Source of the DNA: an uncultured Fuscovulum sp.
GTDB lineage: Bacteria; Pseudomonadota; Alphaproteobacteria; Rhodobacterales; Rhodobacteraceae
DNA: 64,000 bases
Reading direction: 5' to 3'
Assembly: GCA_964386345.1 (NCBI GenBank)
Contig: CAYLSD010000019.1
Coordinates: 9,802-73,801, forward strand
In this document: in pieces, positions 1 through 64,000 of the stretch
Numbering within the stretch: the first letter of the stretch is position 1
Layout: every line of letters begins with the position of its first letter
Position numbers and translations under genes: made by a program
Notes under the pieces: model-generated
The model's database searches: none
What the model was told of the DNA's origin: nothing
Seen by the model: only the letters and a program-made list of their open reading frames with translations

Positions 1-2
1 TT

Positions 3-170
3 CCCTGCCGGATCACCGTGCGCGCCGCCCCGGCGGGAGCGGCGGGCCGTCCGAAGCCCGAGCAGCGGTTCCGCGAGGGGAGCCGTGTTTTCACCATCCT
101 GGCGGTGGCCGAGCGCGATCCCGCCGGGCGCTACCTGACCTGTTTCTGCCGCGAGGAGGGACCGCGATGA
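3..170 (+). CDS. GTA head-tail adaptor / head closure protein (g7-like), 5' truncated by window
   Basis: Frame 3 reads PCRITVRAAPAGAAGRPKPEQRFREGSRVFTILAVAERDPAGRYLTCFCREEGPR*; TGA overlaps next ATG (ATGA at 167-170). Confidence 0.8.
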   Translation, partial: PCRITVRAAPAGAAGRPKPEQRFREGSRVFTILAVAERDPAGRYLTCFCREEGPR

Positions 171-556
171 GCTATGGCGCAGCGGTCGCCTTGCAGGCGG
201 CGGTGTATCAGCACTTGTCGGCGGTGCTGACGGATGTGGCGGTGCATGATGCGGTGCCGCCCGGCCCGGCGGGGACCTTCGTGCTGGTGGGGCCGGAGGA
301 GGTGCTGGACGCCTCGGACAAATCGGGCGCGGGGGCGGAGCACCGGCTGGTGGTCAGCGTCATTTCCGGCGGGGCGGGGTTTCTGGCGGCGAAGACCATC
401 GCGGCGGATGTCTCGGACGCCCTGACCGGGGCCGGTCTGGTGCTGGCGCGGGGGCGGCTGGTCAGCCTGCTGTTCCAGCGCGCGGTGGCGCGGCGGATCG
501 ACGAGGGCGAGGTGCGGCGGATCGACCTGACCTTCCGCGCCCGTATCGAGCTTTGA
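167..556 (+). CDS. GTA tail terminator, DUF3168 family (g8-like)
   Basis: 129 aa, MSYGAAVALQAAVYQHL...RRIDLTFRARIE; position in cluster. Confidence 0.88.
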   Translation: MSYGAAVALQAAVYQHLSAVLTDVAVHDAVPPGPAGTFVLVGPEEVLDASDKSGAGAEHRLVVSVISGGAGFLAAKTIAADVSDALTGAGLVLARGRLVSLLFQRAVARRIDEGEVRRIDLTFRARIEL

Positions 557-580
557 AAAACCTTTTCACGGAGATGAGCC

Positions 581-994
581 ATGGCAGTGCAGGCCGGCAA
601 GGACCTTCTGATCAAGATCGACCAGACCGGGGACGGTCAGTTCGAGACCATCGCGGGGCTGCGCGCCACGCGGATCAGCTTCAATGCCGAGACGGTGGAT
701 GTGACCAGCCTGGAGTCGCAGGGTGGGTGGCGGGAGCTGCTGGCGGGGGCGGGGGTGAAATCGGCGGCGATTTCCGGCTCGGGCGTGTTCCGGGACGCGA
801 ACACCGATGAGCGGGCGCGGCAGATCTTCTTCGACGGCGAGATCCCGGCATTCCAGGTGGTGATCCCGGATTTCGGCACGGTGGAGGGGCCGTTCCAGAT
901 CTCGGCGCTGGAATATGCGGGCAGCCACAATGGCGAGGCGAGTTATGAAATCACGCTGGCCTCGGCGGGTGTGCTGACCTTTACGGCGCTGTGA
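581..994 (+). CDS. GTA major tail tube protein, TP901-1 family (g9-like)
   Basis: MAVQAGKDLLIK...IAGLRATRISFNAETVDVT...WRELLAGAGVKSAAISGSGVF; GGAG RBS. Confidence 0.95.
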   Translation: MAVQAGKDLLIKIDQTGDGQFETIAGLRATRISFNAETVDVTSLESQGGWRELLAGAGVKSAAISGSGVFRDANTDERARQIFFDGEIPAFQVVIPDFGTVEGPFQISALEYAGSHNGEASYEITLASAGVLTFTAL

Positions 995-1314
995 TGGCCA
1001 ATCCTTGGGCGGGAGAGGTGGCGGTGCTGCTGGACGGGCAGCGCCATGTGGCGAAGCTGACGCTGGGGGCGCTGGCGGAACTGGAGGCGGCGCTGGAGGC
1101 GGGGTCGCTTCTGGATCTGGTGGAGCGGTTCGAGGCGGGGCGGTTTTCCAGCCGCGATGTGCTGGCGCTGATCGTGGCGGGGCTGCGGGGCGGCGGCTGG
1201 CAGGGAACGGCGGCGGACCTGTTGCGGGTGGAGATCGGCGGCGGGCCGGTGGAGGCGGCGCGGGCGGCGGCGGAGCTTCTGGCCCGCGCCTTCGCCTTGC
1301 CGGGCGAGGGGTGA
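994..1314 (+). CDS. GTA tail assembly chaperone (g10-like)
   Basis: MANPWAGEVAVLLDG...KLTLGALAELE; ATG overlaps tail-tube stop. Confidence 0.9.
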   Translation: MANPWAGEVAVLLDGQRHVAKLTLGALAELEAALEAGSLLDLVERFEAGRFSSRDVLALIVAGLRGGGWQGTAADLLRVEIGGGPVEAARAAAELLARAFALPGEG

Positions 1315-1568
1315 GGGCGGCGGTCGCCACCCGCGCGATCGACTGGGCCGGGCTGATGCGGGCCGGGCTGCGGGAGTTGCGGCTTGAGCCCGCGGTGTTC
1401 TGGCGGCTGACCCCGGTGGAATTGCGGATGATGCTGGGGGCGGAGCAGGCGGCTCCGCCCCTGACGCGGGCGCGGCTGGCGGAACTGGCCGCGGCATTCC
1501 CGGACATGGAAAAGGGGCGGGACGATGGAGACGACCGGGAACCTGATGGAGCAACTGGCGGCGCTTGA
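1311..1568 (+). CDS. GTA small tail assembly chaperone (g10.1 / rcc01693-like)
   Basis: IDWAGLMRAGLRELRLEPAVFWRLTPVELRMMLG...LAELAAAFPD; GTG overlaps g10 stop; exact start uncertain. Confidence 0.82.
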   Translation: MRAAVATRAIDWAGLMRAGLRELRLEPAVFWRLTPVELRMMLGAEQAAPPLTRARLAELAAAFPDMEKGRDDGDDREPDGATGGA

Positions 1569-2178
1569 GGAAAGCCTTGGCAGCTCGGCGGCGATGGTGG
1601 CGGCCTTCGACGGCGAGATGGCGCGGATGCGGCAGACGATGGCCTTCACCGGGCGCGAGATGGACAGCCTGTCGCGGGGCTTCAGCGGCGGGTTGCGGCG
1701 GGCGTTCGACGGGCTGGTGTTCGACGGGATGAAGCTGTCGGACGCGCTGCGGGGCGTGGGCAAGGCGATCAGCGACACGATCTATTCCATCGCCATGCGG
1801 CCGGTGACCGATGCGGTCGGCGGGGCGCTGGCGCAGGGGATTGCGGGCGTCATGGGGGCCTTCATGCCCTTTGCCAGGGGCGGGGCCTTCTCGCAGGGCA
1901 GGGTGATGCCCTTTGCGAACGGCGGCGTGGTGTCCTCGCCGGTGACGTTCCCGATGCGGGGCGGGCGGGGGCTGATGGGCGAGGCGGGGCCCGAGGCGAT
2001 CATGCCGCTGGCGCGCGGCGCGGACGGGCGGCTGGGGGTGCAGGCAGCGGGCGGCGGGCGGGCGGTGAACGTGGTGATGAACATCACCACCCCGGACGTG
2101 CAGGGCTTCCAGCGCAGCCAGAGCCAGATCGCGGCGCAGGTCGGCCGGGCGCTGGCCCGCGGCCAGAGGAACAGGTGA
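1525..2178 (+). CDS. GTA tail tape measure protein (g11-like, short)
   Basis: 217 aa, FDGLVFDGMKLSDAL...PFANGGVVSSP...GLMGEAGPEAIMPLARGADGRLGV. Confidence 0.93.
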   Translation: METTGNLMEQLAALEESLGSSAAMVAAFDGEMARMRQTMAFTGREMDSLSRGFSGGLRRAFDGLVFDGMKLSDALRGVGKAISDTIYSIAMRPVTDAVGGALAQGIAGVMGAFMPFARGGAFSQGRVMPFANGGVVSSPVTFPMRGGRGLMGEAGPEAIMPLARGADGRLGVQAAGGGRAVNVVMNITTPDVQGFQRSQSQIAAQVGRALARGQRNR

Positions 2179-2184
2179 GGGCAG

Positions 2185-2817
2185 ATGGCGTTTCACGAGA
2201 TCAGATTTCCGGCGAACCTGAGCTTCGGCTCGGTGGGCGGGCCGGAGCGGCGAACCGAGGTGGTGACGCTGCAGAACGGGCATGAGGAGCGGAATACGCC
2301 ATGGGCGCATTCGCGGCGGCGCTATGACGCGGGCGTCGGGCTGCGGTCGCTGGACGATGTGGAGGCGCTGATCGCCTTCTTCGAGGCGCGGCGGGGGCGG
2401 CTGCACGGGTTCCGCTGGAAGGACTGGTCGGATTACAGGTCCTGCCTGCCCTCGCGCGCGCCCTCGGCGCTGGACCAGACCATCGGCACGGGGGACGGGG
2501 TGACGGCGGTGTTCCGGTTGCAGAAGACCTATCGCTCGGGCGAGCAGGTCTATGTGCGGCCGGTGGCGAAGCCGGTTCAGGGTTCGGTGCTGGTGGCGGT
2601 GGCGCAGGATCCGAAGGTCGAGGGGCTGGAGTTCGAGGTGGACCCGGCAACGGGGCTGGTGACCTTCGAGACCCCGCCCGCGCTTGGCACCGAGATCAGC
2701 GCAGGGTTCGAGTTCGATGTGCCGGTGCGTTTCGACACCGATCACATCCAGACCTCGGTGGCGTCGTTCCAGGCGGGGGATGTGCCCTCGGTTCCGGTGG
2801 TGGAGGTGCGGGCATGA
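2185..2817 (+). CDS. GTA distal tail protein, DUF2460 family (g12-like)
   Basis: MAFHEIRFPANLSFGSVGGPERRTEVV...GFEFDVPVRFDTD. Confidence 0.93.
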   Translation: MAFHEIRFPANLSFGSVGGPERRTEVVTLQNGHEERNTPWAHSRRRYDAGVGLRSLDDVEALIAFFEARRGRLHGFRWKDWSDYRSCLPSRAPSALDQTIGTGDGVTAVFRLQKTYRSGEQVYVRPVAKPVQGSVLVAVAQDPKVEGLEFEVDPATGLVTFETPPALGTEISAGFEFDVPVRFDTDHIQTSVASFQAGDVPSVPVVEVRA

Positions 2818-3716
2818 TCCCGGCGGAATTGCAGGCGCATCTGGATGGCGGCGCGACGACGACCTGCCGGGCCTGGACGGTGACGCGGCGGGATGGCGTG
2901 GTGCTGGGGTTCACCGATCACGATTGCGACCTGGTGATCGAGGGGGTGGCGCATCGGGCGGGCTCGGGCCTGACGGCGCGGGCCTTGCAGCAGGGCACGG
3001 GGCTGGCGGTGGACAATACCGAGGCGGTGGGGGCGCTGTCGGATGCGGCGATCTCGGAGGGCGATCTGGCCGCCGGGCGCTATGATGCGGCCGAGGTGCG
3101 GATCTGGCTGGTCAACTGGGCCGATGTGGCGCAGCGGGCGGAGGTGTTCCGCGGCTCGCTGGGCGAGGTGACACGGCTGGGGGCGGAGTTCCGGGCGGAA
3201 CTGCGGGGGCTGTCCGAGGCGCTGAACCAGCCGGTGGGGCTGGCCTATACGCGGGGCTGTTCGGCGGTTCTGGGCGACGGGCGCTGCCGGTTCGATACGA
3301 CGCAGCCGGGGTATTTCGCCGAATGCGTGGTGGAGGAGGTCGATGATGAGCGGCGGGTGTTCCGCTTTGCCGATTTCGGCGGATTCGACGACCGCTGGTT
3401 CGAGTTCGGGCGGGTCGAGGTGCTGGACGGCGCGGCCTCGGGGCTGGCCGGGCTGGTGAAGTCGGACAGGGTGGCGGGGCAGGGCCGGGTGATGGAATTG
3501 TGGCACGGCCTCCGCGCCGATCTGCGGCCGGGGGACAAGCTGCGCTTCATCGCCGGGTGCGACAAGCGGGCCGGGACCTGCCGGATGAAATTCGCCAACA
3601 TGCCGAATTTCCGCGGCTTTCCGCATATCCCGGGCGAGGACTGGCTGACCGCCTATCCTCGGGCCGGGCAGAACACCGGCGGCGGGTCGATCTTCGCCGG
3701 GCTGGGGCTGGCATGA
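2814..3716 (+). CDS. GTA baseplate hub, DUF2163 family (g13-like)
   Basis: GFTDHD, GCDK...C..KFAN..NFRGFPHIPGEDW motifs. Confidence 0.93.
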   Translation: MIPAELQAHLDGGATTTCRAWTVTRRDGVVLGFTDHDCDLVIEGVAHRAGSGLTARALQQGTGLAVDNTEAVGALSDAAISEGDLAAGRYDAAEVRIWLVNWADVAQRAEVFRGSLGEVTRLGAEFRAELRGLSEALNQPVGLAYTRGCSAVLGDGRCRFDTTQPGYFAECVVEEVDDERRVFRFADFGGFDDRWFEFGRVEVLDGAASGLAGLVKSDRVAGQGRVMELWHGLRADLRPGDKLRFIAGCDKRAGTCRMKFANMPNFRGFPHIPGEDWLTAYPRAGQNTGGGSIFAGLGLA

Positions 3717-4156
3717 CCGTGGCAGAGCGGGCGGTGGCGGAGGCGCGGCTCTGGCTGGGCACGCCTTATGTCCATCAGGCCAGTTGCCGCGGGGCGGGCA
3801 CGGATTGCCTGGGCCTGCTGCGGGGTGTCTGGCGGGCGCTTTACGGGGCGGAACCGGAGACGGTGCCTGCCTATACCGCCGACTGGGCCGAGCCGACCGG
3901 CGACGAGGTTCTGCTTCGGGCGGGGCAGCGGCTGCTTTGCCCGAAGCCGGTGGCGGAGGAGGCTGCGGGCGACGTGATCCTGTTCCGGATGCGGGCGGGG
4001 CATGTGGCCAAGCATCTGGGGCTGCAATCCTCGGTGGGGGCCGAGGCGCGGTTCATCCATGCCTACAGCGGCCATTGCGTCACAGAAAGCGCGCTGACCG
4101 ATCCCTGGCGCCGCCGCATCGCGGCGCGTTTCGCATTTCCTGACGGAGCCTTGTGA
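3713..4156 (+). CDS. GTA NlpC/P60 cell-wall peptidase (g14-like)
   Basis: WLGTPYVHQAS..GAGTDCLGLLRGVW (catalytic Cys), AKHLG (His); ATG overlaps g13 stop. Confidence 0.93.
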   Translation: MTVAERAVAEARLWLGTPYVHQASCRGAGTDCLGLLRGVWRALYGAEPETVPAYTADWAEPTGDEVLLRAGQRLLCPKPVAEEAAGDVILFRMRAGHVAKHLGLQSSVGAEARFIHAYSGHCVTESALTDPWRRRIAARFAFPDGAL

Positions 4157-4158
4157 CC

Positions 4159-7100
4159 ATGGCGACCCTTCTTCTTTCGGCGGCCGGCGCGGCCATCGGC
4201 GCCGGTTTCGGCGGCACGGTGCTTGGCCTGTCCGGTGCGGTCATCGGCCGGGCCATCGGCGCCACCATCGGCCGCAGCATCGACCAGCGCATCCTCGGCG
4301 GCGGGTCCGAGGCGGTCGAGGTCGGCCGGATCGACCGGCTGCGGCTGACCGGGGCCTCGGAAGGGGCGCCGGTCGGGCAGGTCTGGGGACGGATGCGCAT
4401 CGCGGGACAGGTGATCTGGACGACGCAGTTCCAGGAGCATGCCACCCGCAGGGGCGGCGGCAAGGGGGCGCCGCAGCCGAAGGTGACGGAATACAGCTAT
4501 TCGGTCAGCCTGGCGATCGCGCTTTGCGAGGGCGAGATCCTGAAGGTCGGGCGGATCTGGGCCGATGGCAACGAGATCGCGCCGGATGACCTGAACCTGC
4601 GGGTCTATACCGGCAGCGAGACGCAACTGGCCGATCCGCGGATCGAGGCGGTGGAGGGCGCGGGCAATGCGCCCGCCTATCGCGGCATCGCCTATGTGGT
4701 GATCGAGGACCTGGACCTGACACCCTATGGCAACCGGGTGCCGCAGTTCTCGTTCGAGGTGGTGCGGGCGGCGCGCACATCGCCCGGCGCCGAGCCGTCG
4801 CTGCATGAGGCGGTGCGGGCGGTGGCGATGATCCCGGGCACCGGGGAATATGCGCTGGCCACGACGCCGGTGCATCTGAACCTCGGGCTTGGGAGGAGCG
4901 TTTCGGCGAATGTCCATACCGCCTCTGGCCGGACGGATTTCGCCACCTCGCTGGAGCATCTGGTGACGGAACTGCCGAATTGCGGCTCGGTCTCGCTGGT
5001 GGTGTCGTGGTTCGGGGACGACCTGCGCTGCGGGACATGCAGGGTGCGGCCGAAGGTGGAACAGTCTCGGCTGGACGGGGTGGGGATGCCCTGGCGGGCG
5101 GGTGGCATCACGCGGGCGGCGGCGCAGGTGGTGCCACAGGTCGAGGGGCGGCCGGTCTATGGCGGGACGCCGGCCGATGCCTCGGTGGTGGAGGCGATCC
5201 GGGCGATCCGGGCCGAGGGGCGGGAGGTGATGTTCTATCCCTTCGTGCTGATGGAGCAACTGGCGGGCAATGTGCTGCCAGACCCCTGGACCGGGGCGGA
5301 GGGCCAGCCCGTGCTGCCCTGGCGGGGGCGGATCACCACCTCGGTCGCGCCGGGGCGGGCGGGGACGCCGGACCGGACCGCGGTGGCCGAGGCGGAGGTG
5401 GCGGCGTTCTTCGGGACCGCGATGCCGTCGCAGTTCATCGCCTCGGGGACGAGGGTCAATTACTCCGGGCCTGCCGACTGGGGCTTTCGCCGCTTCATCC
5501 TGCATTACGCCCGGCTTTGCGCCGCGGCGGGCGGGGTGGATGCGTTCTGCATCGGCTCGGAGATGCGGTCTCTGGTGCAGGTGCGCGGGGCGGGGGACAG
5601 TTTTCCGGCGGTTGCCGAACTGGTCCGGCTGGCGGGGGAGGTGAAGGCCATCCTCGGGCCGGGCTGCAAGGTCAGCTATGCGGCGGACTGGTCGGAATAT
5701 GCGGGCTATCAGGCGGACGGGAACCTGTATTTCCCGCTTGATCCGCTGTGGTCCTGCCCGGCGGTCGATTTCATCGGCATCGACAATTACATGCCGCTGT
5801 CGGACTGGCGGGATGAGGCGGGCCATGCCGATGAGGGCTGGGGCAGCCTTTACAACCTGGATTACCTGCGGGCGAATATCGCCGGGGGCGAGCATTACGA
5901 CTGGTATTACGATTCGCCGGAGGGCGAGGCGTTCCAGCGGCGCCGGCCGATCACCGATGGCGCGCATGACGAGCCCTGGGTGTTCCGGGCGAAGGATCTG
6001 GCAGGATGGTGGTCGAACAGCCACCACCAGCGGATCGGCGGAGTGCGTGATCCGCTGCCGACGGGATGGATGCCGCAGTCGAAGCCGATCCGCTTCACCG
6101 AATACGGCTGCGCGGCGATCGACAAGGGCAGCAACCAGCCGAACAGGTTCCTTGACGCGATGTCGTCGGAGTCGGCTCTGCCGCGGGCGTCCAGCGGGCG
6201 GCGGGACGATCTGGTGCAGATGCAGTATCTGCGGGCGATGGCCGGGCATTTCGCCGATCCGGCGGGAAACCCGGTCTCGACCGTCTATCACGGGCCGATG
6301 GTGGAGATGTCCCATGCCCATGCCTGGGCCTGGGATGCGCGGCCGTTTCCGGCCTTTCCGGCGCGGCCGGACCTCTGGGCCGATGCCGGAGCCTATGCGC
6401 GGGGCCATTGGCTGAACGGGAGGGCGACGGGGCAGCCGCTGGATGCGGTGGTGCGCGAGATCTGCGGGCAGAGCGGGCTTGCCGTGCTGGATACCTCGGC
6501 GCTTTACGGCGTGGTCCGGGGCTATGCCGCCGATCAGGTGCAGCCGGGGCGGGCGGCGTTGCAGCCGCTTCTGCTGGGCTATTCGGCGGATGCGGTGGAA
6601 CGCGTCGGGATGCTGCGCTTTGCCCTGCGGGACGGGCGGGTCGACCATGTGCTGGAGCCCGGCAGCCTTGCCGTTGCCGGGGGCCTGGACGGCTATGCCG
6701 AGATCGCGCGGCAAGGCGCGGGCGAGGCCAGCGGCACGGTGCGGCTGAGCTATATCGACGTGCAGGGCGATTTCGAGGCGAGAACGGCAGAGGCGCGCTT
6801 TCCCGACGAGGATCTGCGCGCCGTCGCCGTGTCGGAACTGGCGCTTGGCCTGACGGCGGCGGAGGCCCGGGACGTGACTCACCGCTGGCTGGCCGAAGAA
6901 CGGATCGGCCGCGACAGCATCCGGTTTGCCCTGCCGCCGTCGCGGCTGGCGGTCGGTGCGGGGGATGTCGTCGCGCTGCATGGCGGGCTGTGGCGGGTGG
7001 ATCGGGTGGAGACGGGGGATGCCGCGCTGCTGGAGGCGGTTCGGGTAGAGACCGGCGCCTGTCGCCCGGCCGAAATCGGCGAGGAAATCTTTGCGGCCCG

Positions 7101-8055
7101 CCGCTTCATGGCGGCGGTTCCGGTTTATCCGGTCTTTCTCGACCTGCCGCTGCTGACCGGCAACGAGGTTCCCCACGCCCCGCATGTGGCGGTGACGGCG
7201 GAACCCTGGCCCGGGACGGTGGGGGTCTGGTCCTCGGACGGGGCGGAGGCGGGGTTCGGGTTGAACCGGGTGGTCGCCGCACCCGCGGTGATCGGTATGA
7301 CCGAAAGCCCGCTTGCCGCGGCCCGGCCCGGCCTTTGGGACCGGGGCGAGCCGCTGCGGGTGCGGGTGACCGGCGGGCAACTGAGTTCGGCGGGAATGAC
7401 CTCGGTGCTGAACGGGGCCAATGCGATGGCCATCGGCGACGGCAGCAACGGCAACTGGGAGGTATTCCAGTTCGCCAGCGCCGACCTGGTGGCGCCCGAC
7501 ACCTATGACCTGTCGCTGCGCCTGCGGGGGCAGGCAGGGACCGACGGGATCATGCCGGCGGAATGGCCGGTGGGCAGCACGGTGGTGGTGCTGGACCGGA
7601 CCTTGCAGCAACTGGACCTTGCCGCCTTGGCCCGGGGGCTTTTGCGGCATTACCGGATCGGCGCCACGGCGCGCGGCCATGACGATCCGGCGGTGGTGAC
7701 CCGGGCGGAGGCTTTCGACGGCATCGGGCTGCGGCCCTATCCGGTTTGCCACCTGCGGGCCAGCGGCAAGGCCGGACAGGTGGTCCGGGCGACCTGGGTC
7801 CGGCGGACGCGGATCGAGGGCGACAACTGGCAGCAAGGCGAGGTGCCGCTGGGAGAGGAAACAGAGGCCTATCTGGTGCGCATCATGGATGGCGCCACGA
7901 TCCGGGCGGAATATCGGGAAAACGCCGCAGCCTTCGAATATCCGCCCTCTGCGCAGACGGGGGACGGCGTGGCGGGGCCGTTCGACATCGCGGTCGCCCA
8001 GGTGTCGGCCCGCTTCGGCCCCGGCCCGTTCCGCAAGGTCCATGTCGGCGCCTGA
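4159..8055 (+). CDS. GTA baseplate megatron / host-specificity protein (g15-like)
   Basis: 1298 aa; MATLLLSAAGAAIG, PAYRGIAYVV, IPGTGEYALAT, FIGIDNYMPLSDWR, WAWDARPFP; last gene of cluster. Confidence 0.95.
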   Translation: MATLLLSAAGAAIGAGFGGTVLGLSGAVIGRAIGATIGRSIDQRILGGGSEAVEVGRIDRLRLTGASEGAPVGQVWGRMRIAGQVIWTTQFQEHATRRGGGKGAPQPKVTEYSYSVSLAIALCEGEILKVGRIWADGNEIAPDDLNLRVYTGSETQLADPRIEAVEGAGNAPAYRGIAYVVIEDLDLTPYGNRVPQFSFEVVRAARTSPGAEPSLHEAVRAVAMIPGTGEYALATTPVHLNLGLGRSVSANVHTASGRTDFATSLEHLVTELPNCGSVSLVVSWFGDDLRCGTCRVRPKVEQSRLDGVGMPWRAGGITRAAAQVVPQVEGRPVYGGTPADASVVEAIRAIRAEGREVMFYPFVLMEQLAGNVLPDPWTGAEGQPVLPWRGRITTSVAPGRAGTPDRTAVAEAEVAAFFGTAMPSQFIASGTRVNYSGPADWGFRRFILHYARLCAAAGGVDAFCIGSEMRSLVQVRGAGDSFPAVAELVRLAGEVKAILGPGCKVSYAADWSEYAGYQADGNLYFPLDPLWSCPAVDFIGIDNYMPLSDWRDEAGHADEGWGSLYNLDYLRANIAGGEHYDWYYDSPEGEAFQRRRPITDGAHDEPWVFRAKDLAGWWSNSHHQRIGGVRDPLPTGWMPQSKPIRFTEYGCAAIDKGSNQPNRFLDAMSSESALPRASSGRRDDLVQMQYLRAMAGHFADPAGNPVSTVYHGPMVEMSHAHAWAWDARPFPAFPARPDLWADAGAYARGHWLNGRATGQPLDAVVREICGQSGLAVLDTSALYGVVRGYAADQVQPGRAALQPLLLGYSADAVERVGMLRFALRDGRVDHVLEPGSLAVAGGLDGYAEIARQGAGEASGTVRLSYIDVQGDFEARTAEARFPDEDLRAVAVSELALGLTAAEARDVTHRWLAEERIGRDSIRFALPPSRLAVGAGDVVALHGGLWRVDRVETGDAALLEAVRVETGACRPAEIGEEIFAARRFMAAVPVYPVFLDLPLLTGNEVPHAPHVAVTAEPWPGTVGVWSSDGAEAGFGLNRVVAAPAVIGMTESPLAAARPGLWDRGEPLRVRVTGGQLSSAGMTSVLNGANAMAIGDGSNGNWEVFQFASADLVAPDTYDLSLRLRGQAGTDGIMPAEWPVGSTVVVLDRTLQQLDLAALARGLLRHYRIGATARGHDDPAVVTRAEAFDGIGLRPYPVCHLRASGKAGQVVRATWVRRTRIEGDNWQQGEVPLGEETEAYLVRIMDGATIRAEYRENAAAFEYPPSAQTGDGVAGPFDIAVAQVSARFGPGPFRKVHVGA

Positions 8056-8172
8056 CACCACGGGCCATGCGCAATCCCGATTGCCGCCCGGATGATCTTG
8101 AATCATACTGCGTCATGGGTGATATCTTCCGCTCCGGCACCCGGCCGGACAGGCAGGAACAGGACGCAGGCC

Positions 8173-8979
8173 ATGGCTGATCCCCGCAAGAAGGTTGCAA
8201 CCGTCGATCCGCTCTGGCGCCGCCTCTGCGACGAGGCGGAAGAGGCGGTGCGGGCCGAGCCCCTTCTGGGTGCGCTGATCCATTCGGGCCTTCTGCACCA
8301 CCCGTCGCTGGAACGCGCGCTGGCCTACCGCTTCTCGATGAAGCTGGCCTCGGCCGAGATGAGCGAGCAGATCCTGCGCGAGATCGCCGACGGGGCCTAT
8401 ATGGCCGATCCCGACCTTGGCGCGGCCGCCCGCACCGACCTGATGGCGGTCTATGAGCGTGACCCGGCCTGCCACCGTTTCATCCAGCCGATCCTGTTCT
8501 TCAAGGGCTATCAGGCGGTGCAGGCCTATCGGGTCGGCAACTGGCTCTGGCGGATGGGCCGCAAGGACATGGCCTATTTCGTGCAGATGCGGGTCAGCGA
8601 GGTGTTTGGCGTCGACATCCATCCTGCCGCCCGCGTCGGCAAGGGGATCATGATCGACCATGCCCATTCCATCGTCATCGGCGAAACTGCGGTGGTGGGC
8701 GACAACGTTTCCATGCTGCATTCGGTGACGCTGGGCGGCACCGGCAAGGAGGATGGCGACCGGCATCCGAAGATCGGCGACGGCGTGCTGATCGGGGCAG
8801 GGGCCAAGGTGCTGGGGAACATCCATGTCGGCCATTGCTCGCGCATCGCCGCGGGGTCCGTGGTGCTGGAGGATGTGCCGCACAACACCACCGTGGCCGG
8901 GGTTCCGGCGCGGGTTGTGGGCAAGGCCGGCTGTGCGCAGCCGGCGCTGACCATGGACCAGCTTCTGAAACCGGAATGA
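8173..8979 (+). CDS. cysE: Serine O-acetyltransferase
   Basis: RDPAC, FFKGYQA, GVDIHPAA, GIMIDHA, VTLGGTGKEDGDRHPKIG hexapeptide region. Confidence 0.96.
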   Translation: MADPRKKVATVDPLWRRLCDEAEEAVRAEPLLGALIHSGLLHHPSLERALAYRFSMKLASAEMSEQILREIADGAYMADPDLGAAARTDLMAVYERDPACHRFIQPILFFKGYQAVQAYRVGNWLWRMGRKDMAYFVQMRVSEVFGVDIHPAARVGKGIMIDHAHSIVIGETAVVGDNVSMLHSVTLGGTGKEDGDRHPKIGDGVLIGAGAKVLGNIHVGHCSRIAAGSVVLEDVPHNTTVAGVPARVVGKAGCAQPALTMDQLLKPE

Positions 8980-8980
8980 G

Positions 8981-9634
8981 ATGCAGGGGGTGAAGGCCGT
9001 GCTCCGTCAGGCAGCAGCGCTTGCCACCGGCAAGGCCATCACCCTTTTCGCCCGTTTCGTCACCGCCCCCCGTGCGCTGTGGCAGGGGATCGAGCCGACC
9101 TACGCACAGCGGATCTATTTCGCCAACCACAGCTCCAACGGCGATTTCGTGCTGATCTGGACGGTGCTGCCCGCGGCCCTTCGTGCCCGCACCCGGCCCG
9201 TTGCCGCGCTGGATTACTGGCTGAAATCCCCGCTGCGCACCTTCATCGGGCGCGAGGTGTTCAACGCCGTCCTCATCGAGCGCCGCCCCGAGGCGCGGAC
9301 CGAGGATCCGGTGGCGCAGATGGCCGCGGCGCTGGACGAAGGGTCATCGCTGATCCTTTTCCCCGAGGGCGGGCGCAATTCGGGGGAGACGCCGTTGCTG
9401 CCGTTCAAGTCCGGCCTTTACCATCTGGCCCGGATGCGCCCGAATGTCGATATGGTGCCGGTCTGGATCAACAACCTCAACCACGTCATGCCCAAGGGCA
9501 AGGTCGTTCCCGTGCCGCTGATCTGCACGCTGACCTTCGGCGCCGCGCTTCGCCTTGATCCGAACGAGACGAAGGAAGCCTTCCTTTCCCGCGCCTCCGC
9601 CAGCCTTCTGGCGCTTTCGGGAGAGGCCGCATGA
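8981..9634 (+). CDS. Lysophospholipid acyltransferase (PlsC-like)
   Basis: NHSSNGD (HX4D) and LFPEGGR motifs; alternative GTG start at 8990. Confidence 0.88.
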   Translation: MQGVKAVLRQAAALATGKAITLFARFVTAPRALWQGIEPTYAQRIYFANHSSNGDFVLIWTVLPAALRARTRPVAALDYWLKSPLRTFIGREVFNAVLIERRPEARTEDPVAQMAAALDEGSSLILFPEGGRNSGETPLLPFKSGLYHLARMRPNVDMVPVWINNLNHVMPKGKVVPVPLICTLTFGAALRLDPNETKEAFLSRASASLLALSGEAA

Positions 9635-10578
9635 ACGGCGCCCCGCATCTGGCCCTGCTGCTTGGCGGCGTGGCGGGCATCCTGGTGCTGGCCACGCTGA
9701 TCGGGCAGGTGCTGCGCGCCCGGCTCGACCCGCAGGGCACCAACCCGGCGATCGAGAACCTGAACGCCCGCATCGCCGCCTGGTGGGGGATGGTGGCGCT
9801 GCTGTCCGTCGCCTTCCTGGCCGGGCGGGCGGGGGTGGTCCTGCTTTTCGCGCTGCTTTCCTTCGCCGCATTGCGCGAGTTCCTTTCCCTGACCTCGAAG
9901 CACGCGGCCGACCATTGGTCTCTGGCCGCCGGGTTCTTCGTCATCCTGCCGCTGCAATACTGGCTGATCTGGATCGACTGGTACGGGCTTTATTCCGTCT
10001 TCGTGCCGGTCTATGCTTTCCTGCTGCTGCCGGTCGTCTCGGCACTGCACGGCAACACGAAGCATTTCCTCGTCCGCGTCGCGGAAACCCAATGGGCGCT
10101 GATGATCTGCATCTTCTGCATCAGCCATGTGCCCGCATTGTTGACCCTGCAGATCCCGGGGTTCGAGGGGCGCAACGTCATGCTGATCGCCTGGCTGATC
10201 TTCGTGGTGCAGCTGTCGGACGTGCTGCAATATGTCTGGGGCAAGCTGATCGGCCGCCACAAGGTCGCGCCCAACCTTTCGCCGTCCAAGACGTGGGAAG
10301 GGCTGGTCGGCGGCACGCTTTCGGCCTCGCTGATCGGCGCCTCGCTCTGGTGGATGACGCCGTTTACCCTGACGCAAGCGGCGGGCATGTGCCTTGTCAT
10401 CACCACCATGGGCTTTTTCGGCGGCCTCGTGATGTCGGCGATCAAGCGCGACAAGGGGGTGAAGGACTGGGGCCACCTGATCGCCGGGCATGGCGGCTTC
10501 ATCGACCGGCTGGATTCGGTGATCTTCGCCGCGCCGATCTTCTTCCACCTCACCCGCTACTGGTATTCCGCCGTATGA
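9631..10578 (+). CDS. Phosphatidate cytidylyltransferase (CdsA/YnbB-like)
   Basis: Polytopic; SDVLQYVWGK, SPSKTWEG, SAIKRDKGVKDWG...GHGGFIDRLDS. Confidence 0.9.
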   Translation: MNGAPHLALLLGGVAGILVLATLIGQVLRARLDPQGTNPAIENLNARIAAWWGMVALLSVAFLAGRAGVVLLFALLSFAALREFLSLTSKHAADHWSLAAGFFVILPLQYWLIWIDWYGLYSVFVPVYAFLLLPVVSALHGNTKHFLVRVAETQWALMICIFCISHVPALLTLQIPGFEGRNVMLIAWLIFVVQLSDVLQYVWGKLIGRHKVAPNLSPSKTWEGLVGGTLSASLIGASLWWMTPFTLTQAAGMCLVITTMGFFGGLVMSAIKRDKGVKDWGHLIAGHGGFIDRLDSVIFAAPIFFHLTRYWYSAV

Positions 10579-11201
10579 GCGACACGAACCGCCGCCCGCT
10601 GAATTCACGCGACAGCCGTTGGGCGAAGGCCCTTGCGACAAGGCTGGTCGAAAGCCGCATCACGCCGAACCAGATATCGCAGGCTTCGGCCGGTTTTGCG
10701 GTCCTTGGCTTCCTGCTGTTCTGGGCGGCTTCCTGCACCGGCGGTTTCCTGCAATTCCTCTGCCTGATCCTCGCCGCCGCCACGGTGCAACTGCGGCTTC
10801 TCTGCAACCTGCTCGACGGCATGGTGGCGATCGAGGGTGGCAAGTCCGCCCCCACCGGCCCGTTCTGGAACGAGGCGCCGGACCGGGCCGCAGACATCCT
10901 CTTCCTTTCCGGTGCCGGCCTTGCCGCGGGCTGTCCCGCACTCGGCCTCGCCGCCGCCGCGCTGGCCGTCGCCACCGCCTATATCCGCGAGCTTGGCCGG
11001 GCCGAGGGCTTCCCGCCCGACTTCTCCGGCCCCATGGCGAAACCGCATCGCATGGCCGCGCTGACCGTCGGCAGCGTCATCGCCGCCTTCTACGCAACCG
11101 GCTGGTCCCTGACAGTCACGCTCTGGATCATCGCCCTCGGCACCGCCGCGACGATCCTCCGCCGCAGCTTCCGCCTGCTCAAGGCCCTGAACGAGCGATA
11201 G
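10575..11201 (+). CDS. CDP-alcohol phosphatidyltransferase family (YnbA-like)
   Basis: RRPL..R, ITPNQIS, LLCNLLDGMVAIE...G..WNEAPDRAAD, SGPMAKPHRM; ATGA overlap. Confidence 0.88.
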   Translation: MSDTNRRPLNSRDSRWAKALATRLVESRITPNQISQASAGFAVLGFLLFWAASCTGGFLQFLCLILAAATVQLRLLCNLLDGMVAIEGGKSAPTGPFWNEAPDRAADILFLSGAGLAAGCPALGLAAAALAVATAYIRELGRAEGFPPDFSGPMAKPHRMAALTVGSVIAAFYATGWSLTVTLWIIALGTAATILRRSFRLLKALNER

Positions 11202-11203
11202 AA

Positions 11204-11227
11204 AAAGGGAGCCGCGAGGCCCCCTTT
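11204..11227. terminator. Intrinsic terminator between convergent genes
   Basis: AAAGGGAGCC-GCGA-GGCCCCCTTT stem (one mismatch), GNRA loop, A-run before and T-run after. Confidence 0.65.
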
Positions 11228-11274
11228 CATCTGTTCACAAATATCCCGGGGGGTGCGGGGGGCTGGCCCCCCGC
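11221..11274 (+). repeat. Intergenic repeat family B, copy 1
   Basis: CCCCTTTCATCTGTTCACAAATATCCCGGGGGGTGCGGGGGGCTGGCCCCCCGC; aligns closely with 50191-50240. Confidence 0.8.
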
Positions 11275-11278
11275 CGCC

Positions 11279-12571
11279 TCAGGCCAGCATCGAGATCGGG
11301 TTCTCCAGGCTCTCGACCACCACCTTCAGGAAGGCCGCGCCCAGGGCCCCGTCGATCACCCGGTGGTCGACCGAAAGCGTCATCGACATCACCGTCGCCA
11401 CGCCGACCGAGCCATCCGCCAGCACCACGGGCTTCTTCACCCCGGCCCCGACTGCAAGGATCGCGCCATGCGGCGGGTTGATGACGGCATCGAAATTCTC
11501 GACCCCCATCATGCCGAGGTTGGAAATGGCGAAGGACCCGCCCTGATATTCATGCGGCGCCAGCTTCTTGGTCTTGGCGCGGTTGGCCAGATCCTTCATC
11601 TCCGCCGACAGGGCCGAGAGGGTCTTCTTCTCGGCATCCTTCAGGACCGGGGTAAACAGGCCCCCCTCCACCGCCACGGCAACGGCCACGTCGGACGGCT
11701 TCAGCTTCAGGATGCGGTCGCCCGCCCAGACGGCATTGGCGTCGGGCACCGCCTGCAGGGCCAGCGCGCAGGCCTTGATGATGAAGTCGTTGACCGACAG
11801 CTTCACGCCACGCGATTCCAGCCCCTTGTTCAACTGCTCGCGGAAGGCCATCAGCGCATCCAGCCGCACCTCTCGGCGCAGGTAGAAATGCGGGATGGTC
11901 TGCTTGGCCTCGGTCAGCCGCGCGGCGATGGTGCGGCGCATGCCGTCCAGCGCGACCTCGGTGAAGTCGCGGTCGGCATACATCTTCAGCACCACCTCGG
12001 GCGACATGCCCGCCGCCGGTGCCGCGGGTTTTGCCGCCGGGGCAGGGGCCGCCGCCGCCGCGACCGGAGCCGCAGCCCCGGGCTTCGCCGCCTCGACATC
12101 GGCCCGGACGATCCGGCCATGCGGACCGGACCCCTTCACCGCGGCCAGATCCAGCCCCTTCTCCTTCGCGATCCGCCGCGCCAGAGGCGAGGCGAAGACC
12201 CGCGCCCCGCCAGCCGCAGGCACCGCTGCCGCTGCCGCAGGGGCCGCCGCCACCGGAGCCGCGGCAGCAGGCGCTGCCGCCGCCGGAGCAGCCGGAGCCG
12301 AAACCGCATCGGCGGCCGAGGCATCCTCGCCTTCCTCCAGCAGCACCGCGATGGGCGTGTTCACCTTCACCCCCGCCGAGCCCTCGGCCACGAGGATCTT
12401 CCCGACGGTCCCTTCGTCGACCGCCTCGAATTCCATCGTCGCCTTGTCGGTCTCGATCTCGGCGAGGATCTGGCCGGACTTGACCACATCGCCTTCCTTC
12501 ACCAGCCATTTGGCCAGCGTGCCTTCCTCCATCGTCGGAGAAAGCGCGGGCATCAGAATCTGCGTTGCCAT
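11279..12571 (-). CDS. pdhC: Pyruvate dehydrogenase E2, dihydrolipoamide acetyltransferase
   Basis: Lipoyl domain ETDKAT, Ala/Pro linker, [17 protein letters not shown]. Confidence 0.96.
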
Positions 12572-12581
12572 GATCTCCCCC

Positions 12582-13961
<1,380 letters not shown>

Positions 13962-13973
13962 GGTCTTCCTCCC

Positions 13974-14960
13974 TCAGGCGTAGATATCGGTCCAGAGCTC
14001 GTCCAGCGGCGGCTCGGGGCTTTCCTTCGAGAACTCGGCCGCCTCGTTCACCAGCGCCTTGATCTCCTTGTCGATGGCCTTCAGCTCCTCGTCCGAGGCC
14101 AGCCCGCCCTGCGTCAGCAGGTCCCGCACATGTTCGATGCAGTCCTTCTCGGTCTTGATCTTCTCGACCTCTTCCCGCGTCCGGTATTTCGCCGGGTCGG
14201 ACATCGAATGCCCGCGGTAGCGGTAGGTCATCATCTCAAGGATATAGGGGCCTTTCCCGGCCCGGCAGTGCGCCACGGCCTTCTCGCCCGCCGCCTTCAC
14301 CGCCAGCACGTCCATGCCGTCGACCTGCTCGCCCGGGATGCCATAGGCCACGCCGCGGCCGTAAAGCGTTTCCGACTTGGTGGCCCGCTTCATGCTGGTG
14401 CCCATGGCATACTGGTTGTTCTCGATCACGAAGACCACCGGCAGTTCCCAGAGCTCCGCCATGTTGTAGGTCTCGTAGACCTGGCCCTGGTTCGCCGCGC
14501 CGTCGCCGAAATAGGTGAAGGTCACGTTGTCGTTGCCCAGATACTTGTCGGCGAAGGCAAGCCCCGCGCCCAGCGGCACCTGCGCGCCCACGATCCCGTG
14601 GCCGCCGTAGAAGTGGCGCTCTTTCGAGAACATGTGCATCGAGCCGCCTTTCCCCTTGGAATAGCCGCCGATGCGCCCGGTCAGTTCCGCCATCACGCCC
14701 TTGGCGTCCATGCCGCAGGCCAGCATGTGGCCGTGGTCGCGGTAAGAGGTGATCCGCTTGTCGCCTTCCTTCGAGGCCGCTTCCAGCCCGACGACCACCG
14801 CTTCCTGCCCGATATACAGGTGGCAGAAGCCGCCGATCAGGCCCATGCCGTAAAGCTGCCCGGCCTTTTCCTCGAATCGGCGGATCAGCAGCATGTCGCG
14901 GTAATATTTAAGAAGTTCGTCCTTCGAGACATTCGGTCTCGCCTCCGGCTTCTTCGCCAT
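13974..14960 (-). CDS. pdhA: Pyruvate dehydrogenase E1 alpha
   Basis: IGGFCHLYIGQEA, GKGGSMH, TPP motif GDGAANQGQ...ENN, YRYRGHSMSDP. Confidence 0.96.
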   Translation of the reverse strand: MAKKPEARPNVSKDELLKYYRDMLLIRRFEEKAGQLYGMGLIGGFCHLYIGQEAVVVGLEAASKEGDKRITSYRDHGHMLACGMDAKGVMAELTGRIGGYSKGKGGSMHMFSKERHFYGGHGIVGAQVPLGAGLAFADKYLGNDNVTFTYFGDGAANQGQVYETYNMAELWELPVVFVIENNQYAMGTSMKRATKSETLYGRGVAYGIPGEQVDGMDVLAVKAAGEKAVAHCRAGKGPYILEMMTYRYRGHSMSDPAKYRTREEVEKIKTEKDCIEHVRDLLTQGGLASDEELKAIDKEIKALVNEAAEFSKESPEPPLDELWTDIYA

Positions 14961-15171
14961 AGGCTTCTCCTCCCCGGAAAAGAAATGGTTCAACGTTAAA
15001 CTATCCATACACTAACGGGAAACGTTGAGTCAAAGCAAGACTGCCGTGCAGGATTGCATTCCGCGCAGGGGGATTTGCGCCGGAAGCAGGGCTTGGGGAT
15101 GGCCCAAACCCCGGCCGGGCGGGGATGAGCCAGCGCCTCGCCTTCTTCCGCATGGCCGGATCAGGGAAAGG

Positions 15172-15474
15172 TCAGCGGATGACGATCTCGTCCGCCCGCA
15201 TGTAGCCCAGCACCTCGCGCGCCTGCTGGTCCAGCAGGTCCAGGTCCAGATAGGCATCCGAAAGCCGGTGGGTCAGGTTCTGCACCTCGGCCAGTTCGGT
15301 GCGCAGCCGGTCGCGCTCGGCCCGCAGGGCATCGGCCTCGGCGGCGATCTGGACCCGGCGGAACACGCCATAGTCGCCCTGCACGGCGGCAAAGGTGAAA
15401 TAGGCGCCCAGCGCGAAAGCCATGGTGAAATAGATCAACCCGCCAAGGGTGCGCCGCGCCGTCTTGTTGGTCAT
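15172..15474 (-). CDS. ftsB: Septum formation initiator, FtsB/DivIC family
   Basis: One TM helix, AAVQGDYG, coiled coil, LDLDLLDQQAREVLGY. Confidence 0.85.
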   Translation of the reverse strand: MTNKTARRTLGGLIYFTMAFALGAYFTFAAVQGDYGVFRRVQIAAEADALRAERDRLRTELAEVQNLTHRLSDAYLDLDLLDQQAREVLGYMRADEIVIR

Positions 15475-15556
15475 TCCTGCCGCCTCGATCCGCCCCTCTT
15501 GACCGGGGGCATGGGCGAAGATTGGCACATTATGGCAGGGATGGGAATCCCCGATC

Positions 15557-15565
15557 TGTGGACAA
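15557..15565 (-). promoter_or_regulatory. DnaA-box-like 9-mer upstream of ftsB
   Basis: TGTGGACAA = TTGTCCACA, one mismatch to TTATCCACA; same 9-mer at 32540. Confidence 0.3.
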
Positions 15566-15589
15566 ACCGAAAATTCCGGCCCGGTTCAG

Positions 15590-15619
15590 GGGGTTGCACC
15601 CGGGGCCGGGCGCAACCCC
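15590..15619. terminator. Hairpin downstream of fba, possible terminator
   Basis: GGGGTTGC-A-CCCGG-GG-CCGGG-C-GCAACCCC; no adjacent U-tract. Confidence 0.4.
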
Positions 15620-15626
15620 GCCGATG

Positions 15627-16523
15627 TCAGCCCGCGACCGAGGCCGCGTGGATCGAGCCGATGGCATCCGCCAGCAGCGCGTCGAACTCGGCATCCGTCT
15701 GCTGCGCCGAAAGGCCCTCGGTCAGCGCCCGGCTGAACGAGGCGATCATCCCCCGGTTCCGCGCAAGGATCGCATTGGCCGCCGCGCGCGAATGGCCGCC
15801 CGACAGCGCCACCACCTTCAGCACCTTCGGGTGATCGACCAGCGGCGCGTAGAAATTGTCCACCGTCGGCAGCGACAGCTTCAGCATCACCTGTTGCCCC
15901 GCAGGCAGGGCGTCCAGCCCCTTCAGCAGCGCGTCGCGCAGCATCGCCTCGGCCTCGGCCTTGTCGGGGATGGAGATCGTCACCTCGGGTTCGAGGATCG
16001 GCATCAGCCCATGCGCCAGAACCTGCGCGCCCACCGTGAACTGCTGGTCCACGATGGCCTGGATTCCCTTGGCATTGGCCGCGGAGATCACCGACCGCTC
16101 CTTGGTTCCGAACACCCCGGCCTTCGCCGCCCGGTCCAGCAGCGCATCCAGCCCCGGCATCGGCTTCATCAACTGGCAGCCATCGGCCTCGGCCTCAAGC
16201 CCCTTGTCGATCTTCAGGAAGGGCACGACATGGCGCGTGTCCCACAGATAGGTGGCGGTCGGGATGCCGTCCACGTCGCGGTCCATGGTCTGCTCGAACA
16301 GGATCGCGCCCACCACCTTGTCGCCGGTGAAGGCGGGGGACTTGATGATCCGCACCCGCATGGCGTGGATCAGGTCGAACATGCCCTTCTCATCCGACCA
16401 TGCCGTCTCGGCCACGCCGTATTGCTTCAGCGCCTTGGGGGTCGATCCGCCCGACTGGTCCAGCGCCGCGATGAAGCCCTTGCCCCCGGCGATCTGCGCG
16501 GTCATTTCCTTGTTGCCCATCAT
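15627..16523 (-). CDS. fba: Fructose-bisphosphate aldolase class I
   Basis: GFIAALDQSGGSTPKAL, VPFLKIDKGL, FGTKERS, PILEPEV, VALSGG, ASFSRAL; start 16520 or 16523. Confidence 0.92.
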   Translation of the reverse strand: MMGNKEMTAQIAGGKGFIAALDQSGGSTPKALKQYGVAETAWSDEKGMFDLIHAMRVRIIKSPAFTGDKVVGAILFEQTMDRDVDGIPTATYLWDTRHVVPFLKIDKGLEAEADGCQLMKPMPGLDALLDRAAKAGVFGTKERSVISAANAKGIQAIVDQQFTVGAQVLAHGLMPILEPEVTISIPDKAEAEAMLRDALLKGLDALPAGQQVMLKLSLPTVDNFYAPLVDHPKVLKVVALSGGHSRAAANAILARNRGMIASFSRALTEGLSAQQTDAEFDALLADAIGSIHAASVAG

Positions 16524-16601
16524 CCTCATCCCTTCGCTCTGCCCGACCGGGGCCATTCCCCCGCATAGCGGCAAGCGCTGTCGGCGGCAATTCCGGTGGC
16601 G

Positions 16602-17381
16602 CTAACGGCGGCTGAGAAACCGGCCTGCCACCCAGGCGACCATGCGACGCGGCGCAAGGCGCGGCAAGACGGTAAAGATCTTGTTGTCGATCCCGGTTAC
16701 CGCCACCCGCCGCCCCCGCTTCATCGCCGCCCAACCGGCGGCGGCCACGCGGTTGGCGCGGCCCATCGGCAGGCGCTGGATCAGCGTCTCGCCCTCAATC
16801 CCGCCTGCGCGGAAGAACCCGGTCCGCGTGGCGCCGGGGCAGAGCGCGGTGACGGTCACGCCGCTGCCCGCAAGCTCGCTGCCCACGGCCTCGGACAGGC
16901 TGAGCAGATAGGCCTTGGTCGCATGGTAGACCGCCATGCCCGGCCCGGGCATGAAGCCCGCCGCCGAGGCGACGTTGAGAATGCGCCCGCGGCCCCGTGC
17001 CGCCATCTCGACCGCGGCAGCCTTCATCAGCACGGTGGCCGACAGCACGTTGACCATCACGCTGTCGTATTCGCGCGCCCATTCCGCCGGATCGGCGAAG
17101 GACCCGCCCGCGCCGAGGCCCGCGTTGTTGACCAGCACCGCGATCTCGCGCCCGTCCGCCGTCGCCCCGGCCCAGAGTTTCTCGGCCTCGCCCTCCTGCG
17201 ACAGGTCGGCGGGCAGGACCAGCGCCTCGACGCCGAACTCTGCCGACAGCTCTGCCGCAAGCGCCTCAAGCACCGCCGCCCGGCGGGCCGAAAGCACCAG
17301 CATATGGCCATCGGCTGCCGCCAGCCGGGCGAATTCGCGCCCCAGCCCCTCCGACGCGCCGGTGATCAGGACCCAGCCCAT
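16602..17381 (-). CDS. Short-chain dehydrogenase/reductase
   Basis: TGASEGLG, VNNAG, YHATK (YxxxK), LCPGATRTGF. Confidence 0.9.
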   Translation of the reverse strand: MGWVLITGASEGLGREFARLAAADGHMLVLSARRAAVLEALAAELSAEFGVEALVLPADLSQEGEAEKLWAGATADGREIAVLVNNAGLGAGGSFADPAEWAREYDSVMVNVLSATVLMKAAAVEMAARGRGRILNVASAAGFMPGPGMAVYHATKAYLLSLSEAVGSELAGSGVTVTALCPGATRTGFFRAGGIEGETLIQRLPMGRANRVAAAGWAAMKRGRRVAVTGIDNKIFTVLPRLAPRRMVAWVAGRFLSRR

Positions 17382-17387
17382 CCGCGG

Positions 17388-18578
17388 CTACGCCATCAGC
17401 GCCTTCACCCCCGGCAGGTCCTTGCCCTCCATCCATTCGAGGAAGGCCCCCCCGGCGGTGGAGATGAAGGTGAAGTCCGCCGCCGCGCCCGCGCCGTTCA
17501 GCGCCGCCACCGTATCGCCGCCCCCGGCGACCGAGACCAGCCGCCCGGCCTGCGTCAGCCGCGCGGCCTCGGCTGCCGCGGCATTGGTCGCCATGTCGAA
17601 GGGCGGAATCTCGAAGGCGCCCAAGGGGCCGTTCCAGATCAGCGTGGCGCATTGGCCCATCACCGCCTGCAGCCGCGCCACCGTCTCGGGGCCCGCGTCG
17701 AGGATCATCGCATCTGCCGGGCAGGCGCTGGCCACCACGGTCTCCGCCGCCGCGCCCGCCTTGAACTCGCGCGCCACCACCACATCGACCGGCAGGTGGA
17801 TCCGGCAGCCGGTGGCCTTGGCCTTCTCAAGGATCTCGGCCGCCGTCCCCGCCATGTCGCGCTCGGCCAGCGACTTGCCGACCTCCAGCCCCTGCGCCAC
17901 AAGGAAGGTGTTCGCCATGCCGCCGCCGATCGCCAGATGGTCGACCTTCTCGACAAGGTTGCCCAGAAGCTCCAGCTTGGTCGAGACCTTGGCCCCGCCC
18001 ACCACCGCGATCACCGGCCGGGCCGGATTGCCGAGCGCGGCGTCCAGCGCCTTCAGCTCCGCCTCCATCAGCCGCCCGGCGGCATGGGGCAGAAGATGCG
18101 CAAGCCCCTCGGTCGAGGCATGGGCCCGGTGCGCGGCCGAGAAGGCGTCGTTGACATAGATGTCGCCAAGCGCCGCCATGGCCTTGGCCAGTTCGGGGTC
18201 GTTCTTCTCTTCGCCCGGATGGAAGCGGGTGTTTTCCAAGAGCACCACCTCCGCCGGTCCGGCCTTGGCGATGGCCTCCGCCGCCGCGTTTCCGATGCAA
18301 TCCGCGCCGAAAACCACCTTGCGGCCAAGGCTCGCCTCCAGCGCCGGAACGATGCGCGACAGGCTCATCTCCGGCACTACCTTGCCCTTCGGCCGGTCGA
18401 AATGCGCCAGCAGAACCACCTTGCCGCCGCGGGCGATGATGTCTTCCACCGTCGGCCCGATCTTGTCGATGCGGGTGGTGTCGGTGACGGCATCCCCCTC
18501 CATCGGCACGTTGATGTCGACGCGCAGCAGCACCACTTTCCCGGCCATGGCGATATCGTCCAGCGTGTTCCAGCCCAT
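17388..18578 (-). CDS. pgk: Phosphoglycerate kinase
   Basis: [52 protein letters not shown]. Confidence 0.97.
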
Positions 18579-18717
18579 CGTCGCATCCTCCTGTTCCGTC
18601 AGGCGCGCAGGTTTGTCGAAGCCGCCTGCCCGCGTCAACCGATCACGGGCTTTTGCCCTTCCCCTTGCGGCATCCCGCCGCTACCTTCGCCGCCGACCTG
18701 ACATGAGGAGACGGCGC

Positions 18718-19230
18718 ATGGCCGAGATCAAGGACCCCGAGAACACCATCATCATGACGCTGAAGGACGGCGAGGTGGTGATCCAGCTTCTGCCCGACGT
18801 AGCGCCGAAACATGTCGAGCGGATGAAGCAGCTTGCCCGCGACAAGGCCTATGACGGCGTGGCCTTCCACCGGGTGATCGACGGCTTCATGGCCCAGACC
18901 GGCGATGTCGAGAATGCCAACATGGACAGCCCGAACTACAACCCGCGCCGGGCGGGGACGGGCGGGTCGAAATATCCCGACCTTCCCGCCGAATTCTCCA
19001 AGGTGCCGCATGCCCGCGGGTCGCTCGGGGCGGCGCGGTCGCAGAACCCCAACTCGGCCAACAGCCAGTTCTTCATCAACTTCGGCGAGAACAGCTTCCT
19101 CAACGGCCAGTATACCGTCTACGGCCAGGTGATCTCGGGCATGGAGCATGTCGACAAGATCACCCGCGGCGAGCCTCCGGCCAACCCCGACCGCATGATC
19201 ACCGTCCGGGTGGCCGCCGATGTTGCGTAG
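18718..19230 (+). CDS. Cyclophilin-type peptidyl-prolyl isomerase (cytoplasmic)
   Basis: YDGVAFHRVIDGFMAQTGD, NSANSQFFI, YTVYGQVISGME; GAGGAG RBS. Confidence 0.93.
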   Translation: MAEIKDPENTIIMTLKDGEVVIQLLPDVAPKHVERMKQLARDKAYDGVAFHRVIDGFMAQTGDVENANMDSPNYNPRRAGTGGSKYPDLPAEFSKVPHARGSLGAARSQNPNSANSQFFINFGENSFLNGQYTVYGQVISGMEHVDKITRGEPPANPDRMITVRVAADVA

Positions 19231-19777
19231 GCTGATTCTCGCCGCCGCGCTTCTGGCGTCCCCGGCGCTGGCCCAGACCCCGCCCGACGGCCCCGGCCCC
19301 AATCTGGTGATCGAGGTGACGGGGGCGGCGAACGGCACCGTGGTCATCGACATGCTGCCGGACTATGCGCCGAAACATGTGGCGCAGATGGTGGCGCTGG
19401 CCAAGGCGGGGGCCTATGACGGCGTGGTCTTCCACCGCGTCATCGACGGCTTCATGGCCCAGACCGGCGACGTGCAATACGGCAAGGCAGGCGGCGGCCT
19501 GTCGATGGCGGGGATGGGCGGCAGCGACCTGCCCGACCTCCCGGCCGAGTTCTCCAACGTCTCGTTCCAGCGCGGCATCGTCGGCATGGCGCGCTCGAAC
19601 GACCCGAACTCGGCCAACAGCCAGTTCTTCATCATGTTCTCCCCGGCGCCGCATCTGGACGGGAAATATACCGTCGTCGGCCATGTGGTGCAGGGCATGG
19701 AGGTGGTGGACGCCATCGCCAAGGGCGAGCCGCCCTCGACGCCCGATGTGATGAGCAAGGTCACCGTTCAGGAGTGA
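19220..19777 (+). CDS. Cyclophilin-type peptidyl-prolyl isomerase with signal peptide
   Basis: MLRRLILAAALLASPALA; FHRVIDGFMAQTGD, SANSQFFI, HLDGKYTVVG. Confidence 0.93.
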   Translation: MLRRLILAAALLASPALAQTPPDGPGPNLVIEVTGAANGTVVIDMLPDYAPKHVAQMVALAKAGAYDGVVFHRVIDGFMAQTGDVQYGKAGGGLSMAGMGGSDLPDLPAEFSNVSFQRGIVGMARSNDPNSANSQFFIMFSPAPHLDGKYTVVGHVVQGMEVVDAIAKGEPPSTPDVMSKVTVQE

Positions 19778-19780
19778 CGC

Positions 19781-19807
19781 GAAAGAGGCCCTTCGGGGCC
19801 TCTTTTC
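19781..19807. terminator. Bidirectional intrinsic terminator
   Basis: GAAAGAGGCCC-TTCG-GGGCCTCTTTTC between convergent genes. Confidence 0.85.
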
Positions 19808-20300
19808 ATTCGGCGCAGCCGTGCAGGCGGAACTGGTCCCAGGGGTCTTCGCCCGGCCCGTCGAACACCGCATAGCGCAGCTTGCGGCCAAGGTCGGTCA
19901 GGATCAGGCTTTCCGGCGCCTTGTCCTCAGACTGGGGCAGGGGGCTGACTGTGCCGTCCTGCAAGGCATAGACCACGCCCTCCCAGGCCAGACATTCCGC
20001 CGCCGCCTCTTCCGACAGCGGCATGTCGTCCGGTCCCGGCCGGTCGCAGCCGAAGAACAGCTGCCCGGTATCGCGGCTGGTGCCCATGTTCTGGCCGATC
20101 CGGCCCCAGAGCACCCGGCCATCGTTCAGTGCAAGCTCGATGGCATAGGTCGTGCTTCCCGAACCTTCCCACGACGCCGGGGTGCGGATGCGCAATTCCG
20201 TCCTGGTTGCGGTATCGGCATAAAGCGCCAGCGTCATCGGGCAGGCCTGCGCCGCCGCCCCGATCAAAGCCAGCGCAGCGGCCAGTCCCGCGATCCGCAT
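19806..20300 (-). CDS. Hypothetical exported protein (164 aa, 4 Cys)
   Basis: Signal peptide [19 protein letters not shown]; start overlaps tyrS stop (TGATG); coding-like codon use. Confidence 0.7.
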   Translation of the reverse strand: MRIAGLAAALALIGAAAQACPMTLALYADTATRTELRIRTPASWEGSGSTTYAIELALNDGRVLWGRIGQNMGTSRDTGQLFFGCDRPGPDDMPLSEEAAAECLAWEGVVYALQDGTVSPLPQSEDKAPESLILTDLGRKLRYAVFDGPGEDPWDQFRLHGCAE

Positions 20301-21550
20301 CAGCCCAGAACCACCAGCGCATGGCGCTTCTTGCCCGCGGTCAGCTTCACCGGCTCCACCAACTCGCCCGCACCGAAGCGCAGCCCGGCGTCGGTGACGA
20401 TCTCGTCATTCACCTTCGCCCCGCCTTCGCTGATCAGCCGCTTGGCGTCCTTGCCGGACCCCGCCAGCCCGGCGCGGACCAGAAGCTGCACGATGCCCAC
20501 GCCCTCGGCCACATCCTCGGGCGTCAGCGTCACTGTGGGCAGATCGTCGCCGATCCCGCCCTTCTCGAACACCTCGCGCGCCGTGGCCCCGGCCGCCGCC
20601 GCCGCCTCTTCCCCGTGCAGCAGCGCGGTTGCCAGATTGGCTAGCGTCACCTTGGCCTCGTTGATCTCGGCCCCTTGCAGCGCGCCCAGCCAGTCGCATT
20701 CCTCGACCGGCAGTTCGGTGAAGATCTTCAGGAATCGCCCCACATCGGCATCGGTGGTGTTGCGCCAGAACTGCCAGAACTCGTAAGGCGACAGCATGTC
20801 GCCGTTCAGCCAGACCGCGCCGGAGGCCGATTTCCCCATCTTCCGCCCGTCCGAAGTGGTCAGCAGCGGCGTGGTCAGCCCGTAGATTTCCTTGTCGATC
20901 ACCCGCCGCGTCAGGTCCACCCCGTTGACGATATTGCCCCACTGGTCCGAGCCGCCCATCTGGAGCAGGCAGCCATAGCGCCGATGGATTTCAAGGAAAT
21001 CATAGGCCTGCAGGATCATGTAGTTGAATTCGAGGAAGCTCAGGCTCTGCTCGCGGTCCAGCCGCGATTTCACGCTTTCGAAGCTGAGCATCCGGTTGAC
21101 CGAGAAATGCCGCCCGATATCCCGCAGGAAATCCAGGTAGTTCAGCCCGTCCAGCCATTCGGCATTGTTCAGCATGATCGCATCGGTCGGCCCGTCGCCA
21201 TACGCCAGGTATTTGCCGAACACCTTCTTCAGCCCGGCGATGTTCTCGTCGATCTTCTCGGGCGTCAGCAGCGGCCGCTCCTCGCTGCGGAACGACGGAT
21301 CGCCCACCTTGGTCGTGCCACCGCCCATCAGCGTGATCGGCTTGTGCCCGGTCTTTTGCAGCCAGCGCAGCACCATGATGTTCATCAGGTGCCCGACATG
21401 CAGCGACGCCGCCGTGGCGTCATAGCCGATGTAGGCCGGCACCACGCCCTTGACCAAGGCCTCGTCCAGCGCCTGATAATCGGTGCAATCGGCGACGAAG
21501 CCGCGCTCGAACATCACACGCATGAAGTCGGATTTCGGATGGTAGGTCAT
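20300..21550 (-). CDS. tyrS: Tyrosine--tRNA ligase
   Basis: [15 protein letters not shown] (HIGH), [18 protein letters not shown]-terminal S4-like domain. Confidence 0.97.
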
Positions 21551-21595
21551 GGCTTGCCCGTGCTTTAAGGTGGGGGCGGTATAGCGGGGCAGGGG

Positions 21596-22708
21596 ATGAA
21601 GGGGAAGATGGCGAAGGCGGATGCGGCGCCGGTCTGGGCGCTTGGCGCGATGTCGGGCACCTCGCTGGACGGGGTGGATGCCGCGATGGTGCTGACCGAC
21701 GGCCATTCGGTGCAGGAGTTCGGCCCCCATGCCTATCGCCCCTATACCCCGGCCGAGCAGTCGGTGCTGCGCGCCGCCCTTGGCAAATGGCCCGGCGACC
21801 CGGGCGTGCAGGAGGCGGCGGAGGTGGTGGAGACCGCCCATGCCGAGCTGCTGTCGCGGTTTTCCGGCGCCGATGTCGTCGGCTTCCACGGCCAGACGCT
21901 GGCGCATGACCCAGGCGGCAGGGGAACGCATCAGGCCGGCAACGGCACGCTTCTGGCGCAGGTGCTGAACCTGCCGGTGGTCTGGGATTTCCGATCTTCC
22001 GACGTGGCGCTCGGCGGGCAGGGCGCGCCGCTGGCGCCGTTCTACCATTTCGCGCTGGCGAAACGGATCGGCGCCGCCGGGCCGGTGGCCTTCCTGAACC
22101 TCGGCGGCGTCGGCAACCTGACCTGGGTGGACCCGTCGCAACCCGCGCCCGAGGTTCCCGGCGCCCTGCTGGCCTTCGACACCGGCCCGGCGAACGCCCC
22201 GATCGACGACCTCGCCCGCGCCCGGCTTGGCGTGGCGCGCGACGAAGGCGGCAGGCTGGCCGCGAAGGGCAGGGTGAAGAAGCCGGTGATCGAGGGGTTC
22301 CTCGCCCATCCGTATTTCTACCGCATCCCGCCCAAATCGCTGGACCGCAACGATTTCGCCGGACTTTTGCAGGCGGTGAAGCCCTTGGGCACCGAGGCGG
22401 CCCTTGCCACCCTGACCGCCGCCGCTGCCGCCGCCGTGGCGAAGGGGGCCGAGCATTTCCCCGCCCCCGCCTCGCGCCTTCTGGTCACCGGAGGCGGCCG
22501 CCACAACGCCACCCTGATGCGCCACCTGTCGCGGAAATTCCCCTGTCCGGTGCAGCCGGTTGAGGCTGCGGGTCTCGACGGCGACATGCTGGAGGCGCAG
22601 GCCTTCGCCTTCCTCGCCGTCCGGGTGATGCGCGGCCTGCCCACCTCCTGCGCCACGACCACAGGCGTTCCGGCGGCGGTCGGCGGTGGTCAGGTCAGCA
22701 GGCCATAG
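21596..22708 (+). CDS. anmK: Anhydro-N-acetylmuramic acid kinase
   Basis: [46 protein letters not shown]; alternative start 21608. Confidence 0.95.
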
Positions 22709-22709
22709 C

Positions 22710-22733
22710 GGCGGAATTCGCGCGAATTCCGCC
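22710..22733. other. Perfect 24-bp palindrome between convergent anmK and rarD
   Basis: GGCGGAATTCGC|GCGAATTCCGCC; no U-tract. Confidence 0.6.
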
Positions 22734-22757
22734 CCGATCTCCGCGCGGAAATCTGGG

Positions 22758-23651
22758 CTACCCCCGTGACCGGCGCAGGATCGACCAGGAATAGACCAGC
22801 AGCGCCGCCCAGATGAAGCCGAAGGCTACCAGCTTCACCCGGCTGAACGGCTCTCCGAACAGGAAGACCGCGGTCAGGAAGATCATCGTCGGCGCGATAT
22901 ATTGCATGATGGCGATGGTCGACAGCCGCAGCCGCTTGGCCCCGTTGGCATAGATCATCAGCGGCGCCGCGGTGACGATGCCGCAGCCGAACAGCATCCA
23001 TGTGTCGAAGGGCACGCCTTCCATGAAATGCCCCTCTCCGGTCCAGGCCAGCCATCCGGCATAGCCAAGCGCGAAGGGCAGCAGGATCAGCACCTCCAGC
23101 GCGAAGCCCTGGTTCGGGCCGATCGGCAGGCGGCGTTTCAGATAGGCATAGAACCCCCAGGTCAGGAACAGCCCCGCCGCGATGACCGGCAGTTGCCCGG
23201 CCTCCCATGTCAGGATTCCGACGGCGATGCAGACCAGCGCGATGGCCAGCCACTGGATGCCGCGCAACCGTTCCCCCAGCAGCACCGCGCCGAGGAAGAT
23301 GGAAAACAGCGGATTGATGTAATAGCCAAGCGCCGCGTCCAGCGCATGGTCCGCGCCGATGGCCCAGACATAGATCCCCCAGTTGACCGAGATGATCGCC
23401 GCCGTCAGCGCCGCCATCCCCAGCATCCGCGGGTTGACCAGCGCCGCCTTCAGATCCGCCGTCCGCCGCAGCCAGGCCAGCACGGCCAGGGCCACCGGCA
23501 CCGACCAGATCACCCGATGCGCCAGCACCTCGACCGGGGGGATATGCGCCAGCGCCTTCATGTAAAGCGGCAGGAGCCCCCAGAGGAGATAGGCCGCAAG
23601 GGCATAGAAGAACCCCGAAAGGCTGTCCCCGGTATCCGGCCTGCCTGTCAT
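22758..23651 (-). CDS. rarD: EamA/DMT transporter RarD
   Basis: [45 protein letters not shown]. Confidence 0.92.
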
Positions 23652-23787
23652 GGCGACGGCTTAGCCGCTCGGCCCGCGCTCCGCCACGGGGAAGTTGTCA
23701 CCCACACAATCCGGGAGCGAGGGCGGTGCGAGGCTGTCCGGGAAGGCAGGGCCCTCTCGTCAGGCGACGGGGCAGCTAGCGCAGGGC

Positions 23788-23878
23788 TGGGGTCGGCCAT
23801 ACGGGCGTATGGGCCATACTGCCGTATGGACCCTGCGCCCGGATTGGCCCTACGCGCCGTCTATTATTGGCCATACGC
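23788..23878. repeat. Repeat family A: array of 17-bp palindromic units (consensus CCGTATGG-N-CCATACGG)
   Basis: Units at 23788, 23805, 23822, 23839 in exact 17-bp register plus an off-register unit at 23862. Confidence 0.8.
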
Positions 23879-23883
23879 GCCGC

Positions 23884-24798
23884 CTACTGCGGGGGCCGGA
23901 CCCGCCGCGCCAGATAGTCCCGGGTGAAGGCCGCATAGCCGTCCGCCGTCACCCGCAACTCGTCCCGCATCAGCGCATGGACCTCGGGCAGGCGGTGGAA
24001 GGGGACGGCGGGCCAGACGTGGTGCTCGACATGATAGGGCATGTTCCAGGCCAGGGCGCGGACGATCCGGTTGGTGAAGGTGGTCCGGGTGTTCTCGAAC
24101 ATGTTCGCCACCCGCGGGCAGTCGCCATGTTCCGCCAGCAGGTAAAGCCGCAGGAAGGGCTGGCCGAGCAGAACCGGCACCACCCAGACCCACAGCACGG
24201 CCGGCGACCAGACCAGGCTTGCCGCCAGCCCGGCGTAGACCAGCACCATCCCCCGCGCCTCCCGGACGATCCGGGCCTTGGCGCCTTCGGGCAGGTAGTC
24301 GCCCTCGGCCCGGCCGATGGAAAGCGCCGCCATCAGCCGCAGCGCGGCCCACCAATAAGGCAGGCCGGAAACATGCCAGACCCAGGCCGCCACGCCCTCG
24401 GGTTTTTCCGAGGCCAGTTCCGGGTCCTTTCCCGGCAGGTTGGTCCAGCGGTGATGCGCCAGGTGGAACCAGCGGAACCATTCGAAGGGCAGCACCAGCG
24501 CCAGCCCGCACAGCCGTCCGACCCGGTCGTTCAGCCGCTCGCTGGCAAAGGGGGTGCGATGGGTGCATTCATGCTCAAGCGTGAAGAGGAAGACGATCAG
24601 CACGCCCTGCACCGGCAGGAGCAATGCCCATCCCGGCACAGCCGCCGCGATCAGGCCGCCGCAGGCGAGGATCGCCCCGAGATGCCCGGCCAGATGGCGC
24701 AGGCCCGGGGCATCGAACCGCTCGATCATCCCGGCCCGCAACTCGGGCGGAAGGTTCGACAGAAACTCCCTGTGGTCCATGGGTGGTTCCTTCGGCAT
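23884..24798 (-). CDS. Membrane fatty-acid-desaturase-family di-iron protein (MocD-like)
   Basis: Three His boxes HECTH, HLAHH, HVEHH; alternative start 24780. Confidence 0.88.
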   Translation of the reverse strand: MPKEPPMDHREFLSNLPPELRAGMIERFDAPGLRHLAGHLGAILACGGLIAAAVPGWALLLPVQGVLIVFLFTLEHECTHRTPFASERLNDRVGRLCGLALVLPFEWFRWFHLAHHRWTNLPGKDPELASEKPEGVAAWVWHVSGLPYWWAALRLMAALSIGRAEGDYLPEGAKARIVREARGMVLVYAGLAASLVWSPAVLWVWVVPVLLGQPFLRLYLLAEHGDCPRVANMFENTRTTFTNRIVRALAWNMPYHVEHHVWPAVPFHRLPEVHALMRDELRVTADGYAAFTRDYLARRVRPPQ

Positions 24799-25170
24799 TG
24801 CTTCCCCTTCGGGTCTTGCCCCTCACTCCGGCATCGCCCTTCATTCGGCCTTGCTCTTCAAGGCATGATCGCGGCGTGTTCCGGTATCGCCCCGTTCCGG
24901 CCCGATGTCTTCTTCCGGTCAGCCGCCGCTCTCTTCCAGTTTCCAGCCAGGTGCTGCCCAGCCGACTCCGGGTTCGTCAGTTCTTGCCTTTCACGGCCCA
25001 TCCTGCATGGCTCGGGCCCTTGTCGGCCGCAAGTCGACCTGCTCCGGTCATGCCGATGATCGCCATGGCGCGACGCAAGGCAAGCCTGTTCGACATCGCC
25101 GGGCAACCGGGCGGTTCCGGTCTGCCTTGGGCTTCCCCGGAATGCGGGGCGCCTGATGGGTCGGACGAGT

Positions 25171-25216
25171 CCTGCCCCGTATGGGCCATACGGTAGAATG
25201 GCCCATACGGGGCAGG
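25171..25216. repeat. Repeat family A: perfect 19-bp-stem hairpin containing two 17-bp units
   Basis: CCTGCCCCGTATGGGCCAT-ACGGTAGA-ATGGCCCATACGGGGCAGG; units at 25177 (perfect) and 25194. Confidence 0.85.
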
Positions 25217-25636
25217 GTATTTCCGATTGCCAGGGGCCGCCTTGGTCCGCGCGAGACGGCTGCAAGCAGAATGGCCAATGGCGGCGCCATGGGGCCGACC
25301 GGCGCCCACACCGGACTCCGGTGCCGGGGATCGGCGCGCCCGTCCCTGCCTCCCGAAGGCATCGCTTCCAATCCTCTGACAGGCAGGGGCATATTGTGCG
25401 GCGGTCTCCATCGCCGAAGGCGCTTCCCCGGCCGGCAGCCTTCGCCCGTTCAGGGGAAGGTTCCGATATCCCAAGGCCGCCGATGAGTTGCGTTCGATAT
25501 CTGCCTTCCCCGTGGGTTTTGGTGGCCCAGGATGTTGAAAGGCAGGGGATCGGGCATGATGATCCTGCAAGCCGCTCCGATGGCTTCGGGGTGGGCTGCA
25601 AAATCATGCACCGCGTCGCAATATCCTGCCGTGCCC

Positions 25637-26173
25637 CTACAACCTGCGCACCGCCCCCGGCGCCAGCCCCTCAAGCGTCCAGTCGCCCACGCGCCAGCGG
25701 ATCAGCCGCAGGCAGGGCAGGCCGATGGCGGCGCACATCCGGCGCACCTGCCGGTTGCGGCCCTCGCGCAGGGTCAGTTCGATCCAGCCGTCGGGCACCG
25801 TCTTGCGCTCGCGCACCGGCGGGGTGCGGGGCCAGAGCCATACGGGCGTATCCACCATACGGGCGCCCGCTGGCAGGGTCGGGCCGTCCTTCAGCTCCAC
25901 CCCGCGGCGCAGGGCGGCAAGGGCGGTTTCCGTTATCGCCCCCTCGACCTGCGCCAGATAGACCTTCTCCAGCTTGTGCCGCGGATCGCTGATGCGGGCC
26001 TGCAACCGCCCGTCGTCGGTCAGCACCACCAGCCCCTCGGAATCCCGGTCGAGCCGCCCGGCGGGATAGACGCCCTTGTCGCGGACGAAATCCGCCAGCG
26101 TGGGCCGCCCCTCGGCGTCGGTGAACTGGCAGAGGACGTCATAGGGTTTGTTCAGGAGGATCAGCCGGGCCAT
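25637..26173 (-). CDS. rluE: rRNA large-subunit pseudouridine synthase E (RsuA family)
   Basis: [38 protein letters not shown]. Confidence 0.9.
25829..25862. repeat. Repeat family A doublet inside rluE
   Basis: GGGCCAGA-G-CCATACGG followed at +17 by GCGTATCC-A-CCATACGG. Confidence 0.6.
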
Positions 26174-26343
26174 GGGGCAGGGGTAGCGCATCGCGGCGCG
26201 GCTGGCCAGAACGGGTGTCGGATGCGCCCGGAGGCAGTTGGCTGGCAGAGGACAGCAAGCAACCGAACGGGACGCAGCCGAAGGAGATGGATACATGTGC
26301 GCAGCCGCTTGTCAGCACCCCGCGCCGCTGGCAGGGTCGCGCC

Positions 26344-27399
26344 ATGCAGATCGTCGTCATCGGCGCCGGGGTGATCGGCGCATCCATCGCCTTCCAGCTT
26401 GCCCGCCGCGGCCATGGCGTCACCATCCTCGACGGGCAGGGCATCGCCGCCGGGGCCTCGGGGCGCAGCTTCGGATGGATCAACGCCTCCTACTTCCTGA
26501 CCGAGGCGCATTACCGCCTGCGGCTGGAGGGCATCGCCGCTCACCGCCGCCTGTGCGGGATCCTGCCCGATTGCCCCACGAGCTGGCCCGGCTGCCTGTG
26601 GTTCGAGGAGACCGGCGCCGCGCAGGCCGCCTTCGCCGCGGACCTGCGCGCGCTTGGCTATCCGGTCGAAACATGGGACGGCGGCCGCATCAGGCGTGAT
26701 CTGCCGCAGCTTGGCGCCGCGCCCGAAAGCGCGCTGTTCCTGCCCGGCGAGGGCGCGGTCGATCCCGCGCTTCTCGCCGCCCGGCTGATCGCCGCCTCCG
26801 GCGCGCGGCTCTGGCGAGGCGTGGCGGCGGAAGGGCTCGTGCAGGCACAGGGCAGGGTGAGTGGCGTCCAGACCGCGCAAGGGGGGATTGCCGCCGATGC
26901 CGTGGTGGTGGCCGCCGGGACCGGCGCGCCCGCGCTGGTGGAGCCGCTGGGGATGACGCTGCCGATGCTGCCGCGCCCGGGGCTGATCCTGAAGACGCCG
27001 CCGCTGCCGCCGGTTCTGCCGCTGGTCCTCTGGGGGCCGGGGGGCGAGTTGCGGCAGGACGAGGCCGGGCGGCTGGTGATGCCGACGGCGGCCAACCATC
27101 AGGGCGATGCGGCGGAGACCGTCGCGGGCCTTGCCGGTGCCCATGCCGATGCCGCCATGGCGCGGCTGCGGGCGCTGCTGCCCGGGGTGCGGGCAGAGTG
27201 GGACGAGGTGGCGCTGGCCCATCGCCCGGTGCCGGGCGACGGCCTGCCGGTGATCGGGCAGGCGCGCCCCGGCCTCTGGCTGGCGGTGATGCATTCCGGT
27301 GCGACGCTGGCGGCGATCACCGGAGAACTGGTGGCGCAGGAGATGGAAGGGGCGGAGAGCGGGCTGCTCGCCGATTTCCGGCCCGGCCGGTTCGGCTGA
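26344..27399 (+). CDS. FAD-dependent oxidoreductase, DAO/DadA family
   Basis: IVVIGAGVIG, ASGRSFGWIN, RPVPGDGLPVIG, MHSGATLA. Confidence 0.9.
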   Translation: MQIVVIGAGVIGASIAFQLARRGHGVTILDGQGIAAGASGRSFGWINASYFLTEAHYRLRLEGIAAHRRLCGILPDCPTSWPGCLWFEETGAAQAAFAADLRALGYPVETWDGGRIRRDLPQLGAAPESALFLPGEGAVDPALLAARLIAASGARLWRGVAAEGLVQAQGRVSGVQTAQGGIAADAVVVAAGTGAPALVEPLGMTLPMLPRPGLILKTPPLPPVLPLVLWGPGGELRQDEAGRLVMPTAANHQGDAAETVAGLAGAHADAAMARLRALLPGVRAEWDEVALAHRPVPGDGLPVIGQARPGLWLAVMHSGATLAAITGELVAQEMEGAESGLLADFRPGRFG

Positions 27400-27482
27400 A
27401 CGGCGCTCGGCGGCAGAGAAGAAGACGGCCGCCTGCCACCCTGGCTTGCGCCCTCAGAATGCTCGGGGTATCTGTCGCTCAT

Positions 27483-27505
27483 GATATGTAATGATATAAC
27501 ATATC
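27483..27505. promoter_or_regulatory. Zur box upstream of zinT
   Basis: GATATGTAATGATATAACATATC, 23-bp near-palindrome resembling Zur consensus GAAATGTTATAwTATAACATTTC. Confidence 0.8.
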
Positions 27506-27541
27506 GAATCAATGCGGCGATACCTTGAAAGGAACTCCACC

Positions 27542-28204
27542 ATGCGACTGACGACACAAGGATGGACCGGCGCCCTGGCATTGGCTTCGGTGCTTGCCCT
27601 GGCCCTGCCGGCGGCGGCCCAGCAGGCGGCCGATGAGGGCCATGACCATGACCACTCCCATGCGGCGGACGACCAGGTCTACAATGGCTATTTCGACGAT
27701 GCCCAGATCGCGGCCCGCCCGCTTTCCGACTGGGAGGGCGACTGGCAGTCGGTCTATCCGCTTCTGCTCGACGGCACGCTGGACCCGGTGATGCAGCACA
27801 AGGCCGGGCATGGCGGCAAGAGCGCCGAGGAATATCGCGCCTATTACGACACCGGCTATCGCACCGATGTCGACCGGATCGAAATCCATGGCGACAGCGT
27901 CAGCTTCCATCGCGCGGCCGGTGTGGTGTCGGCGCACTATGCCGATGACGGGCATGAGGTGCTGACCTATGAAAAGGGCAATCGCGGCGTGCGCTACATC
28001 TTCCGCAAGGTCGAGGGCGACGCGGCGGCGCCCGGTTTCATCCAGTTCAGCGACCACGCCATCGCGCCGGTGAAGGCGGGGCATTATCACCTCTATTGGG
28101 GCGATGATCGCGCGGCGCTGCTGCAGGAGGTGACCAACTGGCCGACCTATTATCCCGCGGCGCTGACCCCGGCCGAAATCCTGTCGGAAATGCAGGCGCA
28201 TTGA
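27542..28204 (+). CDS. zinT: Periplasmic zinc-binding protein ZinT
   Basis: Signal peptide, His patch EGHDHDHSH, LSDWEGDWQSVY, YEKGNRGVRY, FSDH, HYHLYWG, NWPTYYP. Confidence 0.92.
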   Translation: MRLTTQGWTGALALASVLALALPAAAQQAADEGHDHDHSHAADDQVYNGYFDDAQIAARPLSDWEGDWQSVYPLLLDGTLDPVMQHKAGHGGKSAEEYRAYYDTGYRTDVDRIEIHGDSVSFHRAAGVVSAHYADDGHEVLTYEKGNRGVRYIFRKVEGDAAAPGFIQFSDHAIAPVKAGHYHLYWGDDRAALLQEVTNWPTYYPAALTPAEILSEMQAH

Positions 28205-28220
28205 TCTGCACCAGCCGAAA

Positions 28221-28244
28221 CGGGCGCCCTTCCGGGGGCGCCCG
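28221..28244. terminator. Probable bidirectional terminator (zinT/eno)
   Basis: CGGGCGCCC-TTCCGG-GGGCGCCCG, flanked by GAAA and TTTT. Confidence 0.65.
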
Positions 28245-28256
28245 CAGCGGTTTTCC

Positions 28257-30507
<2,251 letters not shown>

Positions 30508-30568
30508 GGCAGCCTCCAGCAGCCGGGATCGGGCAAGGCCCTACACCGGCCACCGGGGAAAGGGAACC

Positions 30569-31414
30569 TCAGCGGTAGATCTTCGGCGCGCCCGCCCGGT
30601 CGTGCAGCGCGTTCACCTCATGCGGTTGCAGTTCCAGCCCCTGCGCCAGCGCGTGCAGGTATTGCGCCTCTTCCTGCCGGTCGAGGTCTATCGCCGACAG
30701 CGAGGCCAGGTAGACCTGCGCCTCCATCCCGTTCGGCACCATCCGCACCAGCGCATCGACATCCACCGGGGCCGACAGTTCGGCATTCACCGCCTGCACC
30801 TCGGCCTGGGTGGCGTCGCCCATGGCCTCCATCAGCTTCTTCTTCTCGGCGGCATCCAGTTCCCCGTCGCATTTCACCGCCTGAATGATCGCCTTCAGCA
30901 TCAGCGCGGCGGAAATCTCGTCCTCCTCCTCGATCCGCAAGGAGCCGCCCGCAGGCCGCGCCGCGGAAGCGCCGAGGACGGAGCCGAGAAGATCGCCGAT
31001 CCCGCCCGCGTTCTGGCCGCCCCGGCCCGAGCGCGCGCCGGTCATCTGTTCCAGCACTGATTCCAGCCCGCCCTTTGGCGCGGTCTTGCGGCTGGTGGTG
31101 CGCTTCTGGCCCAGCACCTCTTCCAGCAGGTCGCCGCCGCGGCCGCTGCGGCTGGAGCGGGTGGCATTGCTGCCGGAATTGCCCAGCAGGTCGCCCATCA
31201 GATCGCCAAGCCCGCCGGATTGCCCCGCGGACCGGCCCGCCGGGCGCGTGCTTCCGGCCGAGCTGCCGCCGCCCAGCATCCCGCCGAGCACGTCGCCCAG
31301 ACCGCCGCCCGAGCCGGAAGCACCGCTTCCGCCCGCGCTCTTTGCGAGGGTCGAGACGCCCTTGGCCACCGCCACCCCGATCGCCACCTTCATCAATGTC
31401 TTTCCGAGACTCAT
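30569..31414 (-). CDS. DUF533 / TerB-like protein with Gly/Ser-rich N-terminus
   Basis: LMLKAIIQAVKCDGELD..E, QVYLASLSAIDLD...E..YL..LA. Confidence 0.8.
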   Translation of the reverse strand: MSLGKTLMKVAIGVAVAKGVSTLAKSAGGSGASGSGGGLGDVLGGMLGGGSSAGSTRPAGRSAGQSGGLGDLMGDLLGNSGSNATRSSRSGRGGDLLEEVLGQKRTTSRKTAPKGGLESVLEQMTGARSGRGGQNAGGIGDLLGSVLGASAARPAGGSLRIEEEDEISAALMLKAIIQAVKCDGELDAAEKKKLMEAMGDATQAEVQAVNAELSAPVDVDALVRMVPNGMEAQVYLASLSAIDLDRQEEAQYLHALAQGLELQPHEVNALHDRAGAPKIYR

Positions 31415-31528
31415 CGCAAGGGCCCTCCAGCCGGACAACAGGGACTAGAGCCTTGCTTGCGCTTCCGCCGCGGTCAATGCAAAACACCGTCCGGGGCAGG
31501 GGGAATTCCCGGGGGATCGCGTCACATC

Positions 31529-32413
31529 ATGCGCAAGGACAGCCTCGATGCCGCCGGGGTGGCAATGCTGCTGGGGGTGCAGCTTCTGCTGGCGCTGAAC
31601 CAGATCAGCATCAAGGTTGTGAATGCCGGGCTTCAGCCGGTGTTCTTCGCGGGCCTGCGTTCGGCGCTGGCGATCCTGTTCGTCTGGGGCTGGCTGGTCT
31701 TCCGAGGCCGCCCGCCGCGGCTGAACCGCGCCGCGCTGCTGCCGGGCCTTGCCATGGGCGCGGTCTTCGCGGCCGAGTTCCTGTTCCTTTTCGTCGCGCT
31801 GGACCTGACCACGGTCGGCCGCGCCTCGGTGCTGATGTATTCGATGCCGCTCTGGTTCGCGCTGATGGCGCATTTCGGGCTGGGGGACCGCATCACGCCC
31901 TTGAAGGCATTCGGGCTGGTGCTGGCCTTCGCGGGCACCGCCTGGGCGATTCTCGGCGGCGCGAAAGGGGGCGAGGGCAGCATCCTGGGCGATCTCTGCG
32001 CGCTTGGGGCGGCGGTCGGCTGGGCGGGGACGGCCTTCATCGCCCGCCGCCCGATGATGCGGGCCGAGGGGCCGGAGATGCAGCTTTTCTGGATGGTCCT
32101 CGTCTCCGCGCCGATCCTGCTGGCGATCGCGCCGATCTTCGGCCCGCTGGTCCGCGACCTGCAGCCGCTGCACCTGTGGCTGCTGCTGTTCCAGGCCACC
32201 ATCGTCGTGGCCGGGGGCTTCATCGCCTGGCTGTGGCTGATGTCGGTCTATCCCTCCTCGACCGTCGCCGCCTTCTCCTTCCTGACGCCGGTGCTGGCCA
32301 TCCTTCTGGGGGCAGCGATCTTCGGCGAGACCCTCTCGCCGGCGATTCTCGGCCCCGGGGTTCTGGTGGCGGCGGGCATCGTGCTGATCAACCGCTCGGC
32401 CGCGCGGCGCTGA
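31529..32413 (+). CDS. DMT/EamA family transporter
   Basis: MRKDSLD, GLQPVFFAGLRS, LDLTTVGRAS, AFSFLTPV. Confidence 0.88.
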   Translation: MRKDSLDAAGVAMLLGVQLLLALNQISIKVVNAGLQPVFFAGLRSALAILFVWGWLVFRGRPPRLNRAALLPGLAMGAVFAAEFLFLFVALDLTTVGRASVLMYSMPLWFALMAHFGLGDRITPLKAFGLVLAFAGTAWAILGGAKGGEGSILGDLCALGAAVGWAGTAFIARRPMMRAEGPEMQLFWMVLVSAPILLAIAPIFGPLVRDLQPLHLWLLLFQATIVVAGGFIAWLWLMSVYPSSTVAAFSFLTPVLAILLGAAIFGETLSPAILGPGVLVAAGIVLINRSAARR

Positions 32414-32539
32414 GGGCGCGAGAATCGGCTGATCGGCGGCGCAGGATTTGTCCCCCGCATCATCCGTTGCCTGAACCTGCGGCCCCAACCGCGCCGCTTT
32501 CTTGGCAAAAGGGCCGGAGTTCAGAAAACACTCCAACCC

Positions 32540-32548
32540 TTGTCCACA
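32540..32548 (+). promoter_or_regulatory. DnaA-box-like 9-mer upstream of nrdJ
   Basis: TTGTCCACA in the 465-bp nrdJ upstream region. Confidence 0.3.
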
Positions 32549-32705
32549 GGACCCTCCACAACCGGAAGGCGGAAAAGGTTACAAATCCGTGAACTGGGCG
32601 TGACGTGATGACGAAAGCGTCAAGACGGAAAATCCGCCGAAGAGGCAAAAAAAACCGTTGAACCGTCTTGGTGAATACGACAGGTTGACCGGGTGTTTCG
32701 GGCAG

Positions 32706-32721
32706 ACACTAAATCTAGTGT
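32706..32721. promoter_or_regulatory. NrdR box
   Basis: ACACTAAATCTAGTGT matches acaCwAtATaTwGtgt, about 160 bp upstream of nrdJ; weaker candidate CAAGAGATGG at 32744. Confidence 0.8.
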
Positions 32722-32878
32722 CGTCGGGCAGAGGCAGGACCCTCAAGAGATGGCAGCCGGCATCACGGCGCCGAACCCCTGTCGGCAGGCAGCCGGCGGG
32801 GCCGGGTTCCTGTGTTCCGTTCCGTCCGGCCGCATGCAGGACCATGCCGGGCTTCCGGCCAATGAAGGATCAGGGGCA

Positions 32879-35800
32879 ATGAAGATCGAGCGCAAGTTTA
32901 CCGCCGCCGCAACCGGTGCCTATGGCGCGATGGCATTCGCCGTCACCACCTCGGAAATCCGCAACCCGGACGGCAAGGTCGTGTTCCGCAACGATGCCGT
33001 GGAAGTGCCGGAGGGCTGGAGCCAGGTCGCCTCGGACGTGCTGGCGCAGAAGTATTTCCGCAAGGCGGGGGTTCCGGCGGTCCTGAAGAAGGTCAAGGAA
33101 AAGGGCGTGCCCGAATTCCTCTGGCGCTCGGTCCCCGATGAGGATGCGCTGGCCAGGCTGCCCGCCGAGCAGCGCTATGTCGGCGAGACCTCGGCCAAGC
33201 AGGTCTTCGACCGTCTGGCCGGGGCCTGGGCCTATTGGGGCTGGAAGGGCGGCTATTTCACCACCGAGGCCGATGCATCGGCCTATTACGACGAGATGCG
33301 CTTCATGCTGGCCCGCCAGATGGCGGCGCCGAACTCGCCCCAGTGGTTCAACACCGGGCTGCATTGGGCCTATGGCATCGACGGTCCGGGGCAGGGGCAT
33401 TTCTACGTCGACCACAAGACCGGCAAGCTGACCCGTTCCGACAGCGCCTATGAACACCCGCAGCCGCATGCCTGCTTCATCCAGTCCGTCTCGGACGATC
33501 TGGTCAACGACGGCGGCATCATGGACCTCTGGGTCCGCGAGGCGCGGCTGTTCAAATACGGCTCCGGCACCGGCACCAACTTCTCCAGCCTGCGCGGCGA
33601 GGGCGAGAAACTGTCGGGCGGCGGCAAGTCCAGCGGCCTGATGGGCTTCCTGAAAATCGGCGACCGCGCGGCGGGGGCGATCAAGTCGGGCGGCACCACC
33701 CGGCGCGCGGCCAAGATGGTGATCTGCGACATGGATCACCCGGATATCGAGCAATTCATCAACTGGAAGGTGATCGAGGAGCAGAAGGTCGCTTCCCTCG
33801 TCGCCGGGTCGAAGATGCATCAGGCCCGCCTGAACGACATCTTCACCGCCATCCGCAGCTGGGACGGGTCCTCCGAGGATTCGGTCGATCCGGCGAAGAA
33901 TCCCGCGCTGAAAGCCGCGATCAAGGCCGCCAAGAAGGCCATGATCCCCGACACCTACACCAACCGCATCCTGCAATACGCGCGTCAGGGCTTCGACAGC
34001 ATCGAATTCCCCACCTATGACACCGACTGGGATTCCGAGGCCTATGTCACCGTCTCGGGACAGAACTCGAACAACTCGGTCCGCGTCACCGACGCCTTCC
34101 TGAAGGCCGTCCGCGACGACCTGCCGTGGGAGCTGGTCCGCCGCACCGACGGCAAGGTGTCGAAGACCGTCTCGGCGCGCGACCTCTGGGACCAGATCGG
34201 CCACGCCGCATGGGCCTGCGCCGACCCCGGCATCCAGTTCCACGACACGGTGAACGCCTGGCACACCTGCCCGGAGGACGGGCCGATCCGCGGCTCCAAC
34301 CCGTGCTCGGAATACATGTTCCTCGACGACACGGCCTGCAACCTTGCCTCGATGAACCTGCTGACCTTCTTCCATGACGGCAAGTTCGACGCCGAGGCCT
34401 ATGTCCACGCCACCCGGCTCTGGACCGTCACGCTGGAAATCTCGGTGATGATGGCGCAGTTCCCGTCGAAGGAGATCGCGCAGCTTTCCTACGACTTCCG
34501 CACCCTCGGCCTGGGTTACGCCAATATCGGCGGGCTGCTGATGAACATGGGCCTCGGCTACGATTCCGCCGAGGGCCGCGCGCTGTGCGGCGCGCTGACC
34601 GCGATCATGACCGGCATCTCCTATGCCACCTCGGCCGAGATGGCCAAGGAACTGGGGCCGTTCTCGGGCTATGCCCGCAACCGCGACCACATGCTGCGGG
34701 TGATCCGCAACCACCGCGCCGCCGCCTGGGGCAAGACCGAGGGCTACGAGGCGCTGAACGTTGCCCCCGTGGCGCTGGATCAGGTGAACTGCCCCGACCA
34801 GACCCTGGTCGCGCTGGCGAAATCCGCCTGGGACGAGGCGCTGGCATTGGGCGAGGCGCATGGCTTCCGCAATGCCCAGACCACGGTCATCGCCCCCACC
34901 GGCACCATCGGCCTGGTGATGGATTGCGACACCACCGGGATCGAGCCGGACTTCGCGCTGGTGAAGTTCAAGAAACTGGCCGGCGGCGGCTATTTCAAGA
35001 TCATCAACCAATCGGTCCCGGCGGCGCTTGAAACGCTTGGCTACGCCCCCCACCAGATCGCCGAGATGGTCGCCTATGCGGTCGGCCACGGCAGCCTTGC
35101 GCAGGCGCCTGCCGTCAACCACACCGCCCTTGTCGGCCACGGCTTCGGCCCGCGCGAGATCGAGAAGGTCGAGGCCGCCCTGCCGACCGCCTTCGACATC
35201 CGCTTCGTCTTCAACCAGTGGACGCTGGGCGAGGAATTCTGCAAGGGCACCCTCGGCATCCCCGAGGACAAGCTGAACGACCCGACCTTCGACCTGCTGC
35301 GCCACCTCGGCTTCACCAAGGCGCAGGTCGATGCGGCCAACGACCATGTTTGCGGCACGATGACGCTGGAAGGCGCCCCCTTCCTGAAGGCCGAGCACCT
35401 GAGCGTCTTCGACTGCGCCAACCCCTGCGGCAAGACCGGCAAGCGCTTCCTGTCGGTGGAAAGCCACATCCACATGATGGCGGCGGCGCAATCGTTCATC
35501 TCGGGCGCGATCTCGAAGACGATCAACATGCCGAACTCGGCCACGATCGAGGAAACGCTGGCGGCCTATGAACTGTCGCACAGCCTCGGGATCAAGGCCA
35601 ATGCGCTTTACCGCGACGGGTCCAAACTGTCGCAACCGCTGGCCTCGGCGCTGATCGAGGACGACGAGGAGGCCGAGGAAATCCTCGCCACCGGCTCCTT
35701 GCAGGAGAAGGCCGCCGTCATCGCCGAGAAGATCGTCGAGAAGGTGATCGTCAAGGAGATCGTGCGGTCCCACCGCGAGAAGCTGCCGGAACGCCGCAAG

Positions 35801-36577
35801 GGCTATACCCAGAAGGCGATCATCGGCGGGCACAAGGTCTACCTCCGCACCGGTGAATATGCCGACGGCTCGCTGGGCGAGATCTTCATCGACATGCACA
35901 AGGAAGGCGCGGGCTTCCGGGCGATGATGAACAACTTCGCCATCGCGGTCTCGGTCGGCCTGCAATACGGCGTGCCGCTGGAGGAATTCGTCGAGGCCTT
36001 CACCTTCACCCGCTTCGAACCGGCAGGCATGGTGCAGGGCAACGACAGCATCAAGAACGCCACCTCGATCCTCGACTACATCTTCCGGGAACTGGCGATT
36101 TCCTACCTCGACCGCACGGATCTTGCGCATGTCGCGCCGAAGGGCACCACCTTCGACGACCTCGGGCGCGGCGACGACGAGGGCAAGCGGAACATCTCGG
36201 AAGTCTCCGAATCCGCCGCCTCGAAATCGGTGGAACTGCTGAAGTCGATCTCCTCCTCCGGCTATCTGCGCAAGCGGCTGCCGCAGGAACTGGTGGTGTT
36301 GCAGGGCGGGGCAGGGGCGACGGCCCTGGCCACCGGCACCGACCCGGTCGCCACGCTGAACATCCTGGTGCCCGAGACCCGCGCCATGGGCCTTTCCGAG
36401 GGCGCTTCGGCCTTCGCCATGGGTGCGGCCTCGTCCTCCAGCGACGTGGCGCGGACCAAGGCCAAGATGCAGGGCTACACCGGCGACCCCTGCGGCGAAT
36501 GCGGCAACTACACGCTCGTGCGCAACGGCACCTGCCTGAAGTGCAACACCTGCGGCGGGACCACGGGCTGCAGCTGA
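32879..36577 (+). CDS. nrdJ: Vitamin B12-dependent (class II) ribonucleotide reductase with C-terminal TSCPD-type domain
   Basis: [46 protein letters not shown], CxxC...CxxC terminus; no intein-sized insertion seen. Confidence 0.96.
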
Positions 36578-36597
36578 CCGACTGTTCCGGTCAGCGC

Positions 36598-36635
36598 GGG
36601 GCGGTGGGGGGAAACCTCCGCCGCCCCTTCGTTTT
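36598..36635 (+). terminator. nrdJ intrinsic terminator
   Basis: GGGGCGGTGGGGG-GAAA-CCTCCGCCGCCCC followed by TTCGTTTT. Confidence 0.7.
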
Positions 36636-36770
36636 GGGGCGCCCCGGATTTCATCCCGGCCCGCCGCAAGCCGCCCGGAATCCCCCATCTTCCGGCCCGT
36701 CGCCGCCGGGCCTATAGTCCGACGGAAAGTCCGGCCCCGGACGTATCAGGGGAAAGCCAGAGGACCGCCC

Positions 36771-38012
36771 TTGCCCGATTCCGCCCGCCGCCCCGACCTC
36801 ACGCAACTGTCGCGCAGCGCCCGGCGCCGGCCCCGCCGCTGGCTCTGGCTGCTGGCGCTGGCCGCCCTGATCGGCCTTGGCGGATGGGCCTGGGCCAGCC
36901 GCAACAACACCCCCGCCGCCGTCCGCTACGACACCACGGCGGTAGAGCGCGGCGACCTGATCGTCACCGTCATCGCCACCGGCACCGTGCAGCCCACCAC
37001 GCGGGTGGACATCTCCTCCGAACTTTCCGGCACGCTGGCCGCGGTGGAGGCCGATTTCAACGATGCCGTGACCGAGGGACAGGTCCTTGCCCGGCTGGAC
37101 GCCACCAACCTGCGCGCCCGGCTTGCCACCGCCGAGGCGCAGCTTGCCGCCGCCGCCGCCCGGGTGACCCAGGCCGAGGCCACGGCGACCGAGACGGCGG
37201 AAAGCTGGGCCTCCACCCAGGCGCTGGACCAGCGCGGGCTGGCCGTGCGTTCCACCGTCGTCGCCGCCAAGGCCGCGCATGACCGCGCCGCCGCCGCGGT
37301 GGAAATCGCCCGCGCCGACCTGAAACTGGCCGAGGCCAGCCTGGAAGAGGCCAAGACCGACCTTGCCAAGGCCGATATCCGCAGCCCGATCACCGGCATC
37401 GTGCTGGACCGCACGGCGGAGAAGGGCATGATCGTTGCCGCCACGCTGAACGCCCCGGTCCTGTTCACCCTGGCCGAGGACCTCAGCCGGATGGAGCTTC
37501 AGGTCGCCATCGACGAGGCGGATATCGGCCGCGTCGGCGTGGGCAACGAGGCCACGTTCAGCGTCGACGCCTATCCGGGCCGCACCTTCCCTGCCCGGAT
37601 CACCCAGTTGCGCTATGCCCCCGAACAGACCGATGGCGTGGTCACCTACAAGGCCGTGCTTTCGGTCGAGAACTCGGACCTCTTGCTGCGCCCCGGCATG
37701 ACCGCCACGGCGACCATCACCGTCGCCCGTCAGCCCGAGGTCCTGCTGGTGCCCATGGCCGCGCTGCGCTACGCGCCGCCGGTGACGGAAAGCGCCAGCC
37801 GCTCGGGCGGCGGGCTGATCGGCCTGATCATGCCGCGGCGGGGCGGCGAGACGCGGGCCAGGGTCGACGGCAGCTCGCTCTGGGTGCTGCGGGCCGGGCA
37901 GCCGGTGAAGGTGAAGGTCACGCCCGGCGCCTCGGACGGCAGGATGATCTCGGTTTCCTCGGACGACCTGTCCGAGGGCGATCTGGTGATCACCGAGCAG
38001 AGCAGCAACTGA
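36771..38012 (+). CDS. Efflux periplasmic adaptor (MacA-like)
   Basis: N-terminal TM, ATGTVQP, IRSPITGIVL, IDEADIGRV, LLLRPGMTA; TTG start. Confidence 0.9.
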   Translation: MPDSARRPDLTQLSRSARRRPRRWLWLLALAALIGLGGWAWASRNNTPAAVRYDTTAVERGDLIVTVIATGTVQPTTRVDISSELSGTLAAVEADFNDAVTEGQVLARLDATNLRARLATAEAQLAAAAARVTQAEATATETAESWASTQALDQRGLAVRSTVVAAKAAHDRAAAAVEIARADLKLAEASLEEAKTDLAKADIRSPITGIVLDRTAEKGMIVAATLNAPVLFTLAEDLSRMELQVAIDEADIGRVGVGNEATFSVDAYPGRTFPARITQLRYAPEQTDGVVTYKAVLSVENSDLLLRPGMTATATITVARQPEVLLVPMAALRYAPPVTESASRSGGGLIGLIMPRRGGETRARVDGSSLWVLRAGQPVKVKVTPGASDGRMISVSSDDLSEGDLVITEQSSN

Positions 38013-38713
38013 TGACGGCGCTGATCGAATTCCGCAACGTCTCGCGCGTCTATGGCGAGGGCGAGGCCGAGGTCCGGGCGCTGGACGGGGTGGACCTGAC
38101 CATCCGGCGCGGCGAATTCGTCGCCATCATGGGGCCGTCCGGGTCCGGCAAGTCCACCGCGATGAACATCATCGGCTGCCTCGACCGGCCCACGGGCGGG
38201 CAATACCTGTTCGACGGCACCCCGGTCGAGAACCTGACGCCCGATGCGCTGGCACTGCTGCGGCGGCATTTCCTTGGCTTCGTCTTCCAGGGCTTCAACC
38301 TCTTGGCCCGCACCTCGGCGCTGGAGAATGTGGAACTGCCGCTGATCTACAAGGGCCTGCCGCGCGCCGAACGCGAGGCCAAGGCCCGCGCCGCGCTGGC
38401 CAAGGTGGGGCTTGAGGGGCGCGAGGGGCATCACCCGTCGCAGCTTTCCGGCGGCCAGCAGCAGCGCGTCGCCATCGCCCGGGCGCTGGCGGGCGACCCG
38501 ATGGTGATCCTTGCCGACGAACCCACCGGCAACCTGGATACCCAGCGCAGCCACGAGATCATGGCGCTGCTCAAGGACCTGAACCGGGACGAGGGCATCA
38601 CCGTGGTCATGGTCACGCATGAGGCCGACATCGCTGCCCATGCCCGGCGGCTGGTGGTCTTCACCGACGGCAGGATCGTCCGCGACGAACCCGCGGAAGG
38701 GGCCGCCGCATGA
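38012..38713 (+). CDS. ABC transporter ATP-binding protein (MacB/LolD type)
   Basis: GPSGSGKST, LSGGQQQRVAIARAL, ILADEPTGNLD, VTHE. Confidence 0.94.
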   Translation: MTALIEFRNVSRVYGEGEAEVRALDGVDLTIRRGEFVAIMGPSGSGKSTAMNIIGCLDRPTGGQYLFDGTPVENLTPDALALLRRHFLGFVFQGFNLLARTSALENVELPLIYKGLPRAEREAKARAALAKVGLEGREGHHPSQLSGGQQQRVAIARALAGDPMVILADEPTGNLDTQRSHEIMALLKDLNRDEGITVVMVTHEADIAAHARRLVVFTDGRIVRDEPAEGAAA

Positions 38714-39918
38714 TCGCCGAAGCCTTCCGCCTGGCCGCAAGGTCCATCGTCCGCAACAAGCTGCGGTCGTTCCTGACCATCCTCGGCATCGTCATCGGCG
38801 TGGCGGCGGTGATCGCCATGGTCACGGTGGGGCAGGGTTCGTCCAGGCAGGTCTCGGCCTCGGTCGAGGCGATGGGATCGGACGTGCTCGTCCTGCGGCC
38901 CGGGCGGCGCGAGTTCGGACCGCCCGGCGCCAGCGGGCGGGCGCGGCGCTTCACCCTGCGCGACGCCGAGGCGCTGGTGCAACTGCCGCAGGTGGGGGCG
39001 CTGGCGCCCATCGCCTCCTCCAGCCAGACGGTGATTGCCGCCCGCGCCAATGCCGCCACCCAGGTCACCGGATCGACGCCGGACTGGCTGAGCGTGGCGA
39101 ACTGGACGCTGGCCTCGGGGCGCAACTTCACCCTGGTCGAGGACAATGCCGGGCTGGCGGTCTGCATTCTGGGCCAGACCGTGCGGCAGCGGCTGTTCGG
39201 CGAGGAGGATCCGGTCGGCCAGACGGTGCGGATCAAGTCCATCGCCTGCGAGGTTGTGGGCCTCTTGTCGCCCAAGGGCGCGGGCAGCTTCGGCCAGGAT
39301 CAGGACGACGTGGTGGTGATGCCGATCCGCCTGCTGCAACGGCGGCTGTCGGGCGATACCGAGGTCAGCACGATCCAGATCAAGGTCACGCAGGGCGTCT
39401 CGGTGCAGGAGGCCACTTCGGCGATCCAGCAGGTGATGCGCGAACGCCGCCGTCTAACTATCGAGAAGGACGACGATTTCTCCATCACCGATGCGAAGGA
39501 GATCGCCACCATGCTGAACTCGGTCAATTCGGTGCTGTCCGGGCTGCTCTCTTCGGTCGCCGCGGTCAGCCTGCTGGTGGGCGGCATCGGCATCATGAAC
39601 ATCATGCTGGTCTCGGTGACCGAGCGCACGCGCGAGATCGGCATCAGGCTGGCGGTGGGGGCCAGCGCGCGGCAGGTGCTGACGCAATTCCTGGTGGAAT
39701 CGGTGGCGCTGTCGCTTCTGGGCGGCGTGGTCGGCATCGTGGCGGGGCTGGCCATGGCCGGGGTGGCGTCGCGGTTCATGGCGATCCCCTTCGTCGCCGA
39801 TCCCACGGTGATCGTGGGCGCCTTCGGCTTCTCGGCGCTGGTGGGCGTGGTCTTCGGCTATTTCCCGGCGCGGCGGGCCGCCCGGATGGACCCGATCGAG
39901 GCGCTGCGGCACCAATAG
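38710..39918 (+). CDS. ABC transporter permease (MacB/FtsX type)
   Basis: NKLRSFLTILGIVIGV, GGIGIMNIMLVSVTERTREIG, PARRAARMDPIEALR. Confidence 0.94.
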   Translation: MIAEAFRLAARSIVRNKLRSFLTILGIVIGVAAVIAMVTVGQGSSRQVSASVEAMGSDVLVLRPGRREFGPPGASGRARRFTLRDAEALVQLPQVGALAPIASSSQTVIAARANAATQVTGSTPDWLSVANWTLASGRNFTLVEDNAGLAVCILGQTVRQRLFGEEDPVGQTVRIKSIACEVVGLLSPKGAGSFGQDQDDVVVMPIRLLQRRLSGDTEVSTIQIKVTQGVSVQEATSAIQQVMRERRRLTIEKDDDFSITDAKEIATMLNSVNSVLSGLLSSVAAVSLLVGGIGIMNIMLVSVTERTREIGIRLAVGASARQVLTQFLVESVALSLLGGVVGIVAGLAMAGVASRFMAIPFVADPTVIVGAFGFSALVGVVFGYFPARRAARMDPIEALRHQ

Positions 39919-39974
39919 CCGCGGCTTCTCATCTGCGGGGTTGTTCCTGCGAATGGATCGGGTAGATTCCCGGG

Positions 39975-40418
39975 ATGAAGAGCTCCGACAAACCCCCGCG
40001 CGACAAGACCGGGCGGATGACCCAGACCCTGCGCGACGGCGGCGTGCGGGTGACGCGGCAGCGCGAGGCGGTGTTGCGCGTTCTGGCCGAGGCCGCCGAC
40101 CATCCCGACGCGACCGAACTGCACCGCCGCGCCCGGGCAGTGGACGATTCCGTCTCCCTGGCCACCGTCTACCGCACGCTTTCGGTGCTTGAACGCGAGG
40201 GCGTGGTGCAGCGCCATTCCTTCGAGACCGGGGGCGCGCGGTTCGAGGTTGCCGACGAGGCGCATCACGACCATATCCTCGACGTCGATTCCGGCGAGAT
40301 CATCGAGTTCCGCAACGAGCGGATCGAGGAACTGCAACGCCAGATCGCCGCCGAGATGGGATACGAGATCGTCCATCACCGGCTGGAGCTTTATTGCCGC
40401 AAGACGGTCAGGGGGTAA
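39975..40418 (+). CDS. Fur/Mur-family transcriptional regulator
   Basis: TRQR, DHPDA, SLATVYRTL, AHHDH, HRLELY; no C-terminal CxxC; alternative start 40017. Confidence 0.88.
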   Translation: MKSSDKPPRDKTGRMTQTLRDGGVRVTRQREAVLRVLAEAADHPDATELHRRARAVDDSVSLATVYRTLSVLEREGVVQRHSFETGGARFEVADEAHHDHILDVDSGEIIEFRNERIEELQRQIAAEMGYEIVHHRLELYCRKTVRG

Positions 40419-42489
40419 GCCGCTCCTCGGGCAGCAGGCTGGCGATTTCCCGGCGGAAGGACAGGTCGTCGCCCCGGTCCGGCGCGTCCAGTTCCTCGGC
40501 CCACCGCCGCCCGGCATAGGTGGCCCAGGCGATCGGCCCGGGCGCGGCGGCGTCGCCGATCAATTGCAGGCTGCGGATGCCGGCCCCCTGCCAGTCCAGC
40601 GCGTTTGCGGCATGGAACAGGCCGTCGTCGGGGATGCGGCTGGTCACCATCACCACCGCATCGGCGGGCAGGACGCTCTGCCGCCCGGTCCAGGTGCAGC
40701 CCAGGATTACCTCATTCCTGCCAATGGCTTCCGGCGCCTTGCTCAGGTGAATCTCCACGCCGGTTTCCAGCAGGCGGCGCATGATCGTGCCCTGTTCCAG
40801 CGTGTTGTCGGTCCATTCCGCAACCTTCACCGCCGGGGTGACGAAATCCACCTTGTTCCCGCGCGCCGCCAGCAGTTCCGCCAGCACCGAGCCCATGTAG
40901 AAATGATCGTCGTCGTAAAGGGTTACGCGCAGGCCTTCAGGCACATTCCCCGCCATCAACTCGTCGGGCGTATACAGCGGCATCGCCGGATCGGCCGGGA
41001 TCGGGTGCAGGTGCAGCCGCGCCACCGCATCGCGCCGCCAATGCGCGCCCGTGGCGATGGCGACATGGTCGGCGCCCATGGCAAGGATGTCCTCCGCCGT
41101 CAGGCGGCTGTCGCGGTAGATCTCCACATTCGGCATCGGCGCCATCTGCCCGGTGCGATAGTCCGCCACCCGGCCCCAGGCGGACAGGCCCGGCAGCGCG
41201 CGTTCCTTCGCCACCCGGCCGCCAAGCACGGTGGTCGCCTCGGCCAGGGTCACCGCATAGCCGCGGCGGGCGGCCTGAAGCGCCGCTTCCAGCCCGGCGG
41301 GACCGGCGCCGACCACCAGGACAGACTGGCTGCCCCCCTTCGGACGCGCCCGGTCTGGGTGCCAGCCCTTGCGCCATTCCTCCATGAAGGCGGTGTTCTG
41401 GGTGCAGCGGCTGATCCCCCCGGTCATGTCGCCGGAGACGCAGATGTTGCAGCCGATGCATTCGCGGATATCCTCGTAACGGCCTTCCTCGACCTTCACC
41501 GGCAGGAACGGGTCCGCGATGGAAGGTCTTGCCGCGCCGATGAAATCCAGGATTCCGGCCCGGATCTGCCGCACCATGGCATCGGGGCTGGTGAAGCGGC
41601 CGACGCCGACCACCGGCCTTGGCGTCAGCGCCTTGATCCCGGCGACCAGATCCTCCTGCGCCGCCTCGGGCTTGAAACGGCTGGTGCCGGAGCAGTTCTC
41701 CCAAGTGCCATGGGCAAGGTCCCAGATGTCGGGCAACTCGCCGTGCATCTCGATGAAGTCGCGCAATTCGGCATTGGAAAAGCCGAAGGCGCCGCCTTCA
41801 TGCAGCGACATGCGCAGGGAAACCGCCAACTCGCCCTTCGTCACTTCCCTTGCATCTTCAACCACTTCGCGCAGGAACCTGCCGCGGTTTTCCAGCGATC
41901 CGCCGTATTCGTCGGTCCGGTGGTTGGTGGCGCGCGACAGGAAATGCTGCAGGATGCCGAAGCCATGCGCGCCGTAAAGGCAGATCAGGTCGAAGCCCGC
42001 CTGCTGGCTGCGGCGAAAGGCGTTGCGGAACCAGCGGCGCAGGTCCCGTATGTCCTGCCGGTCCATGGTGCGGGCCTGCACCGGATCGGAGGTGAAGGTC
42101 AGGATCGGGCCGCCGGTCACCGCCAAGGGCACCTCGCGCGAATAGAGGTTCGGCCCGTTGATGCCTGAATAGGCAAGCTGAATCCCGGCAAGTGCCCCGT
42201 GGCTTTTCATCGCCTCGGCCATTCGCGCCAGCGCCGGGATGTCGCGGTCGTCCCAGAGGTGTTGTTCGATGAACGGGGTGATCTCGCTGGTCGGGTGGAT
42301 CTCCGTCTGTTCGGTGAAGATCACGCCCCAGCCGCCCTCGGCCTTCGTCCGGCGCATCTCGACCACCGCCGAAGGATCGCGGTAGCCGCCGCCGTTGCAA
42401 TGCGGCACCTGGTAGAAGCGGTTCTTCGCCAGCTTCGGGCCGATCCGCAGCGGGGTGAACAGGATGTCATGGGCAGGCAGGCGGCTCAT
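40408..42489 (-). CDS. Histamine/trimethylamine dehydrogenase-family iron-sulfur flavoprotein
   Basis: KNRFYQVPHC (Cys equivalent to the 6-S-cysteinyl-FMN site), KAEGGW, RECIGCNICVSGD...RCTQN [4Fe-4S], VGAGPAGLEAA. Confidence 0.88.
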   Translation of the reverse strand: MSRLPAHDILFTPLRIGPKLAKNRFYQVPHCNGGGYRDPSAVVEMRRTKAEGGWGVIFTEQTEIHPTSEITPFIEQHLWDDRDIPALARMAEAMKSHGALAGIQLAYSGINGPNLYSREVPLAVTGGPILTFTSDPVQARTMDRQDIRDLRRWFRNAFRRSQQAGFDLICLYGAHGFGILQHFLSRATNHRTDEYGGSLENRGRFLREVVEDAREVTKGELAVSLRMSLHEGGAFGFSNAELRDFIEMHGELPDIWDLAHGTWENCSGTSRFKPEAAQEDLVAGIKALTPRPVVGVGRFTSPDAMVRQIRAGILDFIGAARPSIADPFLPVKVEEGRYEDIRECIGCNICVSGDMTGGISRCTQNTAFMEEWRKGWHPDRARPKGGSQSVLVVGAGPAGLEAALQAARRGYAVTLAEATTVLGGRVAKERALPGLSAWGRVADYRTGQMAPMPNVEIYRDSRLTAEDILAMGADHVAIATGAHWRRDAVARLHLHPIPADPAMPLYTPDELMAGNVPEGLRVTLYDDDHFYMGSVLAELLAARGNKVDFVTPAVKVAEWTDNTLEQGTIMRRLLETGVEIHLSKAPEAIGRNEVILGCTWTGRQSVLPADAVVMVTSRIPDDGLFHAANALDWQGAGIRSLQLIGDAAAPGPIAWATYAGRRWAEELDAPDRGDDLSFRREIASLLPEERLTP

Positions 42490-43250
42490 TCGACAAGCCT
42501 CAGGTCGGCGGATTGGGTGGAAAGATGGGCGGGCCGGCGGGCGGGGATATCGGCCACCAGCAGCGCCGGGCTTTCGCCCGCCTGCGCCAGCACCTCGCCA
42601 TGCGGCCCGGCGATCAGGCTGCCGCCGAGATAGGTCAGATCGCCCTCGGTCCCGCAGTAATTGGCATAGGCGATGGCGACCCCGTGGTTCGCCGCCATGG
42701 CGGGCACCGTGGCGCGGACGACATGGGCATAGGGCTGCATGTTGGCGGTAGGGACAAGGATCGCCGTGGCGCCTTTGTCCGCCAGGGCCTTGACATGCGG
42801 GGCGAATTCCACGTCGTAGCAGATCAGCAGCGCCGCCGTCTCCCCGGCCAGCGGGAAGGTAACATAGGCCTCGCCCGGCCGGTAGATCGCCTTTTCCCGG
42901 GGCCCGTAAAGCTGGATCTTGCGGTAATGCGCCAGCCGCGCGCCATCGGGGCCAAGGCAGAGGGCGGAGTTGTAGACCGCATCGCCATCCCGTTCGGCAT
43001 AGCCGGCAATCAGCGCGCAACGGGCGGCGGCGGCGGCGCGGGACAGACGGTCGAAGGCGGGCGCGTCCTGCGGCAGGGCATTCGCCGCCGAGACCGGCTG
43101 GTTGTAGCCGGGCAGCCAGACCTCGGGCAGGACCAGCGCATCGGCCCCCACCGAACCCGCCGCCACAAGCGCGGCCTCGGCCTCCGCCAGCGCCCGGTCC
43201 AGATCGGAAGCCGGGGAGTTCCCCTGCCAGAGCGCCAGCCGCATCGCCAT
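42486..43250 (-). CDS. Carbon-nitrogen hydrolase (nitrilase superfamily amidase)
   Basis: Triad context LPE, YRKIQL, LLICYDVEF; stop overlaps next ATG. Confidence 0.9.
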   Translation of the reverse strand: MAMRLALWQGNSPASDLDRALAEAEAALVAAGSVGADALVLPEVWLPGYNQPVSAANALPQDAPAFDRLSRAAAAARCALIAGYAERDGDAVYNSALCLGPDGARLAHYRKIQLYGPREKAIYRPGEAYVTFPLAGETAALLICYDVEFAPHVKALADKGATAILVPTANMQPYAHVVRATVPAMAANHGVAIAYANYCGTEGDLTYLGGSLIAGPHGEVLAQAGESPALLVADIPARRPAHLSTQSADLRLVE

Positions 43251-43257
43251 CCTCCAC

Positions 43258-43320
43258 GGGGATACCCCCGATTACCTGCCCGGACGCTATATCCAACGGC
43301 ATCGGGGGGTATATACCCCC
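43258..43320. promoter_or_regulatory. G/C-tract palindromes upstream of the C-N hydrolase operon, candidate operators
   Basis: GGGGATACCCC (43258-43268) and perfect GGGGGTATATACCCCC (43305-43320). Confidence 0.45.
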
Positions 43321-43334
43321 GGAGAGGTATCGCC

Positions 43335-45386
43335 TCAGATGTCCTTCATCAGCCGCAGCGCATCGTAGATCGCCGCATGGGTGTTGCGCGATTCCACCGC
43401 GTCGCCGATCCGGTAGAGGCGGAAGCCCTTCGGCCCGTCGCCCGCGGGTTGCGGCCTGCCGTCGATCAGCGCGTCGTAATCCACCGCGCCGAGGTTCTCG
43501 GACAGCGGCTTCAGCGCGAAGTAGAGATCGGCATTCGGCGCGGTGCCGTGGTTCACCACGATCTGGTCGTAGTGCTTTTCCTGCGCCAGATCGGCGATGT
43601 AGTCCGATCCGATCACGGCCTTCAGCCGGTTGCCGTCGCGCGCCACCGAGGTCAGCCGGTAGGTGACGGTGAAGGTGACGGATTTCCCTTGCAGGCTGCG
43701 CATATAGGGGACGAGGTTCATCCCCATCACCTCGGGCGCGAAGCTGCGGTCGGGGGTCATCACCTCGACCGTGGCGCCCGCGGCGGCCAGCGCATCGGCG
43801 GTCTGCATCGCGGTATGGTCGCCCGCATCGTCGTAAAGCAGCACATTCGCCCCCGGCTTCACGTCGCCCGACAGGATGTCCCAGGCCTGCACGCAGAGAT
43901 CCTCGCCCGAAGCCAGCCCCACGGGCTGCGGCAACCCGCCGGTGGCGACGATCACCACATCTGGGGAAAGTGACGTTATGTCAGAGGTTTCCGCCCAAGT
44001 ATTGAAGTGAAATGTCACGCCCTTGGCCGTGCATTGCTCCATCCGCCAGTCGACGATGCCGATCATCTCGGACCGCCGCTTCTGCTGCGCGGTCAGCAGC
44101 ACCTGCCCCCCGGCGCGCGGCCCGGCCTCGAAGACCGTTACCCTGTGCCCGCGCTCGGCAGCGACCCGCGCGGCCTCAAGCCCCGCAGGACCGGCGCCGA
44201 CGATCACGACATTCTTCGGTGCCGCAGCGGCGGGAATGTCATGCGGCATCGTCTCTTCCCGCCCCGTCGCCGGGTTGTGGATGCACAGCGCCATGCCGCC
44301 CTGGTAGATCCGGTCGAGGCAATAGGTCGCGCCGACGCAGGGGCGGATGTCATGCTCGCGTCCCTCCACGATCTTGCGCACCACATGCGGGTCGGCCATA
44401 TGCGCCCGCGTCATCCCCACCATGTCGACCAGCCCCGCCGAGACGGCATGGCGCGCCGTCGCCACATCGGGGATGCGGGCGGCGTGGAAGGTGGGCAGGC
44501 CGACCTCGGCCCTGATCCGCCCGGCAAGGTCCAGATGCGGGGCCGATCGCATGCCCTGCACCGGGATCACATCGGTCAGCGCGGCATCGGTGTGGATGCG
44601 GCCGCGGATGATGTTGACGAAATCGACCAGTCCCGAATCCTTGAACCGCCGCGCCATCTCGACGCCCTCCTCGGCGGGGATACCGCCGGGGCTGTCCTCG
44701 TCGGCGGTGTAGCGCAGGCCCAGGAGGACCTTCGGCCCCACCCGCTCGCGGCAGGCTTGCAGCACCTCGAAGGCGAAGCGCAGGCGGTTGTCGAGGCTGC
44801 TTCCGTCATAGGGGCCGCCCTCCAGCGCATTGGTCAGCGGGCTGATGAACTGGTCCATCAGATGGCCGTAGCATTCGAATTCGACGCCATCGACACCCGC
44901 CGCCGCCATCCGTTCGGCGGCATCGGCATAGTCCTTGACGATGCGCGAGATGTCCCAGTCCTCGATCACCTTGGGGAAGGCGCGGTGGCTGGGTTCGCGG
45001 ACCGGGCCGGGGGCGACCACGGGCAGCCAGTCGCCCTTGTCCCAGCGGGTGCGGCGGCCAAGGTGGGAAAGCTGGATCATCACCGCCGCGCCCGCCTCGT
45101 GGCAGTCGTCGGTCAGCCGCTTCATCCAGGGCACGATCTCGTCCTTCCAGACCAGCAGGTTGGAAAATACCGGCGGGCTGTCGCGGCTGACCGATGCGGA
45201 ACCGGCCGTCATCACCATGGCCACCCCGGCCTTCGCACGCTCCAGATGGTAAAGCCGGTAGCGGTCCTTCGGCATCCCGTCCTCGCCATAGGCGGGTTCG
45301 TGGCTGGTGGTCATGATGCGGTTGCGCAGGGTCAGGTGATGCAGCTGGTAGGGTTGCAGCAGCGGATCGTTCGAGGGTCTGGACAT
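43335..45386 (-). CDS. stcD: NADH:flavin oxidoreductase, N-methylproline demethylase (StcD/HpbA)-like
   Basis: NDPLLQPYQL..LTLRNRI, HEPAY.EDGMPK, SRDSPPVF, LGRRTRWDKGDWLP, CVGATYCLDRIYQGG, RNTHAAIYDALRL. Confidence 0.82.
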   Translation of the reverse strand: MSRPSNDPLLQPYQLHHLTLRNRIMTTSHEPAYGEDGMPKDRYRLYHLERAKAGVAMVMTAGSASVSRDSPPVFSNLLVWKDEIVPWMKRLTDDCHEAGAAVMIQLSHLGRRTRWDKGDWLPVVAPGPVREPSHRAFPKVIEDWDISRIVKDYADAAERMAAAGVDGVEFECYGHLMDQFISPLTNALEGGPYDGSSLDNRLRFAFEVLQACRERVGPKVLLGLRYTADEDSPGGIPAEEGVEMARRFKDSGLVDFVNIIRGRIHTDAALTDVIPVQGMRSAPHLDLAGRIRAEVGLPTFHAARIPDVATARHAVSAGLVDMVGMTRAHMADPHVVRKIVEGREHDIRPCVGATYCLDRIYQGGMALCIHNPATGREETMPHDIPAAAAPKNVVIVGAGPAGLEAARVAAERGHRVTVFEAGPRAGGQVLLTAQQKRRSEMIGIVDWRMEQCTAKGVTFHFNTWAETSDITSLSPDVVIVATGGLPQPVGLASGEDLCVQAWDILSGDVKPGANVLLYDDAGDHTAMQTADALAAAGATVEVMTPDRSFAPEVMGMNLVPYMRSLQGKSVTFTVTYRLTSVARDGNRLKAVIGSDYIADLAQEKHYDQIVVNHGTAPNADLYFALKPLSENLGAVDYDALIDGRPQPAGDGPKGFRLYRIGDAVESRNTHAAIYDALRLMKDI

Positions 45387-45448
45387 GGCAAGCGGCCTTT
45401 TCACGGGTGGCTGGCGGCATCGTCGGGCAGGGCGCGGATTTCGTCAAA

Positions 45449-45478
45449 CACAAAATCGACACTGGTGTCGATTTTGTG
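45449..45478. promoter_or_regulatory. Candidate TetR operator in divergent stcD/tetR promoter
   Basis: CACAAAATCGACAC-TG-GTGTCGATTTTGTG, perfect 14-bp arms. Confidence 0.75.
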
Positions 45479-45523
45479 GGCTGTCTGGTTGCGGCGGGCG
45501 GGCAGGGGGCTTACCCTTGCCGC

Positions 45524-46162
45524 ATGGAAAGCACGGCGGAAGAGGCGGAGACGAAGGATCGCGGCTGGCGCGGCTCGGCCGCGCTGTGGCTGGACGGGGC
45601 CCATGCGCTGTTGATCGAAGGCGGCGTGGAGGCGGTGAAGATCGGCCCGCTGGCCGCCCGGCTCGGCCTGTCGCGGACCTCGTTCTACTGGCATTTCGCC
45701 GACCGCGAGGCGCTTCTGGCCGCGCTGGTCGCCCGCTGGCGCGAGACGAACACGCCCGCGCTGGTGGCACGGATCGACCGGCCCGCGGCGACGGTGACCG
45801 AGGCGGTTCTGGCGCTTTTCGACGCCTGGGTGGATGCGGACATGTTCGATTCGGCGGCGGAATTCGCCATGCGGACCTGGGCGCTGACCGATCCCGTGGT
45901 GGCCGCCGCGCTGGCCGGAGAGGATGAGGCGCGGATCGCCGCGCTGACCGGCCTTTTCCTGCGCCACGGCTATGCGGCGGATGAGGCGGACACCCGGGCG
46001 CGTACGGTCTATCTGACCCAGGTCGGCTATATCGCGCTGCGGTCGGAAGAGGATTTCGCGGCGCGGATGGCGCGGATCCCCTCCTATGCGCTGGTCTTCA
46101 CCGGGGTTGCCCCTTCGGCGGCGGAGGTGGCGGCCTTCCGGGCGCGCCACGCCCTTACGTAA
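45524..46162 (+). CDS. TetR/AcrR family regulator
   Basis: GGVEAVKI..LA.RLGLSRTSFYWHF helix-turn-helix. Confidence 0.9.
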   Translation: MESTAEEAETKDRGWRGSAALWLDGAHALLIEGGVEAVKIGPLAARLGLSRTSFYWHFADREALLAALVARWRETNTPALVARIDRPAATVTEAVLALFDAWVDADMFDSAAEFAMRTWALTDPVVAAALAGEDEARIAALTGLFLRHGYAADEADTRARTVYLTQVGYIALRSEEDFAARMARIPSYALVFTGVAPSAAEVAAFRARHALT

Positions 46163-46571
46163 GACGCGCCAGCAGCCGGGCCAGAAGCGCGGCCTCCGCC
46201 TCGTCCAGCGGTTCCAGCGTCAGGGCGCTGATCTCCAGCGCCAGCGGCGCCAGCCGGGCGAACAGCGCCCGGCCTTCGGGTGTCAGCGCCACGATCCGCC
46301 GGCGGCGGTCGGCCGGGTCCGGCGTGGCGGCGACAAGCCCCTGCCGCACCAGCCGGTCGACCACGCCCTTGACCGTGACCGCATCCATCGCGGTTTCCCG
46401 GCCGAGCGCGTTCTGCGACTGCGGCCCCAGTTCGGCCAGCCGGGCCAGCAGGGCGAATTGCGTGGTGGTCACGTCCGGGATGCCGCGGGCAAAGATCGCC
46501 AGATGCCGCTGCGTCACCCGGCGCAGCAGAAAGCCGATCTGCTCGTCCAGCACATAGCCCGTATGGTCCAT
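46155..46571 (-). CDS. MarR family regulator (NicR-like), divergent from the hydroxylase operon
   Basis: EQIGFLLRR..QRH, SQNALGRETAMD..TVKGVVDRL, DPADRRR...LTPEG. Confidence 0.9.
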   Translation of the reverse strand: MDHTGYVLDEQIGFLLRRVTQRHLAIFARGIPDVTTTQFALLARLAELGPQSQNALGRETAMDAVTVKGVVDRLVRQGLVAATPDPADRRRRIVALTPEGRALFARLAPLALEISALTLEPLDEAEAALLARLLARLT

Positions 46572-46592
46572 GCGCCCGAATAGACCCTACGC
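46559..46592. repeat. Repeat family A doublet overlapping the marR start codon
   Basis: CCGTATGG-T-CCATGCGC + CCGAATAG-A-CCCTACGC; 29/34 identical to 23822-23855. Confidence 0.7.
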
Positions 46593-46647
46593 TTTCCGTC
46601 CGCGCAAGGGACGGCTGTTGACAGCCGGGGCCGAGGCTTGGCACCTT

Positions 46648-46661
46648 GTTCGTATACGAAC
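46648..46661. promoter_or_regulatory. Candidate MarR operator
   Basis: Perfect palindrome GTTCGTATACGAAC 15 bp before the hydroxylase ATG; second palindrome GGCTGT-TG-ACAGCC (46613-46626) contains TTGACA. Confidence 0.6.
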
Positions 46662-46676
46662 GACAGGGCTAAGCGG

Positions 46677-47495
46677 ATGGATTACCTTCGCCCCGACAGC
46701 CTTTCCCAGGCGCTGGCCGCAGTTGCGGGCGGGGCGCGGGTGCTGGCGGGCGGGACGGATCTCTACCCCGGGGCGGGGCCGCGGCTGAAAGGGCCGGTGG
46801 TGGATCTTGCCGCCCTGCCGGGGATGGCGGGGATAAAGGCGGGGCCGGATGGCCTGCGGATCGGCGCCTGCACCACCTGGACCGCGATTGCCGAGGCAGA
46901 CCTGCCCCCCGCCGCGCGGGCGCTGCAACAGGCGGCGCTTCAGGTCGGCGGGCGGCAGGTGCAGAACGCGGGCACCATCGCCGGGAATATCTGCAACGCC
47001 TCGCCCGCCGCCGACGGCGTGCCGCCGCTTCTGGCCATAGGGGCCGGGGTGGAACTGGCCTCTGCCGCCGGGACGCGGCGGCTGGCGCTGGAGGATTTCC
47101 TGCAAGGCCCGCGCCGGGTGGAGCTACGGCCCGGCGAACTGGTCTCGGCGGTGCTGCTGCCGCGGGCGGGGCTGGCCGGGCGCTCGGCCTTCGCGAAACT
47201 GGGCGCGCGGGCGCATCTGGTGATCTCCATCGCCTCGGCCGCCGTGCGGCTGGAGGTCTCGGGCAGGCGGATCGAGGCGGCTGCGGTGGCGGTCGGCGCC
47301 TGCTCTCCGGTCCCGCGGCGGCTGCCTGCGGTGGAGGCGGCGCTTTGCGGCCCGATGCAGGGGGCCGCAGCCCGGGTCGATCCGGCGGCGGTGGCGGCGG
47401 CCCTGTCGCCCATCGGCGATGTGCGGGCGACGGCGGATTACCGGCTGCGGGCAGCGGCGGAACTGGTCCGCCGGGCGGTGGAGGACGCGCTGTGA
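46677..47495 (+). CDS. Molybdenum hydroxylase FAD subunit (XdhA/CoxM/NdhF-like)
   Basis: LAGGTDL, QVQNAGTIAGNICNASPAAD, DVRATADYR. Confidence 0.92.
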   Translation: MDYLRPDSLSQALAAVAGGARVLAGGTDLYPGAGPRLKGPVVDLAALPGMAGIKAGPDGLRIGACTTWTAIAEADLPPAARALQQAALQVGGRQVQNAGTIAGNICNASPAADGVPPLLAIGAGVELASAAGTRRLALEDFLQGPRRVELRPGELVSAVLLPRAGLAGRSAFAKLGARAHLVISIASAAVRLEVSGRRIEAAAVAVGACSPVPRRLPAVEAALCGPMQGAAARVDPAAVAAALSPIGDVRATADYRLRAAAELVRRAVEDAL

Positions 47496-50179
47496 TCCGG
47501 TTCCGGCTGAACGGCGAGGAGGTCGCGGCGGAGGCCCCGCCCACCGAACGGTTGAGCCTTACCCTTCGGGAAAGGCTGGGGAAAACCGGCACCAAGGTCG
47601 GCTGCGACGCGGGCGATTGCGGCGCCTGCACGGTGCTGGTGGACGGCTGGGCCACCTGCGCCTGCCTGACCCCGGCGGCGCGGGTCGAGGGCCGCGAGGT
47701 CACCACGGTTGAGGCGGAAACCCCCATCCTTGGCCGCCTGCGCGCCGCCTTCCTGGCCGAGGGCGCGGCGCAATGCGGCATCTGCACGCCGGGGATGCTG
47801 ATGGCGGCGGCCGAGCTTCTGGCGCATACACCCCGGCCGGACGAGGCCATGGTGCGGCAGGCCCTTGGGGGCGTCCTCTGCCGCTGCACCGGCTATGCGC
47901 GGATCGTCGCGGCGGTGGTCTCGGCGGGCCGGCCTGCGGCGGCGCATCCCGCCGCACCCGCCGCAGGGCAGGCGGTCGGCGCGGCCATGCCGCGGCTGGA
48001 CGGGGCGGCGAAGGTGGCGGGCGATCTGTTCGGCGACGATGTGGTGCCCCCCGGCGCGCTGGTGGTACGGGCCGTCCGCTCGCCGCATCCCCATGCCGCC
48101 TTCCGCTTCGGCGACCTGGCCGCCTATGCCGCCCGCCCGGGCGTGGCCGGGGTCTTCACCGCCGGGGACATTCCCGGCCGCAACGCCTTTTCCGTCATCC
48201 CGCCCTTCGCCGACCAGCCCGCCATCGCCACCTCTCCGGCCCGGTTCCGCGGCGAATGCGTGGCGCTGGTGGCGTTCGAGCCCGAGGCGGATTCCGGCCT
48301 GGCCGATTTCCCGGTGGACTGGCAGCCCTTGCCCGCGCTGGACAGCCCGGAGGCGGCCGAGGCCCCCGGCGCGGCGCTTGTCCACCCGGGCCGCCCCGGC
48401 AACCTGCTGATCGAGGGCAGGGTGAGGCGCGGCGACGTGGCGGCGGCGCTGGCCGCCTCGGCCCATGTGGTGGAGGGCAGCTTCACCACCGCCTTCGTCG
48501 AGCACGCCTATATCGAACCCGAGGCAGGCGCCGCATGGCTTGAGGGCGACAGGCTGGTCATCCGCGCCTGCACCCAGGCCCCCGGCATGGACCGCGAGGA
48601 AACCGCCGCGATCCTCGGCCTGCCGCTGGACAGGCTGCGCATCATCCCCTCTGCCGTCGGCGGCGGTTTCGGCTCGAAGCTGGATGTCTCCTTGCAGCCG
48701 CTGATCGGGCTGGTCGCCCTGCGCACAGGCCGCCCGGCGCGGATGACTTATTCGCGCCCCGAAAGCATGGCCTCCACCACCAAGCGCCACCCGGCCGGGA
48801 TGCAGGGCCGGATCGGTTGCGACGCCCGGGGCCGGATCACCGGCATGGAGTTCGAGGGCAGCTTCGACACCGGCGCCTATTCCAGCTGGGGCCCGACGGT
48901 GGCGAACCGGGTGCCGGTGCATGTCTCCGGCCCCTATCTGACGCCCGCGATCCATGCCCGGGCGCGGGCGGTGCACACCAACGGCCCGGTCTCCGGCGCC
49001 TTCCGCGGCTTCGGCGTGCCGCAGGCGGCGCTGTGGCAGGAAACGCTTTACGACCGGCTGGCGGAGAAGGCCGGGATCGACCGGCTGGAGTTCCGTATCC
49101 TGAACGCGCTGCGCGACGGGGATGTCTCGCCCACCGGCAACAGCCTGCAGGCGGTGGGGATCGCGCCGTGCCTTGAAGCGCTGCGGCCCGCATGGATGCG
49201 CGCGCTGGACTGGGCGGCTTCGGCCAGGGGCCGCGGCATCGGCGTCGCCTCCTGCTGGTATGGCTGCGGCAATACCGCCTTGCCCAACCCTTCCACCATC
49301 CGCATCGGCATCACCCGCGGGGGAGAGGCCGTATTGCATCAGGGCGCGACCGATATCGGGCAGGGATCGAACACCGTCATCCCGCAGATCGCCGCCGATG
49401 CCCTTGGCGTGCCGGTCCATGCCCTGCGGCTGGTCGGCCCCGACACGGCGCTGACGCCGGATGCGGGCAAGACCTCGGCCTCCCGCCAGACCTATGTCAC
49501 CGGCCGGGCGGCGCAGAAGGCGGCGGGCAGTTTGCGGGCGGCGATCCTGCGTATGGCCAATGCGGGCGAAGGGTCCATACTGGCACTGTCCCCGGGCCGG
49601 ATCACCGTGACCGAAGGGACCATACGGCGCGAGATCGAGCTTGAGGCGATGCCCCCCGACAGCCGCGGCTATGCGCTGTCGGCCGAGGAAAGCTACGACC
49701 CGCCGACCCGGCCGCTGGATGCCGACGGGCAGGGCGTGCCCTATGCCGTCTATGGCTACGGCGCGCAGATGGTGGAACTGGAGGTGGACCCGGCCCTCGG
49801 CACCGTCCGCCTGCACCGGATCACCGCGGCGCATGACCTCGGCCGGGTGATCAACCCGCTGCTCGCCCGCGGCCAGATCGAGGGCGGCATCGCCCAGGGA
49901 CTCGGCATGGCGCTGATGGAGGAATACCTGCCTGGCCGCACCGACAACCTGCACGACTACCTGATCCCGACCACCGGCGACATGCCGGCCATCGACCCGA
50001 TCCTGATCGAGGTGCCGGACCCCGAAGGCCCTTTCGGCGCCAAGGGCCTCGGCGAACACGTCCTGATCCCCACCGCCCCGGCGATCCTGAACGCCATCCG
50101 CCACGCTACCGGAGCCGCGATCACCCGCACCCCCGCGCTGCCCCACCGCATCCTCGCGGCGATGGAGGGCAGGGAATGA
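47492..50179 (+). CDS. Molybdenum hydroxylase, fused 2x[2Fe-2S] + molybdopterin subunit (nicotinate/xanthine dehydrogenase family)
   Basis: KVGCDAGDCGAC, QCGICTPG, LCRCTGY, VGGGFGSK, GAFRGFG, AKGLGE; GTGA overlap. Confidence 0.93.
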   Translation: MIRFRLNGEEVAAEAPPTERLSLTLRERLGKTGTKVGCDAGDCGACTVLVDGWATCACLTPAARVEGREVTTVEAETPILGRLRAAFLAEGAAQCGICTPGMLMAAAELLAHTPRPDEAMVRQALGGVLCRCTGYARIVAAVVSAGRPAAAHPAAPAAGQAVGAAMPRLDGAAKVAGDLFGDDVVPPGALVVRAVRSPHPHAAFRFGDLAAYAARPGVAGVFTAGDIPGRNAFSVIPPFADQPAIATSPARFRGECVALVAFEPEADSGLADFPVDWQPLPALDSPEAAEAPGAALVHPGRPGNLLIEGRVRRGDVAAALAASAHVVEGSFTTAFVEHAYIEPEAGAAWLEGDRLVIRACTQAPGMDREETAAILGLPLDRLRIIPSAVGGGFGSKLDVSLQPLIGLVALRTGRPARMTYSRPESMASTTKRHPAGMQGRIGCDARGRITGMEFEGSFDTGAYSSWGPTVANRVPVHVSGPYLTPAIHARARAVHTNGPVSGAFRGFGVPQAALWQETLYDRLAEKAGIDRLEFRILNALRDGDVSPTGNSLQAVGIAPCLEALRPAWMRALDWAASARGRGIGVASCWYGCGNTALPNPSTIRIGITRGGEAVLHQGATDIGQGSNTVIPQIAADALGVPVHALRLVGPDTALTPDAGKTSASRQTYVTGRAAQKAAGSLRAAILRMANAGEGSILALSPGRITVTEGTIRREIELEAMPPDSRGYALSAEESYDPPTRPLDADGQGVPYAVYGYGAQMVELEVDPALGTVRLHRITAAHDLGRVINPLLARGQIEGGIAQGLGMALMEEYLPGRTDNLHDYLIPTTGDMPAIDPILIEVPDPEGPFGAKGLGEHVLIPTAPAILNAIRHATGAAITRTPALPHRILAAMEGRE
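49549..49627. repeat. Repeat family A units inside the Mo subunit gene
   Basis: Units at 49549 and 49566 (17-bp register) and 49611 (CCGAAGGG-A-CCATACGG). Confidence 0.6.
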
Positions 50180-50190
50180 AAGGTTCTTTT

Positions 50191-50240
50191 CCCCTTCATC
50201 TTGGTCCAAATACTCCGGGGGCGCGGGGGCTGGCCCCCGC
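50191..50240 (+). repeat. Intergenic repeat family B, copy 2
   Basis: CCCCTTCATCTTGGTCCAAATACTCCGGGGGCGCGGGGGCTGGCCCCCGC. Confidence 0.8.
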
Positions 50241-50267
50241 TCCGACCTTGGCCGCAGGACTTGCCCC

Positions 50268-51704
50268 ATGACCGAAGCCCCCGAGAAGATCCGCTGCGAT
50301 GCCTGCCCGGTGATGTGCTACATCGCCCCCGGCCAGACCGGCGCCTGCGACCGTTATGCCAATGAGGCAGGCCGGATCGTGCGGACCGATCCGGTGGTGA
50401 TGCTGTCCCATGCCGTCGGGACCGGCGGGCGCGTGGTGCCCTTCGCGGCGCGGGATTGGGATGGCAGCCCGGTGCCCGCGGATGCTTTCGTCACCGGCAT
50501 CGGCGCGGGAACCACCTACCCGGACTACAAGCCCGCGCCCTTCATCGTGTCGTCCCGTATGGGCGATACGGACATGGTGACCGTGGTGACCGAGGCGATC
50601 TTTTCCTATTGCGGGGTGAAGGTGAAGATCGACACCGACCGCTTCCTCGGCCCCGAGGGGGCGGTGGTCCGGGTGACGGGCGAGGCCGTCGGCCATGTCA
50701 CCACCGCCGAATACGGCAGCCAGATGCTGTCCCTCGGCGGCGTCCATCACCTGACCGGCGGCTCGAAGGCCGGGGGCCGCGTCACCTGCGCCGCGCTGCT
50801 GAGCCTGTGCAACGGCGAGGCGGTGGAGATGGAGATCGAGGGCGGCTCGGCCGTGACCGTGCAGGCCGGACGGCCTCCGGTTGTGGATGGCGTGCAGGAG
50901 CGGCGGATGCGGGTCGGCTGCGGCTCGGCCACCATCGGCATGTTCGCGGTGCAATGGCAGGGGCTGGTGGACGAGGTGGTGGTGGTGGACGACCACATCA
51001 CCGGCGTCGTTTCGGAACATCAGGCCGGGAAGGTGCTGGACTGGCAGCCGACCGGGATCAGGATCAAGGGGCATCGGTCGACCCCGGGGCGGTATTTCCG
51101 GGTGTCGGAGCCCGGACAGGGCTGGGGCGGCACGCGGCTGACCGATCCGCTGGAGATCCTGGGCGACTGGCAGGAGAAGAAGGGGGCAAGGCCGGGGCTG
51201 CGGCTGCTGATGGTGTCCACCACCGGCGAGGAATACGCCTATTACGTGCTGGACCGGGACCTGCGCCCGGTGCCGCAGGAGTTGCCGCAGAACCTGAAGA
51301 AGACCGTGCAACTGATTGACGAGAATTGCGAACCCTCGCTTTGCACCGTGCTGTTCATGGGCGGGGCCGGGGGATCGCTGCGGGCGGGCGTCACCCGGAA
51401 TCCGGTGCGGTTGACAAGGTCCGTGCAGGGCGGCGTGACCCGGCTGACCTGCGGCGGGGCGGAAACCTTCGTCTGGCCCGGCGGCGGCATCACCTTCATG
51501 GTCGACGTGACCCGGCTGCCGAAGGGCGCCTTCGGTTATGTGCCGACGCCCGCGCTGGTGGCTCCGCTGGAATTCACCCTGCCGCGCGAGGATTATCTGG
51601 CGATGGGCGGGCATGAGGCGGCGGTCCGGGACATCGGGCAGGTGATGGAGGAAGGCGGGGAATACCCGACTGCCGCGAGGATCGAACCGTGGGGCGGGCG
51701 GTGA
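50268..51704 (+). CDS. hnr: 6-hydroxynicotinate reductase-like Fe-S flavoprotein
   Basis: RCDACPVMC...GACDRY, GAGTTYPDYKPAPFIVS, FSYCGVKVKIDTDR, MRVGCGSATIG, GGAGGSLRAGVT, WPGGGITFMVD; downstream of Mo-hydroxylase. Confidence 0.8.
   Translation: MTEAPEKIRCDACPVMCYIAPGQTGACDRYANEAGRIVRTDPVVMLSHAVGTGGRVVPFAARDWDGSPVPADAFVTGIGAGTTYPDYKPAPFIVSSRMGDTDMVTVVTEAIFSYCGVKVKIDTDRFLGPEGAVVRVTGEAVGHVTTAEYGSQMLSLGGVHHLTGGSKAGGRVTCAALLSLCNGEAVEMEIEGGSAVTVQAGRPPVVDGVQERRMRVGCGSATIGMFAVQWQGLVDEVVVVDDHITGVVSEHQAGKVLDWQPTGIRIKGHRSTPGRYFRVSEPGQGWGGTRLTDPLEILGDWQEKKGARPGLRLLMVSTTGEEYAYYVLDRDLRPVPQELPQNLKKTVQLIDENCEPSLCTVLFMGGAGGSLRAGVTRNPVRLTRSVQGGVTRLTCGGAETFVWPGGGITFMVDVTRLPKGAFGYVPTPALVAPLEFTLPREDYLAMGGHEAAVRDIGQVMEEGGEYPTAARIEPWGGR
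50555..50571. repeat. Repeat family A single unit inside hnr
   Basis: CCGTATGG-G-CGATACGG, 15/16 match to consensus. Confidence 0.6.
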
Positions 51705-51793
51705 GCGGCGCGTTCCATATCGCGCAGCCGCGCATCCGCGCGCGGCTGCAAGGGCCCGTCTCGCCTCTGGCCGTTCCGGCCAACCGGCTCGGG

Positions 51794-51830
51794 GCCTCCG
51801 GCGGGGATATTGGCGGTTCTGGAAGAGGGG
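51794..51830 (-). repeat. Intergenic repeat family B, degenerate copy 3
   Basis: GCCTCCGGCGGGGATATTGGCGGTTCTGGAAGAGGGG resembles the reverse complement of copy 1; preceded by a 10-bp-stem hairpin at 51724-51749. Confidence 0.45.
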
Positions 51831-51832
51831 CG

Positions 51833-52663
51833 GTGGCGGCGCTTTTGCCGGACGGGCGGCTGCATCTGCAACACGGGCCGATCGACATAGTCGCGGAAGC
51901 CTGGGGAGAGGCCGTGGCCGTCCGCGAAGGATATGCCCGGGCGGCGGGGCGCTTCGCTTCCGTGCTTCAGGAACTGGCGGCGGAACTGCCTGCGTTGCGG
52001 GCTGAGGATGCGCCCTTGCGGGGAGCCATCGCGCAACGGATGGCCGCTGCCGTGGCCCCGTTCCGGCCCGCCTTCATCACGCCCATGGCCGCCGTGGCGG
52101 GTGCGGTGGCGGAGGAGGTGCTGGCGGCGCTGGTCGGGCCGGGGATCGCCCGCGCCTGTGTCAACAACGGCGGCGACATCGCGCTGTTCCTTGCGCCGGG
52201 GCAGCGGCTGTCCTGCGCGCTGGCGGCCTCGGGCGGTATGGACCATACCACCGTATGGGCCGAGGCGCCGGTGCGCGGCATCGCCACCTCGGGCTGGCGG
52301 GGGCGCAGTTTCTCTTTCGGTGTCGCCGATGCGGTCACGGTGCTGGCGCGGACCGCGGCGATGGCGGATGCGGCGGCGACGATGGTGGCGAATGCGGTGG
52401 ATCTGCCCGGCCACCCGGGCATCCGCCGGCGCCCGGCCTGCGAGATGCAGGCGGATACCGATCTGGGCGCGCGGCTGGTGACGGTGGCGGTTCCCGCTCT
52501 TTCGCCGGAAGACCGCGGCGCAGCGCTGGCGGCGGGGCTGGCGGCGGCCGAGGGCTTCCGGGCGCGCGGATTGATTGAAGCTGCCGCGATTTACCTGCAA
52601 GGTGAGCGGCGGGTGACCGGGGGCCTTGCCCTTTCCGCGCCGGCAAGGGGAGAAGATGACTGA
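51833..52663 (+). CDS. UPF0280 family protein (ApbE-like fold)
   Basis: LPDGRLHLQHGPID, FITPMAAVAGAVA, NNGGDIA, GIATSGWRGRSFS.GVADAVTV; start GTG 51833 (RBS) or 51701. Confidence 0.85.
   Translation: MAALLPDGRLHLQHGPIDIVAEAWGEAVAVREGYARAAGRFASVLQELAAELPALRAEDAPLRGAIAQRMAAAVAPFRPAFITPMAAVAGAVAEEVLAALVGPGIARACVNNGGDIALFLAPGQRLSCALAASGGMDHTTVWAEAPVRGIATSGWRGRSFSFGVADAVTVLARTAAMADAAATMVANAVDLPGHPGIRRRPACEMQADTDLGARLVTVAVPALSPEDRGAALAAGLAAAEGFRARGLIEAAAIYLQGERRVTGGLALSAPARGEDD
52234..52267. repeat. Repeat family A doublet inside the UPF0280 gene
   Basis: CGGTATGG-A-CCATACCA then at +17 CCGTATGG-G-CCGAGGCG. Confidence 0.6.
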
Positions 52664-53237
52664 TTTCACCGTCCGCAAGATCGTGACCCAGATCGAGGAA
52701 ATCCGCCATGAGGGCGGGCCCGCCGCCGTGCCGCCTCCGGTCCGCGGCGCGATCTATGCGATCTGCGCCAATCCCTTCGCCGGGCGCTACGAGCCGGATC
52801 TGCAACCCGCGATGGAGAGGCTGAAGCCCCTTGCGCTGGACCTGACCGACCGGCTGGTCGCCGCGCTTGGGGGCCGGAACGGCATCGACGCCTATGGCAA
52901 GGGTGCCATCGTCGGCGAGGCGGGGGAAAGCGAGCATGGCGCGATCTGGCATGTCTCGGGCGGCTACGGCATGCGCGAGCGGCTGGGGGAATGCCGTGCC
53001 ATCGTGCCGAGCGCGATGAAGGTCGGCGGCATGGGGGCGGCGCTGGACATCCCGCTTGGCCACCTGAACGCGGCCTATGTCCGGTCGCGCTTCGACGTGA
53101 TCACCGTCGCCTGCGCCGACGGGCCGCGCGCGGGCGAGGTGCTGTTCGCCCTGGCCATGGCGCGGGGCGGGCGGGTGCATTCCCGGATGGGCGGGCTGGA
53201 GATCCATCAGGTGAAGGGGGAGGACGGGCTGCGATGA
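52656..53237 (+). CDS. DUF1185 (amino acid synthesis family) protein
   Basis: VRKIVTQIEEI.HEGG, NPFAGRY, YGKGAIVG..GE.EH, DIPLGH...AYVRS, GGRVHSR. Confidence 0.82.
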   Translation: MTDFTVRKIVTQIEEIRHEGGPAAVPPPVRGAIYAICANPFAGRYEPDLQPAMERLKPLALDLTDRLVAALGGRNGIDAYGKGAIVGEAGESEHGAIWHVSGGYGMRERLGECRAIVPSAMKVGGMGAALDIPLGHLNAAYVRSRFDVITVACADGPRAGEVLFALAMARGGRVHSRMGGLEIHQVKGEDGLR

Positions 53238-54592
53238 TCCCGCGGGGCACGGCGACGGCGCTGATCCTGTGCCTGTTCCCCGGCGCCGCGCTGGCCTGCG
53301 CGCTGCCGCCCTCGGTCATCCTGGTCCTGCCGACCGGGCATTACATCACCGCCGCGGCGCTGACCGTCGCGCTGACGGCGCTGCTGGCCGCGATGGCGGG
53401 GCGGATGCCGGAGATGCGGGCGCATGTGCTGTGGGAAAGCCGCCGGGTCGTGCCTCAGGCGGCGACCTCATACCTTTCCTTCCTGATCTTCCTCGGCCTG
53501 GTGCTGACCGGTTTCCTTGGCCCGCGCGACCCGATGCACAACCTGATGACGCTGGTATTCTGGACCGGGGTCTGGATCGCGGTGCCGCTGGCCTCGGCCG
53601 TGTTCGGCAATATCTGGCGCTGGATCAACCCGTGGAGCGGCCCGGTGCGGATCGCCCGCACGCTGCTGGGGCGCAGGGGCGGCATCGGGTTGACCCGCCT
53701 TGGCCACTGGCCTGCCGTGCTGTTCTACCTTGGCTTCATCTGGTTCCAGATGATCTCGCTTTCCCCCGACGACCCCGCCGTTCTGGCGCAGGCGGCGCTG
53801 GTCTACTGGCTTGCCGTCTTCGCCCTTGCCGTGGCCGAGGGCGAGGACTGGCTGGAAAGGGGCGAGTTCCTGACCGTGCTTTTCGGCTTCGTCTCGAAGA
53901 TCGCGCCGCTTTGGGTAGAGACCGACGGGTCCCGCAGCCGGCAGATGGCGGGCTGGCCCGGGGCGCAGGTGCTGCGGATGCCGCCGCTGTCCCCGTCCGC
54001 CATGGTCTTCATCGCGCTGGCGCTGGCCGCGCTGACCTTCGAGGGGCTGAGCGAGACCTTCTTCTGGCAGGGTGTGATCGGGCAGAACCCGCTGGAGCCG
54101 ACGGGCCGCTCCGCCGTGGTCTGGCAGAACTCGGCCGGCATCCTTGCCACCTTCGCGCTGACGCTGGCGGCGCTGTGGCTGGGGATGCGGCTTGGCGGGT
54201 GGCTGTCCGGCGGGGCGTTCCGGGCCGACCGGGTGATGCTGTCCTTCCTTGCCATCGCCAGCGGCTACCATGCGGCGCATTACCTGGTGATGCTGCTGAC
54301 CGCCGGGCAATACACGCTGGCCGCGCTGAACGACCCGTTCTTCACCGGCGAAAGCTGGCTGGGGCTGCCGCCCTTCTACGTCTCCTTCGGTTTCCTGACC
54401 GATGCGCGGATCATGCCGCTGCTTTACGGCACGCAGTTCGCGGTGATCCTCGGGGCGCATCTGCTGGCCGTCGTCCTGTCCTTCCGGCTGGCCGGGCCGG
54501 TGCGGGCGGTGGCGCATCTGCCGCTGACGGTGCTGATGGTCGGCTATACGGTCCTGGGGCTGTGGCTTCTGTCCACCGCCCGGGTGGGGTGA
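53234..54592 (+). CDS. Uncharacterised polytopic membrane protein
   Basis: 452 aa, about 11 hydrophobic segments, YHAAHY and GAHLLAV; ATGA-coupled. Confidence 0.75.
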   Translation: MIPRGTATALILCLFPGAALACALPPSVILVLPTGHYITAAALTVALTALLAAMAGRMPEMRAHVLWESRRVVPQAATSYLSFLIFLGLVLTGFLGPRDPMHNLMTLVFWTGVWIAVPLASAVFGNIWRWINPWSGPVRIARTLLGRRGGIGLTRLGHWPAVLFYLGFIWFQMISLSPDDPAVLAQAALVYWLAVFALAVAEGEDWLERGEFLTVLFGFVSKIAPLWVETDGSRSRQMAGWPGAQVLRMPPLSPSAMVFIALALAALTFEGLSETFFWQGVIGQNPLEPTGRSAVVWQNSAGILATFALTLAALWLGMRLGGWLSGGAFRADRVMLSFLAIASGYHAAHYLVMLLTAGQYTLAALNDPFFTGESWLGLPPFYVSFGFLTDARIMPLLYGTQFAVILGAHLLAVVLSFRLAGPVRAVAHLPLTVLMVGYTVLGLWLLSTARVG

Positions 54593-54677
54593 AACGGGTG
54601 GACAGCGCCGCGCCGCGGCGACACATTCGACGAGAGGTCCCCGGCAGCGGGGCCAGCCAGCAAGGGGAGAGACCCAG

Positions 54678-55955
54678 ATGACCACGACTTCGCTTTTCAC
54701 GCCGTCCCGCCGCCGGGTTCTGCAGGGCATGGGGGCCGGTCTGGCCACGGCGGCAATCCCGGGGCATGTCTGGGGGCAGGCCGCGCCGCTGAAGATCGGG
54801 TTCCAGTTGCACCGCACCGGCATCGGCGCGGCCTATGGCCGCTGGTATGAGCGCACGACCACCGCCGCCGCCGCCGCGATCAACGCCGCGGGCGGGATCG
54901 GCGGGCGGCAGGTGGAGATCCTTTACGAGGACGATGCCACCGACCCCAAGCGCGGCGCCGAAGTGGTGGAAAAGCTGGCGGGCCCCTCGGGCTGCGACCT
55001 GATCATGGGGACGCTGTTTTCCCATGTCGTGATGGGCGCCGCGCCGCGGGCGGGGGAGTTGAAGATCCCCTATCTCGTCTGCTCCGAGGGCTATCACGTC
55101 GCCTCCGGCGCGCTGAACCGCTGGGTGCTGCAACCCGGCATCACCGATGTGCGGGCGCAGATCTCCACCATGGCGCCCTGGGTCGCCTCGACCCTTGGCA
55201 AGAAGGTGACGATGGTCTTCCCGGACTATGCCTTCGGCCACGACCACCGCGATTTCTTCACCAGTGCCATTGCCGCGCAGGGCGGCGAGGTGATCAGGCA
55301 GATCGCCATCCCGCCGACCGAAACCAGCTTCACCCGCTATTTCCCGCAGATCCCGGCCGAGACCGAGGTGCTGTATCACGTCATGGTCGGCCCCGCCGTC
55401 CTGACCTTCGTCAAGGAGCTGGGAGAGTTCTACGGCACCGGCGCGAAGCCCGCGCTCTTCGGCTTCATCGACTCGCTGGAGGCGGTGGATACGGCCTCGC
55501 CGGGGCTGGAGTTCCTTGAGGGCAGCCATTTCTGGGAAGGCCATTGCCGGGTGAAGCCCGCCGACGCGGGCGAGGCCGAGACCGCCTATCGCGCCGCGGT
55601 GGGGGTGGACGACAACGGCGCAAGCGTCAGCGACGCCAAGGATGTCTCGACCTATGCGCATATGTTCTCTTGCTGGGAGACGCTGCATTTCATCAAGCAG
55701 GCGGTAGAGGCTTCGGGCTATGCCGGCCCCGCCGACCGCCAGAAGCTGGTCGAGGCGATGGAGGCGGTGACCGACCTGCCCGAGGGGCCGGAACGCCCGC
55801 AGGGGCCGATGCGCTTCGACGGCAAGAAGCACCAGGCCTTCGGGGTGCAGAACATCTCGAAGGTCGAAGGCGGCAAGCTGGTGCGGGTGCACCAGACCAC
55901 GATCGAGGAAGGGCTTTACGAGAACGACACCGACTATACGGCGATGTCGTTCTAA
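54678..55955 (+). CDS. ABC substrate-binding protein, LivK/periplasmic binding protein type 1, Tat-exported
   Basis: SRRRVLQG twin-arginine signal, INAAGGIGGRQVEILYEDD, PDYAFG. Confidence 0.9.
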   Translation: MTTTSLFTPSRRRVLQGMGAGLATAAIPGHVWGQAAPLKIGFQLHRTGIGAAYGRWYERTTTAAAAAINAAGGIGGRQVEILYEDDATDPKRGAEVVEKLAGPSGCDLIMGTLFSHVVMGAAPRAGELKIPYLVCSEGYHVASGALNRWVLQPGITDVRAQISTMAPWVASTLGKKVTMVFPDYAFGHDHRDFFTSAIAAQGGEVIRQIAIPPTETSFTRYFPQIPAETEVLYHVMVGPAVLTFVKELGEFYGTGAKPALFGFIDSLEAVDTASPGLEFLEGSHFWEGHCRVKPADAGEAETAYRAAVGVDDNGASVSDAKDVSTYAHMFSCWETLHFIKQAVEASGYAGPADRQKLVEAMEAVTDLPEGPERPQGPMRFDGKKHQAFGVQNISKVEGGKLVRVHQTTIEEGLYENDTDYTAMSF

Positions 55956-55962
55956 GGGCCGC

Positions 55963-55980
55963 GGCGGGGGCGACCCCGCC
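55963..55980 (+). other. Intercistronic hairpin after the binding-protein gene
   Basis: GGCGGGG-GCGA-CCCCGCC, GNRA loop, typical mRNA-stabilising position. Confidence 0.5.
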
Positions 55981-55994
55981 CCACGCATCCCCGC

Positions 55995-56873
55995 ATGGCC
56001 TTCGGTCCCTTCCTGCTTCTCGCCCTGATGGAGGGCATGGTCACCGCCGCGGTGCTGTCGCTGGCGGCGGTGGGCCTGTCGCTGGTCTTCGGCGTCATGC
56101 GGGTGGTCAATGTCGCGCATGGCGAGTTCTTCATGCTGGGCGCGGTGATCGCCTGGTTCGTGGCGGGGCTGGTGCCCGGCCCGGCATGGATGGCCTTCCT
56201 TGCCGCGCTGGTGATCGCGCCGCTGATCGTCGGCGCGTTGGCGGCGGCGGTCGACGGGCTGGTGCTGAAGCGGCTGAACTACGACCCCGAGGCCACCATC
56301 GTCGCCACCATCGGCGTGATGTACATGCTGCAACAGGCGGCGCTGAGCTTTTACGGCCCCGACGCCCGCCCGGTGGCCGCCCCCTTCACCTGGCGCATCC
56401 AGCTGCCGTGGTTCGGCACCTCCGGCTACAAGTTCTTCGTCGTCCTTGCCGCCATCCTCGTCCTGCTGGCGGTCTGGCTGGTGATGACACGCACGAAGGC
56501 CGGGCTGGTGATGCGGGCGACGCAGGTGGACCGTGATGTCGCCCGCGCCTTCGGGATAAATGTCGACCGGGTCTACATGGGCACCTTCGCGCTTGGCGCG
56601 GGGCTGGCGGCGATGGGGGCGGTGCTCTACGTGCCGATCAGCCAGGCGCATTACCTGATGGGGCACGACCCGCTGCTTTTGTCCTTCATCGTGGTGATCA
56701 TCGGCGGCCTCGGCAGCTTGCGCGGCACGCTGGTCGCGGCGCTGGTGATCGGCCTGTCGGACGGGGTGATCAGCATGTTCTTCTCGCCCACGCTGGCGAA
56801 GATCCTCGCCACGCTGCTGGTCGCCATGGTGCTGGTGTTCCGCCCGCAGGGCCTGTTCGGGGCGAAGGCATGA
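55995..56873 (+). CDS. Branched-chain-type ABC permease (LivH-like)
   Basis: GLSLVFGVMRVVNVAHGEFFMLG, FIVVIIGGLGS, VFRPQGLFG. Confidence 0.92.
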   Translation: MAFGPFLLLALMEGMVTAAVLSLAAVGLSLVFGVMRVVNVAHGEFFMLGAVIAWFVAGLVPGPAWMAFLAALVIAPLIVGALAAAVDGLVLKRLNYDPEATIVATIGVMYMLQQAALSFYGPDARPVAAPFTWRIQLPWFGTSGYKFFVVLAAILVLLAVWLVMTRTKAGLVMRATQVDRDVARAFGINVDRVYMGTFALGAGLAAMGAVLYVPISQAHYLMGHDPLLLSFIVVIIGGLGSLRGTLVAALVIGLSDGVISMFFSPTLAKILATLLVAMVLVFRPQGLFGAKA

Positions 56874-57814
56874 GTCGCGGGGCGCGGACATGGGCGCTGC
56901 ATCTGGCCGTGCTGGCGGCGCTGCTGGCGGCGGGGCTGCTGCTGCCCGCCTATCATGCGACCAACCTTGCGCGCATCCTGGTGCTGGCCACCTTCGCCGC
57001 CGGATACAACCTTGCCTTCGGCTATACCGGGCTTCTGAGCCTTGGCCATGCGATGTTCTTCGCCGCCGGGATGTATGCCGCCGGGCTGCCCGCCTGGCAC
57101 TGGGGCTGGCCCGCCGCGCCCGCGCTGCTGGCCGGGGCGGCGGCGGGCGGGCTGATGGCGCTGGCCGTGGGCGCGCTGGCGCTGCGGACGGCGGGCGTCT
57201 CCTTCATGATCGTCACGCTGATGTTCGCGCAGGCCTTCGCGCTGACCATCCTTTATTTCAACACCTGGACCGGCGGGGACGAGGGCTTCGTGATCCCCGA
57301 CGCCTCGCGCCGCCTGTTCGGCGTCAGCCTCTCCGCCGACGTTCCGCGCTTCCTGACGGCATGGGGCCTGTTCGCCATTGGCCTGATCCTGTCGCTGGCG
57401 CTGGTCCGCTCGCGCTTCGGCCGGATCATGGTGGCGCTGCGCGAGAACGAGGAACGGGCGAGGATGCTGGGCATCAACCCCTTCGCCGCCAAGCTGAAGG
57501 TGCTGGCGGTCTCGGGCGCCTATTCCGGCGCGGCGGGGGCGGCCTATGCCATCCTGTTCGGCTATGCGGGCGGCACCTTCGCCGGCATCCAGTATTCCAT
57601 CCTGCCGATGCTCTACGTCCTTCTGGGCGGGGCGGGCACCGTTCTTGGCGCCGTCCTCGGCGCGGGGCTGATGTTCTACCTGACCGAACTGGCCTCTTCC
57701 GTCACCTCGGCCTGGCTGTTCCTGGTGGGGCTGGCGCTGGTGGTGCTGGTCCTCTTCGCGCCGAAGGGCATCCTCGGCTGGGTCCGGGCAAGGCTGTGGA
57801 GGGATCTGCCATGA
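56870..57814 (+). CDS. Branched-chain-type ABC permease (LivM-like)
   Basis: YNLAFGYTGLLSLGHAMFF, TGGDEG, ALRENEERA..LG, FAPKGILG. Confidence 0.92.
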   Translation: MSRGARTWALHLAVLAALLAAGLLLPAYHATNLARILVLATFAAGYNLAFGYTGLLSLGHAMFFAAGMYAAGLPAWHWGWPAAPALLAGAAAGGLMALAVGALALRTAGVSFMIVTLMFAQAFALTILYFNTWTGGDEGFVIPDASRRLFGVSLSADVPRFLTAWGLFAIGLILSLALVRSRFGRIMVALRENEERARMLGINPFAAKLKVLAVSGAYSGAAGAAYAILFGYAGGTFAGIQYSILPMLYVLLGGAGTVLGAVLGAGLMFYLTELASSVTSAWLFLVGLALVVLVLFAPKGILGWVRARLWRDLP

Positions 57815-58510
57815 GCCTTCTCTCCGCCCGCGGCCTGACCCGGCACTTCGGCGGCATCCATGCCGTCGACGGGGTGGATTTCGATCTGGAGGCCGGAGAG
57901 ATCCATGCCCTGATCGGCCCCAACGGCGCGGGCAAGACGACGCTGGTCTCGCTGCTTTCGGGCCGCATCGCGGCGCAGGCGGGCAGGATCACGCTGGCGG
58001 GAGAGGACATCACCCGCCTTCCCGCCCATGCCCGCGTCCGGCGCGGTCTGGCCTATACCTTCCAGATCACCAGCATCTTCCCGGGGCTTTCGGTCTTCGA
58101 CAATGTGGCGCTGGCGGTGCAGGGCGGCGCGGCCCCGGCCCGCGACCTGCCCGCCGCCGTCGGGGCCAGCCTCGCCCGGGTCGGCATGACGGGGATGGAG
58201 GCACAGGCCGCGGGGACCCTGTCCTACGGCCACCAGCGGCTGCTGGAACTGGCGATGGGGCTGGCGCTGGCCCCCCGCGTGCTGATCCTGGACGAGCCGA
58301 CGCAGGGCCTTGCGGCGGGCGAGATCGAGGGATTCAAGGCGCTGGTCCGCGGGCTGGTCCCCGAGGTCTCGGTCCTGCTGATCGAGCACAACATGGAGGT
58401 GGTGATGGACCTTGCCCACCGCATCACCGTGATGAACTCCGGCCGGGTGCTGGCGCGCGGAACGCCTGCGGAAGTCCGGGCCGATGCGGCGGTGCAGGAG
58501 GCCTATCTCG

Positions 58511-58518
<8 letters not shown>
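57811..58518 (+). CDS. ABC ATP-binding protein (LivG-like)
   Basis: GPNGAGKTT, LSYGHQRLLE, LDEPTQG, IEHNM. Confidence 0.93.
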
Positions 58519-59206
<688 letters not shown>

Positions 59207-59207
59207 G

Positions 59208-61229
59208 ATGGCGGGGCTGGTGGCGGGCGTGGACGTGGGCGGCACCTTCACCGACCTCGTGGTCTTCGATCCGGCCTCGGGCGCGGTGCGGCTGGCCAAG
59301 GTGCCGACGACGCTGCCGAACCAGTCGGGCGGGGTGCTGGCGGCCTTCGATGCCGCGGGCACCGGTCTTGCCGCGCTGGACCTGATCGTCCACGGCACCA
59401 CCACCACCACCAATGCGGTGCTGGAGCGGCAGTTGGCGAGGACCGGCCTGATCACCACCGCAGGTTTCCGCGACGTGCTGGAGCTTGGCCGCCGCACCCG
59501 TCCGCAGGCCTATGGCATGTCGGGACGGTTCACGCCGATCATTCCCCGCGACCTGCGGCTTGAGGTGCCGGAACGGATGGACGCCCGGGGCAGGGTGGTC
59601 ACGCCGCTGGACGGGGATGCCGTGGCCCGGGCGATCCGCGACCTGCTGGCCAGGGGCTGCGAGGCGCTGGTGATCCATTTCCTGCACGCCTACGCCAACC
59701 CGGCGCATGAGCTGCGCGCCGCCGAAATCGCCGCCCGCCTCTGGCCGAACGGCTATGTCACCACCGGGCATTCCCTGCTGTCCGAGGCGCGGGAATACGA
59801 GCGCGGGGTGACGGCGGCGGTGAATGCCAGTGTGCAGCCGGTGCTGGAGCGCTATGTCTCGCGCCTGGCCGGAGAGTTGAAGGCGCGGGGATATGCCCGT
59901 GATCTGCTGGTGATGAACGGCAACGGCGGCATGGTCAGCGCGGCCCATGTCGCGCGCGAGGCGGTGAAGACGGTGATGTCCGGCCCGGCCTCGGGCGTGA
60001 TGGCGGCGGTGGCCACCGGGCGGCGGGCGGGCTTCCCGAACCTGCTGACCTATGACATGGGCGGCACCTCGACCGATGTGGCGATGATCCGCGGCGGCGT
60101 GGCCCCGGTCTCGAACGAGATCGAGGTGGAATATGCCATGCCGATCCATGTGCCGATGGTGGATGTGCGCACCGTGGGGGCAGGGGGCGGGTCGATCGCC
60201 CGGGTCGATGCCGGCGGCATGCTGCGCGTCGGGCCGGAAAGCGCCGGCTCCGACCCCGGGCCGGTCTGCTATGGCCGGGGCGGCACGCGGGCGACGCTGT
60301 CGGACGCCAACCTGATCCTCGGGCGGCTTCCGGCCAGCCGTTTCGGGGCGGCCGCCGGGGCGGCGCGGGCGGCGATGGAGGAACAGATCGCGCGGCCTCT
60401 GGGTCTGGGGGTGGAGGAGGCGGCGGAGGCGGTGGTGACCATCGCCAACACCCATATGGCCGGGGCGATCCGCATGGTTTCCATTTCCATGGGCGCCGAC
60501 CCGCGCGACTTCGCGCTGTTCGCCTTCGGCGGCGCCGGGCCGCTGCATGCCGTGGCGCTGGCGCGCGAGCTTGCGGTGCCGAAGGTTCTGGTCCCGGCGC
60601 GGCCCGGCATCACCAATGCGCTCGGCTGCGTGGTGGCCGACCTGCGGCATGATTTCGTCCGCACCCTGAACCGGCCGCTGGACGGGGTGGAGATGGCGGA
60701 GGTCCATGCCATCCTTGCCGCGCAGGAGGCCGAGGGCCGCCGCCTGATCGGCGAGGAGCGGATCGAGCTGCGCGACATGGCCGCCGGGTTTGCCGCCGAG
60801 ATGCAGTTCATCGGCCAGACCCATTTGCTGCGCGTGCCGCTGCCCTCGGCCACGCCCTCGCGCGAAGAGCTTCAGCGCCTGTTCGAGGCGGCCTATCACG
60901 CCCGCTTCCGGGTGGACCTGCCGGAGATCCGCGCCAATCTGGTGAACCTGACCACCAGCGTCACCGGCCGCCGGGCCGAGCCGGACCTGTCCCGCCTGAT
61001 CGACCCGGCAGGGCGCAAGGCGCTGGCCGAGCCGCAGGAGGTGCGACGGGTCTGGTTCGGCGGCTGGGTGGAAACCCCGGTCTACTGGCGCGACCACCTG
61101 CCGCTGGAGCTGGCGCTGGGGGGGCCGGCGATCGTCGAGCAGATGGACACGACCTTGGTGGTGGAGCCGGGGTGCCGGGTGACTTCGGATGCGGATGGAA
61201 ATCTGATTGTGCGGGTTTCGGGGGGCTAG
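59208..61229 (+). CDS. Hydantoinase/5-oxoprolinase family subunit A (ATP-binding)
   Basis: VDVGGTFTD, HGTTTTTNA, SGPASG, DMGGTSTDV, GAGGGS, FGGAGPLH. Confidence 0.93.
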   Translation: MAGLVAGVDVGGTFTDLVVFDPASGAVRLAKVPTTLPNQSGGVLAAFDAAGTGLAALDLIVHGTTTTTNAVLERQLARTGLITTAGFRDVLELGRRTRPQAYGMSGRFTPIIPRDLRLEVPERMDARGRVVTPLDGDAVARAIRDLLARGCEALVIHFLHAYANPAHELRAAEIAARLWPNGYVTTGHSLLSEAREYERGVTAAVNASVQPVLERYVSRLAGELKARGYARDLLVMNGNGGMVSAAHVAREAVKTVMSGPASGVMAAVATGRRAGFPNLLTYDMGGTSTDVAMIRGGVAPVSNEIEVEYAMPIHVPMVDVRTVGAGGGSIARVDAGGMLRVGPESAGSDPGPVCYGRGGTRATLSDANLILGRLPASRFGAAAGAARAAMEEQIARPLGLGVEEAAEAVVTIANTHMAGAIRMVSISMGADPRDFALFAFGGAGPLHAVALARELAVPKVLVPARPGITNALGCVVADLRHDFVRTLNRPLDGVEMAEVHAILAAQEAEGRRLIGEERIELRDMAAGFAAEMQFIGQTHLLRVPLPSATPSREELQRLFEAAYHARFRVDLPEIRANLVNLTTSVTGRRAEPDLSRLIDPAGRKALAEPQEVRRVWFGGWVETPVYWRDHLPLELALGGPAIVEQMDTTLVVEPGCRVTSDADGNLIVRVSGG

Positions 61230-61265
61230 CGGACCCCCGTGGAGTATTTCCGTCAAGAGGAAGGG
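61221..61265 (-). repeat. Intergenic repeat family B, copy 4 (overlaps subunit A stop)
   Basis: Reverse complement CCCTTCCTCTTGACGGAAATACTCCACGGGGGTCCGCTAGCCCCC aligns with copies 1 and 2. Confidence 0.65.
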
Positions 61266-61272
61266 CAGGGCG

Positions 61273-62949
61273 ATGGTCGATCCGGTGACTTTGGCGGTGA
61301 TCCAGGCGGGGTTGCAGCAGGTCTGCGACGAGATGGACCTGACGTTTTCGCGCGCGGCCTTCTCGCCGGTGATCGCCGAGGCCGACGACCGTTCGGACGG
61401 CATCTATTCGGCTGAGGACGGCTCCTTGATCGCGCAGGGATCGAAGGGCCTGCCGGTCTTCGTCGGCGTGATGCAGTTCTCCACCCGCACGCTGGTGGAG
61501 CGGATCGCGGCGGGCGTCACCGCGGCGCCTGAGCCGGGGGATATCTACATCGTCAACGATCCTTACCTCGGCGGCACCCATCTGATGGATGTGCGCTTCG
61601 CCATGCCGTTCTGGCGGGACGGGCGGATCTGGTGCTGGCTGTCGAACACCGGGCATTGGCCGGACACCGGCGGCATGGTGCCGGGCGGGTTTTCCGCCAG
61701 CGCGATCAGCGCCGAGCAGGAGGGGCTGCGGCTGCCGCCGGTGAAGCTGTTCAAGAAGGGGGTGCTGGACGAGGAGATCTGGGCGATCATCCGGTCCAAC
61801 ATCCGGGTTTCCGAACAGCGGATCGGCGATGTGAAGGCGCAGGCCTCGGCGCTGATGGTGGGGGCAGAGCGGCTGGCGGCGCTGATGGACCGCTACGGCG
61901 ATGCCACGGTGGCGGAGGCGGTGGCGCGGATGCGCGATCTGGCCGCGCGGCAGATGCGGGCGATGATCGGGCTGATCCCGGAGGGGCGCTACGAGGCGCG
62001 GGCCTTCATCGATTCCGATGGCGTGGTGAACGAGCCGCTGACCATCGCGCTGGCGGTGACGCGGGCGGGCGAGGGGCTGGTCTTCGATTTCGCCGGTTCC
62101 TCGCCGCCCTGCACGGGGCCGATGAACTCGGTCCGGGCGACGACGCTGTCCTCGGTCTATCTGGCGATGCGCCATATCTTCCCCGATGTGCCGATCAGCG
62201 CGGGCGCCTTCGAGCCGCTGGAGGTGACGGGGATCGAGGGCACCTTCCTGGACGCCCGCTACCCCCGCCCGGTCTCGGGCTGCGCGGCCGAGGTCAGCCA
62301 GCGCATCGCGGAAGCCGTCTTCGCGGCGCTGGTGCAGGCGATCCCCGACCGGGTGACGGCGGCGCCCGCCGGGACCAGCGGCAACTTCGGGCTGGGGGGC
62401 ACGGACCCGGAGACCGGGGCGGGCTATGTGATGTATCAGATCTCTGGCGGCGGCTATGGCGGGTTCCGGGGCGGCGACGGCATCGCCAACGGCTGTTCCA
62501 CCATCGGCATCTCCAAGGCGCCGCCGGTCGAGATCATGGAGCAGAAATTCCCCGTCCTCTACCGCCGCTATGCGCTGCACGAGGGCAGCGGCGGGGCCGG
62601 GGAATGGCGCGGCGGCTTCGGGCTGGACTACGAGATCGAACTGCTGCGGGGCGCGGCGCGGGCCTCTTTCGTGATGGACCACGGGCGGACCGGGCCGCAG
62701 GGCGCGCTTGGCGGCGGCGAGGGGGCGGTGAACCGGGTGGAGATCACCCGCGGCGGGCAGGTGATGGTGCCCGAACACCTGTCGAAGGCGCAGGACATCG
62801 CGCTGGCGCCGGGCGACCGGGTGCGGGTGCGCACGCCCGGCGGCGGCGGCTACGGCGATCCGGCGCGGCGCGATCCGGCGGCGGTGGCCGAGGATGTGCG
62901 GCTGGGGCGCTATACGGCGGAAGAGGCGGCGCGGCTGTGGCCGGGATGA
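61273..62949 (+). CDS. Hydantoinase B / oxoprolinase family subunit
   Basis: AFSPVIAEADDRSDG, NDPYLGGTHLMD, GHWPDTGG, PVEIME, TPGGGGYG. Confidence 0.93.
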   Translation: MVDPVTLAVIQAGLQQVCDEMDLTFSRAAFSPVIAEADDRSDGIYSAEDGSLIAQGSKGLPVFVGVMQFSTRTLVERIAAGVTAAPEPGDIYIVNDPYLGGTHLMDVRFAMPFWRDGRIWCWLSNTGHWPDTGGMVPGGFSASAISAEQEGLRLPPVKLFKKGVLDEEIWAIIRSNIRVSEQRIGDVKAQASALMVGAERLAALMDRYGDATVAEAVARMRDLAARQMRAMIGLIPEGRYEARAFIDSDGVVNEPLTIALAVTRAGEGLVFDFAGSSPPCTGPMNSVRATTLSSVYLAMRHIFPDVPISAGAFEPLEVTGIEGTFLDARYPRPVSGCAAEVSQRIAEAVFAALVQAIPDRVTAAPAGTSGNFGLGGTDPETGAGYVMYQISGGGYGGFRGGDGIANGCSTIGISKAPPVEIMEQKFPVLYRRYALHEGSGGAGEWRGGFGLDYEIELLRGAARASFVMDHGRTGPQGALGGGEGAVNRVEITRGGQVMVPEHLSKAQDIALAPGDRVRVRTPGGGGYGDPARRDPAAVAEDVRLGRYTAEEAARLWPG

Positions 62950-62971
62950 CGATCTTCGCGCGAAGCCCGGC

Positions 62972-63364
62972 CTAGCCCTTTGCCGCCCGCAACCGCGGAT
63001 GGATGGCATTGGTCTTCCAGCTGAGCGCGGGATCGTTCTCCACCACATCCAGCGACAGGGCGAAATGCGGCTCGGCCAGAAGGGCGGCGAAATGCGTCTC
63101 CGCCGCCGTCATCACCGCCGCGCCGAGGCGTTTCTTCTCTTCCGCCGTCCGGCCTGCGCCGATCCGCAGCAGCAGGGCGGCGAAGGCGTTTTCCGGCAAG
63201 ATGTCGGCCACGGCGTAATGCGGGCAGGGCAGGGCGCGGACGCGCACCGCGCCTTCCTCGAAGAGGCCGGTCGCCAGCAGCGCCTCGCGCAGCCGCAGGC
63301 AAAGGCCGGGCAGGTCGCCCGCGGTTTCCAGATTGGCCGAATATTCGATGGTCAGATGCGGCAT
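62972..63364 (-). CDS. hpaF: 5-carboxymethyl-2-hydroxymuconate isomerase family (Pro-1 tautomerase)
   Basis: MPHLTIEYSANL, GAVRVRA, IGAGRT.E.K, N.IH.RL. Confidence 0.85.
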   Translation of the reverse strand: MPHLTIEYSANLETAGDLPGLCLRLREALLATGLFEEGAVRVRALPCPHYAVADILPENAFAALLLRIGAGRTAEEKKRLGAAVMTAAETHFAALLAEPHFALSLDVVENDPALSWKTNAIHPRLRAAKG

Positions 63365-63459
63365 TCCGGCCCTCCTGTCGCCGCACAGAAAGCCGGGCCG
63401 CGGCGGAAAGGTCAACCGCCGGCTTGCCAAGCCGGCCCCTGCGGTGCAGGACTGGACCC

Positions 63460-63906
63460 ATGCCGGACCACACCGCCCCCCGTTCCACCCGTATCGCGCT
63501 GCCGATGGCGCTTTTGCGCGCGCGCGAGGCGGTGATGGCGCGGTTCCGTCCGCTTCTCGACGCCCATGGCATCAACGAGCAGCAATGGCGGGTGATCCGG
63601 GTGCTGGCGGAGGCGGGCAGCCTTGACGCCTCGGAACTGGCGGCGCGGGCGAATATCCTTGCGCCCAGCCTGACGCGGATGATCCGGACGCTGGACGAGC
63701 GCGGGCTGATCCGGCGGGGCCGGGACAAGGCGGACGGCAGGCGGGTGATCCTGACCATCACGCCCCGGGGGCAGCGGTTGATCGAGGCGGTGACGCCCGC
63801 CGCCAATGCCGTCTATGCAAGGATCGACGCGGAGTTCGGCCCGGAAAGGGTGGCTGCGCTGGTCGCGCTTCTGGACGAGTTGTCGGGACTGCCGCCGGAG
63901 GGGTAG
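63460..63906 (+). CDS. hpaR: HpaR-type MarR regulator
   Basis: LPMALLRAREAVMARFRPLL..HGINEQQWRVIRVL, ILAPSLTRMIR. Confidence 0.88.
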   Translation: MPDHTAPRSTRIALPMALLRAREAVMARFRPLLDAHGINEQQWRVIRVLAEAGSLDASELAARANILAPSLTRMIRTLDERGLIRRGRDKADGRRVILTITPRGQRLIEAVTPAANAVYARIDAEFGPERVAALVALLDELSGLPPEG

Positions 63907-63922
63907 GGGCTTAGGCTGGGCG

Positions 63923-63941
63923 GGAGAAGGCGAGGCACTGC
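63923..63941. other. Hairpin downstream of hpaR
   Basis: GGCGAGGCA-C-TGCCTCGCC, extendable by GGGCGGG/CCCGCCC arms. Confidence 0.5.
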
Positions 63942-64000
63942 CTCGCCCCCGCCCGCGTGAGCTGGTTCCACTGTAGACAGGTCAGCCAGAGACCACATAG

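Follow-up and report, generated by a model that had tools for sequence, protein, structure and literature searches.

A clade-restricted family of 17-bp palindromes arrayed between genes and embedded in coding sequences in a Rhodobacteraceae genus

A family of 17-bp palindromes, arranged head-to-tail between genes and also present in a few coding sequences, is a real feature of the genome under study (G000), and it is confined to one clade of this Rhodobacteraceae genus. The units may be recognized at the DNA level by a dimeric sequence-specific protein, most likely a short TetR-family protein encoded beside surE; this reading is one that we favor tentatively, giving it somewhat less than an even chance. 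The analysis covered a 64-kb stretch of G000 (the window), the whole assembly of 116 contigs, and a comparison set of 26 genus genomes, with G003 being the closest relative of G000.

Enrichment and clustering of the palindrome

The consensus unit is an odd-centered 8-1-8 palindrome, CCGTATGG-N-CCATACGG. The excess of exact CCATACGG/CCGTATGG octamers reported in the preliminary description of the window was borne out: 11 such octamers are present, whereas dinucleotide shuffles average 1.28 and never exceed 6, and all 11 are located, as described, within two islands (23797–25862 and 46559–52258). The 17-mer CCGTATGGNCCATACGG, with up to three mismatches allowed, occurs 10 times in the window versus 0.35 expected, and none of 100 shuffles reached the observed count of either the octamer or the 17-mer. 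Across the 4.44-Mb genome, the octamer total is 69, without over-representation relative to its own sub-words (O/E 1.0), and 17-mers with at most two mismatches number nine, five of these in the window. Within the ORFs of the nine genes of the two islands, five matches with up to three mismatches were found versus 0.31 expected from codon-preserving shuffles, a count that none of 3000 synonymous shuffles attained, so that the signal withstands this control. In contrast, no excess was detected in the ORFs of G000 genome-wide (19 versus 23.5 expected). The islands are therefore real.

The individual units differ in quality. Tandem Repeats Finder recovered the 17-bp period at 23795–23860, along with a 23-bp repeat at 23843–23886. 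Seven of the units listed initially carry four to six mismatches to the consensus (four at 23839, 46576 and 49566; five at 23788, 23862 and 52251; six at 25829). The good units include a perfect match (25177), one with a single mismatch (50555) and three with two mismatches each (23805, 46559 and 49611). A chance or compositional artefact, produced by choosing the consensus after the fact, could draw on these weak units and on the genome-wide O/E; nevertheless, this explanation is already contradicted by the shuffle controls, and at least 10 other species have arrays of this motif at orthologous positions. We regard its probability as negligible. The arrays are not an assembly artefact either, as the identical sequence was obtained in three independent metagenome runs and arrays occupy matching locations in related species.

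The family occupies about 8–10 loci per genome; in G000, eight loci contain at least three core pentamers. Head-to-head pairs of half-sites with 2-nt or 4-nt centers occur in the wider family, so the half-site spacing is variable. Plasmid iterons, which are direct repeats next to an origin-associated rep gene, were rejected, given the housekeeping neighbors of the units and the lack of motif matches among 72,556 plasmids.

Intergenic arrays, copies in coding sequences and the repeat-family alternative

The features of the window are listed in Table 1.

Table 1 Palindromic units and associated features of the window (coordinates are those of the window).
Feature	Coordinates	Strand	Description
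EamA-family transporter gene	22758..23651	-	Downstream of array 1
Intergenic array 1	23788..23886		Four to five head-to-tail 17-bp units (23788, 23805, 23822, 23839) and a 23-bp repeat pair (23843-23886)
Fatty-acid desaturase gene	23884..24798	-	Between array 1 and the hairpin
Perfect hairpin/cruciform	25171..25216		19-bp arms, 8-nt loop; inverted repeat 100% complementary
Double unit in RluA-family pseudouridine synthase gene	25829..25862	-	Encodes A-R-M-V-D-T-P-V-W
Two units over marR start	46559..46592	-	Cover the start codon (ATG GAC CAT ACG) and 21 bp upstream
Distinct palindrome TTGTTCGTATACGAACGA	46646..46663		Outside the 17-bp family; in the marR/operon spacer of all 15 orthologues
Double unit in Mo-hydroxylase gene	49549..49585	+	Encodes L-R-M-A-N-A-G-E-G-S-I-L
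Single unit in Mo-hydroxylase gene	49611..49627	+	2 mismatches; common to G003
Single unit in Hnr-like gene	50555..50571	+	1 mismatch; encodes R-M-G-D-T
One and a half units in UPF0280 gene	52234..52267	+	Encodes G-M-D-H-T-T-V-W

Array 1 begins at the desaturase stop codon and is situated 137–235 bp upstream of the start of the EamA-family transporter gene, a possible target of the array. An array is also found in the same spacer in G003 and G001. In a close strain, array 1 has lost a 23-bp unit and displays clustered changes. The desaturase gene is missing from the corresponding place in G033. The perfect hairpin consists of the exact unit at 25177 and a unit with three mismatches at 25194, and folds with an energy of -48.6 kcal/mol (z = -9.3). 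It is located between the RluA-family and desaturase genes, in a non-coding spacer of 857 bp in which neither a coding signal nor homology in relatives was found. Unlike this single hairpin, the arrays have a folding stability only slightly above that of shuffles (z about -2).

The units are subject to DNA-level constraint. G000, G001, G033 and G016, whose genomes are ~80–87% identical, share a 24-nt stretch of the RluA-family gene, CGTATGGTGGATACGCCCGTATGG, without a single difference, even though the residues M, D, T and V encoded by this copy vary freely in ~20 other species. Constraint at the same level follows from a 33-nt in-ORF copy on contig C24 that is identical in G000 and G017, amid flanks of ~80% identity. 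The double unit in the Mo-hydroxylase gene matches 23820–23855 of array 1, on the opposite strand, at 32 of 36 positions (89%); the orthologues of this gene are equal in length, and the similarity was produced by substitutions, among them ones to the rare codons CGT and ATA. The unit in the Hnr-like gene falls in a five-residue patch that is variable in all orthologues; it is absent in G003 and is weakened in the close strain by a synonymous C>G change at 50564. The UPF0280 orthologue of G003 contains a closer match than that of G000. In G033, contig C140 carries four in-ORF sites with at most two mismatches versus 0.64 expected.

The main rival to recognition by a protein holds that the units are a low-copy REP/BIME-like family, that is, short palindromes in transcribed spacers with no dedicated binding protein, in which 17- and 23-bp units undergo slippage and short-patch gene conversion occasionally overwrites similar nearby sequence; any action would be exerted through RNA hairpins (3′-end protection or termination) or cruciforms. 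We consider this explanation possible but doubtful. It accommodates the start of array 1 at a stop codon, the perfect hairpin, and the loss of a 23-bp unit with clustered changes between close strains. It is also consistent with related ATACG-N4-CGTAT arrays that directly follow the stop codons of tsf, sufS and an mmsB-like gene, with an array followed by a terminator-like hairpin in G033, with the greater similarity of units inside one array than elsewhere, and with the different unit numbers in the same spacer between species. Conversion from the array fits the in-ORF copies, which keep gene length and share the idiosyncratic deviations of array 1, as in the Mo-hydroxylase gene. The RAYT-associated REP/BIME elements of enterobacteria and pseudomonads are, similarly, short imperfect palindromes that cluster in alternating orientation in spacers, often just after stop codons, have a lineage-specific consensus and persist at orthologous spacers in variable copy number. 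As to the conserved GTAG foot that REPs have at the 5′ end, the picture is mixed: the units at 23839 and 46576 are among those with GCGTAGGG on the minus strand, and the consensus is GTAT.

However, none of the 26 genus genomes contains the Y1 RAYT transposase (PF01797), for which control genomes were positive, and the loci with at least three core pentamers number about eight per genome, whereas REP families comprise tens to hundreds of copies. The two halves of the units do not covary: shuffled halves predict 12.6 compensatory double changes, but only eight were observed among 85 units, a result that speaks against selection of a hairpin. REPs are strictly extragenic, whereas at least five window units lie in ORFs, one in-ORF copy being letter-identical in four species, and copies in divergent promoter spacers (TetR-surE and marR) and over start codons are unusual for REPs. 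Rfam covariance models yielded no match with E ≤ 1 in the 22000–53000 region. A REPIN/RAYT system, which requires the transposase, many more than the 8–10 loci seen here and compensatory changes, was accordingly rejected; of the REP/REPIN-like interpretation proposed at the outset, the location behind stop codons and the rapid turnover of units stand, whereas the transposase, copy number and covariation do not.

Candidate binding proteins

The units had also been suggested to be distributed operators of the local MarR (46155–46571). One double unit does cover the marR start codon, matching 23822–23855 at 29 of 34 positions, and four sites are located in the divergent operon. Nevertheless, the 17-mer is found at this place only in G000 and G003, that is, in 2 of 15 marR orthologue spacers, whereas the distinct TTGTTCGTATACGAACGA palindrome, accompanied by a conserved CTGTTGACAG at 46615–46624, is present in all 15. 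Judging by this pattern, the palindrome and CTGTTGACAG are likely the true MarR operator and promoter. Moreover, in G017 marR and the operon are pseudogenised, yet good arrays with one mismatch are kept, and G033, with the most sites of all, has none near its operon. The neighboring MarR was thus rejected as the binder of the 17-mer, and its role as such is highly improbable.

A different candidate is encoded outside the window, on contig C105 of G000 (from 4052 to the contig end), divergently from surE. It is a protein of 124–150 aa with the recognition helix TKGSFYWHF, and its HTH matches Pfam TetR_N and TetR-family PDB chains. Typical members of the TetR family are about 190–220 aa long and combine an N-terminal HTH with an all-helical C-terminal domain for dimerization and ligand binding; the candidate lacks most of the usual ligand-binding domain. 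Of the 26 genus genomes, exactly 12 encode an orthologue (E ≤ 1e-28), always adjoining surE. An array occupies the TetR-surE spacer in 11 of these 12, the exception being G001, and is missing from this place in all 14 genomes that lack the gene (Fisher 1.6e-6, ignoring kinship). The 17-mer excess follows the same division: matches number 58 versus 6 for a reversed-pattern control in genomes with the gene, and 20 versus 21 in those without it (Fisher 2.6e-6, kinship likewise ignored). Because the 12 genomes probably constitute a single clade, the co-occurrence of motif and gene is not phylogenetically independent. Among 300 other genera of the family, neither a TetR orthologue nor an excess of the motif was found.

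At least 10 species retain a CCATACG half-site upstream of surE, in a spacer whose remaining sequence cannot be aligned; the G000 spacer contains weak units only, with 3–5 mismatches. Other copies are located upstream of the exporter and desaturase genes, and some overlap start codons, namely that of marR in G000 and G003 and that of the DAO gene in G017; such positions are typical of a repressor. We infer that the candidate protein binds the motif with one dimer per unit and a regulatory outcome. The initial proposal that the arrays bind a dimeric protein is thus favored by the identical 24-nt copy, the retained half-site and the co-occurring TetR gene, whose own promoter spacer contains the motif, with the binding itself putative.

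The TetR-family reading also faces difficulties. With a 17-bp period, consecutive dimers would face different sides of the helix, the half-site spacing is not fixed in the wider family, and the protein is shorter than is usual for TetR-family members. Between close strains, array 1 is hypervariable, and orthologous arrays vary in unit number, behavior that resembles a tandem repeat more than a constrained operator. The neighboring genes display no clear functional theme, and the in-ORF excess in G000 is limited to the islands, a restriction that a simple regulon does not predict.

Possible regulatory and chromosomal roles

Under the TetR-family reading, each 17-bp unit would be bound by one TetR-type dimer, and the head-to-tail arrays in spacers would load several dimers side by side, in the manner of multi-dimer TetR operators, to repress or insulate the adjoining promoters. 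The candidate targets would be the regulator's own gene together with surE-pcm, the EamA exporter gene and the desaturase gene, as well as, in G000 and G003, the region of marR and the N-heterocycle operon. Nearby coding sequences would acquire extra single or double sites where these cost least, in the reading frame C|CGT|ATG|GNC|CAT or GAT|ACG|G, which encodes R-M-x-H/D-T.

Several features of this layout have precedents. The 8-1-8 odd-palindrome architecture is shared by tetO-type operators. TetR-family operators (tetO and the multi-dimer operators of QacR and EthR) are odd-centered palindromes of 15–19 bp located in the spacer between the regulator and a divergent gene, as here, where other copies precede the genes of a transporter and of a lipid-modifying enzyme; neighboring or overlapping sites can accommodate several dimers. 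In contrast to those operators, the units form up to five contiguous repeats with an exact 17-bp period, occur within coding sequences and change rapidly in array length, and the candidate regulator is shorter than usual. HIP1 of cyanobacteria and the USS/DUS uptake sequences are, likewise, DNA-level motifs fitted into ORFs by the choice of codons and residues, in a preferred frame, and also form inverted pairs after genes; however, they number hundreds to thousands genome-wide, whereas the units described here number tens and are grouped in islands, G000 showing no excess genome-wide.

Alternatively, the same protein-motif pair might structure the chromosome, with clusters of sites, many of these within ORFs, nucleating a nucleoprotein domain, or might serve as a GTA packaging or uptake mark; we judge this unlikely. 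Sites have been recruited into ORFs in tight, species-specific islands (46.5–52.3 kb in G000; C140 in G033), and in G005 and G017 the island surrounds the candidate binder's own gene (dusA–TetR–surE). There are only tens of sites per genome, and the reduced ligand-binding domain would also be consistent with such a role. SlmA, the nucleoid-occlusion factor of E. coli that binds SBS, belongs to the TetR family, so a TetR fold can have a role of this kind, and SBS, parS and matS also comprise tens of palindromic sites per genome that are chromosomally clustered, many of them in genes. In contrast to those systems, the units here have an unrelated sequence and form contiguous tandem arrays with a 17-bp period, and the excess in G000 is limited to a few loci. 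A parS/ParB centromere was rejected: the units are unrelated to TGTTNCACGTGAAACA, and canonical parS sites are located elsewhere, at C7:28690 and C7:34009.

In the chromosomal version of this proposal, which we rate as improbable, the clade would possess a young, specific pair consisting of a TetR-fold protein of miniature size and a 17-bp palindrome whose insertion into coding sequences is actively under way in islands that differ between species, one of them around the gene of the protein itself. Still early in its spread, the pair would act as a chromosome-marking or domain-forming system similar to SlmA or parS, or as a packaging or uptake mark. If true, such a pair would not be an ordinary regulon.

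Local islands of a 17-bp palindrome

Within the window, 11 copies of the octamer CCATACGG/CCGTATGG were counted, every one of them within 23797-25862 or 46559-52258; dinucleotide shuffles of the window yield 1.28 on average and never more than 6. The full 17-mer CCGTATGGNCCATACGG, a palindrome with 8-1-8 architecture (a single unit reads CCGTATGGGCCATACGG), is matched 10 times with at most 3 mismatches, where 0.35 matches are expected. In the TRF analysis, 23795-23860 has a period of 17 bp and 23843-23886 a repeat of 23 bp, so the head-to-tail array reported in the preliminary description stands, but several of the units listed there are weak, with 4-6 mismatches. Copies at distant loci are closely similar: 46559-46592 agrees with 23822-23855 at 29 of 34 positions, and 49549-49585 agrees with 23820-23855, on the opposite strand, at 32 of 36.

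The source genome, G000, was available as a 4.44-Mb assembly of 116 contigs with 67% G+C, in which the window takes up positions 9802-73801 of contig C19. Only 69 octamers were found in all of it, the observed/expected ratio outside the window being about 1. When up to 2 mismatches are allowed, the 17-mer is matched nine times in the assembly, five of these matches being in the window. Loci containing at least three ATACG/CGTAT pentamers, each within 25 bp of the next, number 8 in G000 compared with 0-1 in Markov simulations, and three of the eight are in island 1. The motif excess is local, and the two islands are real.

Features bearing on the motif (positions refer to the window unless a contig, C, of G000 is named)
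Feature	Location	Strand	Remark
EamA transporter gene	22758-23651	-	island 1
Array 1	23788-23886		between EamA and desaturase genes
Fatty-acid desaturase gene	23884-24798	-	island 1
Perfect hairpin, 19-bp arms	25171-25216		island 1, in 857-bp non-coding spacer (24799-25636)
RluA-family pseudouridine synthase gene	25637-26296	-	island 1, in-ORF double unit
OYE-like flavoprotein gene	43335-45404	-	
Perfect palindrome, 13-bp arms	45449-45478		CACAAAATCGACA-CTGG-TGTCGATTTTGTG
TetR-family gene of the window	within 45407-46162	+	
marR	46155-46571	-	island 2, start codon inside a unit
FAD-binding subunit gene			island 2, follows marR
Mo-hydroxylase gene			island 2, next in order, 2 sites
Hnr-like gene			island 2, next in order, 1 site
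UPF0280 gene			island 2, next in order, 1 site
ATACG-N4-CGTAT family	C47:21138-21179		
ATACG-N4-CGTAT family	C61:15393-15430		
ATACG-N4-CGTAT family	C66:10924-10953		

Synonymous codons were shuffled within each of nine genes of the two islands as a codon-preserving control. These genes contain 5 matches with at most 3 mismatches versus 0.31 expected, a number reached in none of 3000 shuffles, and 2 matches with at most 2 mismatches versus 0.03. The sites thus pass the codon-preserving control called for in the preliminary description. Across all 2743 ORFs of G000 there is no excess (19 versus 23.5 expected), so the in-ORF excess is local too. A genome-wide drive is ruled out for G000 by the octamer ratio outside the window together with the lack of a genome-wide ORF excess.

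The in-ORF units nearly always use a single frame, C|CGT|ATG|GNC|CAT or GAT|ACG|G, encoding R-M-x-H/D-T. They leave gene length unchanged and fall in patches of residues that vary among orthologues. Identical copies of CGTATGGGCGATACGGA in two ORFs do not come from paralogous proteins, the two products being unrelated. Substitutions toward the motif were observed in orthologue comparisons and were left out of the evidence, since the sites had been selected for their match to the motif, which introduces ascertainment bias.

The spacer that holds the perfect hairpin is unusually long for G000, shows no coding signal (GC1 = GC2 = GC3, about 0.66) and has no similarity to the equivalent spacers of the relatives G003 (675 bp) and G001 (about 300 bp). 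Between the RluA-family gene and EamA, the relatives G033 (contig C2) and G017 lack the desaturase gene and carry a small cupin-like (DUF985-type) gene in its place; the desaturase locus, with the motif at its borders, is a site of variable cassette content. Elsewhere in the window, a MacB-type ABC system has as neighbours the genes for a ZinT-like protein of zinc recruitment and for a regulator of the Fur family (27512-28204, 39975-40418). This set, which has no relation to the 17-bp motif, may be a Zur-controlled zinc module.

Conservation of the sites and the MarR operon

The desaturase-EamA spacer carries an array in G000, G003 and G001, and an array upstream of surE is found in at least 10 species, with the half-site CCATACG kept in an otherwise unalignable spacer. 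Within the RluA-family gene, G000, G001, G033 and G016 share an identical stretch of 24 nt, CGTATGGTGGATACGCCCGTATGG, whereas the residues M, D, T and V that it encodes are freely replaced in about 20 other species; the constraint acts on nucleic acid rather than on protein. A 33-nt in-ORF copy on contig C24 is likewise identical between G000 and G017, in flanks that are about 80% identical. Allowing at most 2 mismatches, the 17-mer is matched 16 times in G033, 9 times in G000, 6 times each in G003 and G017, 4 times in G008 and 3 times in G005, against none for the reversed-pattern control in any of these; the remaining genus genomes are at background level by the same control. Across 300 other genera of the family, counts are typically 0-2 and never exceed 6, so that no motif-rich donor for an import is present among them.

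The sites had also been suggested to be operators of the local MarR regulator. The marR gene and its operon were found in 15 of the 26 genus genomes, and every orthologous marR/operon spacer keeps a different palindrome, like TTGTTCGTATACGAACGA (46646-46663), together with CTGTTGACAG (46615-46624); 17-mer units at the marR start are confined to G000 and its closest relative, G003. In G017, marR and the Hnr-like gene are each interrupted by in-frame stop codons (contig C4, 125170-130688), and yet this genome contains arrays with 1 mismatch; G033, with the most sites of all, has none near its operon. A MarR regulon is ruled out. The stop codons also indicate that the N-heterocycle operon of G017 is decaying.

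A clade-specific TetR-like protein as candidate binder

Divergent from surE lies a gene for a short protein of the TetR family (124-150 aa; 124 aa in G003, contig C7, 31068-31439) with a Pfam TetR_N match, a helix-turn-helix homologous to solved TetR-family chains and the recognition helix TKGSFYWHF. Exactly 12 of the 26 genus genomes have an orthologue (E <= 1e-28), always beside surE. The spacer between the two genes holds an array in 11 of these 12 genomes and in none of the 14 others (Fisher 1.6e-6). Summed 17-mer matches amount to 58 versus 6 for the control in genomes with the gene, and to 20 versus 21 in those without it (Fisher 2.6e-6). No true orthologue was found in the 300 other genera, where distant homologues have no motif nearby. 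The regulator gene of G005 and G017 lies between dusA, with an in-ORF G-M-D-H-T unit, and an ORF with an R-M-G-D-T-D double unit, which makes its surroundings a third island. A conserved GTTAAC lies 17 bp from the spacer array's first unit (ATGGACC), and the two could be the putative -35/-10 pair of the regulator promoter. tetO-type operators are odd-centred palindromes, an architecture common to the 17-bp units. A paralogue with an identical recognition helix (C55:3226-3849) is encoded 1.6 kb from another array (C55:1520-1580).

From these comparisons, it is quite possible, if short of probable, that the units are protein-binding cis-elements and that this clade-specific protein is their binder. 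Several observations weaken the proposal. The 12 genomes with the gene are probably a single clade; the TetR-surE spacer of G000 has weak units only, and G001 has the gene without a spacer array; the arrays are hypervariable, and half-site spacing varies across the wider family. The in-ORF islands, moreover, are not predicted by a simple regulon. A structural, SlmA- or parS-like role for this pair of protein and motif, or one as a packaging mark, is possible but unlikely; the motif was not recognised as parS in the preliminary description either, and a canonical parS is located elsewhere in G000, and this, with the lack of any plasmid match to the units, rules out a plasmid iteron or centromere.

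The TetR-family regulator encoded in the window itself is an unlikely binder, as it has a different recognition helix and its own perfect palindrome (45449-45478), which lies in the spacer divergent from the OYE-like flavoprotein gene and is probably its operator. In G001, the TetR-surE spacer has a similar palindrome, of the AAAATCG type, instead of the 17-mer array. In G000, contig C105 ends within the TetR-like gene, and a short ORF whose GC3 is atypically low (C24:45502-45747) lies upstream of dusA where relatives have that gene; together these suggest that the stretch from the TetR gene to dusA has undergone an insertion or a rearrangement.

Likeness to extragenic palindromic repeats

The main rival explanation, which we consider somewhat less likely, is a low-copy REP/BIME-like repeat without RAYT, the Y1 transposase of REPIN systems, that spreads by slippage and short-patch conversion. 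Array 1 starts at a stop codon, and units resemble one another within an array. A close strain (metagenome run X5; identity about 98%) is missing one 23-bp unit of 23843-23886 and shows clustered changes in the first units, where 23788-23805 contains 6 substitutions and an insertion of 3 bases in all; on either side of the 25171-25216 hairpin, the contigs of this strain are interrupted. The related ATACG-N4-CGTAT family (for example ATACGGGGGCGTAT), present 12 times genome-wide in G000 at this exact spacing versus about 0.3 at other spacings, may stand to the 17-mer family as a REP-like parent or sister. Its copies fill spacers that immediately follow a stop codon, those 3' of tsf, of sufS and of an mmsB-like gene.

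The REP/REPIN-like character suggested earlier is upheld for stop-codon position and unit turnover, but not for transposase, copy number or covariation. A Y1 transposase is missing from all 26 genus genomes, the control genomes being positive, which rules out a RAYT/REPIN system; the clusters occupy only 8 loci, and compensatory double changes between halves are not in excess among 85 units from G000 and its relatives (8 versus 12.6). The units matched no family in Rfam, and literature searches on the motif and on Rhodobacteraceae REP elements yielded no described family that fits.

The two leading readings, a repressor-operator pair and an extragenic palindromic repeat, are of known kinds; what is unusual is that the 17-bp arrays are contiguous, that genes in species-specific islands have recruited units in frame, and that the TetR-fold candidate is a miniature one. 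Under either reading, it would be wrong to label the sites as operators through which MarR controls the N-heterocycle catabolic operon. If they are a REP-like repeat without RAYT, they would show that low-copy persistence and in-frame invasion of coding sequence are possible for such repeats, an interesting but modest result. If the TetR-like protein does bind them, the 26 close genomes, 12 with and 14 without its gene, would offer a rare chance to trace the birth of a regulator-operator system, with new sites appearing in promoters, over start codons and within genes via identifiable codon changes, and would document contiguous 17-bp operator arrays served by an unusually small TetR-fold protein.

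Follow-up and report, generated by a model that had tools for sequence, protein, structure and literature searches.

An inverted-repeat DNA word around dif in Fuscovulum and its relatives: a candidate terminus-marking protein-binding site

A DNA motif built from the 7-bp half-site CCATACG (CGTATGG on the other strand), paired as inverted repeats, is restricted to the surroundings of dif in several species, including an uncultured Fuscovulum of the Paracoccaceae. No terminus-marking site is known in this group of bacteria, and the motif is a candidate for a protein-binding site of that kind. We know of no terminus-marking sequence outside the enterobacteria and vibrios (matS/MatP). The position of the sites and the way in which they are spelled within genes suggest that they are recognized by a putative DNA-binding protein that would act as a dimer and mark the terminus, with a function like that of matS/MatP and an unrelated sequence, a reading to which we give about an even chance. 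Such a protein would organize or anchor the terminus, as in the matS/MatP system.

Distribution of the motif around dif

The motif was initially described as a 17-mer palindrome, CCGTATGG-N-CCATACGG, in the window, the whole 64,000-nt stretch of DNA that was analyzed, in which genes were called with a codon log-odds caller. Its half-sites are paired with two types of spacing. The first, CGTATGG-N1-3-CCATACG, corresponds to the 17-mer and is also found in 17-bp tandem arrays; the second, CCATACG-N4-CGTATGG, is commoner nearby, and a position matrix over 79 sites yielded CCATACG-SSSS-CGTATGG. CGTATGG was present 15 times in the window, compared to 4.1 ± 1.9 times in dinucleotide shuffles (none of 100 reached 15), and the 17-mer with up to three mismatches was present 10 times (0.35 expected). 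A literature search for the motif string returned primer matches only.

The preliminary description had likened the motif to DNA uptake sequences (DUS), and genome-wide counts did not bear this out. There were 186 half-sites in 4.44 Mb, and the 38 matches to the 17-mer with three or fewer mismatches were no commoner than those to 30 permuted palindromes (range, 2 to 208). A genome-wide repeat or DUS was dismissed on these counts and controls.

The location of the sites was more informative. A dif-like site (TCGCATAA-N6-TTATGTAATAT) is present in a single copy in the Fuscovulum genome (C66:13410) and is kept at the syntenic position in relatives. In one relative with a complete 3.43-Mb chromosome (G018), dif lies at 1.380 Mb and parS at 3.055 to 3.065 Mb, 49/51% opposite. 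GC skew was too weak to support the terminus position. Synteny with relatives puts the window ∼25 to 55 kb from the conserved dif, and the motif-rich contigs C19, C69, C66, and C47 adjoin around it, in an order that is inferred from relatives, two of which (G001 and G003) disagree on one side of dif. The contig richest in the motif, C61, is outside this synteny-ordered set.

An unbiased scan of the 85 kb proximal to dif ranked CCATACG first among 3360 7-mers (22 copies versus 2.75 expected; 8-fold; P, 3e-13), and every one of the top 8-mers overlapped CCATACGGGGG. The genome has 12 exact ATACG-N4-CGTAT palindromes, and 11 of them are on contigs C47, C61, and C66. Similar clustering was found in relatives. 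On a 236-kb contig of G001, 19 of 25 half-sites were within 45 kb of dif, and on a 254-kb contig of G003, seven of nine were in the 40 kb nearest to dif. Within 50 kb of dif there were 19 half-sites in G001, 11 in G006, 10 in G016, 9 in G017, and 4 in G018, with a background of ∼3 to 4. Enrichment centered on dif, within ∼45 to 50 kb of it, was present in Fuscovulum, G001, G003, G006, G016, and G017 and absent in the more distant G018; G009 was also without enrichment, and G002 and G012 are likewise motif-poor. Motif density was highest in the Fuscovulum lineage. The domain is ∼100 kb, with ∼30 sites, or one per 3 to 4 kb, and has no strand polarity toward dif, single half-sites being found in both orientations on each arm.

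Sites within genes and their origin

About half of the sites are within open reading frames (ORFs), where they use every frame and either strand. The sites in the window, and the genes in or near which they lie, are as follows.

1-8055: GTA-like cluster
21198..21204, minus: single half-site in tyrS (CCATACG-CCAG-GTAT), weak, possibly due to chance, and without conservation in G003
22758-23651, minus: rarD
23797..23877, no strand: intergenic array between the desaturase gene and rarD, with half-sites at 23797, 23806, 23823, and 23871 and tandem 17-bp units at 23805-23821, 23822-23838, and 23839-23855
23884-24798, minus: fatty-acid desaturase gene
25171..25216, no strand: hairpin-forming intergenic double unit (25177-25193 and 25194-25210)
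25637-26191, minus: rluE
25838..25862, minus: coding doublet in rluE, CGT ATG GTG GAT ACG CCC GTA TGG (RMVDTPVW)
46155-46571, minus: MarR-family gene
46559..46592, no strand: 34-bp double unit over the start codon, first four codons (MDHTG), and 5' leader of the MarR-family gene
47492-50179, plus: Mo/Fe-S subunit gene
49549..49582, plus: coding double unit in the Mo/Fe-S subunit gene (site A), LRMANAGEGSIL, with CGT ATG and ATA forming the outer half-sites
49611..49627, plus: coding unit in the Mo/Fe-S subunit gene, GAA GGG ACC ATA CGG (CGC), encoding EGTIR(R)
50268-51704: gene for a 478-amino-acid (Hnr-like) protein
50555..50571, plus: coding unit in the 478-amino-acid protein gene, CCGTATGGGCGATACGG, one mismatch from a perfect palindrome
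51833-52663: UPF0280 gene
52234..52267, plus: coding double unit in the UPF0280 gene, GGT ATG GAC CAT ACC ACC GTA TGG GCC

The four genes for which coding copies had been reported (rluE, the Mo subunit gene, the 478-amino-acid protein gene, and the UPF0280 gene) all bear the motif with the peptides and codons originally given. Three of the gene names were sound; the fourth, hnr, is provisional, as no family model matched the protein. The intergenic double unit at 25171..25216, which includes the only perfect 17-mer of the genome (25177-25193), sits in an 838-bp noncoding gap between rluE and the desaturase gene, and its DNA is predicted to fold into a perfect hairpin with an 18-bp stem (−26.3 kcal/mol; z = −10.2). 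G001 and G003 also have arrays upstream of rarD, at a position matching that of the 23797..23877 array.

Within genes the half-site occupies every reading frame (CGT ATG G; C GTA TGG; CC ATA CG; CAT ACG), and this use of three of three frames indicates a word of DNA rather than a peptide motif. The codons ATA (1.5% of Ile), GTA (1.1% of Val), and CGT (4.9% of Arg) are rare genome-wide, as had been claimed from the window, and GGT makes up 5.4% of Gly codons; GAT, which had been listed with them, accounts for 28% of Asp codons and is not rare. The same rare-codon spelling was found in the neighboring genes mfd and an acyl-CoA synthetase gene. Five of 30 ATA codons (∼17%) in terminus genes were inside a half-site, compared to 4 of 890 (0.45%) elsewhere. 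Genes proximal to dif contained 25 half-sites versus 9.3 expected from synonymous-codon shuffles (2.7-fold), whereas in 1 Mb of genes elsewhere their number was 0.38 of that expected from the shuffles. This shortfall was considered as a sign that the word is avoided away from the terminus, a reading rejected as unspecific because the ratios for other GTAT words span 0.23 to 1.19.

Alignments with orthologues revealed no indels at any coding site, including those in rluE, the Mo subunit, the Hnr-like protein, UPF0280, the MarR-family gene, Mfd, and the acyl-CoA synthetase. The bases that make the motif are derived, lineage-specific substitutions, either synonymous or amino-acid-changing, and several of them altered otherwise conserved residues. 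Local replacement of this kind is what the preliminary description had expected; its alternative, clean insertion of a mobile microelement, was ruled out because no indels were found.

Individual sites illustrate the pattern. With its preceding codon, the rluE string reads GCC CGT ATG GTG GAT ACG CCC GTA TGG (ARMVDTPVW), with both units in 17-bp register, and the doublet nucleotides are identical in G001, Xinfangfangia pollutisoli, and Rhodobacter sp. Har01; ∼70 Tabrizicola-type orthologues have R-A-V-A/D/E-E-P-x-W at this site with equal length. Site A of the Mo/Fe-S subunit gene (CTG CGT ATG GCC AAT GCG GGC GAA GGG TCC ATA CTG) is identical at 29 of 32 positions to the reverse complement of the array at 23824-23855, and G003 has CGC CTG ... 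TCC GTC there. The unit at 49611..49627 is found besides Fuscovulum in G003 only, with GGC GCS ACS CGG in other species. In the 478-amino-acid protein gene (TCC CGT ATG GGC GAT ACG GAC at the motif), the changes specific to the lineage put CGT in place of CGC and ACG (Thr) in place of GCC (Ala), the latter affecting the Ala of GADMVT, which is present in 11 of 12 orthologues. The UPF0280 double unit is mostly common to G001, and distant orthologues have GGG CTG GAC CGG GTG. The double unit at the MarR-family gene is common to G003 only, other species having a different sequence of the same length. Mfd provides an example of a site built from synonymous changes to rare codons alone: LPYDRVS is spelled with CCA TAC GAC CGC GTA TCG here and with CCC TAT GAC CGC GTC TCG in five relatives. 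The derived bases, the changes at conserved residues, and the synonymous rare-codon spellings agree with the earlier proposal that a force acting on DNA prevails over codon preference and in some cases over the choice of amino acid.

Close strains had also been expected to conserve synonymous positions more strongly at the sites, and this was not observed. Half-sites were conserved between Fuscovulum and G001 in 11 of 22 cases (0.50, compared to 0.42 for composition-matched 7-mers) and between Fuscovulum and G003 in 10 of 27 cases (0.37 versus 0.52), and no site-level purifying selection was detected in either comparison. Since single half-sites are no better conserved than matched 7-mers, simple purifying selection on each site is unproven. 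A gain-biased mutational process may lie behind the sites.

A putative reader and rival explanations

A putative, probably dimeric, sequence-specific protein would read the motif and mark ∼100 kb centered on dif. Sequences already near the motif would cross the recognition threshold through point substitutions, which would be synonymous where the protein permits and would alter the amino acid at tolerant positions. Single sites would turn over between species while regional density was maintained. As the region is ∼90% coding, dense sites could be attained only by siting them in genes, and the rare codons ATA, GTA, CGT, and CCA would appear because synonymous substitutions spell the motif. The presence of two or three spacer classes (N1-3, N2, and N4) is unusual and counts against a rigid single dimer.

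Searches of the Fuscovulum genome for MatP (PF06303) and RTP (PF02334) gave no matches, with positive controls in E. coli and B. subtilis, respectively. In G017 and G008, the interval from rluE to rarD was searched for a gene that might encode the reader and contained only a cupin-like ORF. A ZapT-like MerR protein (C40:25932-26762; MerR_1, 78 bits) is encoded directly downstream of ihfA (C40:25617-25919; Bac_DNA_binding). Its helix-turn-helix region (HTH; residues 8 to 80) is all but invariant across 15 genomes of the genus, the motif-poor G018 and G009 among them, and did not covary with motif presence. With an identical HTH in relatives without enrichment, a link to ZapT is at most possible. 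The more specific proposal that CCATACG inverted repeats are the cis-element of an alphaproteobacterial terminus-organizing or anchoring system, whether the missing recognition sequence of ZapT or that of a MatP analogue, is a tentative one that we lean somewhat against.

The motif might instead have spread without any function, through molecular drive in which short-patch ectopic gene conversion or templated mutation carries the arrays into similar nearby sequences, the arrays lying near dif by chance. The sharing of nonpalindromic inner bases among the 34-bp double units at 23822, 46559, and 49549 (29/32 identity) is consistent with this, as are the quick gain of sites, conservation no better than that of neutral 7-mers, and the high density in the Fuscovulum lineage; clustering by arrays would be expected if conversion declines with distance. 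However, site A of the Mo/Fe-S subunit gene changed only at its two outer half-sites and retained the inner mismatches to the array, unlike a single conversion tract, and beyond the half-sites most coding sites have nothing in common with the arrays. The word is also enriched near dif in five species that differ in sites and array positions, and the flanking homology is far under the usual minimum for recombination, so that drive is unlikely. Pause or trap sites for replication forks, bound by a putative terminator protein as in Tus-Ter and RTP-Ter, would fit the presence of sites on either side of dif within ∼50 kb and the frequency of double 17-bp units, which would be comparable to the A and B site pairs of Bacillus Ter. 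Known traps are polar, whereas these sites are palindromic without orientation bias relative to dif, ∼30 of them far exceeds the number in known traps, and RTP is absent; a fork trap therefore seems quite unlikely. We know of no fork trap in alphaproteobacteria.

Explanations tied to local gene expression or DNA uptake fare less well. Auxiliary operators inside genes are known, and the sites could be operators of a local transcription factor (the adjacent MarR or TetR protein or another) for the nicotinate-type operon, rarD, and the desaturase gene, the intragenic sites resembling lacO2. The MarR start codon lies within one double unit, and arrays lie upstream of rarD and the desaturase gene. 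But the intergenic region of the MarR operon has a different 18-bp palindrome, TTGTTCGTATACGAAC(AA), at 46646-46661, which is kept in nine of nine species, whereas the motif is present at this locus only in Fuscovulum and G003 among the nine species compared. With another conserved palindrome in the operator position and a lineage-specific motif, a MarR operator was rejected, and sites in unrelated housekeeping genes over ∼100 kb (mfd, sufB, sufS, and tyrS) make local operators in general very unlikely. An RNA-level role, as stabilizing REP-like hairpins, terminators, or targets of small RNAs, gains some support from the 18-bp-stem hairpin at 25171-25216 and from arrays between codirectional genes. 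Six of seven tested sites folded like shuffles or marginally better, and this restriction of an exceptional hairpin to one site in seven indicates that the shared feature is sequence rather than fold. Half of the sites are in ORFs, in any frame and on either strand, Rfam gave no match, and a role in RNA would not explain why the sites are confined to the terminus; this role is highly improbable. Most improbable of all is an uptake or recognition signal like DUS or uptake signal sequences (USS), or a GTA-related tag, kept genome-wide by biased uptake and recombination. Coding sequence does bear the motif against codon bias, as with DUS and USS, and the window holds the GTA-like cluster, but the motif is local and palindromic, with sparse half-sites, 17-mer counts at the level of permuted controls, and depletion relative to shuffles in coding sequence beyond the terminus.

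Comparison with known systems

If the inverted repeats do serve a terminus-organizing or anchoring system, they would rank as the first Ter-specific sequence to be defined in alphaproteobacteria, and ∼30 sites per 100 kb would be a density sufficient to reshape codon and amino-acid choice in housekeeping genes near dif. It would be a clear case of chromosome-architecture signals constraining protein-coding sequence, with ∼17% of regional ATA codons spelling the word versus 0.45% elsewhere. The clade has cultivable members (Rhodobacter sp. SGA-6-6, X. pollutisoli, and Rhodobacter sp. Har01). A defined word near dif is a handle for pull-down of the reader protein (oligonucleotides CCATACGGGGGCGTATGG and CCGTATGGGCCATACGG) and also opens the way to ChIP and Hi-C on the terminus domain and to synonymous recoding for function.

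Several known systems share features with the motif. As in the DUS of Neisseria and the USS of Pasteurellaceae, a DNA word is forced on coding sequence despite codon preference, but those words are nonpalindromic and present genome-wide in thousands of copies, whereas the Fuscovulum motif is rare in the genome and confined to the terminus. REP and REPIN elements are also intergenic inverted-repeat doublets capable of forming hairpins, like that at 25171-25216; however, REPs are extragenic, high-copy, and dispersed, and the Fuscovulum sites are half in ORFs, made by substitution, and limited to a few neighboring contigs. The parS sites of ParB are palindromic, clustered within tens of kilobases, often genic, and mark one locus, but canonical parS (TGTTTCACGTGAAACA) is on contig C7, opposite dif in G018, and the motif is at the terminus. 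Unlike KOPS, the FtsK-orienting sequences, the motif consists of palindromic pairs and not of a strand-polar word pointing to dif. The Ter sites of B. subtilis RTP and E. coli Tus are likewise protein-binding sites flanking the terminus, and a Bacillus Ter comprises two adjacent dimer sites; those sites are polar and few, in contrast to the symmetric and numerous sites here.

An alphaproteobacterial parallel is ZapT of Caulobacter crescentus, which has ∼10 terminus-proximal binding sites, mostly in ORFs, over 0.9 Mb and for which a consensus site was not found (PMC7188993). Sites biased toward the terminus and largely within ORFs are common to both, as is a MerR-type gene beside ihfA, whereas the Fuscovulum motif is defined and occupies ∼100 kb. 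The matS/MatP system, which defines the Ter macrodomain of E. coli and Vibrio cholerae, has these features in common with the motif: a short palindrome over-represented solely around the terminus and centered on dif, with genic and intergenic sites that are nonpolar and presumably read by a dimer. The sequences differ (matS is GTGACRNYGTCAC, versus CCATACG-N4-CGTATGG or CGTATGG-N-CCATACG), and the Fuscovulum genome has no MatP homologue. The motif has tandem arrays and several spacer classes, and its domain is far smaller and denser than that of matS, with ∼30 sites in ∼100 kb compared to 23 in 800 kb.

Half-sites in the window and their genes

The 17-bp palindrome CCGTATGG-N-CCATACGG consists of two copies of a 7-bp half-site, CGTATGG/CCATACG, which was found 15 times in the window compared to 4.1 ± 1.9 times in dinucleotide shuffles. 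With up to 3 mismatches allowed, the 17-mer had 10 matches (0.35 expected), half of which were intergenic or across a gene start and half within genes. Sites were located as follows.

23797-23877, intergenic array 5' of rarD
25171-25216, intergenic, hairpin-forming double unit with the only perfect 17-mer of the genome
25838-25862, coding site in rluE
46559-46592, 34-bp double unit spanning the start codon of a MarR-family gene
49549-49582 (site A) and 49611-49627 (site B), coding sites in the fused Fe-S/Mo subunit gene
50555-50571, coding site in the gene of a 478-aa protein
52234-52267, coding site in the UPF0280 gene

NCBIfam and Pfam were used to check gene identities; the label hnr, previously given to the 478-aa protein, was not backed by a family match. 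In G017, a relative's genome, the Hnr-like, FAD-subunit and Mo-subunit genes contain stop codons or are fragmented (locus L111, G017:C4:124600-132000), and this nicotinate-type cluster seems to be decaying. The rluE-rarD gap of G017 and G008 (loci L043, 3791-4994; L030, 4351-5295) is occupied by a cupin-like (DUF985-type) ORF, whose N terminus is odd, acidic and repetitive and whose C-terminal fragments are duplicated in tandem. Positions 1-8055 of the window, with small co-directional genes followed by the gene of a 1300-aa protein, look like a gene-transfer-agent structural cluster.

A shared fold was rejected as the common feature of the sites, as among seven sites folded an exceptional hairpin was present only at 25171-25216 and a search of Rfam gave no match. 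The hairpin lies in an 838-bp stretch (24799-25636) between rluE and a desaturase gene, in which no convincing ORF, family match or Rfam match was found.

Distribution relative to dif

The preliminary description had likened the motif to DNA uptake sequences, but the motif is not a genome-wide signal. There is a single perfect 17-mer in 4.44 Mb, and the 38 matches with up to 3 mismatches do not exceed the counts seen for 30 permuted palindromes (2 to 208). Ten of the 38 are on C19, the contig of the window (0.6 expected). The contigs that stood out in half-site density were C61, C47, C66, C19 and C55, and C47, C61 and C66 together carry 11 of the genome's 12 exact ATACG-N4-CGTAT palindromes. 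A separate repeat, TCTGGCAnnnGTCTGGCAAACGTATGGCA, with GTCTGGCA-like units and an 11-bp period (∼14 copies, on C2, C3, C7, C8, C10, C12, C18, C31 and C44), supplies 14 of the 56 intergenic CGTATGG matches; it is possible that these are iterons or transposon-end binding sites.

A dif-like site, TCGCATAATCGGTATTATGTAATAT (C66:13410-13434), is kept at a syntenic position across relatives in the genus, and a CCATACG array (C66:10922-10955) is located 2.5 kb from it. In the complete 3.43-Mb chromosome of G018, dif (1.380 Mb) is nearly exactly opposite parS (3.055 to 3.065 Mb), and dif therefore marks the replication terminus; GC skew was uninformative on this point. Synteny with G001, G003, G006, G016 and G017 indicated that C19, C69, C66 and C47 adjoin, which places the sites of the window ∼25 to 55 kb from dif if the order in G001 applies. 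This order was inferred from relatives, with C61 outside it, and G001 and G003 disagree in arrangement on one side of dif.

When the dif-proximal 85 kb, defined by synteny and excluding the rluE arrays and C61, was compared to the rest of the genome, CCATACG/CGTATGG ranked first of 3360 7-mers (22 versus 2.75 expected; P = 3e-13), and every one of the top 8-mers overlapped CCATACGGGGG. Within 45 kb of dif were 19 of the 25 half-sites on a 236-kb contig of G001, and 7 of the 9 on a 254-kb contig of G003 were in the 40 kb closest to dif. Counts within 50 kb of dif were 19 in G001, 11 in G006, 10 in G016, 9 in G017 and 4 in G018, against a background of ∼3 to 4. In a position matrix of 79 sites the commonest geometry was CCATACG-SSSS-CGTATGG, with the CGTATGG-N-CCATACG of the preliminary description second. 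Compared to dif-proximal DNA of G001, G016 and G017, this genome has GCCGGC-containing 7-mers (CGCCGGC, GCCGGCC) at a 3- to 5-fold lower frequency; a restriction-modification target may be avoided here.

Codon usage and origin of the coding sites

All of the peptides and codon strings initially reported at the coding sites were correct, and the codons concerned are indeed uncommon in the genome (ATA, 1.5% of Ile; GTA, 1.1% of Val; CGT, 4.9% of Arg), as is CCA (2% of Pro), which the motif also uses. Each of the three reading frames is used across the half-sites, which are thus a DNA word rather than a peptide motif. In terminus genes 5 of 30 ATA codons and 6 of 94 CGT codons fall within a half-site, compared to 4 of 890 and 11 of 4553 in other genes. 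Terminus coding sequence contains 25 half-sites versus 9.3 expected from synonymous shuffles (ratio, 2.7); across 1 Mb of other genes the ratio is 0.38, a usual value for words that contain GTAT.

Orthologues were aligned for rluE (18 genomes of the same genus plus 80 more loci) and for the MarR-to-UPF0280 cluster (12 genomes). No indel was present at any motif site in these alignments, and the coding double units have the same 17-bp register as the arrays between genes; an inserted element is thus ruled out, and the prediction of local replacements holds. The bases creating the motif are derived substitutions of this lineage, some of them also present in G003 (Rhodobacter sp. SGA-6-6) and G001 (a MAG of an uncultured Rhodobacteraceae member), which are the genomes closest to this one. 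Site A of the Mo subunit reads CGT ATG ... TCC ATA versus CGC CTG ... TCC GTC in G003, and site B reads GGG ACC ATA CGG in both versus GGC GCS ACS CGG in other species. In the 478-aa protein, CGT ATG GGC GAT ACG (CGC ATG GGC GAT GCC in G001) replaces an Ala kept by 11 of 12 orthologues. The nucleotides encoding RMVDTPVW in rluE are identical across four species, and ∼70 Tabrizicola-type orthologues have R-A-V-A/D/E-E-P-x-W at equal length.

The effect on coding sequence is general across the terminus domain. In Mfd, LPYDRVS is encoded by CCA TAC GAC CGC GTA TCG here and in G001 whereas five other species have CCC TAT GAC CGC GTC TCG; the three differences are synonymous, two give rare codons, and together they yield ATACG-N4-CGTAT. 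At AIRGGI of Mfd, six species have GCC ATA CGG GGG GGT ATC or a sequence that differs from it by one base, and G009 has GCG CTG CGC GGC GGC ATT. An acyl-CoA synthetase gene has four half-sites with the same pattern.

A putative binding word and its candidate readers

The best-supported reading of these comparisons is that this terminus-restricted palindromic motif is a putative protein-binding word marking the terminus neighborhood. To our knowledge, no chromosome-domain-specific binding word has previously been defined in this bacterial class. Because the region is ∼90% coding, the required site density would push sites into ORFs via rare codons and occasional amino acid changes. The earlier interpretation is partly supported: codon preference and some amino acid choices are overridden by a force acting on the DNA, but the motif is not like an uptake sequence. 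The raised synonymous conservation expected among close strains was absent at this scale, as half-sites were no better kept than composition-matched 7-mers (11 of 22 in G001 [null, 0.42]; 10 of 27 in G003 [null, 0.52]). Individual sites turn over fast while regional density is kept, and the largest gain of sites is in this lineage. This pattern fits selection on density but might also come from a process biased toward gains, for example conversion of short patches from the arrays; against conversion, Mo site A changed only at its outer two half-sites and retained its inner mismatches to the array.

The local MarR was rejected as the reader of the motif, since the motif is at the MarR start only in this genome and G003, and all nine of the species compared share another palindrome. 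This 18-bp palindrome, TTGTTCGTATACGAAC(AA) (46646-46661), 3' of a TTGACA box in the MarR/FAD-subunit gene interval, probably serves as the actual operator of the nicotinate-type cluster, for a NicR/NicS-like MarR or TetR protein.

The nearest biological precedent is ZapT of Caulobacter, which binds terminus-proximal sites, mainly within ORFs, and for which a consensus was not found (PMC7188993). The ZapT arrangement of an ihfA-like gene and a MerR-family gene, followed by a tRNA gene, is present at C40:25617-26762; a single CGTATGG lies 20 bp past the MerR stop codon. The helix-turn-helix of this ZapT-like MerR is invariant across the genus, even in motif-poor G018 and G009, which makes it a weaker candidate for a lineage-specific reader. 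The working likeness proposed for the motif is to matS/MatP: although its sequence is unrelated to matS and MatP was not found in the genome, the motif would work in a similar way.

Follow-up and report, generated by a model that had tools for sequence, protein, structure and literature searches.

An operon with 6-hydroxynicotinate reductase and no enamidase: a putative ATP-dependent lactamase, HyuAB, as the probable ring opener in an uncultured Fuscovulum sp.

Introduction

How is the reduced ring of nicotinate, a form of vitamin B3, opened in a bacterium that carries 6-hydroxynicotinate reductase (Hnr) and has no enamidase? The product of Hnr is the cyclic enamide 1,4,5,6-tetrahydro-6-oxonicotinate (THON), and enamidase is, to our knowledge, the sole enzyme known to open it. 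In Eubacterium barkeri a nicotinate fermentation cluster, reportedly described by Alhapel et al. in 2006, is said to cover the first three steps with NdhFSLM, Hnr and enamidase; from the same work, purified enamidase alone reportedly turns THON into 2-formylglutarate and ammonia.

The question is raised by a stretch of 64,000 nucleotides (the window; contig CAYLSD010000019.1 of assembly GCA_964386345.1, positions 9,802 to 73,801, forward strand) from an uncultured Fuscovulum sp. An earlier note, made from the sequence letters, had described here a nicotinate-type operon that lacks enamidase and ends in a hydantoinase/oxoprolinase-like gene pair (hyuAB), and had proposed that this ATP-dependent pair opens the six-membered lactam or, alternatively, that the operon handles a different substituted pyridine.

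Results

Behind a divergent marR gene, 13 genes run in one direction on the plus strand from 46638 to 62949 (Pfam and NCBIfam assignments). The genes and their neighbours are:

46155-46571, minus strand: MarR-family regulator (Pfam MarR_2/MarR), divergent from the operon
46638-47495, plus strand: FAD-binding subunit of an XDH-family Mo-hydroxylase (Pfam FAD_binding_5 and CO_deh_flav_C)
47492-50179, plus strand: fused 2Fe-2S and molybdopterin subunit of the Mo-hydroxylase (Pfam Fer2, Fer2_2, Ald_Xan_dh_C, MoCoBD_1/2), with a GTG start and a 4-nt overlap with the FAD gene
50268-51704, plus strand: Hnr-like protein, an orthologue of 6-hydroxynicotinate reductase (similarity to E. barkeri Hnr)
51689-52663, plus strand: UPF0280 family protein (NCBIfam NF003322, 355 bits, above the cut-off of 290), start GTG 51689 or 51701
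52656-53237, plus strand: DUF1185 or "amino acid synthesis" (AA_synth) family protein (Pfam PF06684, 211 bits)
53234-54592, plus strand: multi-pass membrane protein of 452 aa (frame fixed by translation)
54678-55955, plus strand: Liv-type periplasmic binding protein of an ABC importer (Pfam Peripla_BP_6)
55995-56873 and 56870-57814, plus strand: two ABC permeases (Pfam BPD_transp_2 in both)
57811-58518 and 58511/58484-59206, plus strand: two ABC ATPases (Pfam ABC_tran, BCA_ABC_TP_C)
59208-61229, plus strand: HyuA, ATP-binding subunit of a hydantoinase/oxoprolinase-type lactamase (Pfam Hydant_A_N, Hydantoinase_A, Hydant_A_C)
61273-62949, plus strand: HyuB, metal-dependent hydrolytic subunit (Pfam Hydantoinase_B, 521 bits)
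62972-63364, minus strand: CHMI/HpaF gene, convergent, after hyuB

All genes listed in the earlier note are present and in its order, but the co-directional run begins at 46638, or probably at ATG 46677, and not at 46155 as it had stated, since marR lies on the minus strand. The run stops at hyuB because the CHMI/HpaF gene that comes next is convergent. Gene junctions across the operon range from -16 to +88 nt, and with no gap larger than 88 nt there is no space for a further gene; as the note had observed, neither a metal-dependent amidohydrolase nor an aldehyde dehydrogenase is found among the 13 genes. No promoter-like sites were found inside the operon, and terminator-like sites are represented by a single weak match, which is below chance expectation; we infer that the 13 genes are co-transcribed. 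Most related loci have a marR gene beside the hnr core, though not always in the same place, and a Liv-type binding protein also accompanies the core in related loci. The membrane protein has no Pfam or NCBIfam match, is labelled "hypothetical protein" in the identical Fuscovulum operon and is missing from the other HyuAB-type clusters compared. A mechanically called reading frame for it (53269-54681) was rejected as an out-of-frame artefact, its translation being Arg/Ala/Gly-rich nonsense.

No Pfam model matched the Hnr-like protein, whose relatives are named 6-hydroxynicotinate reductase in public sources. It is 41-42% identical to E. barkeri Hnr over 431-453 residues (42% over 431 aligned positions), and the alignment shows that the C10/C13/C17/C27 motif, C218 and C354 are kept. 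The FAD subunit shares 32% identity with E. barkeri NdhF, and the fused subunit 35-41% with NdhS/L/M. The best solved relative of the Mo subunit is, however, the Desulfovibrio aldehyde oxidoreductase (402 bits) and not nicotinate dehydrogenase (3HRD chains L and M, 237 and 205 bits), so nicotinate as the first substrate rests on context and synteny, and the Mo-hydroxylase is presumed to be a nicotinate 6-hydroxylase.

The core of the operon recurs in the nic locus of E. barkeri (L104 in our survey). That locus holds Hnr, UPF0280, NdhFSLM, enamidase and DUF1185, with UPF0280 immediately 3' of hnr and DUF1185 immediately 3' of enamidase, and the Mo-hydroxylase, Hnr, UPF0280 and DUF1185 likewise stand together in one cluster here; the two companions UPF0280 and DUF1185 are also present in most related enamidase loci. 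The clusters differ in that HyuAB takes the place of enamidase, a single polypeptide combines the FeS, L and M subunits, and the Fuscovulum sp. locus additionally encodes an ABC importer, the membrane protein and a MarR regulator but none of the downstream genes for fermentation (hgd, hmd, mgm and others).

Related clusters provide a further link to nicotinate. A nicotinamidase gene lies inside a Mesorhizobium hnr cluster, and NicAB adjoins a HyuAB-type cluster. A proteobacterial cluster has been connected with the catabolism of nicotinate/THON in Azorhizobium and in strain SG-6C (PMC3511419), and the cluster shown for Azorhizobium caulinodans ORS571 and for Bradyrhizobium is described as covering the first three steps including enamidase (PMC3511419, Figure 4). 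The hosts of that cluster are aerobic alphaproteobacteria, as here, but in the Bradyrhizobium-like genomes that we surveyed an enamidase lies near hnr, whereas the operon described here carries HyuAB.

A tblastn search of the whole genome, which is 100% complete, yielded no enamidase orthologue, as the note had anticipated; the best match (E = 1.6e-4) covers about 90 residues of a generic amidohydrolase, and the genome contains 19 regions with an amidohydrolase domain. The reference was a true enamidase encoded on an annotated plasmid of a member of the Comamonadaceae. True orthologues are readily recognised: locus L103 matches PDB 2VUN, the solved enamidase structure, with E = 2e-111. None of 80 related loci has an enamidase within 10 kb of hnr. 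Enamidase (2VUN), a member of the amidohydrolase superfamily, would share with HyuAB both the proposed reaction, opening of THON, and the niche beside hnr; its fold and mechanism are unrelated, metal-dependent and without ATP.

HyuA (289, 169 and 28 bits for its three Pfam domains) and HyuB (521 bits) score above all cut-offs and are encoded by two adjacent genes. Catalytic motifs are intact in both subunits. With the ASKHA patterns DxGGTxxD, DxGGT and GxxPGP, the ATP motifs DVGGTFTD, DMGGT and GSDPGP were located in HyuA and align, together with a conserved Lys, to CapA; in HyuB, D39/H103/D106/H128 align to the metal site of CapB (D41/H99/D102/H124) and are invariant in 12 orthologues. The family opens six-membered lactams (PMC11033972; PMC8453981). 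One precedent, OplAB of Pseudomonas putida, hydrolyses delta-valerolactam with ATP (PMC11033972), but this substrate is an unsubstituted saturated lactam of lysine/valerolactam metabolism and OplAB is not linked to hnr. The caprolactamase CapAB of Pseudomonas jessenii (PDB 6YRA; PMC8453981) is likewise a two-subunit ATP-dependent lactamase with the same ATP motifs and D-H-D-H site, although it is a distant relative: HyuA and HyuB score 372 and 253 bits against its PDB chains, and 483 and 302 bits against the NCBIfam caprolactamase equivalogs NF050156/NF050157, both below the cut-off of 1000. All 12 named hydrophobic residues of the CapB pocket differ in HyuB, where 7 of the 12 positions are polar (E, S, T, Q, T, S) or Gly (12 orthologues compared), and the proposed HyuAB substrate, unlike that of CapAB, would be a carboxylated six-membered enamide. 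No obvious cationic partner for the carboxylate was found among the aligned HyuB pocket residues, which we count against THON as the substrate.

Other assignments of HyuAB were rejected. An acetone/acetophenone carboxylase would have a third subunit gene, which is missing, and acetone carboxylase has Glu as first metal ligand where HyuB has Asp; the Apc-type carboxylase models, whose cut-offs are 1500 bits, give low scores of 294 and 122 bits. A role as housekeeping 5-oxoprolinase was dismissed because the HyuB orthogroup is confined to hnr genomes.

The phyletic distribution of the two ring openers is nearly complementary. In 80 further genomes with hnr, 79 of them alphaproteobacterial, enamidase alone was found in 31, a HyuB orthologue alone in 47, both in 2 and neither in 0, the near-perfect mutual exclusivity that a survey of hnr neighbourhoods had been suggested to look for. 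A class-wide sample of 63 hnr-positive genomes gave 25 with enamidase only, 38 with HyuB only and none with both or neither; in a second sample (n=17) the corresponding counts were 6, 9, 2 and 0. HyuB orthologues occur in 38/63 hnr-positive genomes vs 1/337 hnr-less ones at a threshold of at least 64% identity that was set post hoc with the data in view, homologues at 57-62% identity being found in hnr-less genomes; Fisher p-values ignore shared ancestry. In the lone hnr-less genome with HyuB the cluster is broken inside UPF0280 at a contig end. None of 22 enamidase loci (21 of Bacillota/Clostridia type and one from a deltaproteobacterial MAG) carries HyuAB, and most share the core. Two observations count against a replacement of enamidase by HyuAB: two Mesorhizobium-like genomes hold HyuAB together with an enamidase-like gene, and in 9 of the 27 cases in which HyuB and hnr are on the same contig, the two are more than 15 kb apart.

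On the Hnr tree, built from reading frames picked by similarity, the ring-opener label has to change 11 times or more; well-supported branches demand at least 5 of these changes, and there are sisters inside one GTDB family that differ in type. At least four gene orders link HyuAB to the hnr core: at the operon end (here and in Fuscovulum), directly 3' of DUF1185 (loci L017, L041, L024 and L102), divergent or convergent (L052, L056 and L064), and, in Sagittula, in translational coupling with the genes for the Mo-hydroxylase.

Discussion

HyuAB is best read as a non-orthologous replacement of the metal-dependent enamidase found in E. barkeri, in Bradyrhizobium-type clusters and in others. Comparative genomics supports the proposal that the ATP-dependent pair opens the six-membered lactam, given a genome free of enamidase and a nearly complementary survey. 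We put at roughly 70% the probability that the operon serves MarR-controlled uptake and reductive ring opening of nicotinate with HyuAB as an ATP-dependent THON lactamase in place of enamidase. The ABC system would bring the substrate in, the XDH-family Mo-hydroxylase would produce 6-hydroxynicotinate, and Hnr, with UPF0280 and DUF1185 as conserved companions, would reduce it to THON. HyuA would then phosphorylate the lactim oxygen of THON with ATP. At its metal site, HyuB would hydrolyse the activated intermediate, and the resulting 2-(aminomethylene)glutarate would lose ammonia to give 2-formylglutarate. We infer the substrates of every enzyme and the ATP-dependent mechanism from the genes and their context.

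That the operon serves another N-heterocycle, some other pyridine carboxylate or a pyridone from which HyuAB opens a derived lactam, is an unlikely reading. It would fit a Mo subunit that resembles nicotinate dehydrogenase no more closely than it does other enzymes of the XDH family; yet Hnr is a clear orthologue of a characterised enzyme (42% identity), the core is shared with E. barkeri, orthologous clusters hold nicotinamidase or NicAB, and the proteobacterial cluster is tied to nicotinate/THON in Azorhizobium and strain SG-6C, so the alternative of a different substituted pyridine has lost ground. Public annotation of such genes as N-methylhydantoinase or oxoprolinase, along with four further HyuAB-like pairs in the genome, could suggest that HyuAB is an unrelated 5-oxoprolinase/hydantoinase and a mere neighbour of the operon. 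Such an accident is hardly credible in the face of the 38/63 vs 1/337 distribution and the linkage to hnr in several gene orders; moreover, HyuAB is only 28-39% identical to its paralogues in the same genome, and hyuA begins 1 nt past the end of the preceding ATPase gene of the operon.

Two further scenarios accept the nicotinate core and give HyuAB another task. The ring might be opened by DUF1185, by UPF0280 or spontaneously, leaving HyuAB and enamidase dispensable, for example in detoxifying a lactam side-product. DUF1185 does follow enamidase immediately in E. barkeri, and two genomes have side clusters without hnr in which it is paired with an enamidase-like gene, but DUF1185 and UPF0280 cannot explain a missing enamidase because both occur in either cluster type. 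Since 80/80 surveyed hnr genomes retain one of the two ring openers, and since enamidase alone is reportedly sufficient for the conversion of THON, we regard this scenario as quite unlikely. Very unlikely, in our judgement, is a separate branch after Hnr in which an ene-reductase further reduces THON to the saturated delta-lactam 6-oxopiperidine-3-carboxylate and HyuAB converts it into 2-(aminomethyl)glutarate. Saturated delta-lactams are proven substrates of the ATP-dependent lactamase family and their hydrolysis needs ATP, so such a branch would account for the ATP use; two FadH/OYE-family Fe-S flavoenzymes, which could reduce THON, are encoded with a nitrilase-superfamily hydrolase directly upstream (40408-45404), an arrangement kept in 24/80 related loci. 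The OYE genes lie on the opposite strand, however, beside a TetR-family regulator gene, and outside Paracoccaceae most HyuAB-type clusters lack them. Neither an aminotransferase nor an amine dehydrogenase is a conserved companion of HyuAB, and the almost strict alternation of HyuAB with enamidase speaks for a shared substrate and product. If true, this branch would be a new route for the assimilation of nicotinate carbon and nitrogen, through a stable ring that only an ATP-dependent lactamase can open.

The replacement of enamidase by HyuAB poses an energetic question of its own, namely why many aerobes would pay ATP where enamidase needs none, and we count this against it. We found no report that connects nicotinate or THON with hyuAB or with genes for a hydantoinase or oxoprolinase: the gene set for reductive nicotinate degradation is known, while for the exchange of enamidase for HyuAB, common in related bacteria, we found no description. 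If the replacement is true, it would fill a pathway hole in about 60% of the sampled hnr-carrying Alphaproteobacteria, those without enamidase, including relatives of Rhodobacter/Tabrizicola, marine roseobacters and Mesorhizobium-like rhizobia. Widespread "N-methylhydantoinase/5-oxoprolinase" annotations would be corrected, and carboxylated six-membered enamides would become a new natural substrate class for ATP-dependent lactamases, of interest for mild lactam hydrolysis. The repeated swap of two ring openers on a single conserved core would then present a clean case of non-orthologous gene displacement.

Operon structure

The window (70% G+C) belongs to a Paracoccaceae genome with relatives in Rhodobacter, Tabrizicola and Fuscovulum; its contig measures 74 kb and extends 206 nt beyond the window end. 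Domain searches bore out the gene list of the earlier note and its claim that the run lacks an amidohydrolase and an aldehyde dehydrogenase. Its statement that 46155-62949 is co-directional holds for 46638-62949 only; marR is on the opposite strand and therefore the run starts at 46638.

Genes of the operon and its divergent regulator (from domain searches unless stated otherwise)
46155-46571, minus: marR, divergent from the operon
46638-47495, plus: XDH-family FAD subunit
47492-50179, plus: fused 2Fe-2S/molybdopterin subunit
50268-51704, plus: Hnr-like protein, 478 aa (public names of close relatives: 6-hydroxynicotinate reductase; no Pfam model matched)
downstream of hnr, plus: UPF0280, then DUF1185/AA_synth
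53234-54592, plus: membrane protein, 452 aa (corrected reading frame)
between the membrane protein gene and hyuA, plus: Liv-type ABC importer, five genes
59208-61229, plus: HyuA
61273-62949, plus: HyuB

Neighboring genes of the run overlap by up to 16 nt or stand up to 88 nt apart, with hyuA starting 1 nt past the second ATPase gene. No promoter-like sites were found within the run, and its terminator-like matches amount to a single weak one, which is below chance expectation. The run stops at hyuB, since the next gene, for a 5-carboxymethyl-2-hydroxymuconate isomerase (CHMI/HpaF), is convergent; together with the additional MarR-type regulator found there (62972-63906) it has the appearance of the first part of a homoprotocatechuate module.

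For the membrane protein gene the ORF 53269-54681 was rejected in favor of the true frame, 53234-54592. The protein matches no family in Pfam or NCBIfam, diverges fast among relatives (33-74% identity, values obtained with the wrong-frame query) and is restricted to the Paracoccaceae form of the operon among the related loci compared.

Relation to the nicotinate pathway

The Eubacterium barkeri nic locus (L104) was retrieved using the enamidase sequence from the 2VUN alignment. The window Hnr shares 41% identity over 453 residues with its E. barkeri counterpart, and the hydroxylase subunits share 32-41% identity with NdhF/S/L/M. Across 64 aligned Hnr sequences, E. barkeri included, six cysteines are kept: four in an N-terminal motif and two others. 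As in the window, a UPF0280 homologue follows immediately 3' of hnr in E. barkeri. The 22 enamidase loci fetched with L104 (21 Bacillota/Clostridia-type records and one deltaproteobacterial MAG) contain no HyuAB, and most of those long enough to show it carry the same core of Mo-hydroxylase, hnr, UPF0280 and DUF1185. Because this core is common to E. barkeri and the enamidase loci, UPF0280 and DUF1185 belong to the ancestral nicotinate set, and what differs in the operon from the E. barkeri type is the ring opener alone.

In Proteobacteria a nicotinate cluster has already been described from Azorhizobium caulinodans, Bradyrhizobium and strain SG-6C; nicotinate breakdown there passes through 1,4,5,6-tetrahydro-6-oxonicotinate (THON; PMC3511419). 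The Mesorhizobium loti cluster (L062) carries a nicotinamidase/pyrazinamidase gene (~5400-6010, minus; NF008623, 213 bits, above the curated cut-off); this gene and one for a 526-aa membrane transporter sit between the ABC and hydroxylase genes. On a Neorhizobium plasmid (L102:2719-22425) NicAB-type nicotinate hydroxylase genes are joined to hnr-UPF0280-DUF1185-hyuAB; judged from this cluster, the hydroxylase is also exchangeable. No XDH-type FAD/Mo genes are annotated beside hnr there, and a Comamonadaceae enamidase-type cluster is similar. It is the context that points to nicotinate as first substrate, since nicotinate dehydrogenase does not stand out as the closest relative of the Mo subunit.

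Ring opening

A true enamidase orthologue is readily recognised, as the amidohydrolase adjoining hnr on a Comamonadaceae plasmid shows by its match to the enamidase structure 2VUN (E = 2e-111). The genome-wide search proposed in the earlier note was conducted by tblastn with this protein and the E. barkeri sequence against the window's genome (100% complete), and returned no orthologue, the best match being a generic amidohydrolase (~90 residues, E = 1.6e-4). No enamidase lies within 10 kb of hnr in any of the 80 related loci.

HyuA keeps all three ATP-binding motifs known from the caprolactamase subunit CapA (here DVGGTFTD, DMGGT and GSDPGP) and the conserved lysine, and HyuB has an Asp-His-Asp-His set of metal ligands; in CapB, mutating these ligands abolishes activity (PMC8453981). 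NCBIfam scores are far under the CapAB cut-offs, and all 12 hydrophobic pocket residues of CapB are replaced in HyuB, seven by polar residues or Gly; 11 of the 12 replacements are invariant among 12 orthologues compared. Four other HyuAB-like pairs of the same genome reach only 28-39% identity, and by sequence comparison the pair is distant from every characterised family member. Six-membered lactams are opened with ATP by this family (PMC11033972).

From family chemistry and genomic context we infer that nicotinate would be imported, hydroxylated at C6 by the Mo enzyme and reduced by Hnr to THON, whose lactim oxygen HyuA would phosphorylate; HyuB would then hydrolyse the activated intermediate to 2-(aminomethylene)glutarate, and enamine hydrolysis would yield 2-formylglutarate and ammonium. 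Enamidase needs no ATP, and the ATP cost of HyuAB is a caveat on reading it as a replacement. A full-text search, with many subscription papers outside its coverage, found no paper tying hydantoinase/oxoprolinase-type genes to nicotinate or THON.

The FadH/OYE-type genes upstream of marR hint at another substrate, a further-reduced, saturated lactam.

Genes directly upstream of marR
40408-42489, minus: FadH/OYE-family Fe-S flavoenzyme
42486-43250, minus: nitrilase-superfamily C-N hydrolase
43335-45404, minus: FadH/OYE-family Fe-S flavoenzyme
45407-46162, plus: TetR regulator

This set (40408-46162) may possibly act on a nicotinate-related compound, and homologues of the large flavoprotein occupy the equivalent position in 24 of the 80 related loci. 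The FadH/OYE-type genes are not conserved across HyuAB-type clusters, and that HyuAB acts on a saturated lactam is very improbable. The gene for DUF1185 tracks that of the ring opener. It lies immediately 3' of enamidase in E. barkeri (L104:11209-11769), and two copies stand beside an enamidase-like gene and MarR in two Mesorhizobium-like genomes (L188:7956-10300, L189:8261-10656), in clusters without hnr. This association suggests that DUF1185 acts during ring opening or in the step directly after it.

Distribution and exchange of enamidase and HyuAB

The earlier note's suggested survey for mutual exclusivity was run on 400 other alphaproteobacterial genomes drawn evenly over the class, 63 of them with hnr. 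Of the 63, 25 have an orthologue of the plasmid enamidase (66-75% identity) and 38 one of the window HyuB (64-75%); no genome has both or lacks both. These orthologues lie within 15 kb of hnr in 17/18 and 18/27 same-contig cases, respectively. A further 17 hnr genomes came from a second sample with redundancy at genus level, and here exclusivity held in 15 (enamidase only 6, HyuB only 9, neither 0) and failed in two, whose enamidase-like gene (60-62% identity) lies away from hnr in a small separate cluster with two DUF1185 genes and MarR. HyuB at ≥64% identity was found in 38/63 hnr genomes versus 1/337 hnr-less genomes of the first sample, with a cut-off set after the data were seen (a 57-62% sister group is present in hnr-less genomes) and with Fisher statistics on co-occurrence that ignore phylogeny. 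The lone hnr-less case (L190, G247:C27:32000-46265; hyuB-hyuA-marR-DUF1185-UPF0280) is an assembly artefact and not a real exception: the contig end cuts inside UPF0280, where hnr would come next.

On the maximum-likelihood Hnr tree the enamidase/HyuAB label changes at least 11 times, at least five changes being forced by well-supported branches, and sister pairs within single GTDB families carry opposite types. Gene order varies as well. HyuAB stands at the operon end in the window, Fuscovulum and many Paracoccaceae, immediately 3' of DUF1185 in some related loci, and divergent or convergent to the core in others. In Sagittula stellata it is translationally coupled to the Mo-hydroxylase genes: on a plasmid of the cultured strain E-37 (L191:5531-19902) hyuA and hyuB come third and fourth in an operon whose first genes encode the FAD and Mo subunits, and 4-nt overlaps link the last three genes. 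Divergent to this operon stand fpr, hnr, UPF0280, two DUF1185 genes and the gene of a Rieske oxygenase alpha subunit.

The window operon is probably a variation on the known nicotinate pathway in which HyuAB replaces enamidase. Judged from the genomes sampled, most Alphaproteobacteria with hnr (about 60%) appear to have the HyuAB form. The exchange repeats on one conserved core and each genome keeps one opener, a pattern that marks enamidase and HyuAB as two analogous solutions for one step.

Follow-up and report, generated by a model that had tools for sequence, protein, structure and literature searches.

The flavin transferases ApbE, Ftp and FmnB (PF02424) have D-x-x-[ST]-G-A-[ST] as their target motif (review PMC12052999). 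Cytoplasmic ApbEs with dedicated soluble targets are known; in Klebsiella pneumoniae one such enzyme, which lacks a signal, flavinylates a soluble fumarate reductase (PMC12052999). In the ApbE of V. cholerae Ser241 and Asp285 are two of the three conserved residues of the family's catalytic centre, and the catalytic His, H257, is the general base.

The only relatives of UPF0280 which have been studied genetically are the COG2122 proteins MA1715 of Methanosarcina acetivorans and DvMF_0044 of D. vulgaris Miyazaki F. These act for the DUF39 (COG1900) sulfurtransferases during homocysteine synthesis, have a proposed part in sulfur trafficking and have been tied to sulfide assimilation, not to flavin. 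The authors of the COG2122 work judged that the homology stops short of the part of ApbE that binds flavin.

The nicotinate clusters of Eubacterium barkeri, Azorhizobium caulinodans and Bradyrhizobiaceae (PMC3511419) have a molybdenum hydroxylase, hnr and an ABC transporter in common with the locus presented here. A Bradyrhizobiaceae homologue was reported to be 42% identical to the E. barkeri Hnr. The published clusters contain two extra genes with no published role, and these are probably UPF0280 and AA_synth.

The nicotinate operon

The window, by which we mean the whole stretch of 64,000 nucleotides analysed, is from an uncultured Fuscovulum sp. and has hnr and UPF0280 in the setting of a nicotinate operon:

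46638..50179, + strand: nicotinate-dehydrogenase-type molybdenum hydroxylase, 5' of hnr (Pfam and NCBIfam matches)
46638-47495, + strand: its FAD subunit
47345-50179, + strand: ORF of its fused 2Fe-2S and MoCo subunit, the true start being probably later
50268..51704, + strand: hnr, 6-hydroxynicotinate reductase homologue, 478 aa (P0001; from the names of close relatives)
51689..52663, + strand: UPF0280 / PF27030 "AbpE_bact" ORF as drawn in the sequence-only reading, from GTG 51689, 324 aa (P0002)
51833..52663, + strand: the likeliest extent of the UPF0280 coding region, from a GTG start, 276 aa (SD-like GGAAGAGGGG, profile and homologue starts)
52656..53237, + strand: AA_synth / DUF1185 (PF06684) gene, with its ATG and the stop codon of UPF0280 overlapping (ATGACTGA)

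The sequence-only reading placed UPF0280 directly after hnr, and both ORFs exist as it described them. The UPF0280 start at 51689 was not retained; GTG 51833 is the more probable one. The SD-like GGAAGAGGGG is found at 51821-51830, 5' of this codon; within the ORF the homologues and the NCBIfam profile NF003322 set in at residue 47-50; and residues 1-46 are absent from homologues and disordered in the AF2 model. A start at GTG 51833 gives a gap of 128 nt between hnr and UPF0280 in place of an overlap. Residue numbers below are those of the 324-aa ORF.

The subunits of the molybdenum hydroxylase lie directly 5' of hnr, an order which is kept in related loci. The window differs from the published clusters in that a caprolactamase/hydantoinase A/B pair stands downstream in place of an enamidase-type amidohydrolase, none of which was found within the window. 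A 470-aa ORF at 53269-54681 was rejected as a gene because it is in the wrong frame (GC3 0.51, no TM segments); the actual gene of this region follows the frame of ORF 52991 (GC3 0.86, nine hydrophobic segments).

Coupling of UPF0280 to hnr

A co-occurrence analysis had been suggested as a check on the pairing, and it came out strongly in favour. Of 301 Pseudomonadota genomes 19 have an Hnr match, and these same 19 have an NF003322 match; in all of them the two genes are adjacent and on one strand. UPF0280 lies directly 3' of hnr in each of 77 further loci with room for it, and it is present in every one of the 26 plasmid records with hnr. For distant UPF0280 representatives a gene of Hnr size or matching Hnr is found upstream in five of nine. 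The contig scan for relatives covered the 80 closest alphaproteobacterial loci and the plasmid matches were all from Proteobacteria; the loci read belong to Pseudomonadota-like lineages. A few UPF0280 genes stand alone or between two AA_synth genes with no hnr in view.

Since UPF0280 is found directly behind hnr in every related genome checked, it is very probably a helper of Hnr, and we hold with considerable confidence that it is a dedicated maturation factor for this enzyme. Should the flavinylation discussed below turn out to be wrong, UPF0280 would still be among the cleanest obligate accessory genes for one enzyme.

Several candidates from the same searches were set aside. Among 27 matches to longer proteins many had Hnr and UPF0280 in one ORF, as natural fusions would. 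In the best pair (P0274 and P0281) the linker is read in different frames, and on contig L280 the molybdenum hydroxylase gene is spread over four frames; the fusions are therefore assembly frameshifts and no evidence. P0005 is an internal-duplication artefact, and P0299, a candidate distant Hnr, is located on a frameshifted contig. A search of metagenomes with the AT-rich codon pattern for DDHITG gave one true match in 120 (L142). The Hydrogenophaga plasmid pBPS33-1 carries four copies of UPF0280, which form part of an amplified array, lie as remnants next to IS1071 and are uninformative on function.

UPF0280 as an ApbE relative and Hnr as its possible target

The UPF0280 protein scores 354.8 bits against NF003322 (PRK04334/UPF0280; cut-off 290), and in precomputed annotation its relatives carry PF27030 AbpE_bact; the databases already place UPF0280 in the ApbE superfamily. 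At E <= 0.001 the family comprises 2,314 cluster representatives. We take DUF375, COG2122 and UPF0280 to be names of one family which includes the protein studied here. Among solved structures DVU1097 (2o34), which was deposited under Pfam DUF375, comes closest to that protein, with 24% identity and a VIA-align Z of 20.4 to the UPF0280 model. Like the COG2122 proteins (DVU1097, DvMF_0044, MA1715), which fall in the same UPF0280/PRK04334 model group, it is encoded by an accessory gene tied to one ferredoxin-linked enzyme of unknown fold. It differs from them in its partner, which is Hnr, and its subfamily has no conserved Cys and has ATSG in the place of the CGSS of DVU1097.

A comparison of the predicted structure with ApbE had also been proposed. 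The AF2 model of UPF0280 (pLDDT 87.7) was aligned with VIA-align to every solved ApbE/Ftp/FmnB structure (4xdr, 1vrm, 4xgv, 7esa, 6nxi, 5mgy, 3pnd), giving Z 14.0-15.9 over 206-220 residues with an rmsd of 3.4-3.7 Å; the next fold is urate oxidase at Z 7.8. Foldseek gives ApbE a probability of about 1.0. The profile comparison (hhalign against 24 canonical ApbEs, 95.3% probability, E 2.4e-8) pairs G162-D163, T200-S201-G202 and A226-D227...T231 with GG[DE], ATSG and ADxxxT of ApbE, which bears out the statement that NNGGDIA and GIATSG are common to both families. Model and profile together support an ApbE fold for UPF0280, extending over the whole domain as in ApbE/Ftp/FmnB.

VNNGGDIA occupies residues 158-165 and GIATSG 197-202, and the ApbE-like motifs within and beyond them are NNGGD (159-163), ATSG (199-202) and ADAAAT (226-231). 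Their positions are conserved in 108-111 of 111 sequences: S201 and D227 in all 111, T231 in 110. These three align to S233, D277 and T281 of an ApbE of the same genome, and together with GGD they are putative Mg2+/pyrophosphate-binding residues.

Other features set UPF0280 apart from ApbE. Against PF02424 it reaches 13.1 bits (E 0.069), under the cut-off of 25.6, whereas the genome's two canonical ApbEs reach 186 and 212 bits. UPF0280 lacks the loop that bears the catalytic His; this His is invariant in the 24 ApbEs (H249 of the first sequence) and is aligned to a gap in the profile of UPF0280, and between residues 203 and 226 no conserved His is found in the 111 sequences. An invariant segment specific to the family, RGRSxSxGxAD, replaces the loop, and His59 and His62 are conserved.

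Neither Hnr nor UPF0280 has a signal peptide, as the sequence-only reading had stated and as inspection and a hydropathy/Tat-motif check agreed. This supports a cytoplasmic location for UPF0280, which, like the K. pneumoniae ApbE, has its gene beside that of a single soluble reductase. Both canonical ApbEs of the genome begin with Tat-type export signals (SRRLFL and SRRRFL), so that neither is in a position to act on a cytoplasmic Hnr.

In NCBI, JGI and plasmid records close relatives of Hnr go by the name of 6-hydroxynicotinate reductase or hnr. The E. barkeri enzyme reportedly carries a covalently bound flavin, which would make Hnr similar to the target of the K. pneumoniae ApbE. The N-terminal motif CxxCxxxCx9C (C10, C13, C17, C27) and Cys 115, 174, 218, 354 and 359 make up nine conserved Cys. 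Searches of Pfam and NCBIfam with Hnr gave no family match except a weak GCV_T_C barrel, and, unlike ApbE targets, it has neither an FMN_bind domain (Pfam search) nor D-x-x-[ST]-G-A-[ST]. Homologues of Hnr containing Fer4 occur in Bacillota, Thermodesulfobacteriota and archaeal genomes. The AF2 model (pLDDT 74) has no fold match in the PDB, with nothing above Z 4.0, and no known flavin-binding fold was matched. An IMPDH-like TIM barrel suggested by phmmer (residues 98-224 including GCGSA, E 0.03) was rejected as a local motif coincidence, because the model contains no such barrel and matches nothing in the PDB beyond Z 4.0. PF01837 (DUF39) is matched by none of the aligned Hnr sequences.

The sequence-only reading pointed to VGCGSATIG as a loose likeness of the [ST]GA[ST] motif. 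The segment is present (residues 216-224), but the likeness fails: in GSAT the G and S are swapped relative to D-x-x-[ST]-G-A-[ST], and the Asp at -6 is absent. Hnr of the window has no [ST]GA[ST] at all, and only four of 52 homologues do, at three different positions, two of them sharing one place. The Thr of GSAT, Thr222, is Ala in four of the 52 (L079, L080, L097, L121) and Ser in one, and all five of these relatives keep UPF0280 next door; it is also Ala in another lineage (P0274/P0281). The proposed flavin site is thus not conserved, and judged from the alignment Thr222 is excluded as FMN target. Ser220, Thr82/Thr83 and other invariant Ser/Thr of Hnr are possible candidates.

Possible roles of UPF0280

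The main reading is that UPF0280 is an FMN transferase for Hnr. This member of the ApbE superfamily, cytoplasmic and with no signal, would work for Hnr alone, binding FAD through pyrophosphate and Mg2+ by means of GGD, ATSG (Ser201) and ADxxxT (Asp227, Thr231). The FMN moiety would be moved from FAD to a hydroxyl side chain of apo-Hnr, and the product would be a covalent flavin, such as is reported for the E. barkeri Hnr, on a ferredoxin-type Fe-S reductase which has no recognisable flavin-binding fold. Because the loop with the catalytic His is absent another group would be needed as base; candidates are the RGRSxSxGxAD segment, His59/His62 or a group on Hnr itself. Binding of FAD, transfer of FMN and a target in Hnr are what we infer from these features, and transferase activity is here a prediction. 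The reading is partly supported. Of the enzyme-maturase pair originally proposed, the coupling, the fold and the core motifs stand, while the site does not and the catalytic His loop is missing. The loss of the His loop, the missing [ST]GA[ST] in Hnr and the PF02424 score below threshold weaken the case for FMN transfer, to which we assign a probability of roughly 0.4.

If UPF0280 flavinylates Hnr, a widespread "UPF" family gets a biochemical function and the origin of the covalent flavin of 6-hydroxynicotinate reductase is explained. ApbE-type flavinylation would gain a cytoplasmic target class, a new recognition site and an active site with no His, and the rule for expressing Hnr in other hosts would be to co-express UPF0280. 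The claim that this would assign the family its function needs qualification, since a genetic role in sulfide-dependent homocysteine synthesis has already been assigned to the COG2122 branch; flavinylation of Hnr would offer a concrete hypothesis as to why archaea and Desulfovibrio require COG2122 for homocysteine synthesis.

The alternative which survives best is an assembly chaperone dedicated to Hnr, or a loosely bound subunit, with no transferase activity. Such a protein would hold a nucleotide or flavin, or stabilise apo-Hnr during insertion of Fe-S and flavin, and any covalent bond would arise on Hnr by autocatalysis, with Cys218 or one of the invariant His and Tyr as possible sites. An 8-alpha or 6-S flavin linkage in Hnr would be autocatalytic, and the invariant residues of Hnr do include C218, H161, H243, H251, Y84, Y114, Y149 and Y276. 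The genomic coupling fits a chaperone equally well, as do the lost catalytic His and the missing ApbE target motif. Across the same loci UPF0280 also diverges much faster (42-76% identity) than Hnr (68-88%), which is often so in accessory factors. Against a chaperone, S201, D227, T231 and GGD are invariant across the 111 sequences, and invariance of these putative Mg2+/pyrophosphate residues argues for retained chemistry and not for a mere scaffold; in addition, the E. barkeri Hnr is reported to be a single polypeptide. We consider a chaperone or subunit unlikely, though a serious competitor to FMN transfer.

FMN transfer to Hnr can be widened to the whole of UPF0280/COG2122. These proteins would then be cytoplasmic ApbE descendants which install a flavin or nucleotide-derived group on ferredoxin-dependent two-electron reductases with no canonical flavin fold, by a His-independent mechanism and at a new target site. 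The targets would be Hnr and DUF39/COG1900, the aspartate-semialdehyde sulfurtransferase of methanogens and sulfate reducers, and this would account for the need for COG2122 in homocysteine synthesis as well as for the flavin bound covalently to Hnr. We regard this generalisation as speculative and rather improbable.

UPF0280 could also be an enzyme of the pathway which acts on a small molecule, possibly with AA_synth, for example binding or tautomerising the pyridone or tetrahydro-oxonicotinate ring as T-fold proteins do with planar heterocycles. The overlap of the UPF0280 stop with the AA_synth start points in this direction, and so does the position of AA_synth 3' of UPF0280 in most related loci, the order AA_synth-UPF0280-AA_synth in L126, L142 and L279 and the T-fold enzymes (urate oxidase, DHNA, PTPS, QueF-like) as next structural neighbours at Z 5-8. 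The distribution of UPF0280, however, follows Hnr and not AA_synth. AA_synth occurs in 44 of the 301 genomes and 26 of these have no UPF0280, which rules it out as the real partner; G206, L078, L081 and L100 have Hnr and UPF0280 with no AA_synth nearby. As the retained motifs are the Ser and Asp/Thr core of ApbE and not a T-fold substrate site, a role in the pathway itself appears quite improbable.

Least probable of all, and by our estimate only an outside chance, is that UPF0280 does for Hnr what COG2122 (MA1715, DvMF_0044) is thought to do for DUF39, that is sulfur trafficking or persulfide/Fe-S formation: DVU1097 as closest structure, a cofitness of r = 0.98 between the COG2122 gene and DUF39 in D. 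vulgaris Miyazaki, the description of MA1715 as a sulfur-trafficking protein and the nine conserved Cys of Hnr agree with it, but no column of the UPF0280 alignment reaches 20% Cys (111 sequences of the Hnr-linked subfamily), which makes a persulfide carrier impossible, PF01837 (DUF39) was found neither in the genome of the window (100% complete) nor near UPF0280 in the loci read, identity to DVU1097 is low, and the Hnr-linked subfamily has kept the ATSG of ApbE.

The operon and the hnr-UPF0280 pair

The window has a GC content of about 69%, and its genes have their nearest relatives in Tabrizicola, Rhodobacter and Neotabrizicola. A single operon-like run on the + strand extends from a TetR regulator through a hydantoinase A/B pair:

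45407-46162, +, TetR regulator, heading the operon
46638-47495, +, FAD subunit of a nicotinate-dehydrogenase-type hydroxylase
ending at 50179, +, fused 2Fe-2S/MoCo subunit of the same hydroxylase
50268-51704, +, hnr, coding for the Hnr homologue (P0001)
51689-52663 (ORF), +, UPF0280 gene (P0002)
ATG within 52656-52663, +, AA_synth/DUF1185 (PF06684) gene
about 53240-54592, in the frame of ORF 52991-54592, +, membrane protein without Pfam or NCBIfam match
downstream of the membrane protein, +, branched-chain-type ABC importer
59127-61229, +, caprolactamase/hydantoinase A, operon end
61632-62975, +, caprolactamase/hydantoinase B, operon end

The ORF 52991-54592 has a GC3 of 0.86 and nine hydrophobic segments; a 470-aa ORF at 53269-54681 (GC3 0.51) was discarded as a wrong-frame artefact. 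The nicotinate-type operon (46155-62975) contains no enamidase-like amidohydrolase, and an Amidohydro_1 gene is present in several related loci (L123, L125, L126). Past the TetR gene, the - strand carries at 43335-45404 a fusion of an OYE-type FMN domain with a pyridine-nucleotide-disulphide oxidoreductase domain (689 aa).

UPF0280 was described in the sequence-only reading as directly following hnr. It is indeed the next gene on the same strand, but its homologues and the family profile begin at ORF residue 47-50, residues 1-46 are disordered in the AF2 model, and GGAAGAGGGG lies ahead of a GTG at 51833. This gives the protein a probable length of 276 aa and a start 128 nt past the hnr stop. 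At its other end the UPF0280 stop overlaps the ATG of AA_synth (ATGACTGA), so these two genes are translationally coupled.

Of 301 evenly drawn Pseudomonadota genomes, 19 have Hnr, and the identical 19 (10 genera) match the NCBIfam UPF0280 profile NF003322, with UPF0280 in every case just downstream of hnr on the same strand. An Hnr alignment was used to gather 80 further alphaproteobacterial loci, 3 of which stop at a contig edge; UPF0280 lies downstream of hnr in all 77 with room for it, and likewise in 26/26 plasmid records carrying hnr. These are given as counts without a P value because kin are not independent. The pairing exceeds chance, and the co-occurrence that had been proposed as a check is borne out. 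That the UPF0280 gene codes for a dedicated accessory factor of Hnr we consider nearly settled (probability about 0.85).

Nine divergent UPF0280 representatives were also inspected. Five have Hnr, or an Hnr-sized gene without Pfam match, directly upstream; two lie between two AA_synth genes on a short contig without hnr, one stands alone and one is on a frameshifted contig. The AA_synth-UPF0280-AA_synth order is seen in the metagenome loci L126, L142 and L279. It can still be part of an hnr operon, since L142 reads AA_synth-UPF0280-AA_synth-ndhF-ndhSLM-hnr; in L126 a Rieske/VanA-type oxygenase follows, and the 9.9 kb read contain no hnr.

Two loci should be mentioned separately. The Hydrogenophaga sp. 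BPS33 plasmid pBPS33-1 (NZ_CP044550.1) has four UPF0280 places by tblastn; in the 18.8 kb read, one copy without hnr lies by IS1071 inside a repeated block that codes for a Rieske oxygenase, a VanB reductase and a TTT-binding protein, and looks like a remnant carried by transposon amplification. In one genome (G024; L022/L023/L040) the Hnr match next to an intact UPF0280 falls into two pieces that overlap (residues 8-233 and 192-472), which suggests a frameshifted or split gene.

UPF0280 as an ApbE-like protein

P0002 scores 354.8 bits on NF003322 (cut-off 290) and merely 13.1 bits on Pfam ApbE. The AF2 model, built with 111 sequences, has a pLDDT of 87.7 and exceeds 95 for residues 47-320. 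With VIA-align it matches DVU1097 (PDB 2o34, DUF375) at Z 20.4 and every solved ApbE, Ftp and FmnB at Z 14.0-15.9 (about 210-220 residues, rmsd 3.4-3.7 Å), compared with 7.8 for the next fold, urate oxidase; Foldseek concurs. The suggested structural comparison thus came out in favour of the ApbE fold. The motifs NNGGDIA and GIATSG are present as read and align to GG[DE] and ATSG of 24 canonical ApbEs, and a profile-profile comparison with these gave 95.3% probability (E 2.4e-8, 98 columns). The databases treat the family as ApbE-like already: JGI uses "ApbE superfamily uncharacterized protein (UPF0280 family)", and Pfam 38.1 "AbpE_bact" (PF27030).

The conserved residues of the ApbE catalytic centre are Ser241, His257 and Asp285 in V. 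cholerae (PMC12052999). UPF0280 retains the Ser (S201) and the Asp (D227), each in 111/111 sequences, as well as Thr231 of ADxxxT and the GGD motif. The loop with the catalytic His, invariant in the 24 ApbEs, is absent from UPF0280 in the profile comparison and is replaced by a shorter, nearly invariant family-specific segment, G-W-R-G-R-S-x-S-x-G-x-A-D. The N-terminal motif LHLQHGPID includes His59 and His62, both at about 80% conservation.

Hnr and its candidate flavin sites

P0001 matches no Pfam or NCBIfam family beyond a weak GCV_T_C barrel hit. NCBI, JGI and plasmid annotations give its close relatives the name 6-hydroxynicotinate reductase, and for a Bradyrhizobiaceae protein from a cluster of this type 42% identity with E. 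barkeri Hnr has been reported (PMC3511419). The model has a pLDDT of 74, mostly above 80 for residues 110-460; Foldseek found nothing in the PDB below E 1e-3 and the best VIA-align match among 48,161 chains has a Z of 4.0. The model shows no Rossmann, TIM-barrel, flavodoxin or FMN_bind domain, which would be compatible with a covalently tethered flavin, and the fold of this enzyme family may be one not yet described.

VGCGSATIG is located at residues 216-224, as had been noticed, but the Thr of its GSAT fails as a proposed flavinylation site. Ala takes the place of Thr222 in Chelativorans, Aminobacter, Pseudaminobacter and a MAG of the Rhizobiaceae, and Ser does so in a fifth relative; all five keep UPF0280 next door, so Thr222 is no obligatory site. 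It is Ala also in another lineage, that of P0274/P0281. Hnr lacks D-x-x-[ST]-G-A-[ST], the motif of canonical ApbE targets, and any [ST]GA[ST] occurs in just 4/52 homologues, at three differing positions. Invariant are Ser220, about fifteen other Ser/Thr, and Thr82/Thr83, the latter within an invariant block (GAGTTYPDYKPAPF) in a stretch that the model leaves unplaced.

Mechanism and alternatives

The single likeliest mechanism, though we would put it somewhat short of even odds, is that UPF0280 would transfer FMN from FAD onto a Ser or Thr of Hnr in the manner of ApbE. In its favour are the fold and the retained Ser/Asp/Thr core. As already noted from the sequence, inspection found no N-terminal hydrophobic or Tat-type signal on Hnr or UPF0280, and UPF0280 is cytoplasmic, unlike the genome's two canonical ApbEs, both exported, which begin SRRLFL and SRRRFL (Tat-type; one sits behind nqrF). 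Alhapel and coworkers are said to have reported in 2006 that E. barkeri Hnr carries covalent flavin, which also favours this transfer. So does the existence of cytoplasmic ApbEs serving a dedicated soluble reductase (PMC12052999). Against it stand the missing catalytic His and target motif. The enzyme-maturase pair of the sequence-only reading thus keeps its linkage, fold and cytoplasmic location and loses the His loop, the target motif and the Thr222 site. Our literature search found no paper linking UPF0280 and Hnr; if true, FMN transfer here falls under known ApbE-type flavinylation and makes no new category.

A less probable alternative, perhaps one chance in four, is that UPF0280 is a non-catalytic assembly partner and flavinylation autocatalytic: Cys218 and several His and Tyr are invariant in Hnr, and an 8-alpha or 6-S flavin bond could form on them autocatalytically, with no need of a transferase. 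That UPF0280 is a small-molecule enzyme acting with AA_synth is unlikely, since 26 of the 44 genomes (among the 301) with AA_synth have no UPF0280; Hnr and UPF0280 occur without AA_synth in G206, L078, L081 and L100, and AA_synth is the looser companion.

Sulfur trafficking is the least probable. The COG2122 gene of D. vulgaris Miyazaki F is required for homocysteine synthesis, with a cofitness of r = 0.98 to a DUF39 gene, and Rauch and Perona suggested a role in persulfide formation (PMC5764234); MA1715 is called a sulfur-trafficking protein (PMC12068725). UPF0280/COG2122 was thus not entirely functionless before, which qualifies the claim that the pairing would assign it a function. Unlike these relatives, the Hnr-linked subfamily has no conserved Cys, it retains ATSG where DVU1097 has CGSS, and the window's genome has no DUF39 gene, so a sulfur-carrier role is improbable here. 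The parallel is nevertheless striking: in both systems one ferredoxin-linked enzyme of the two-electron reductase type and of unknown fold, Hnr or DUF39, has a UPF0280-type protein as its obligate companion.
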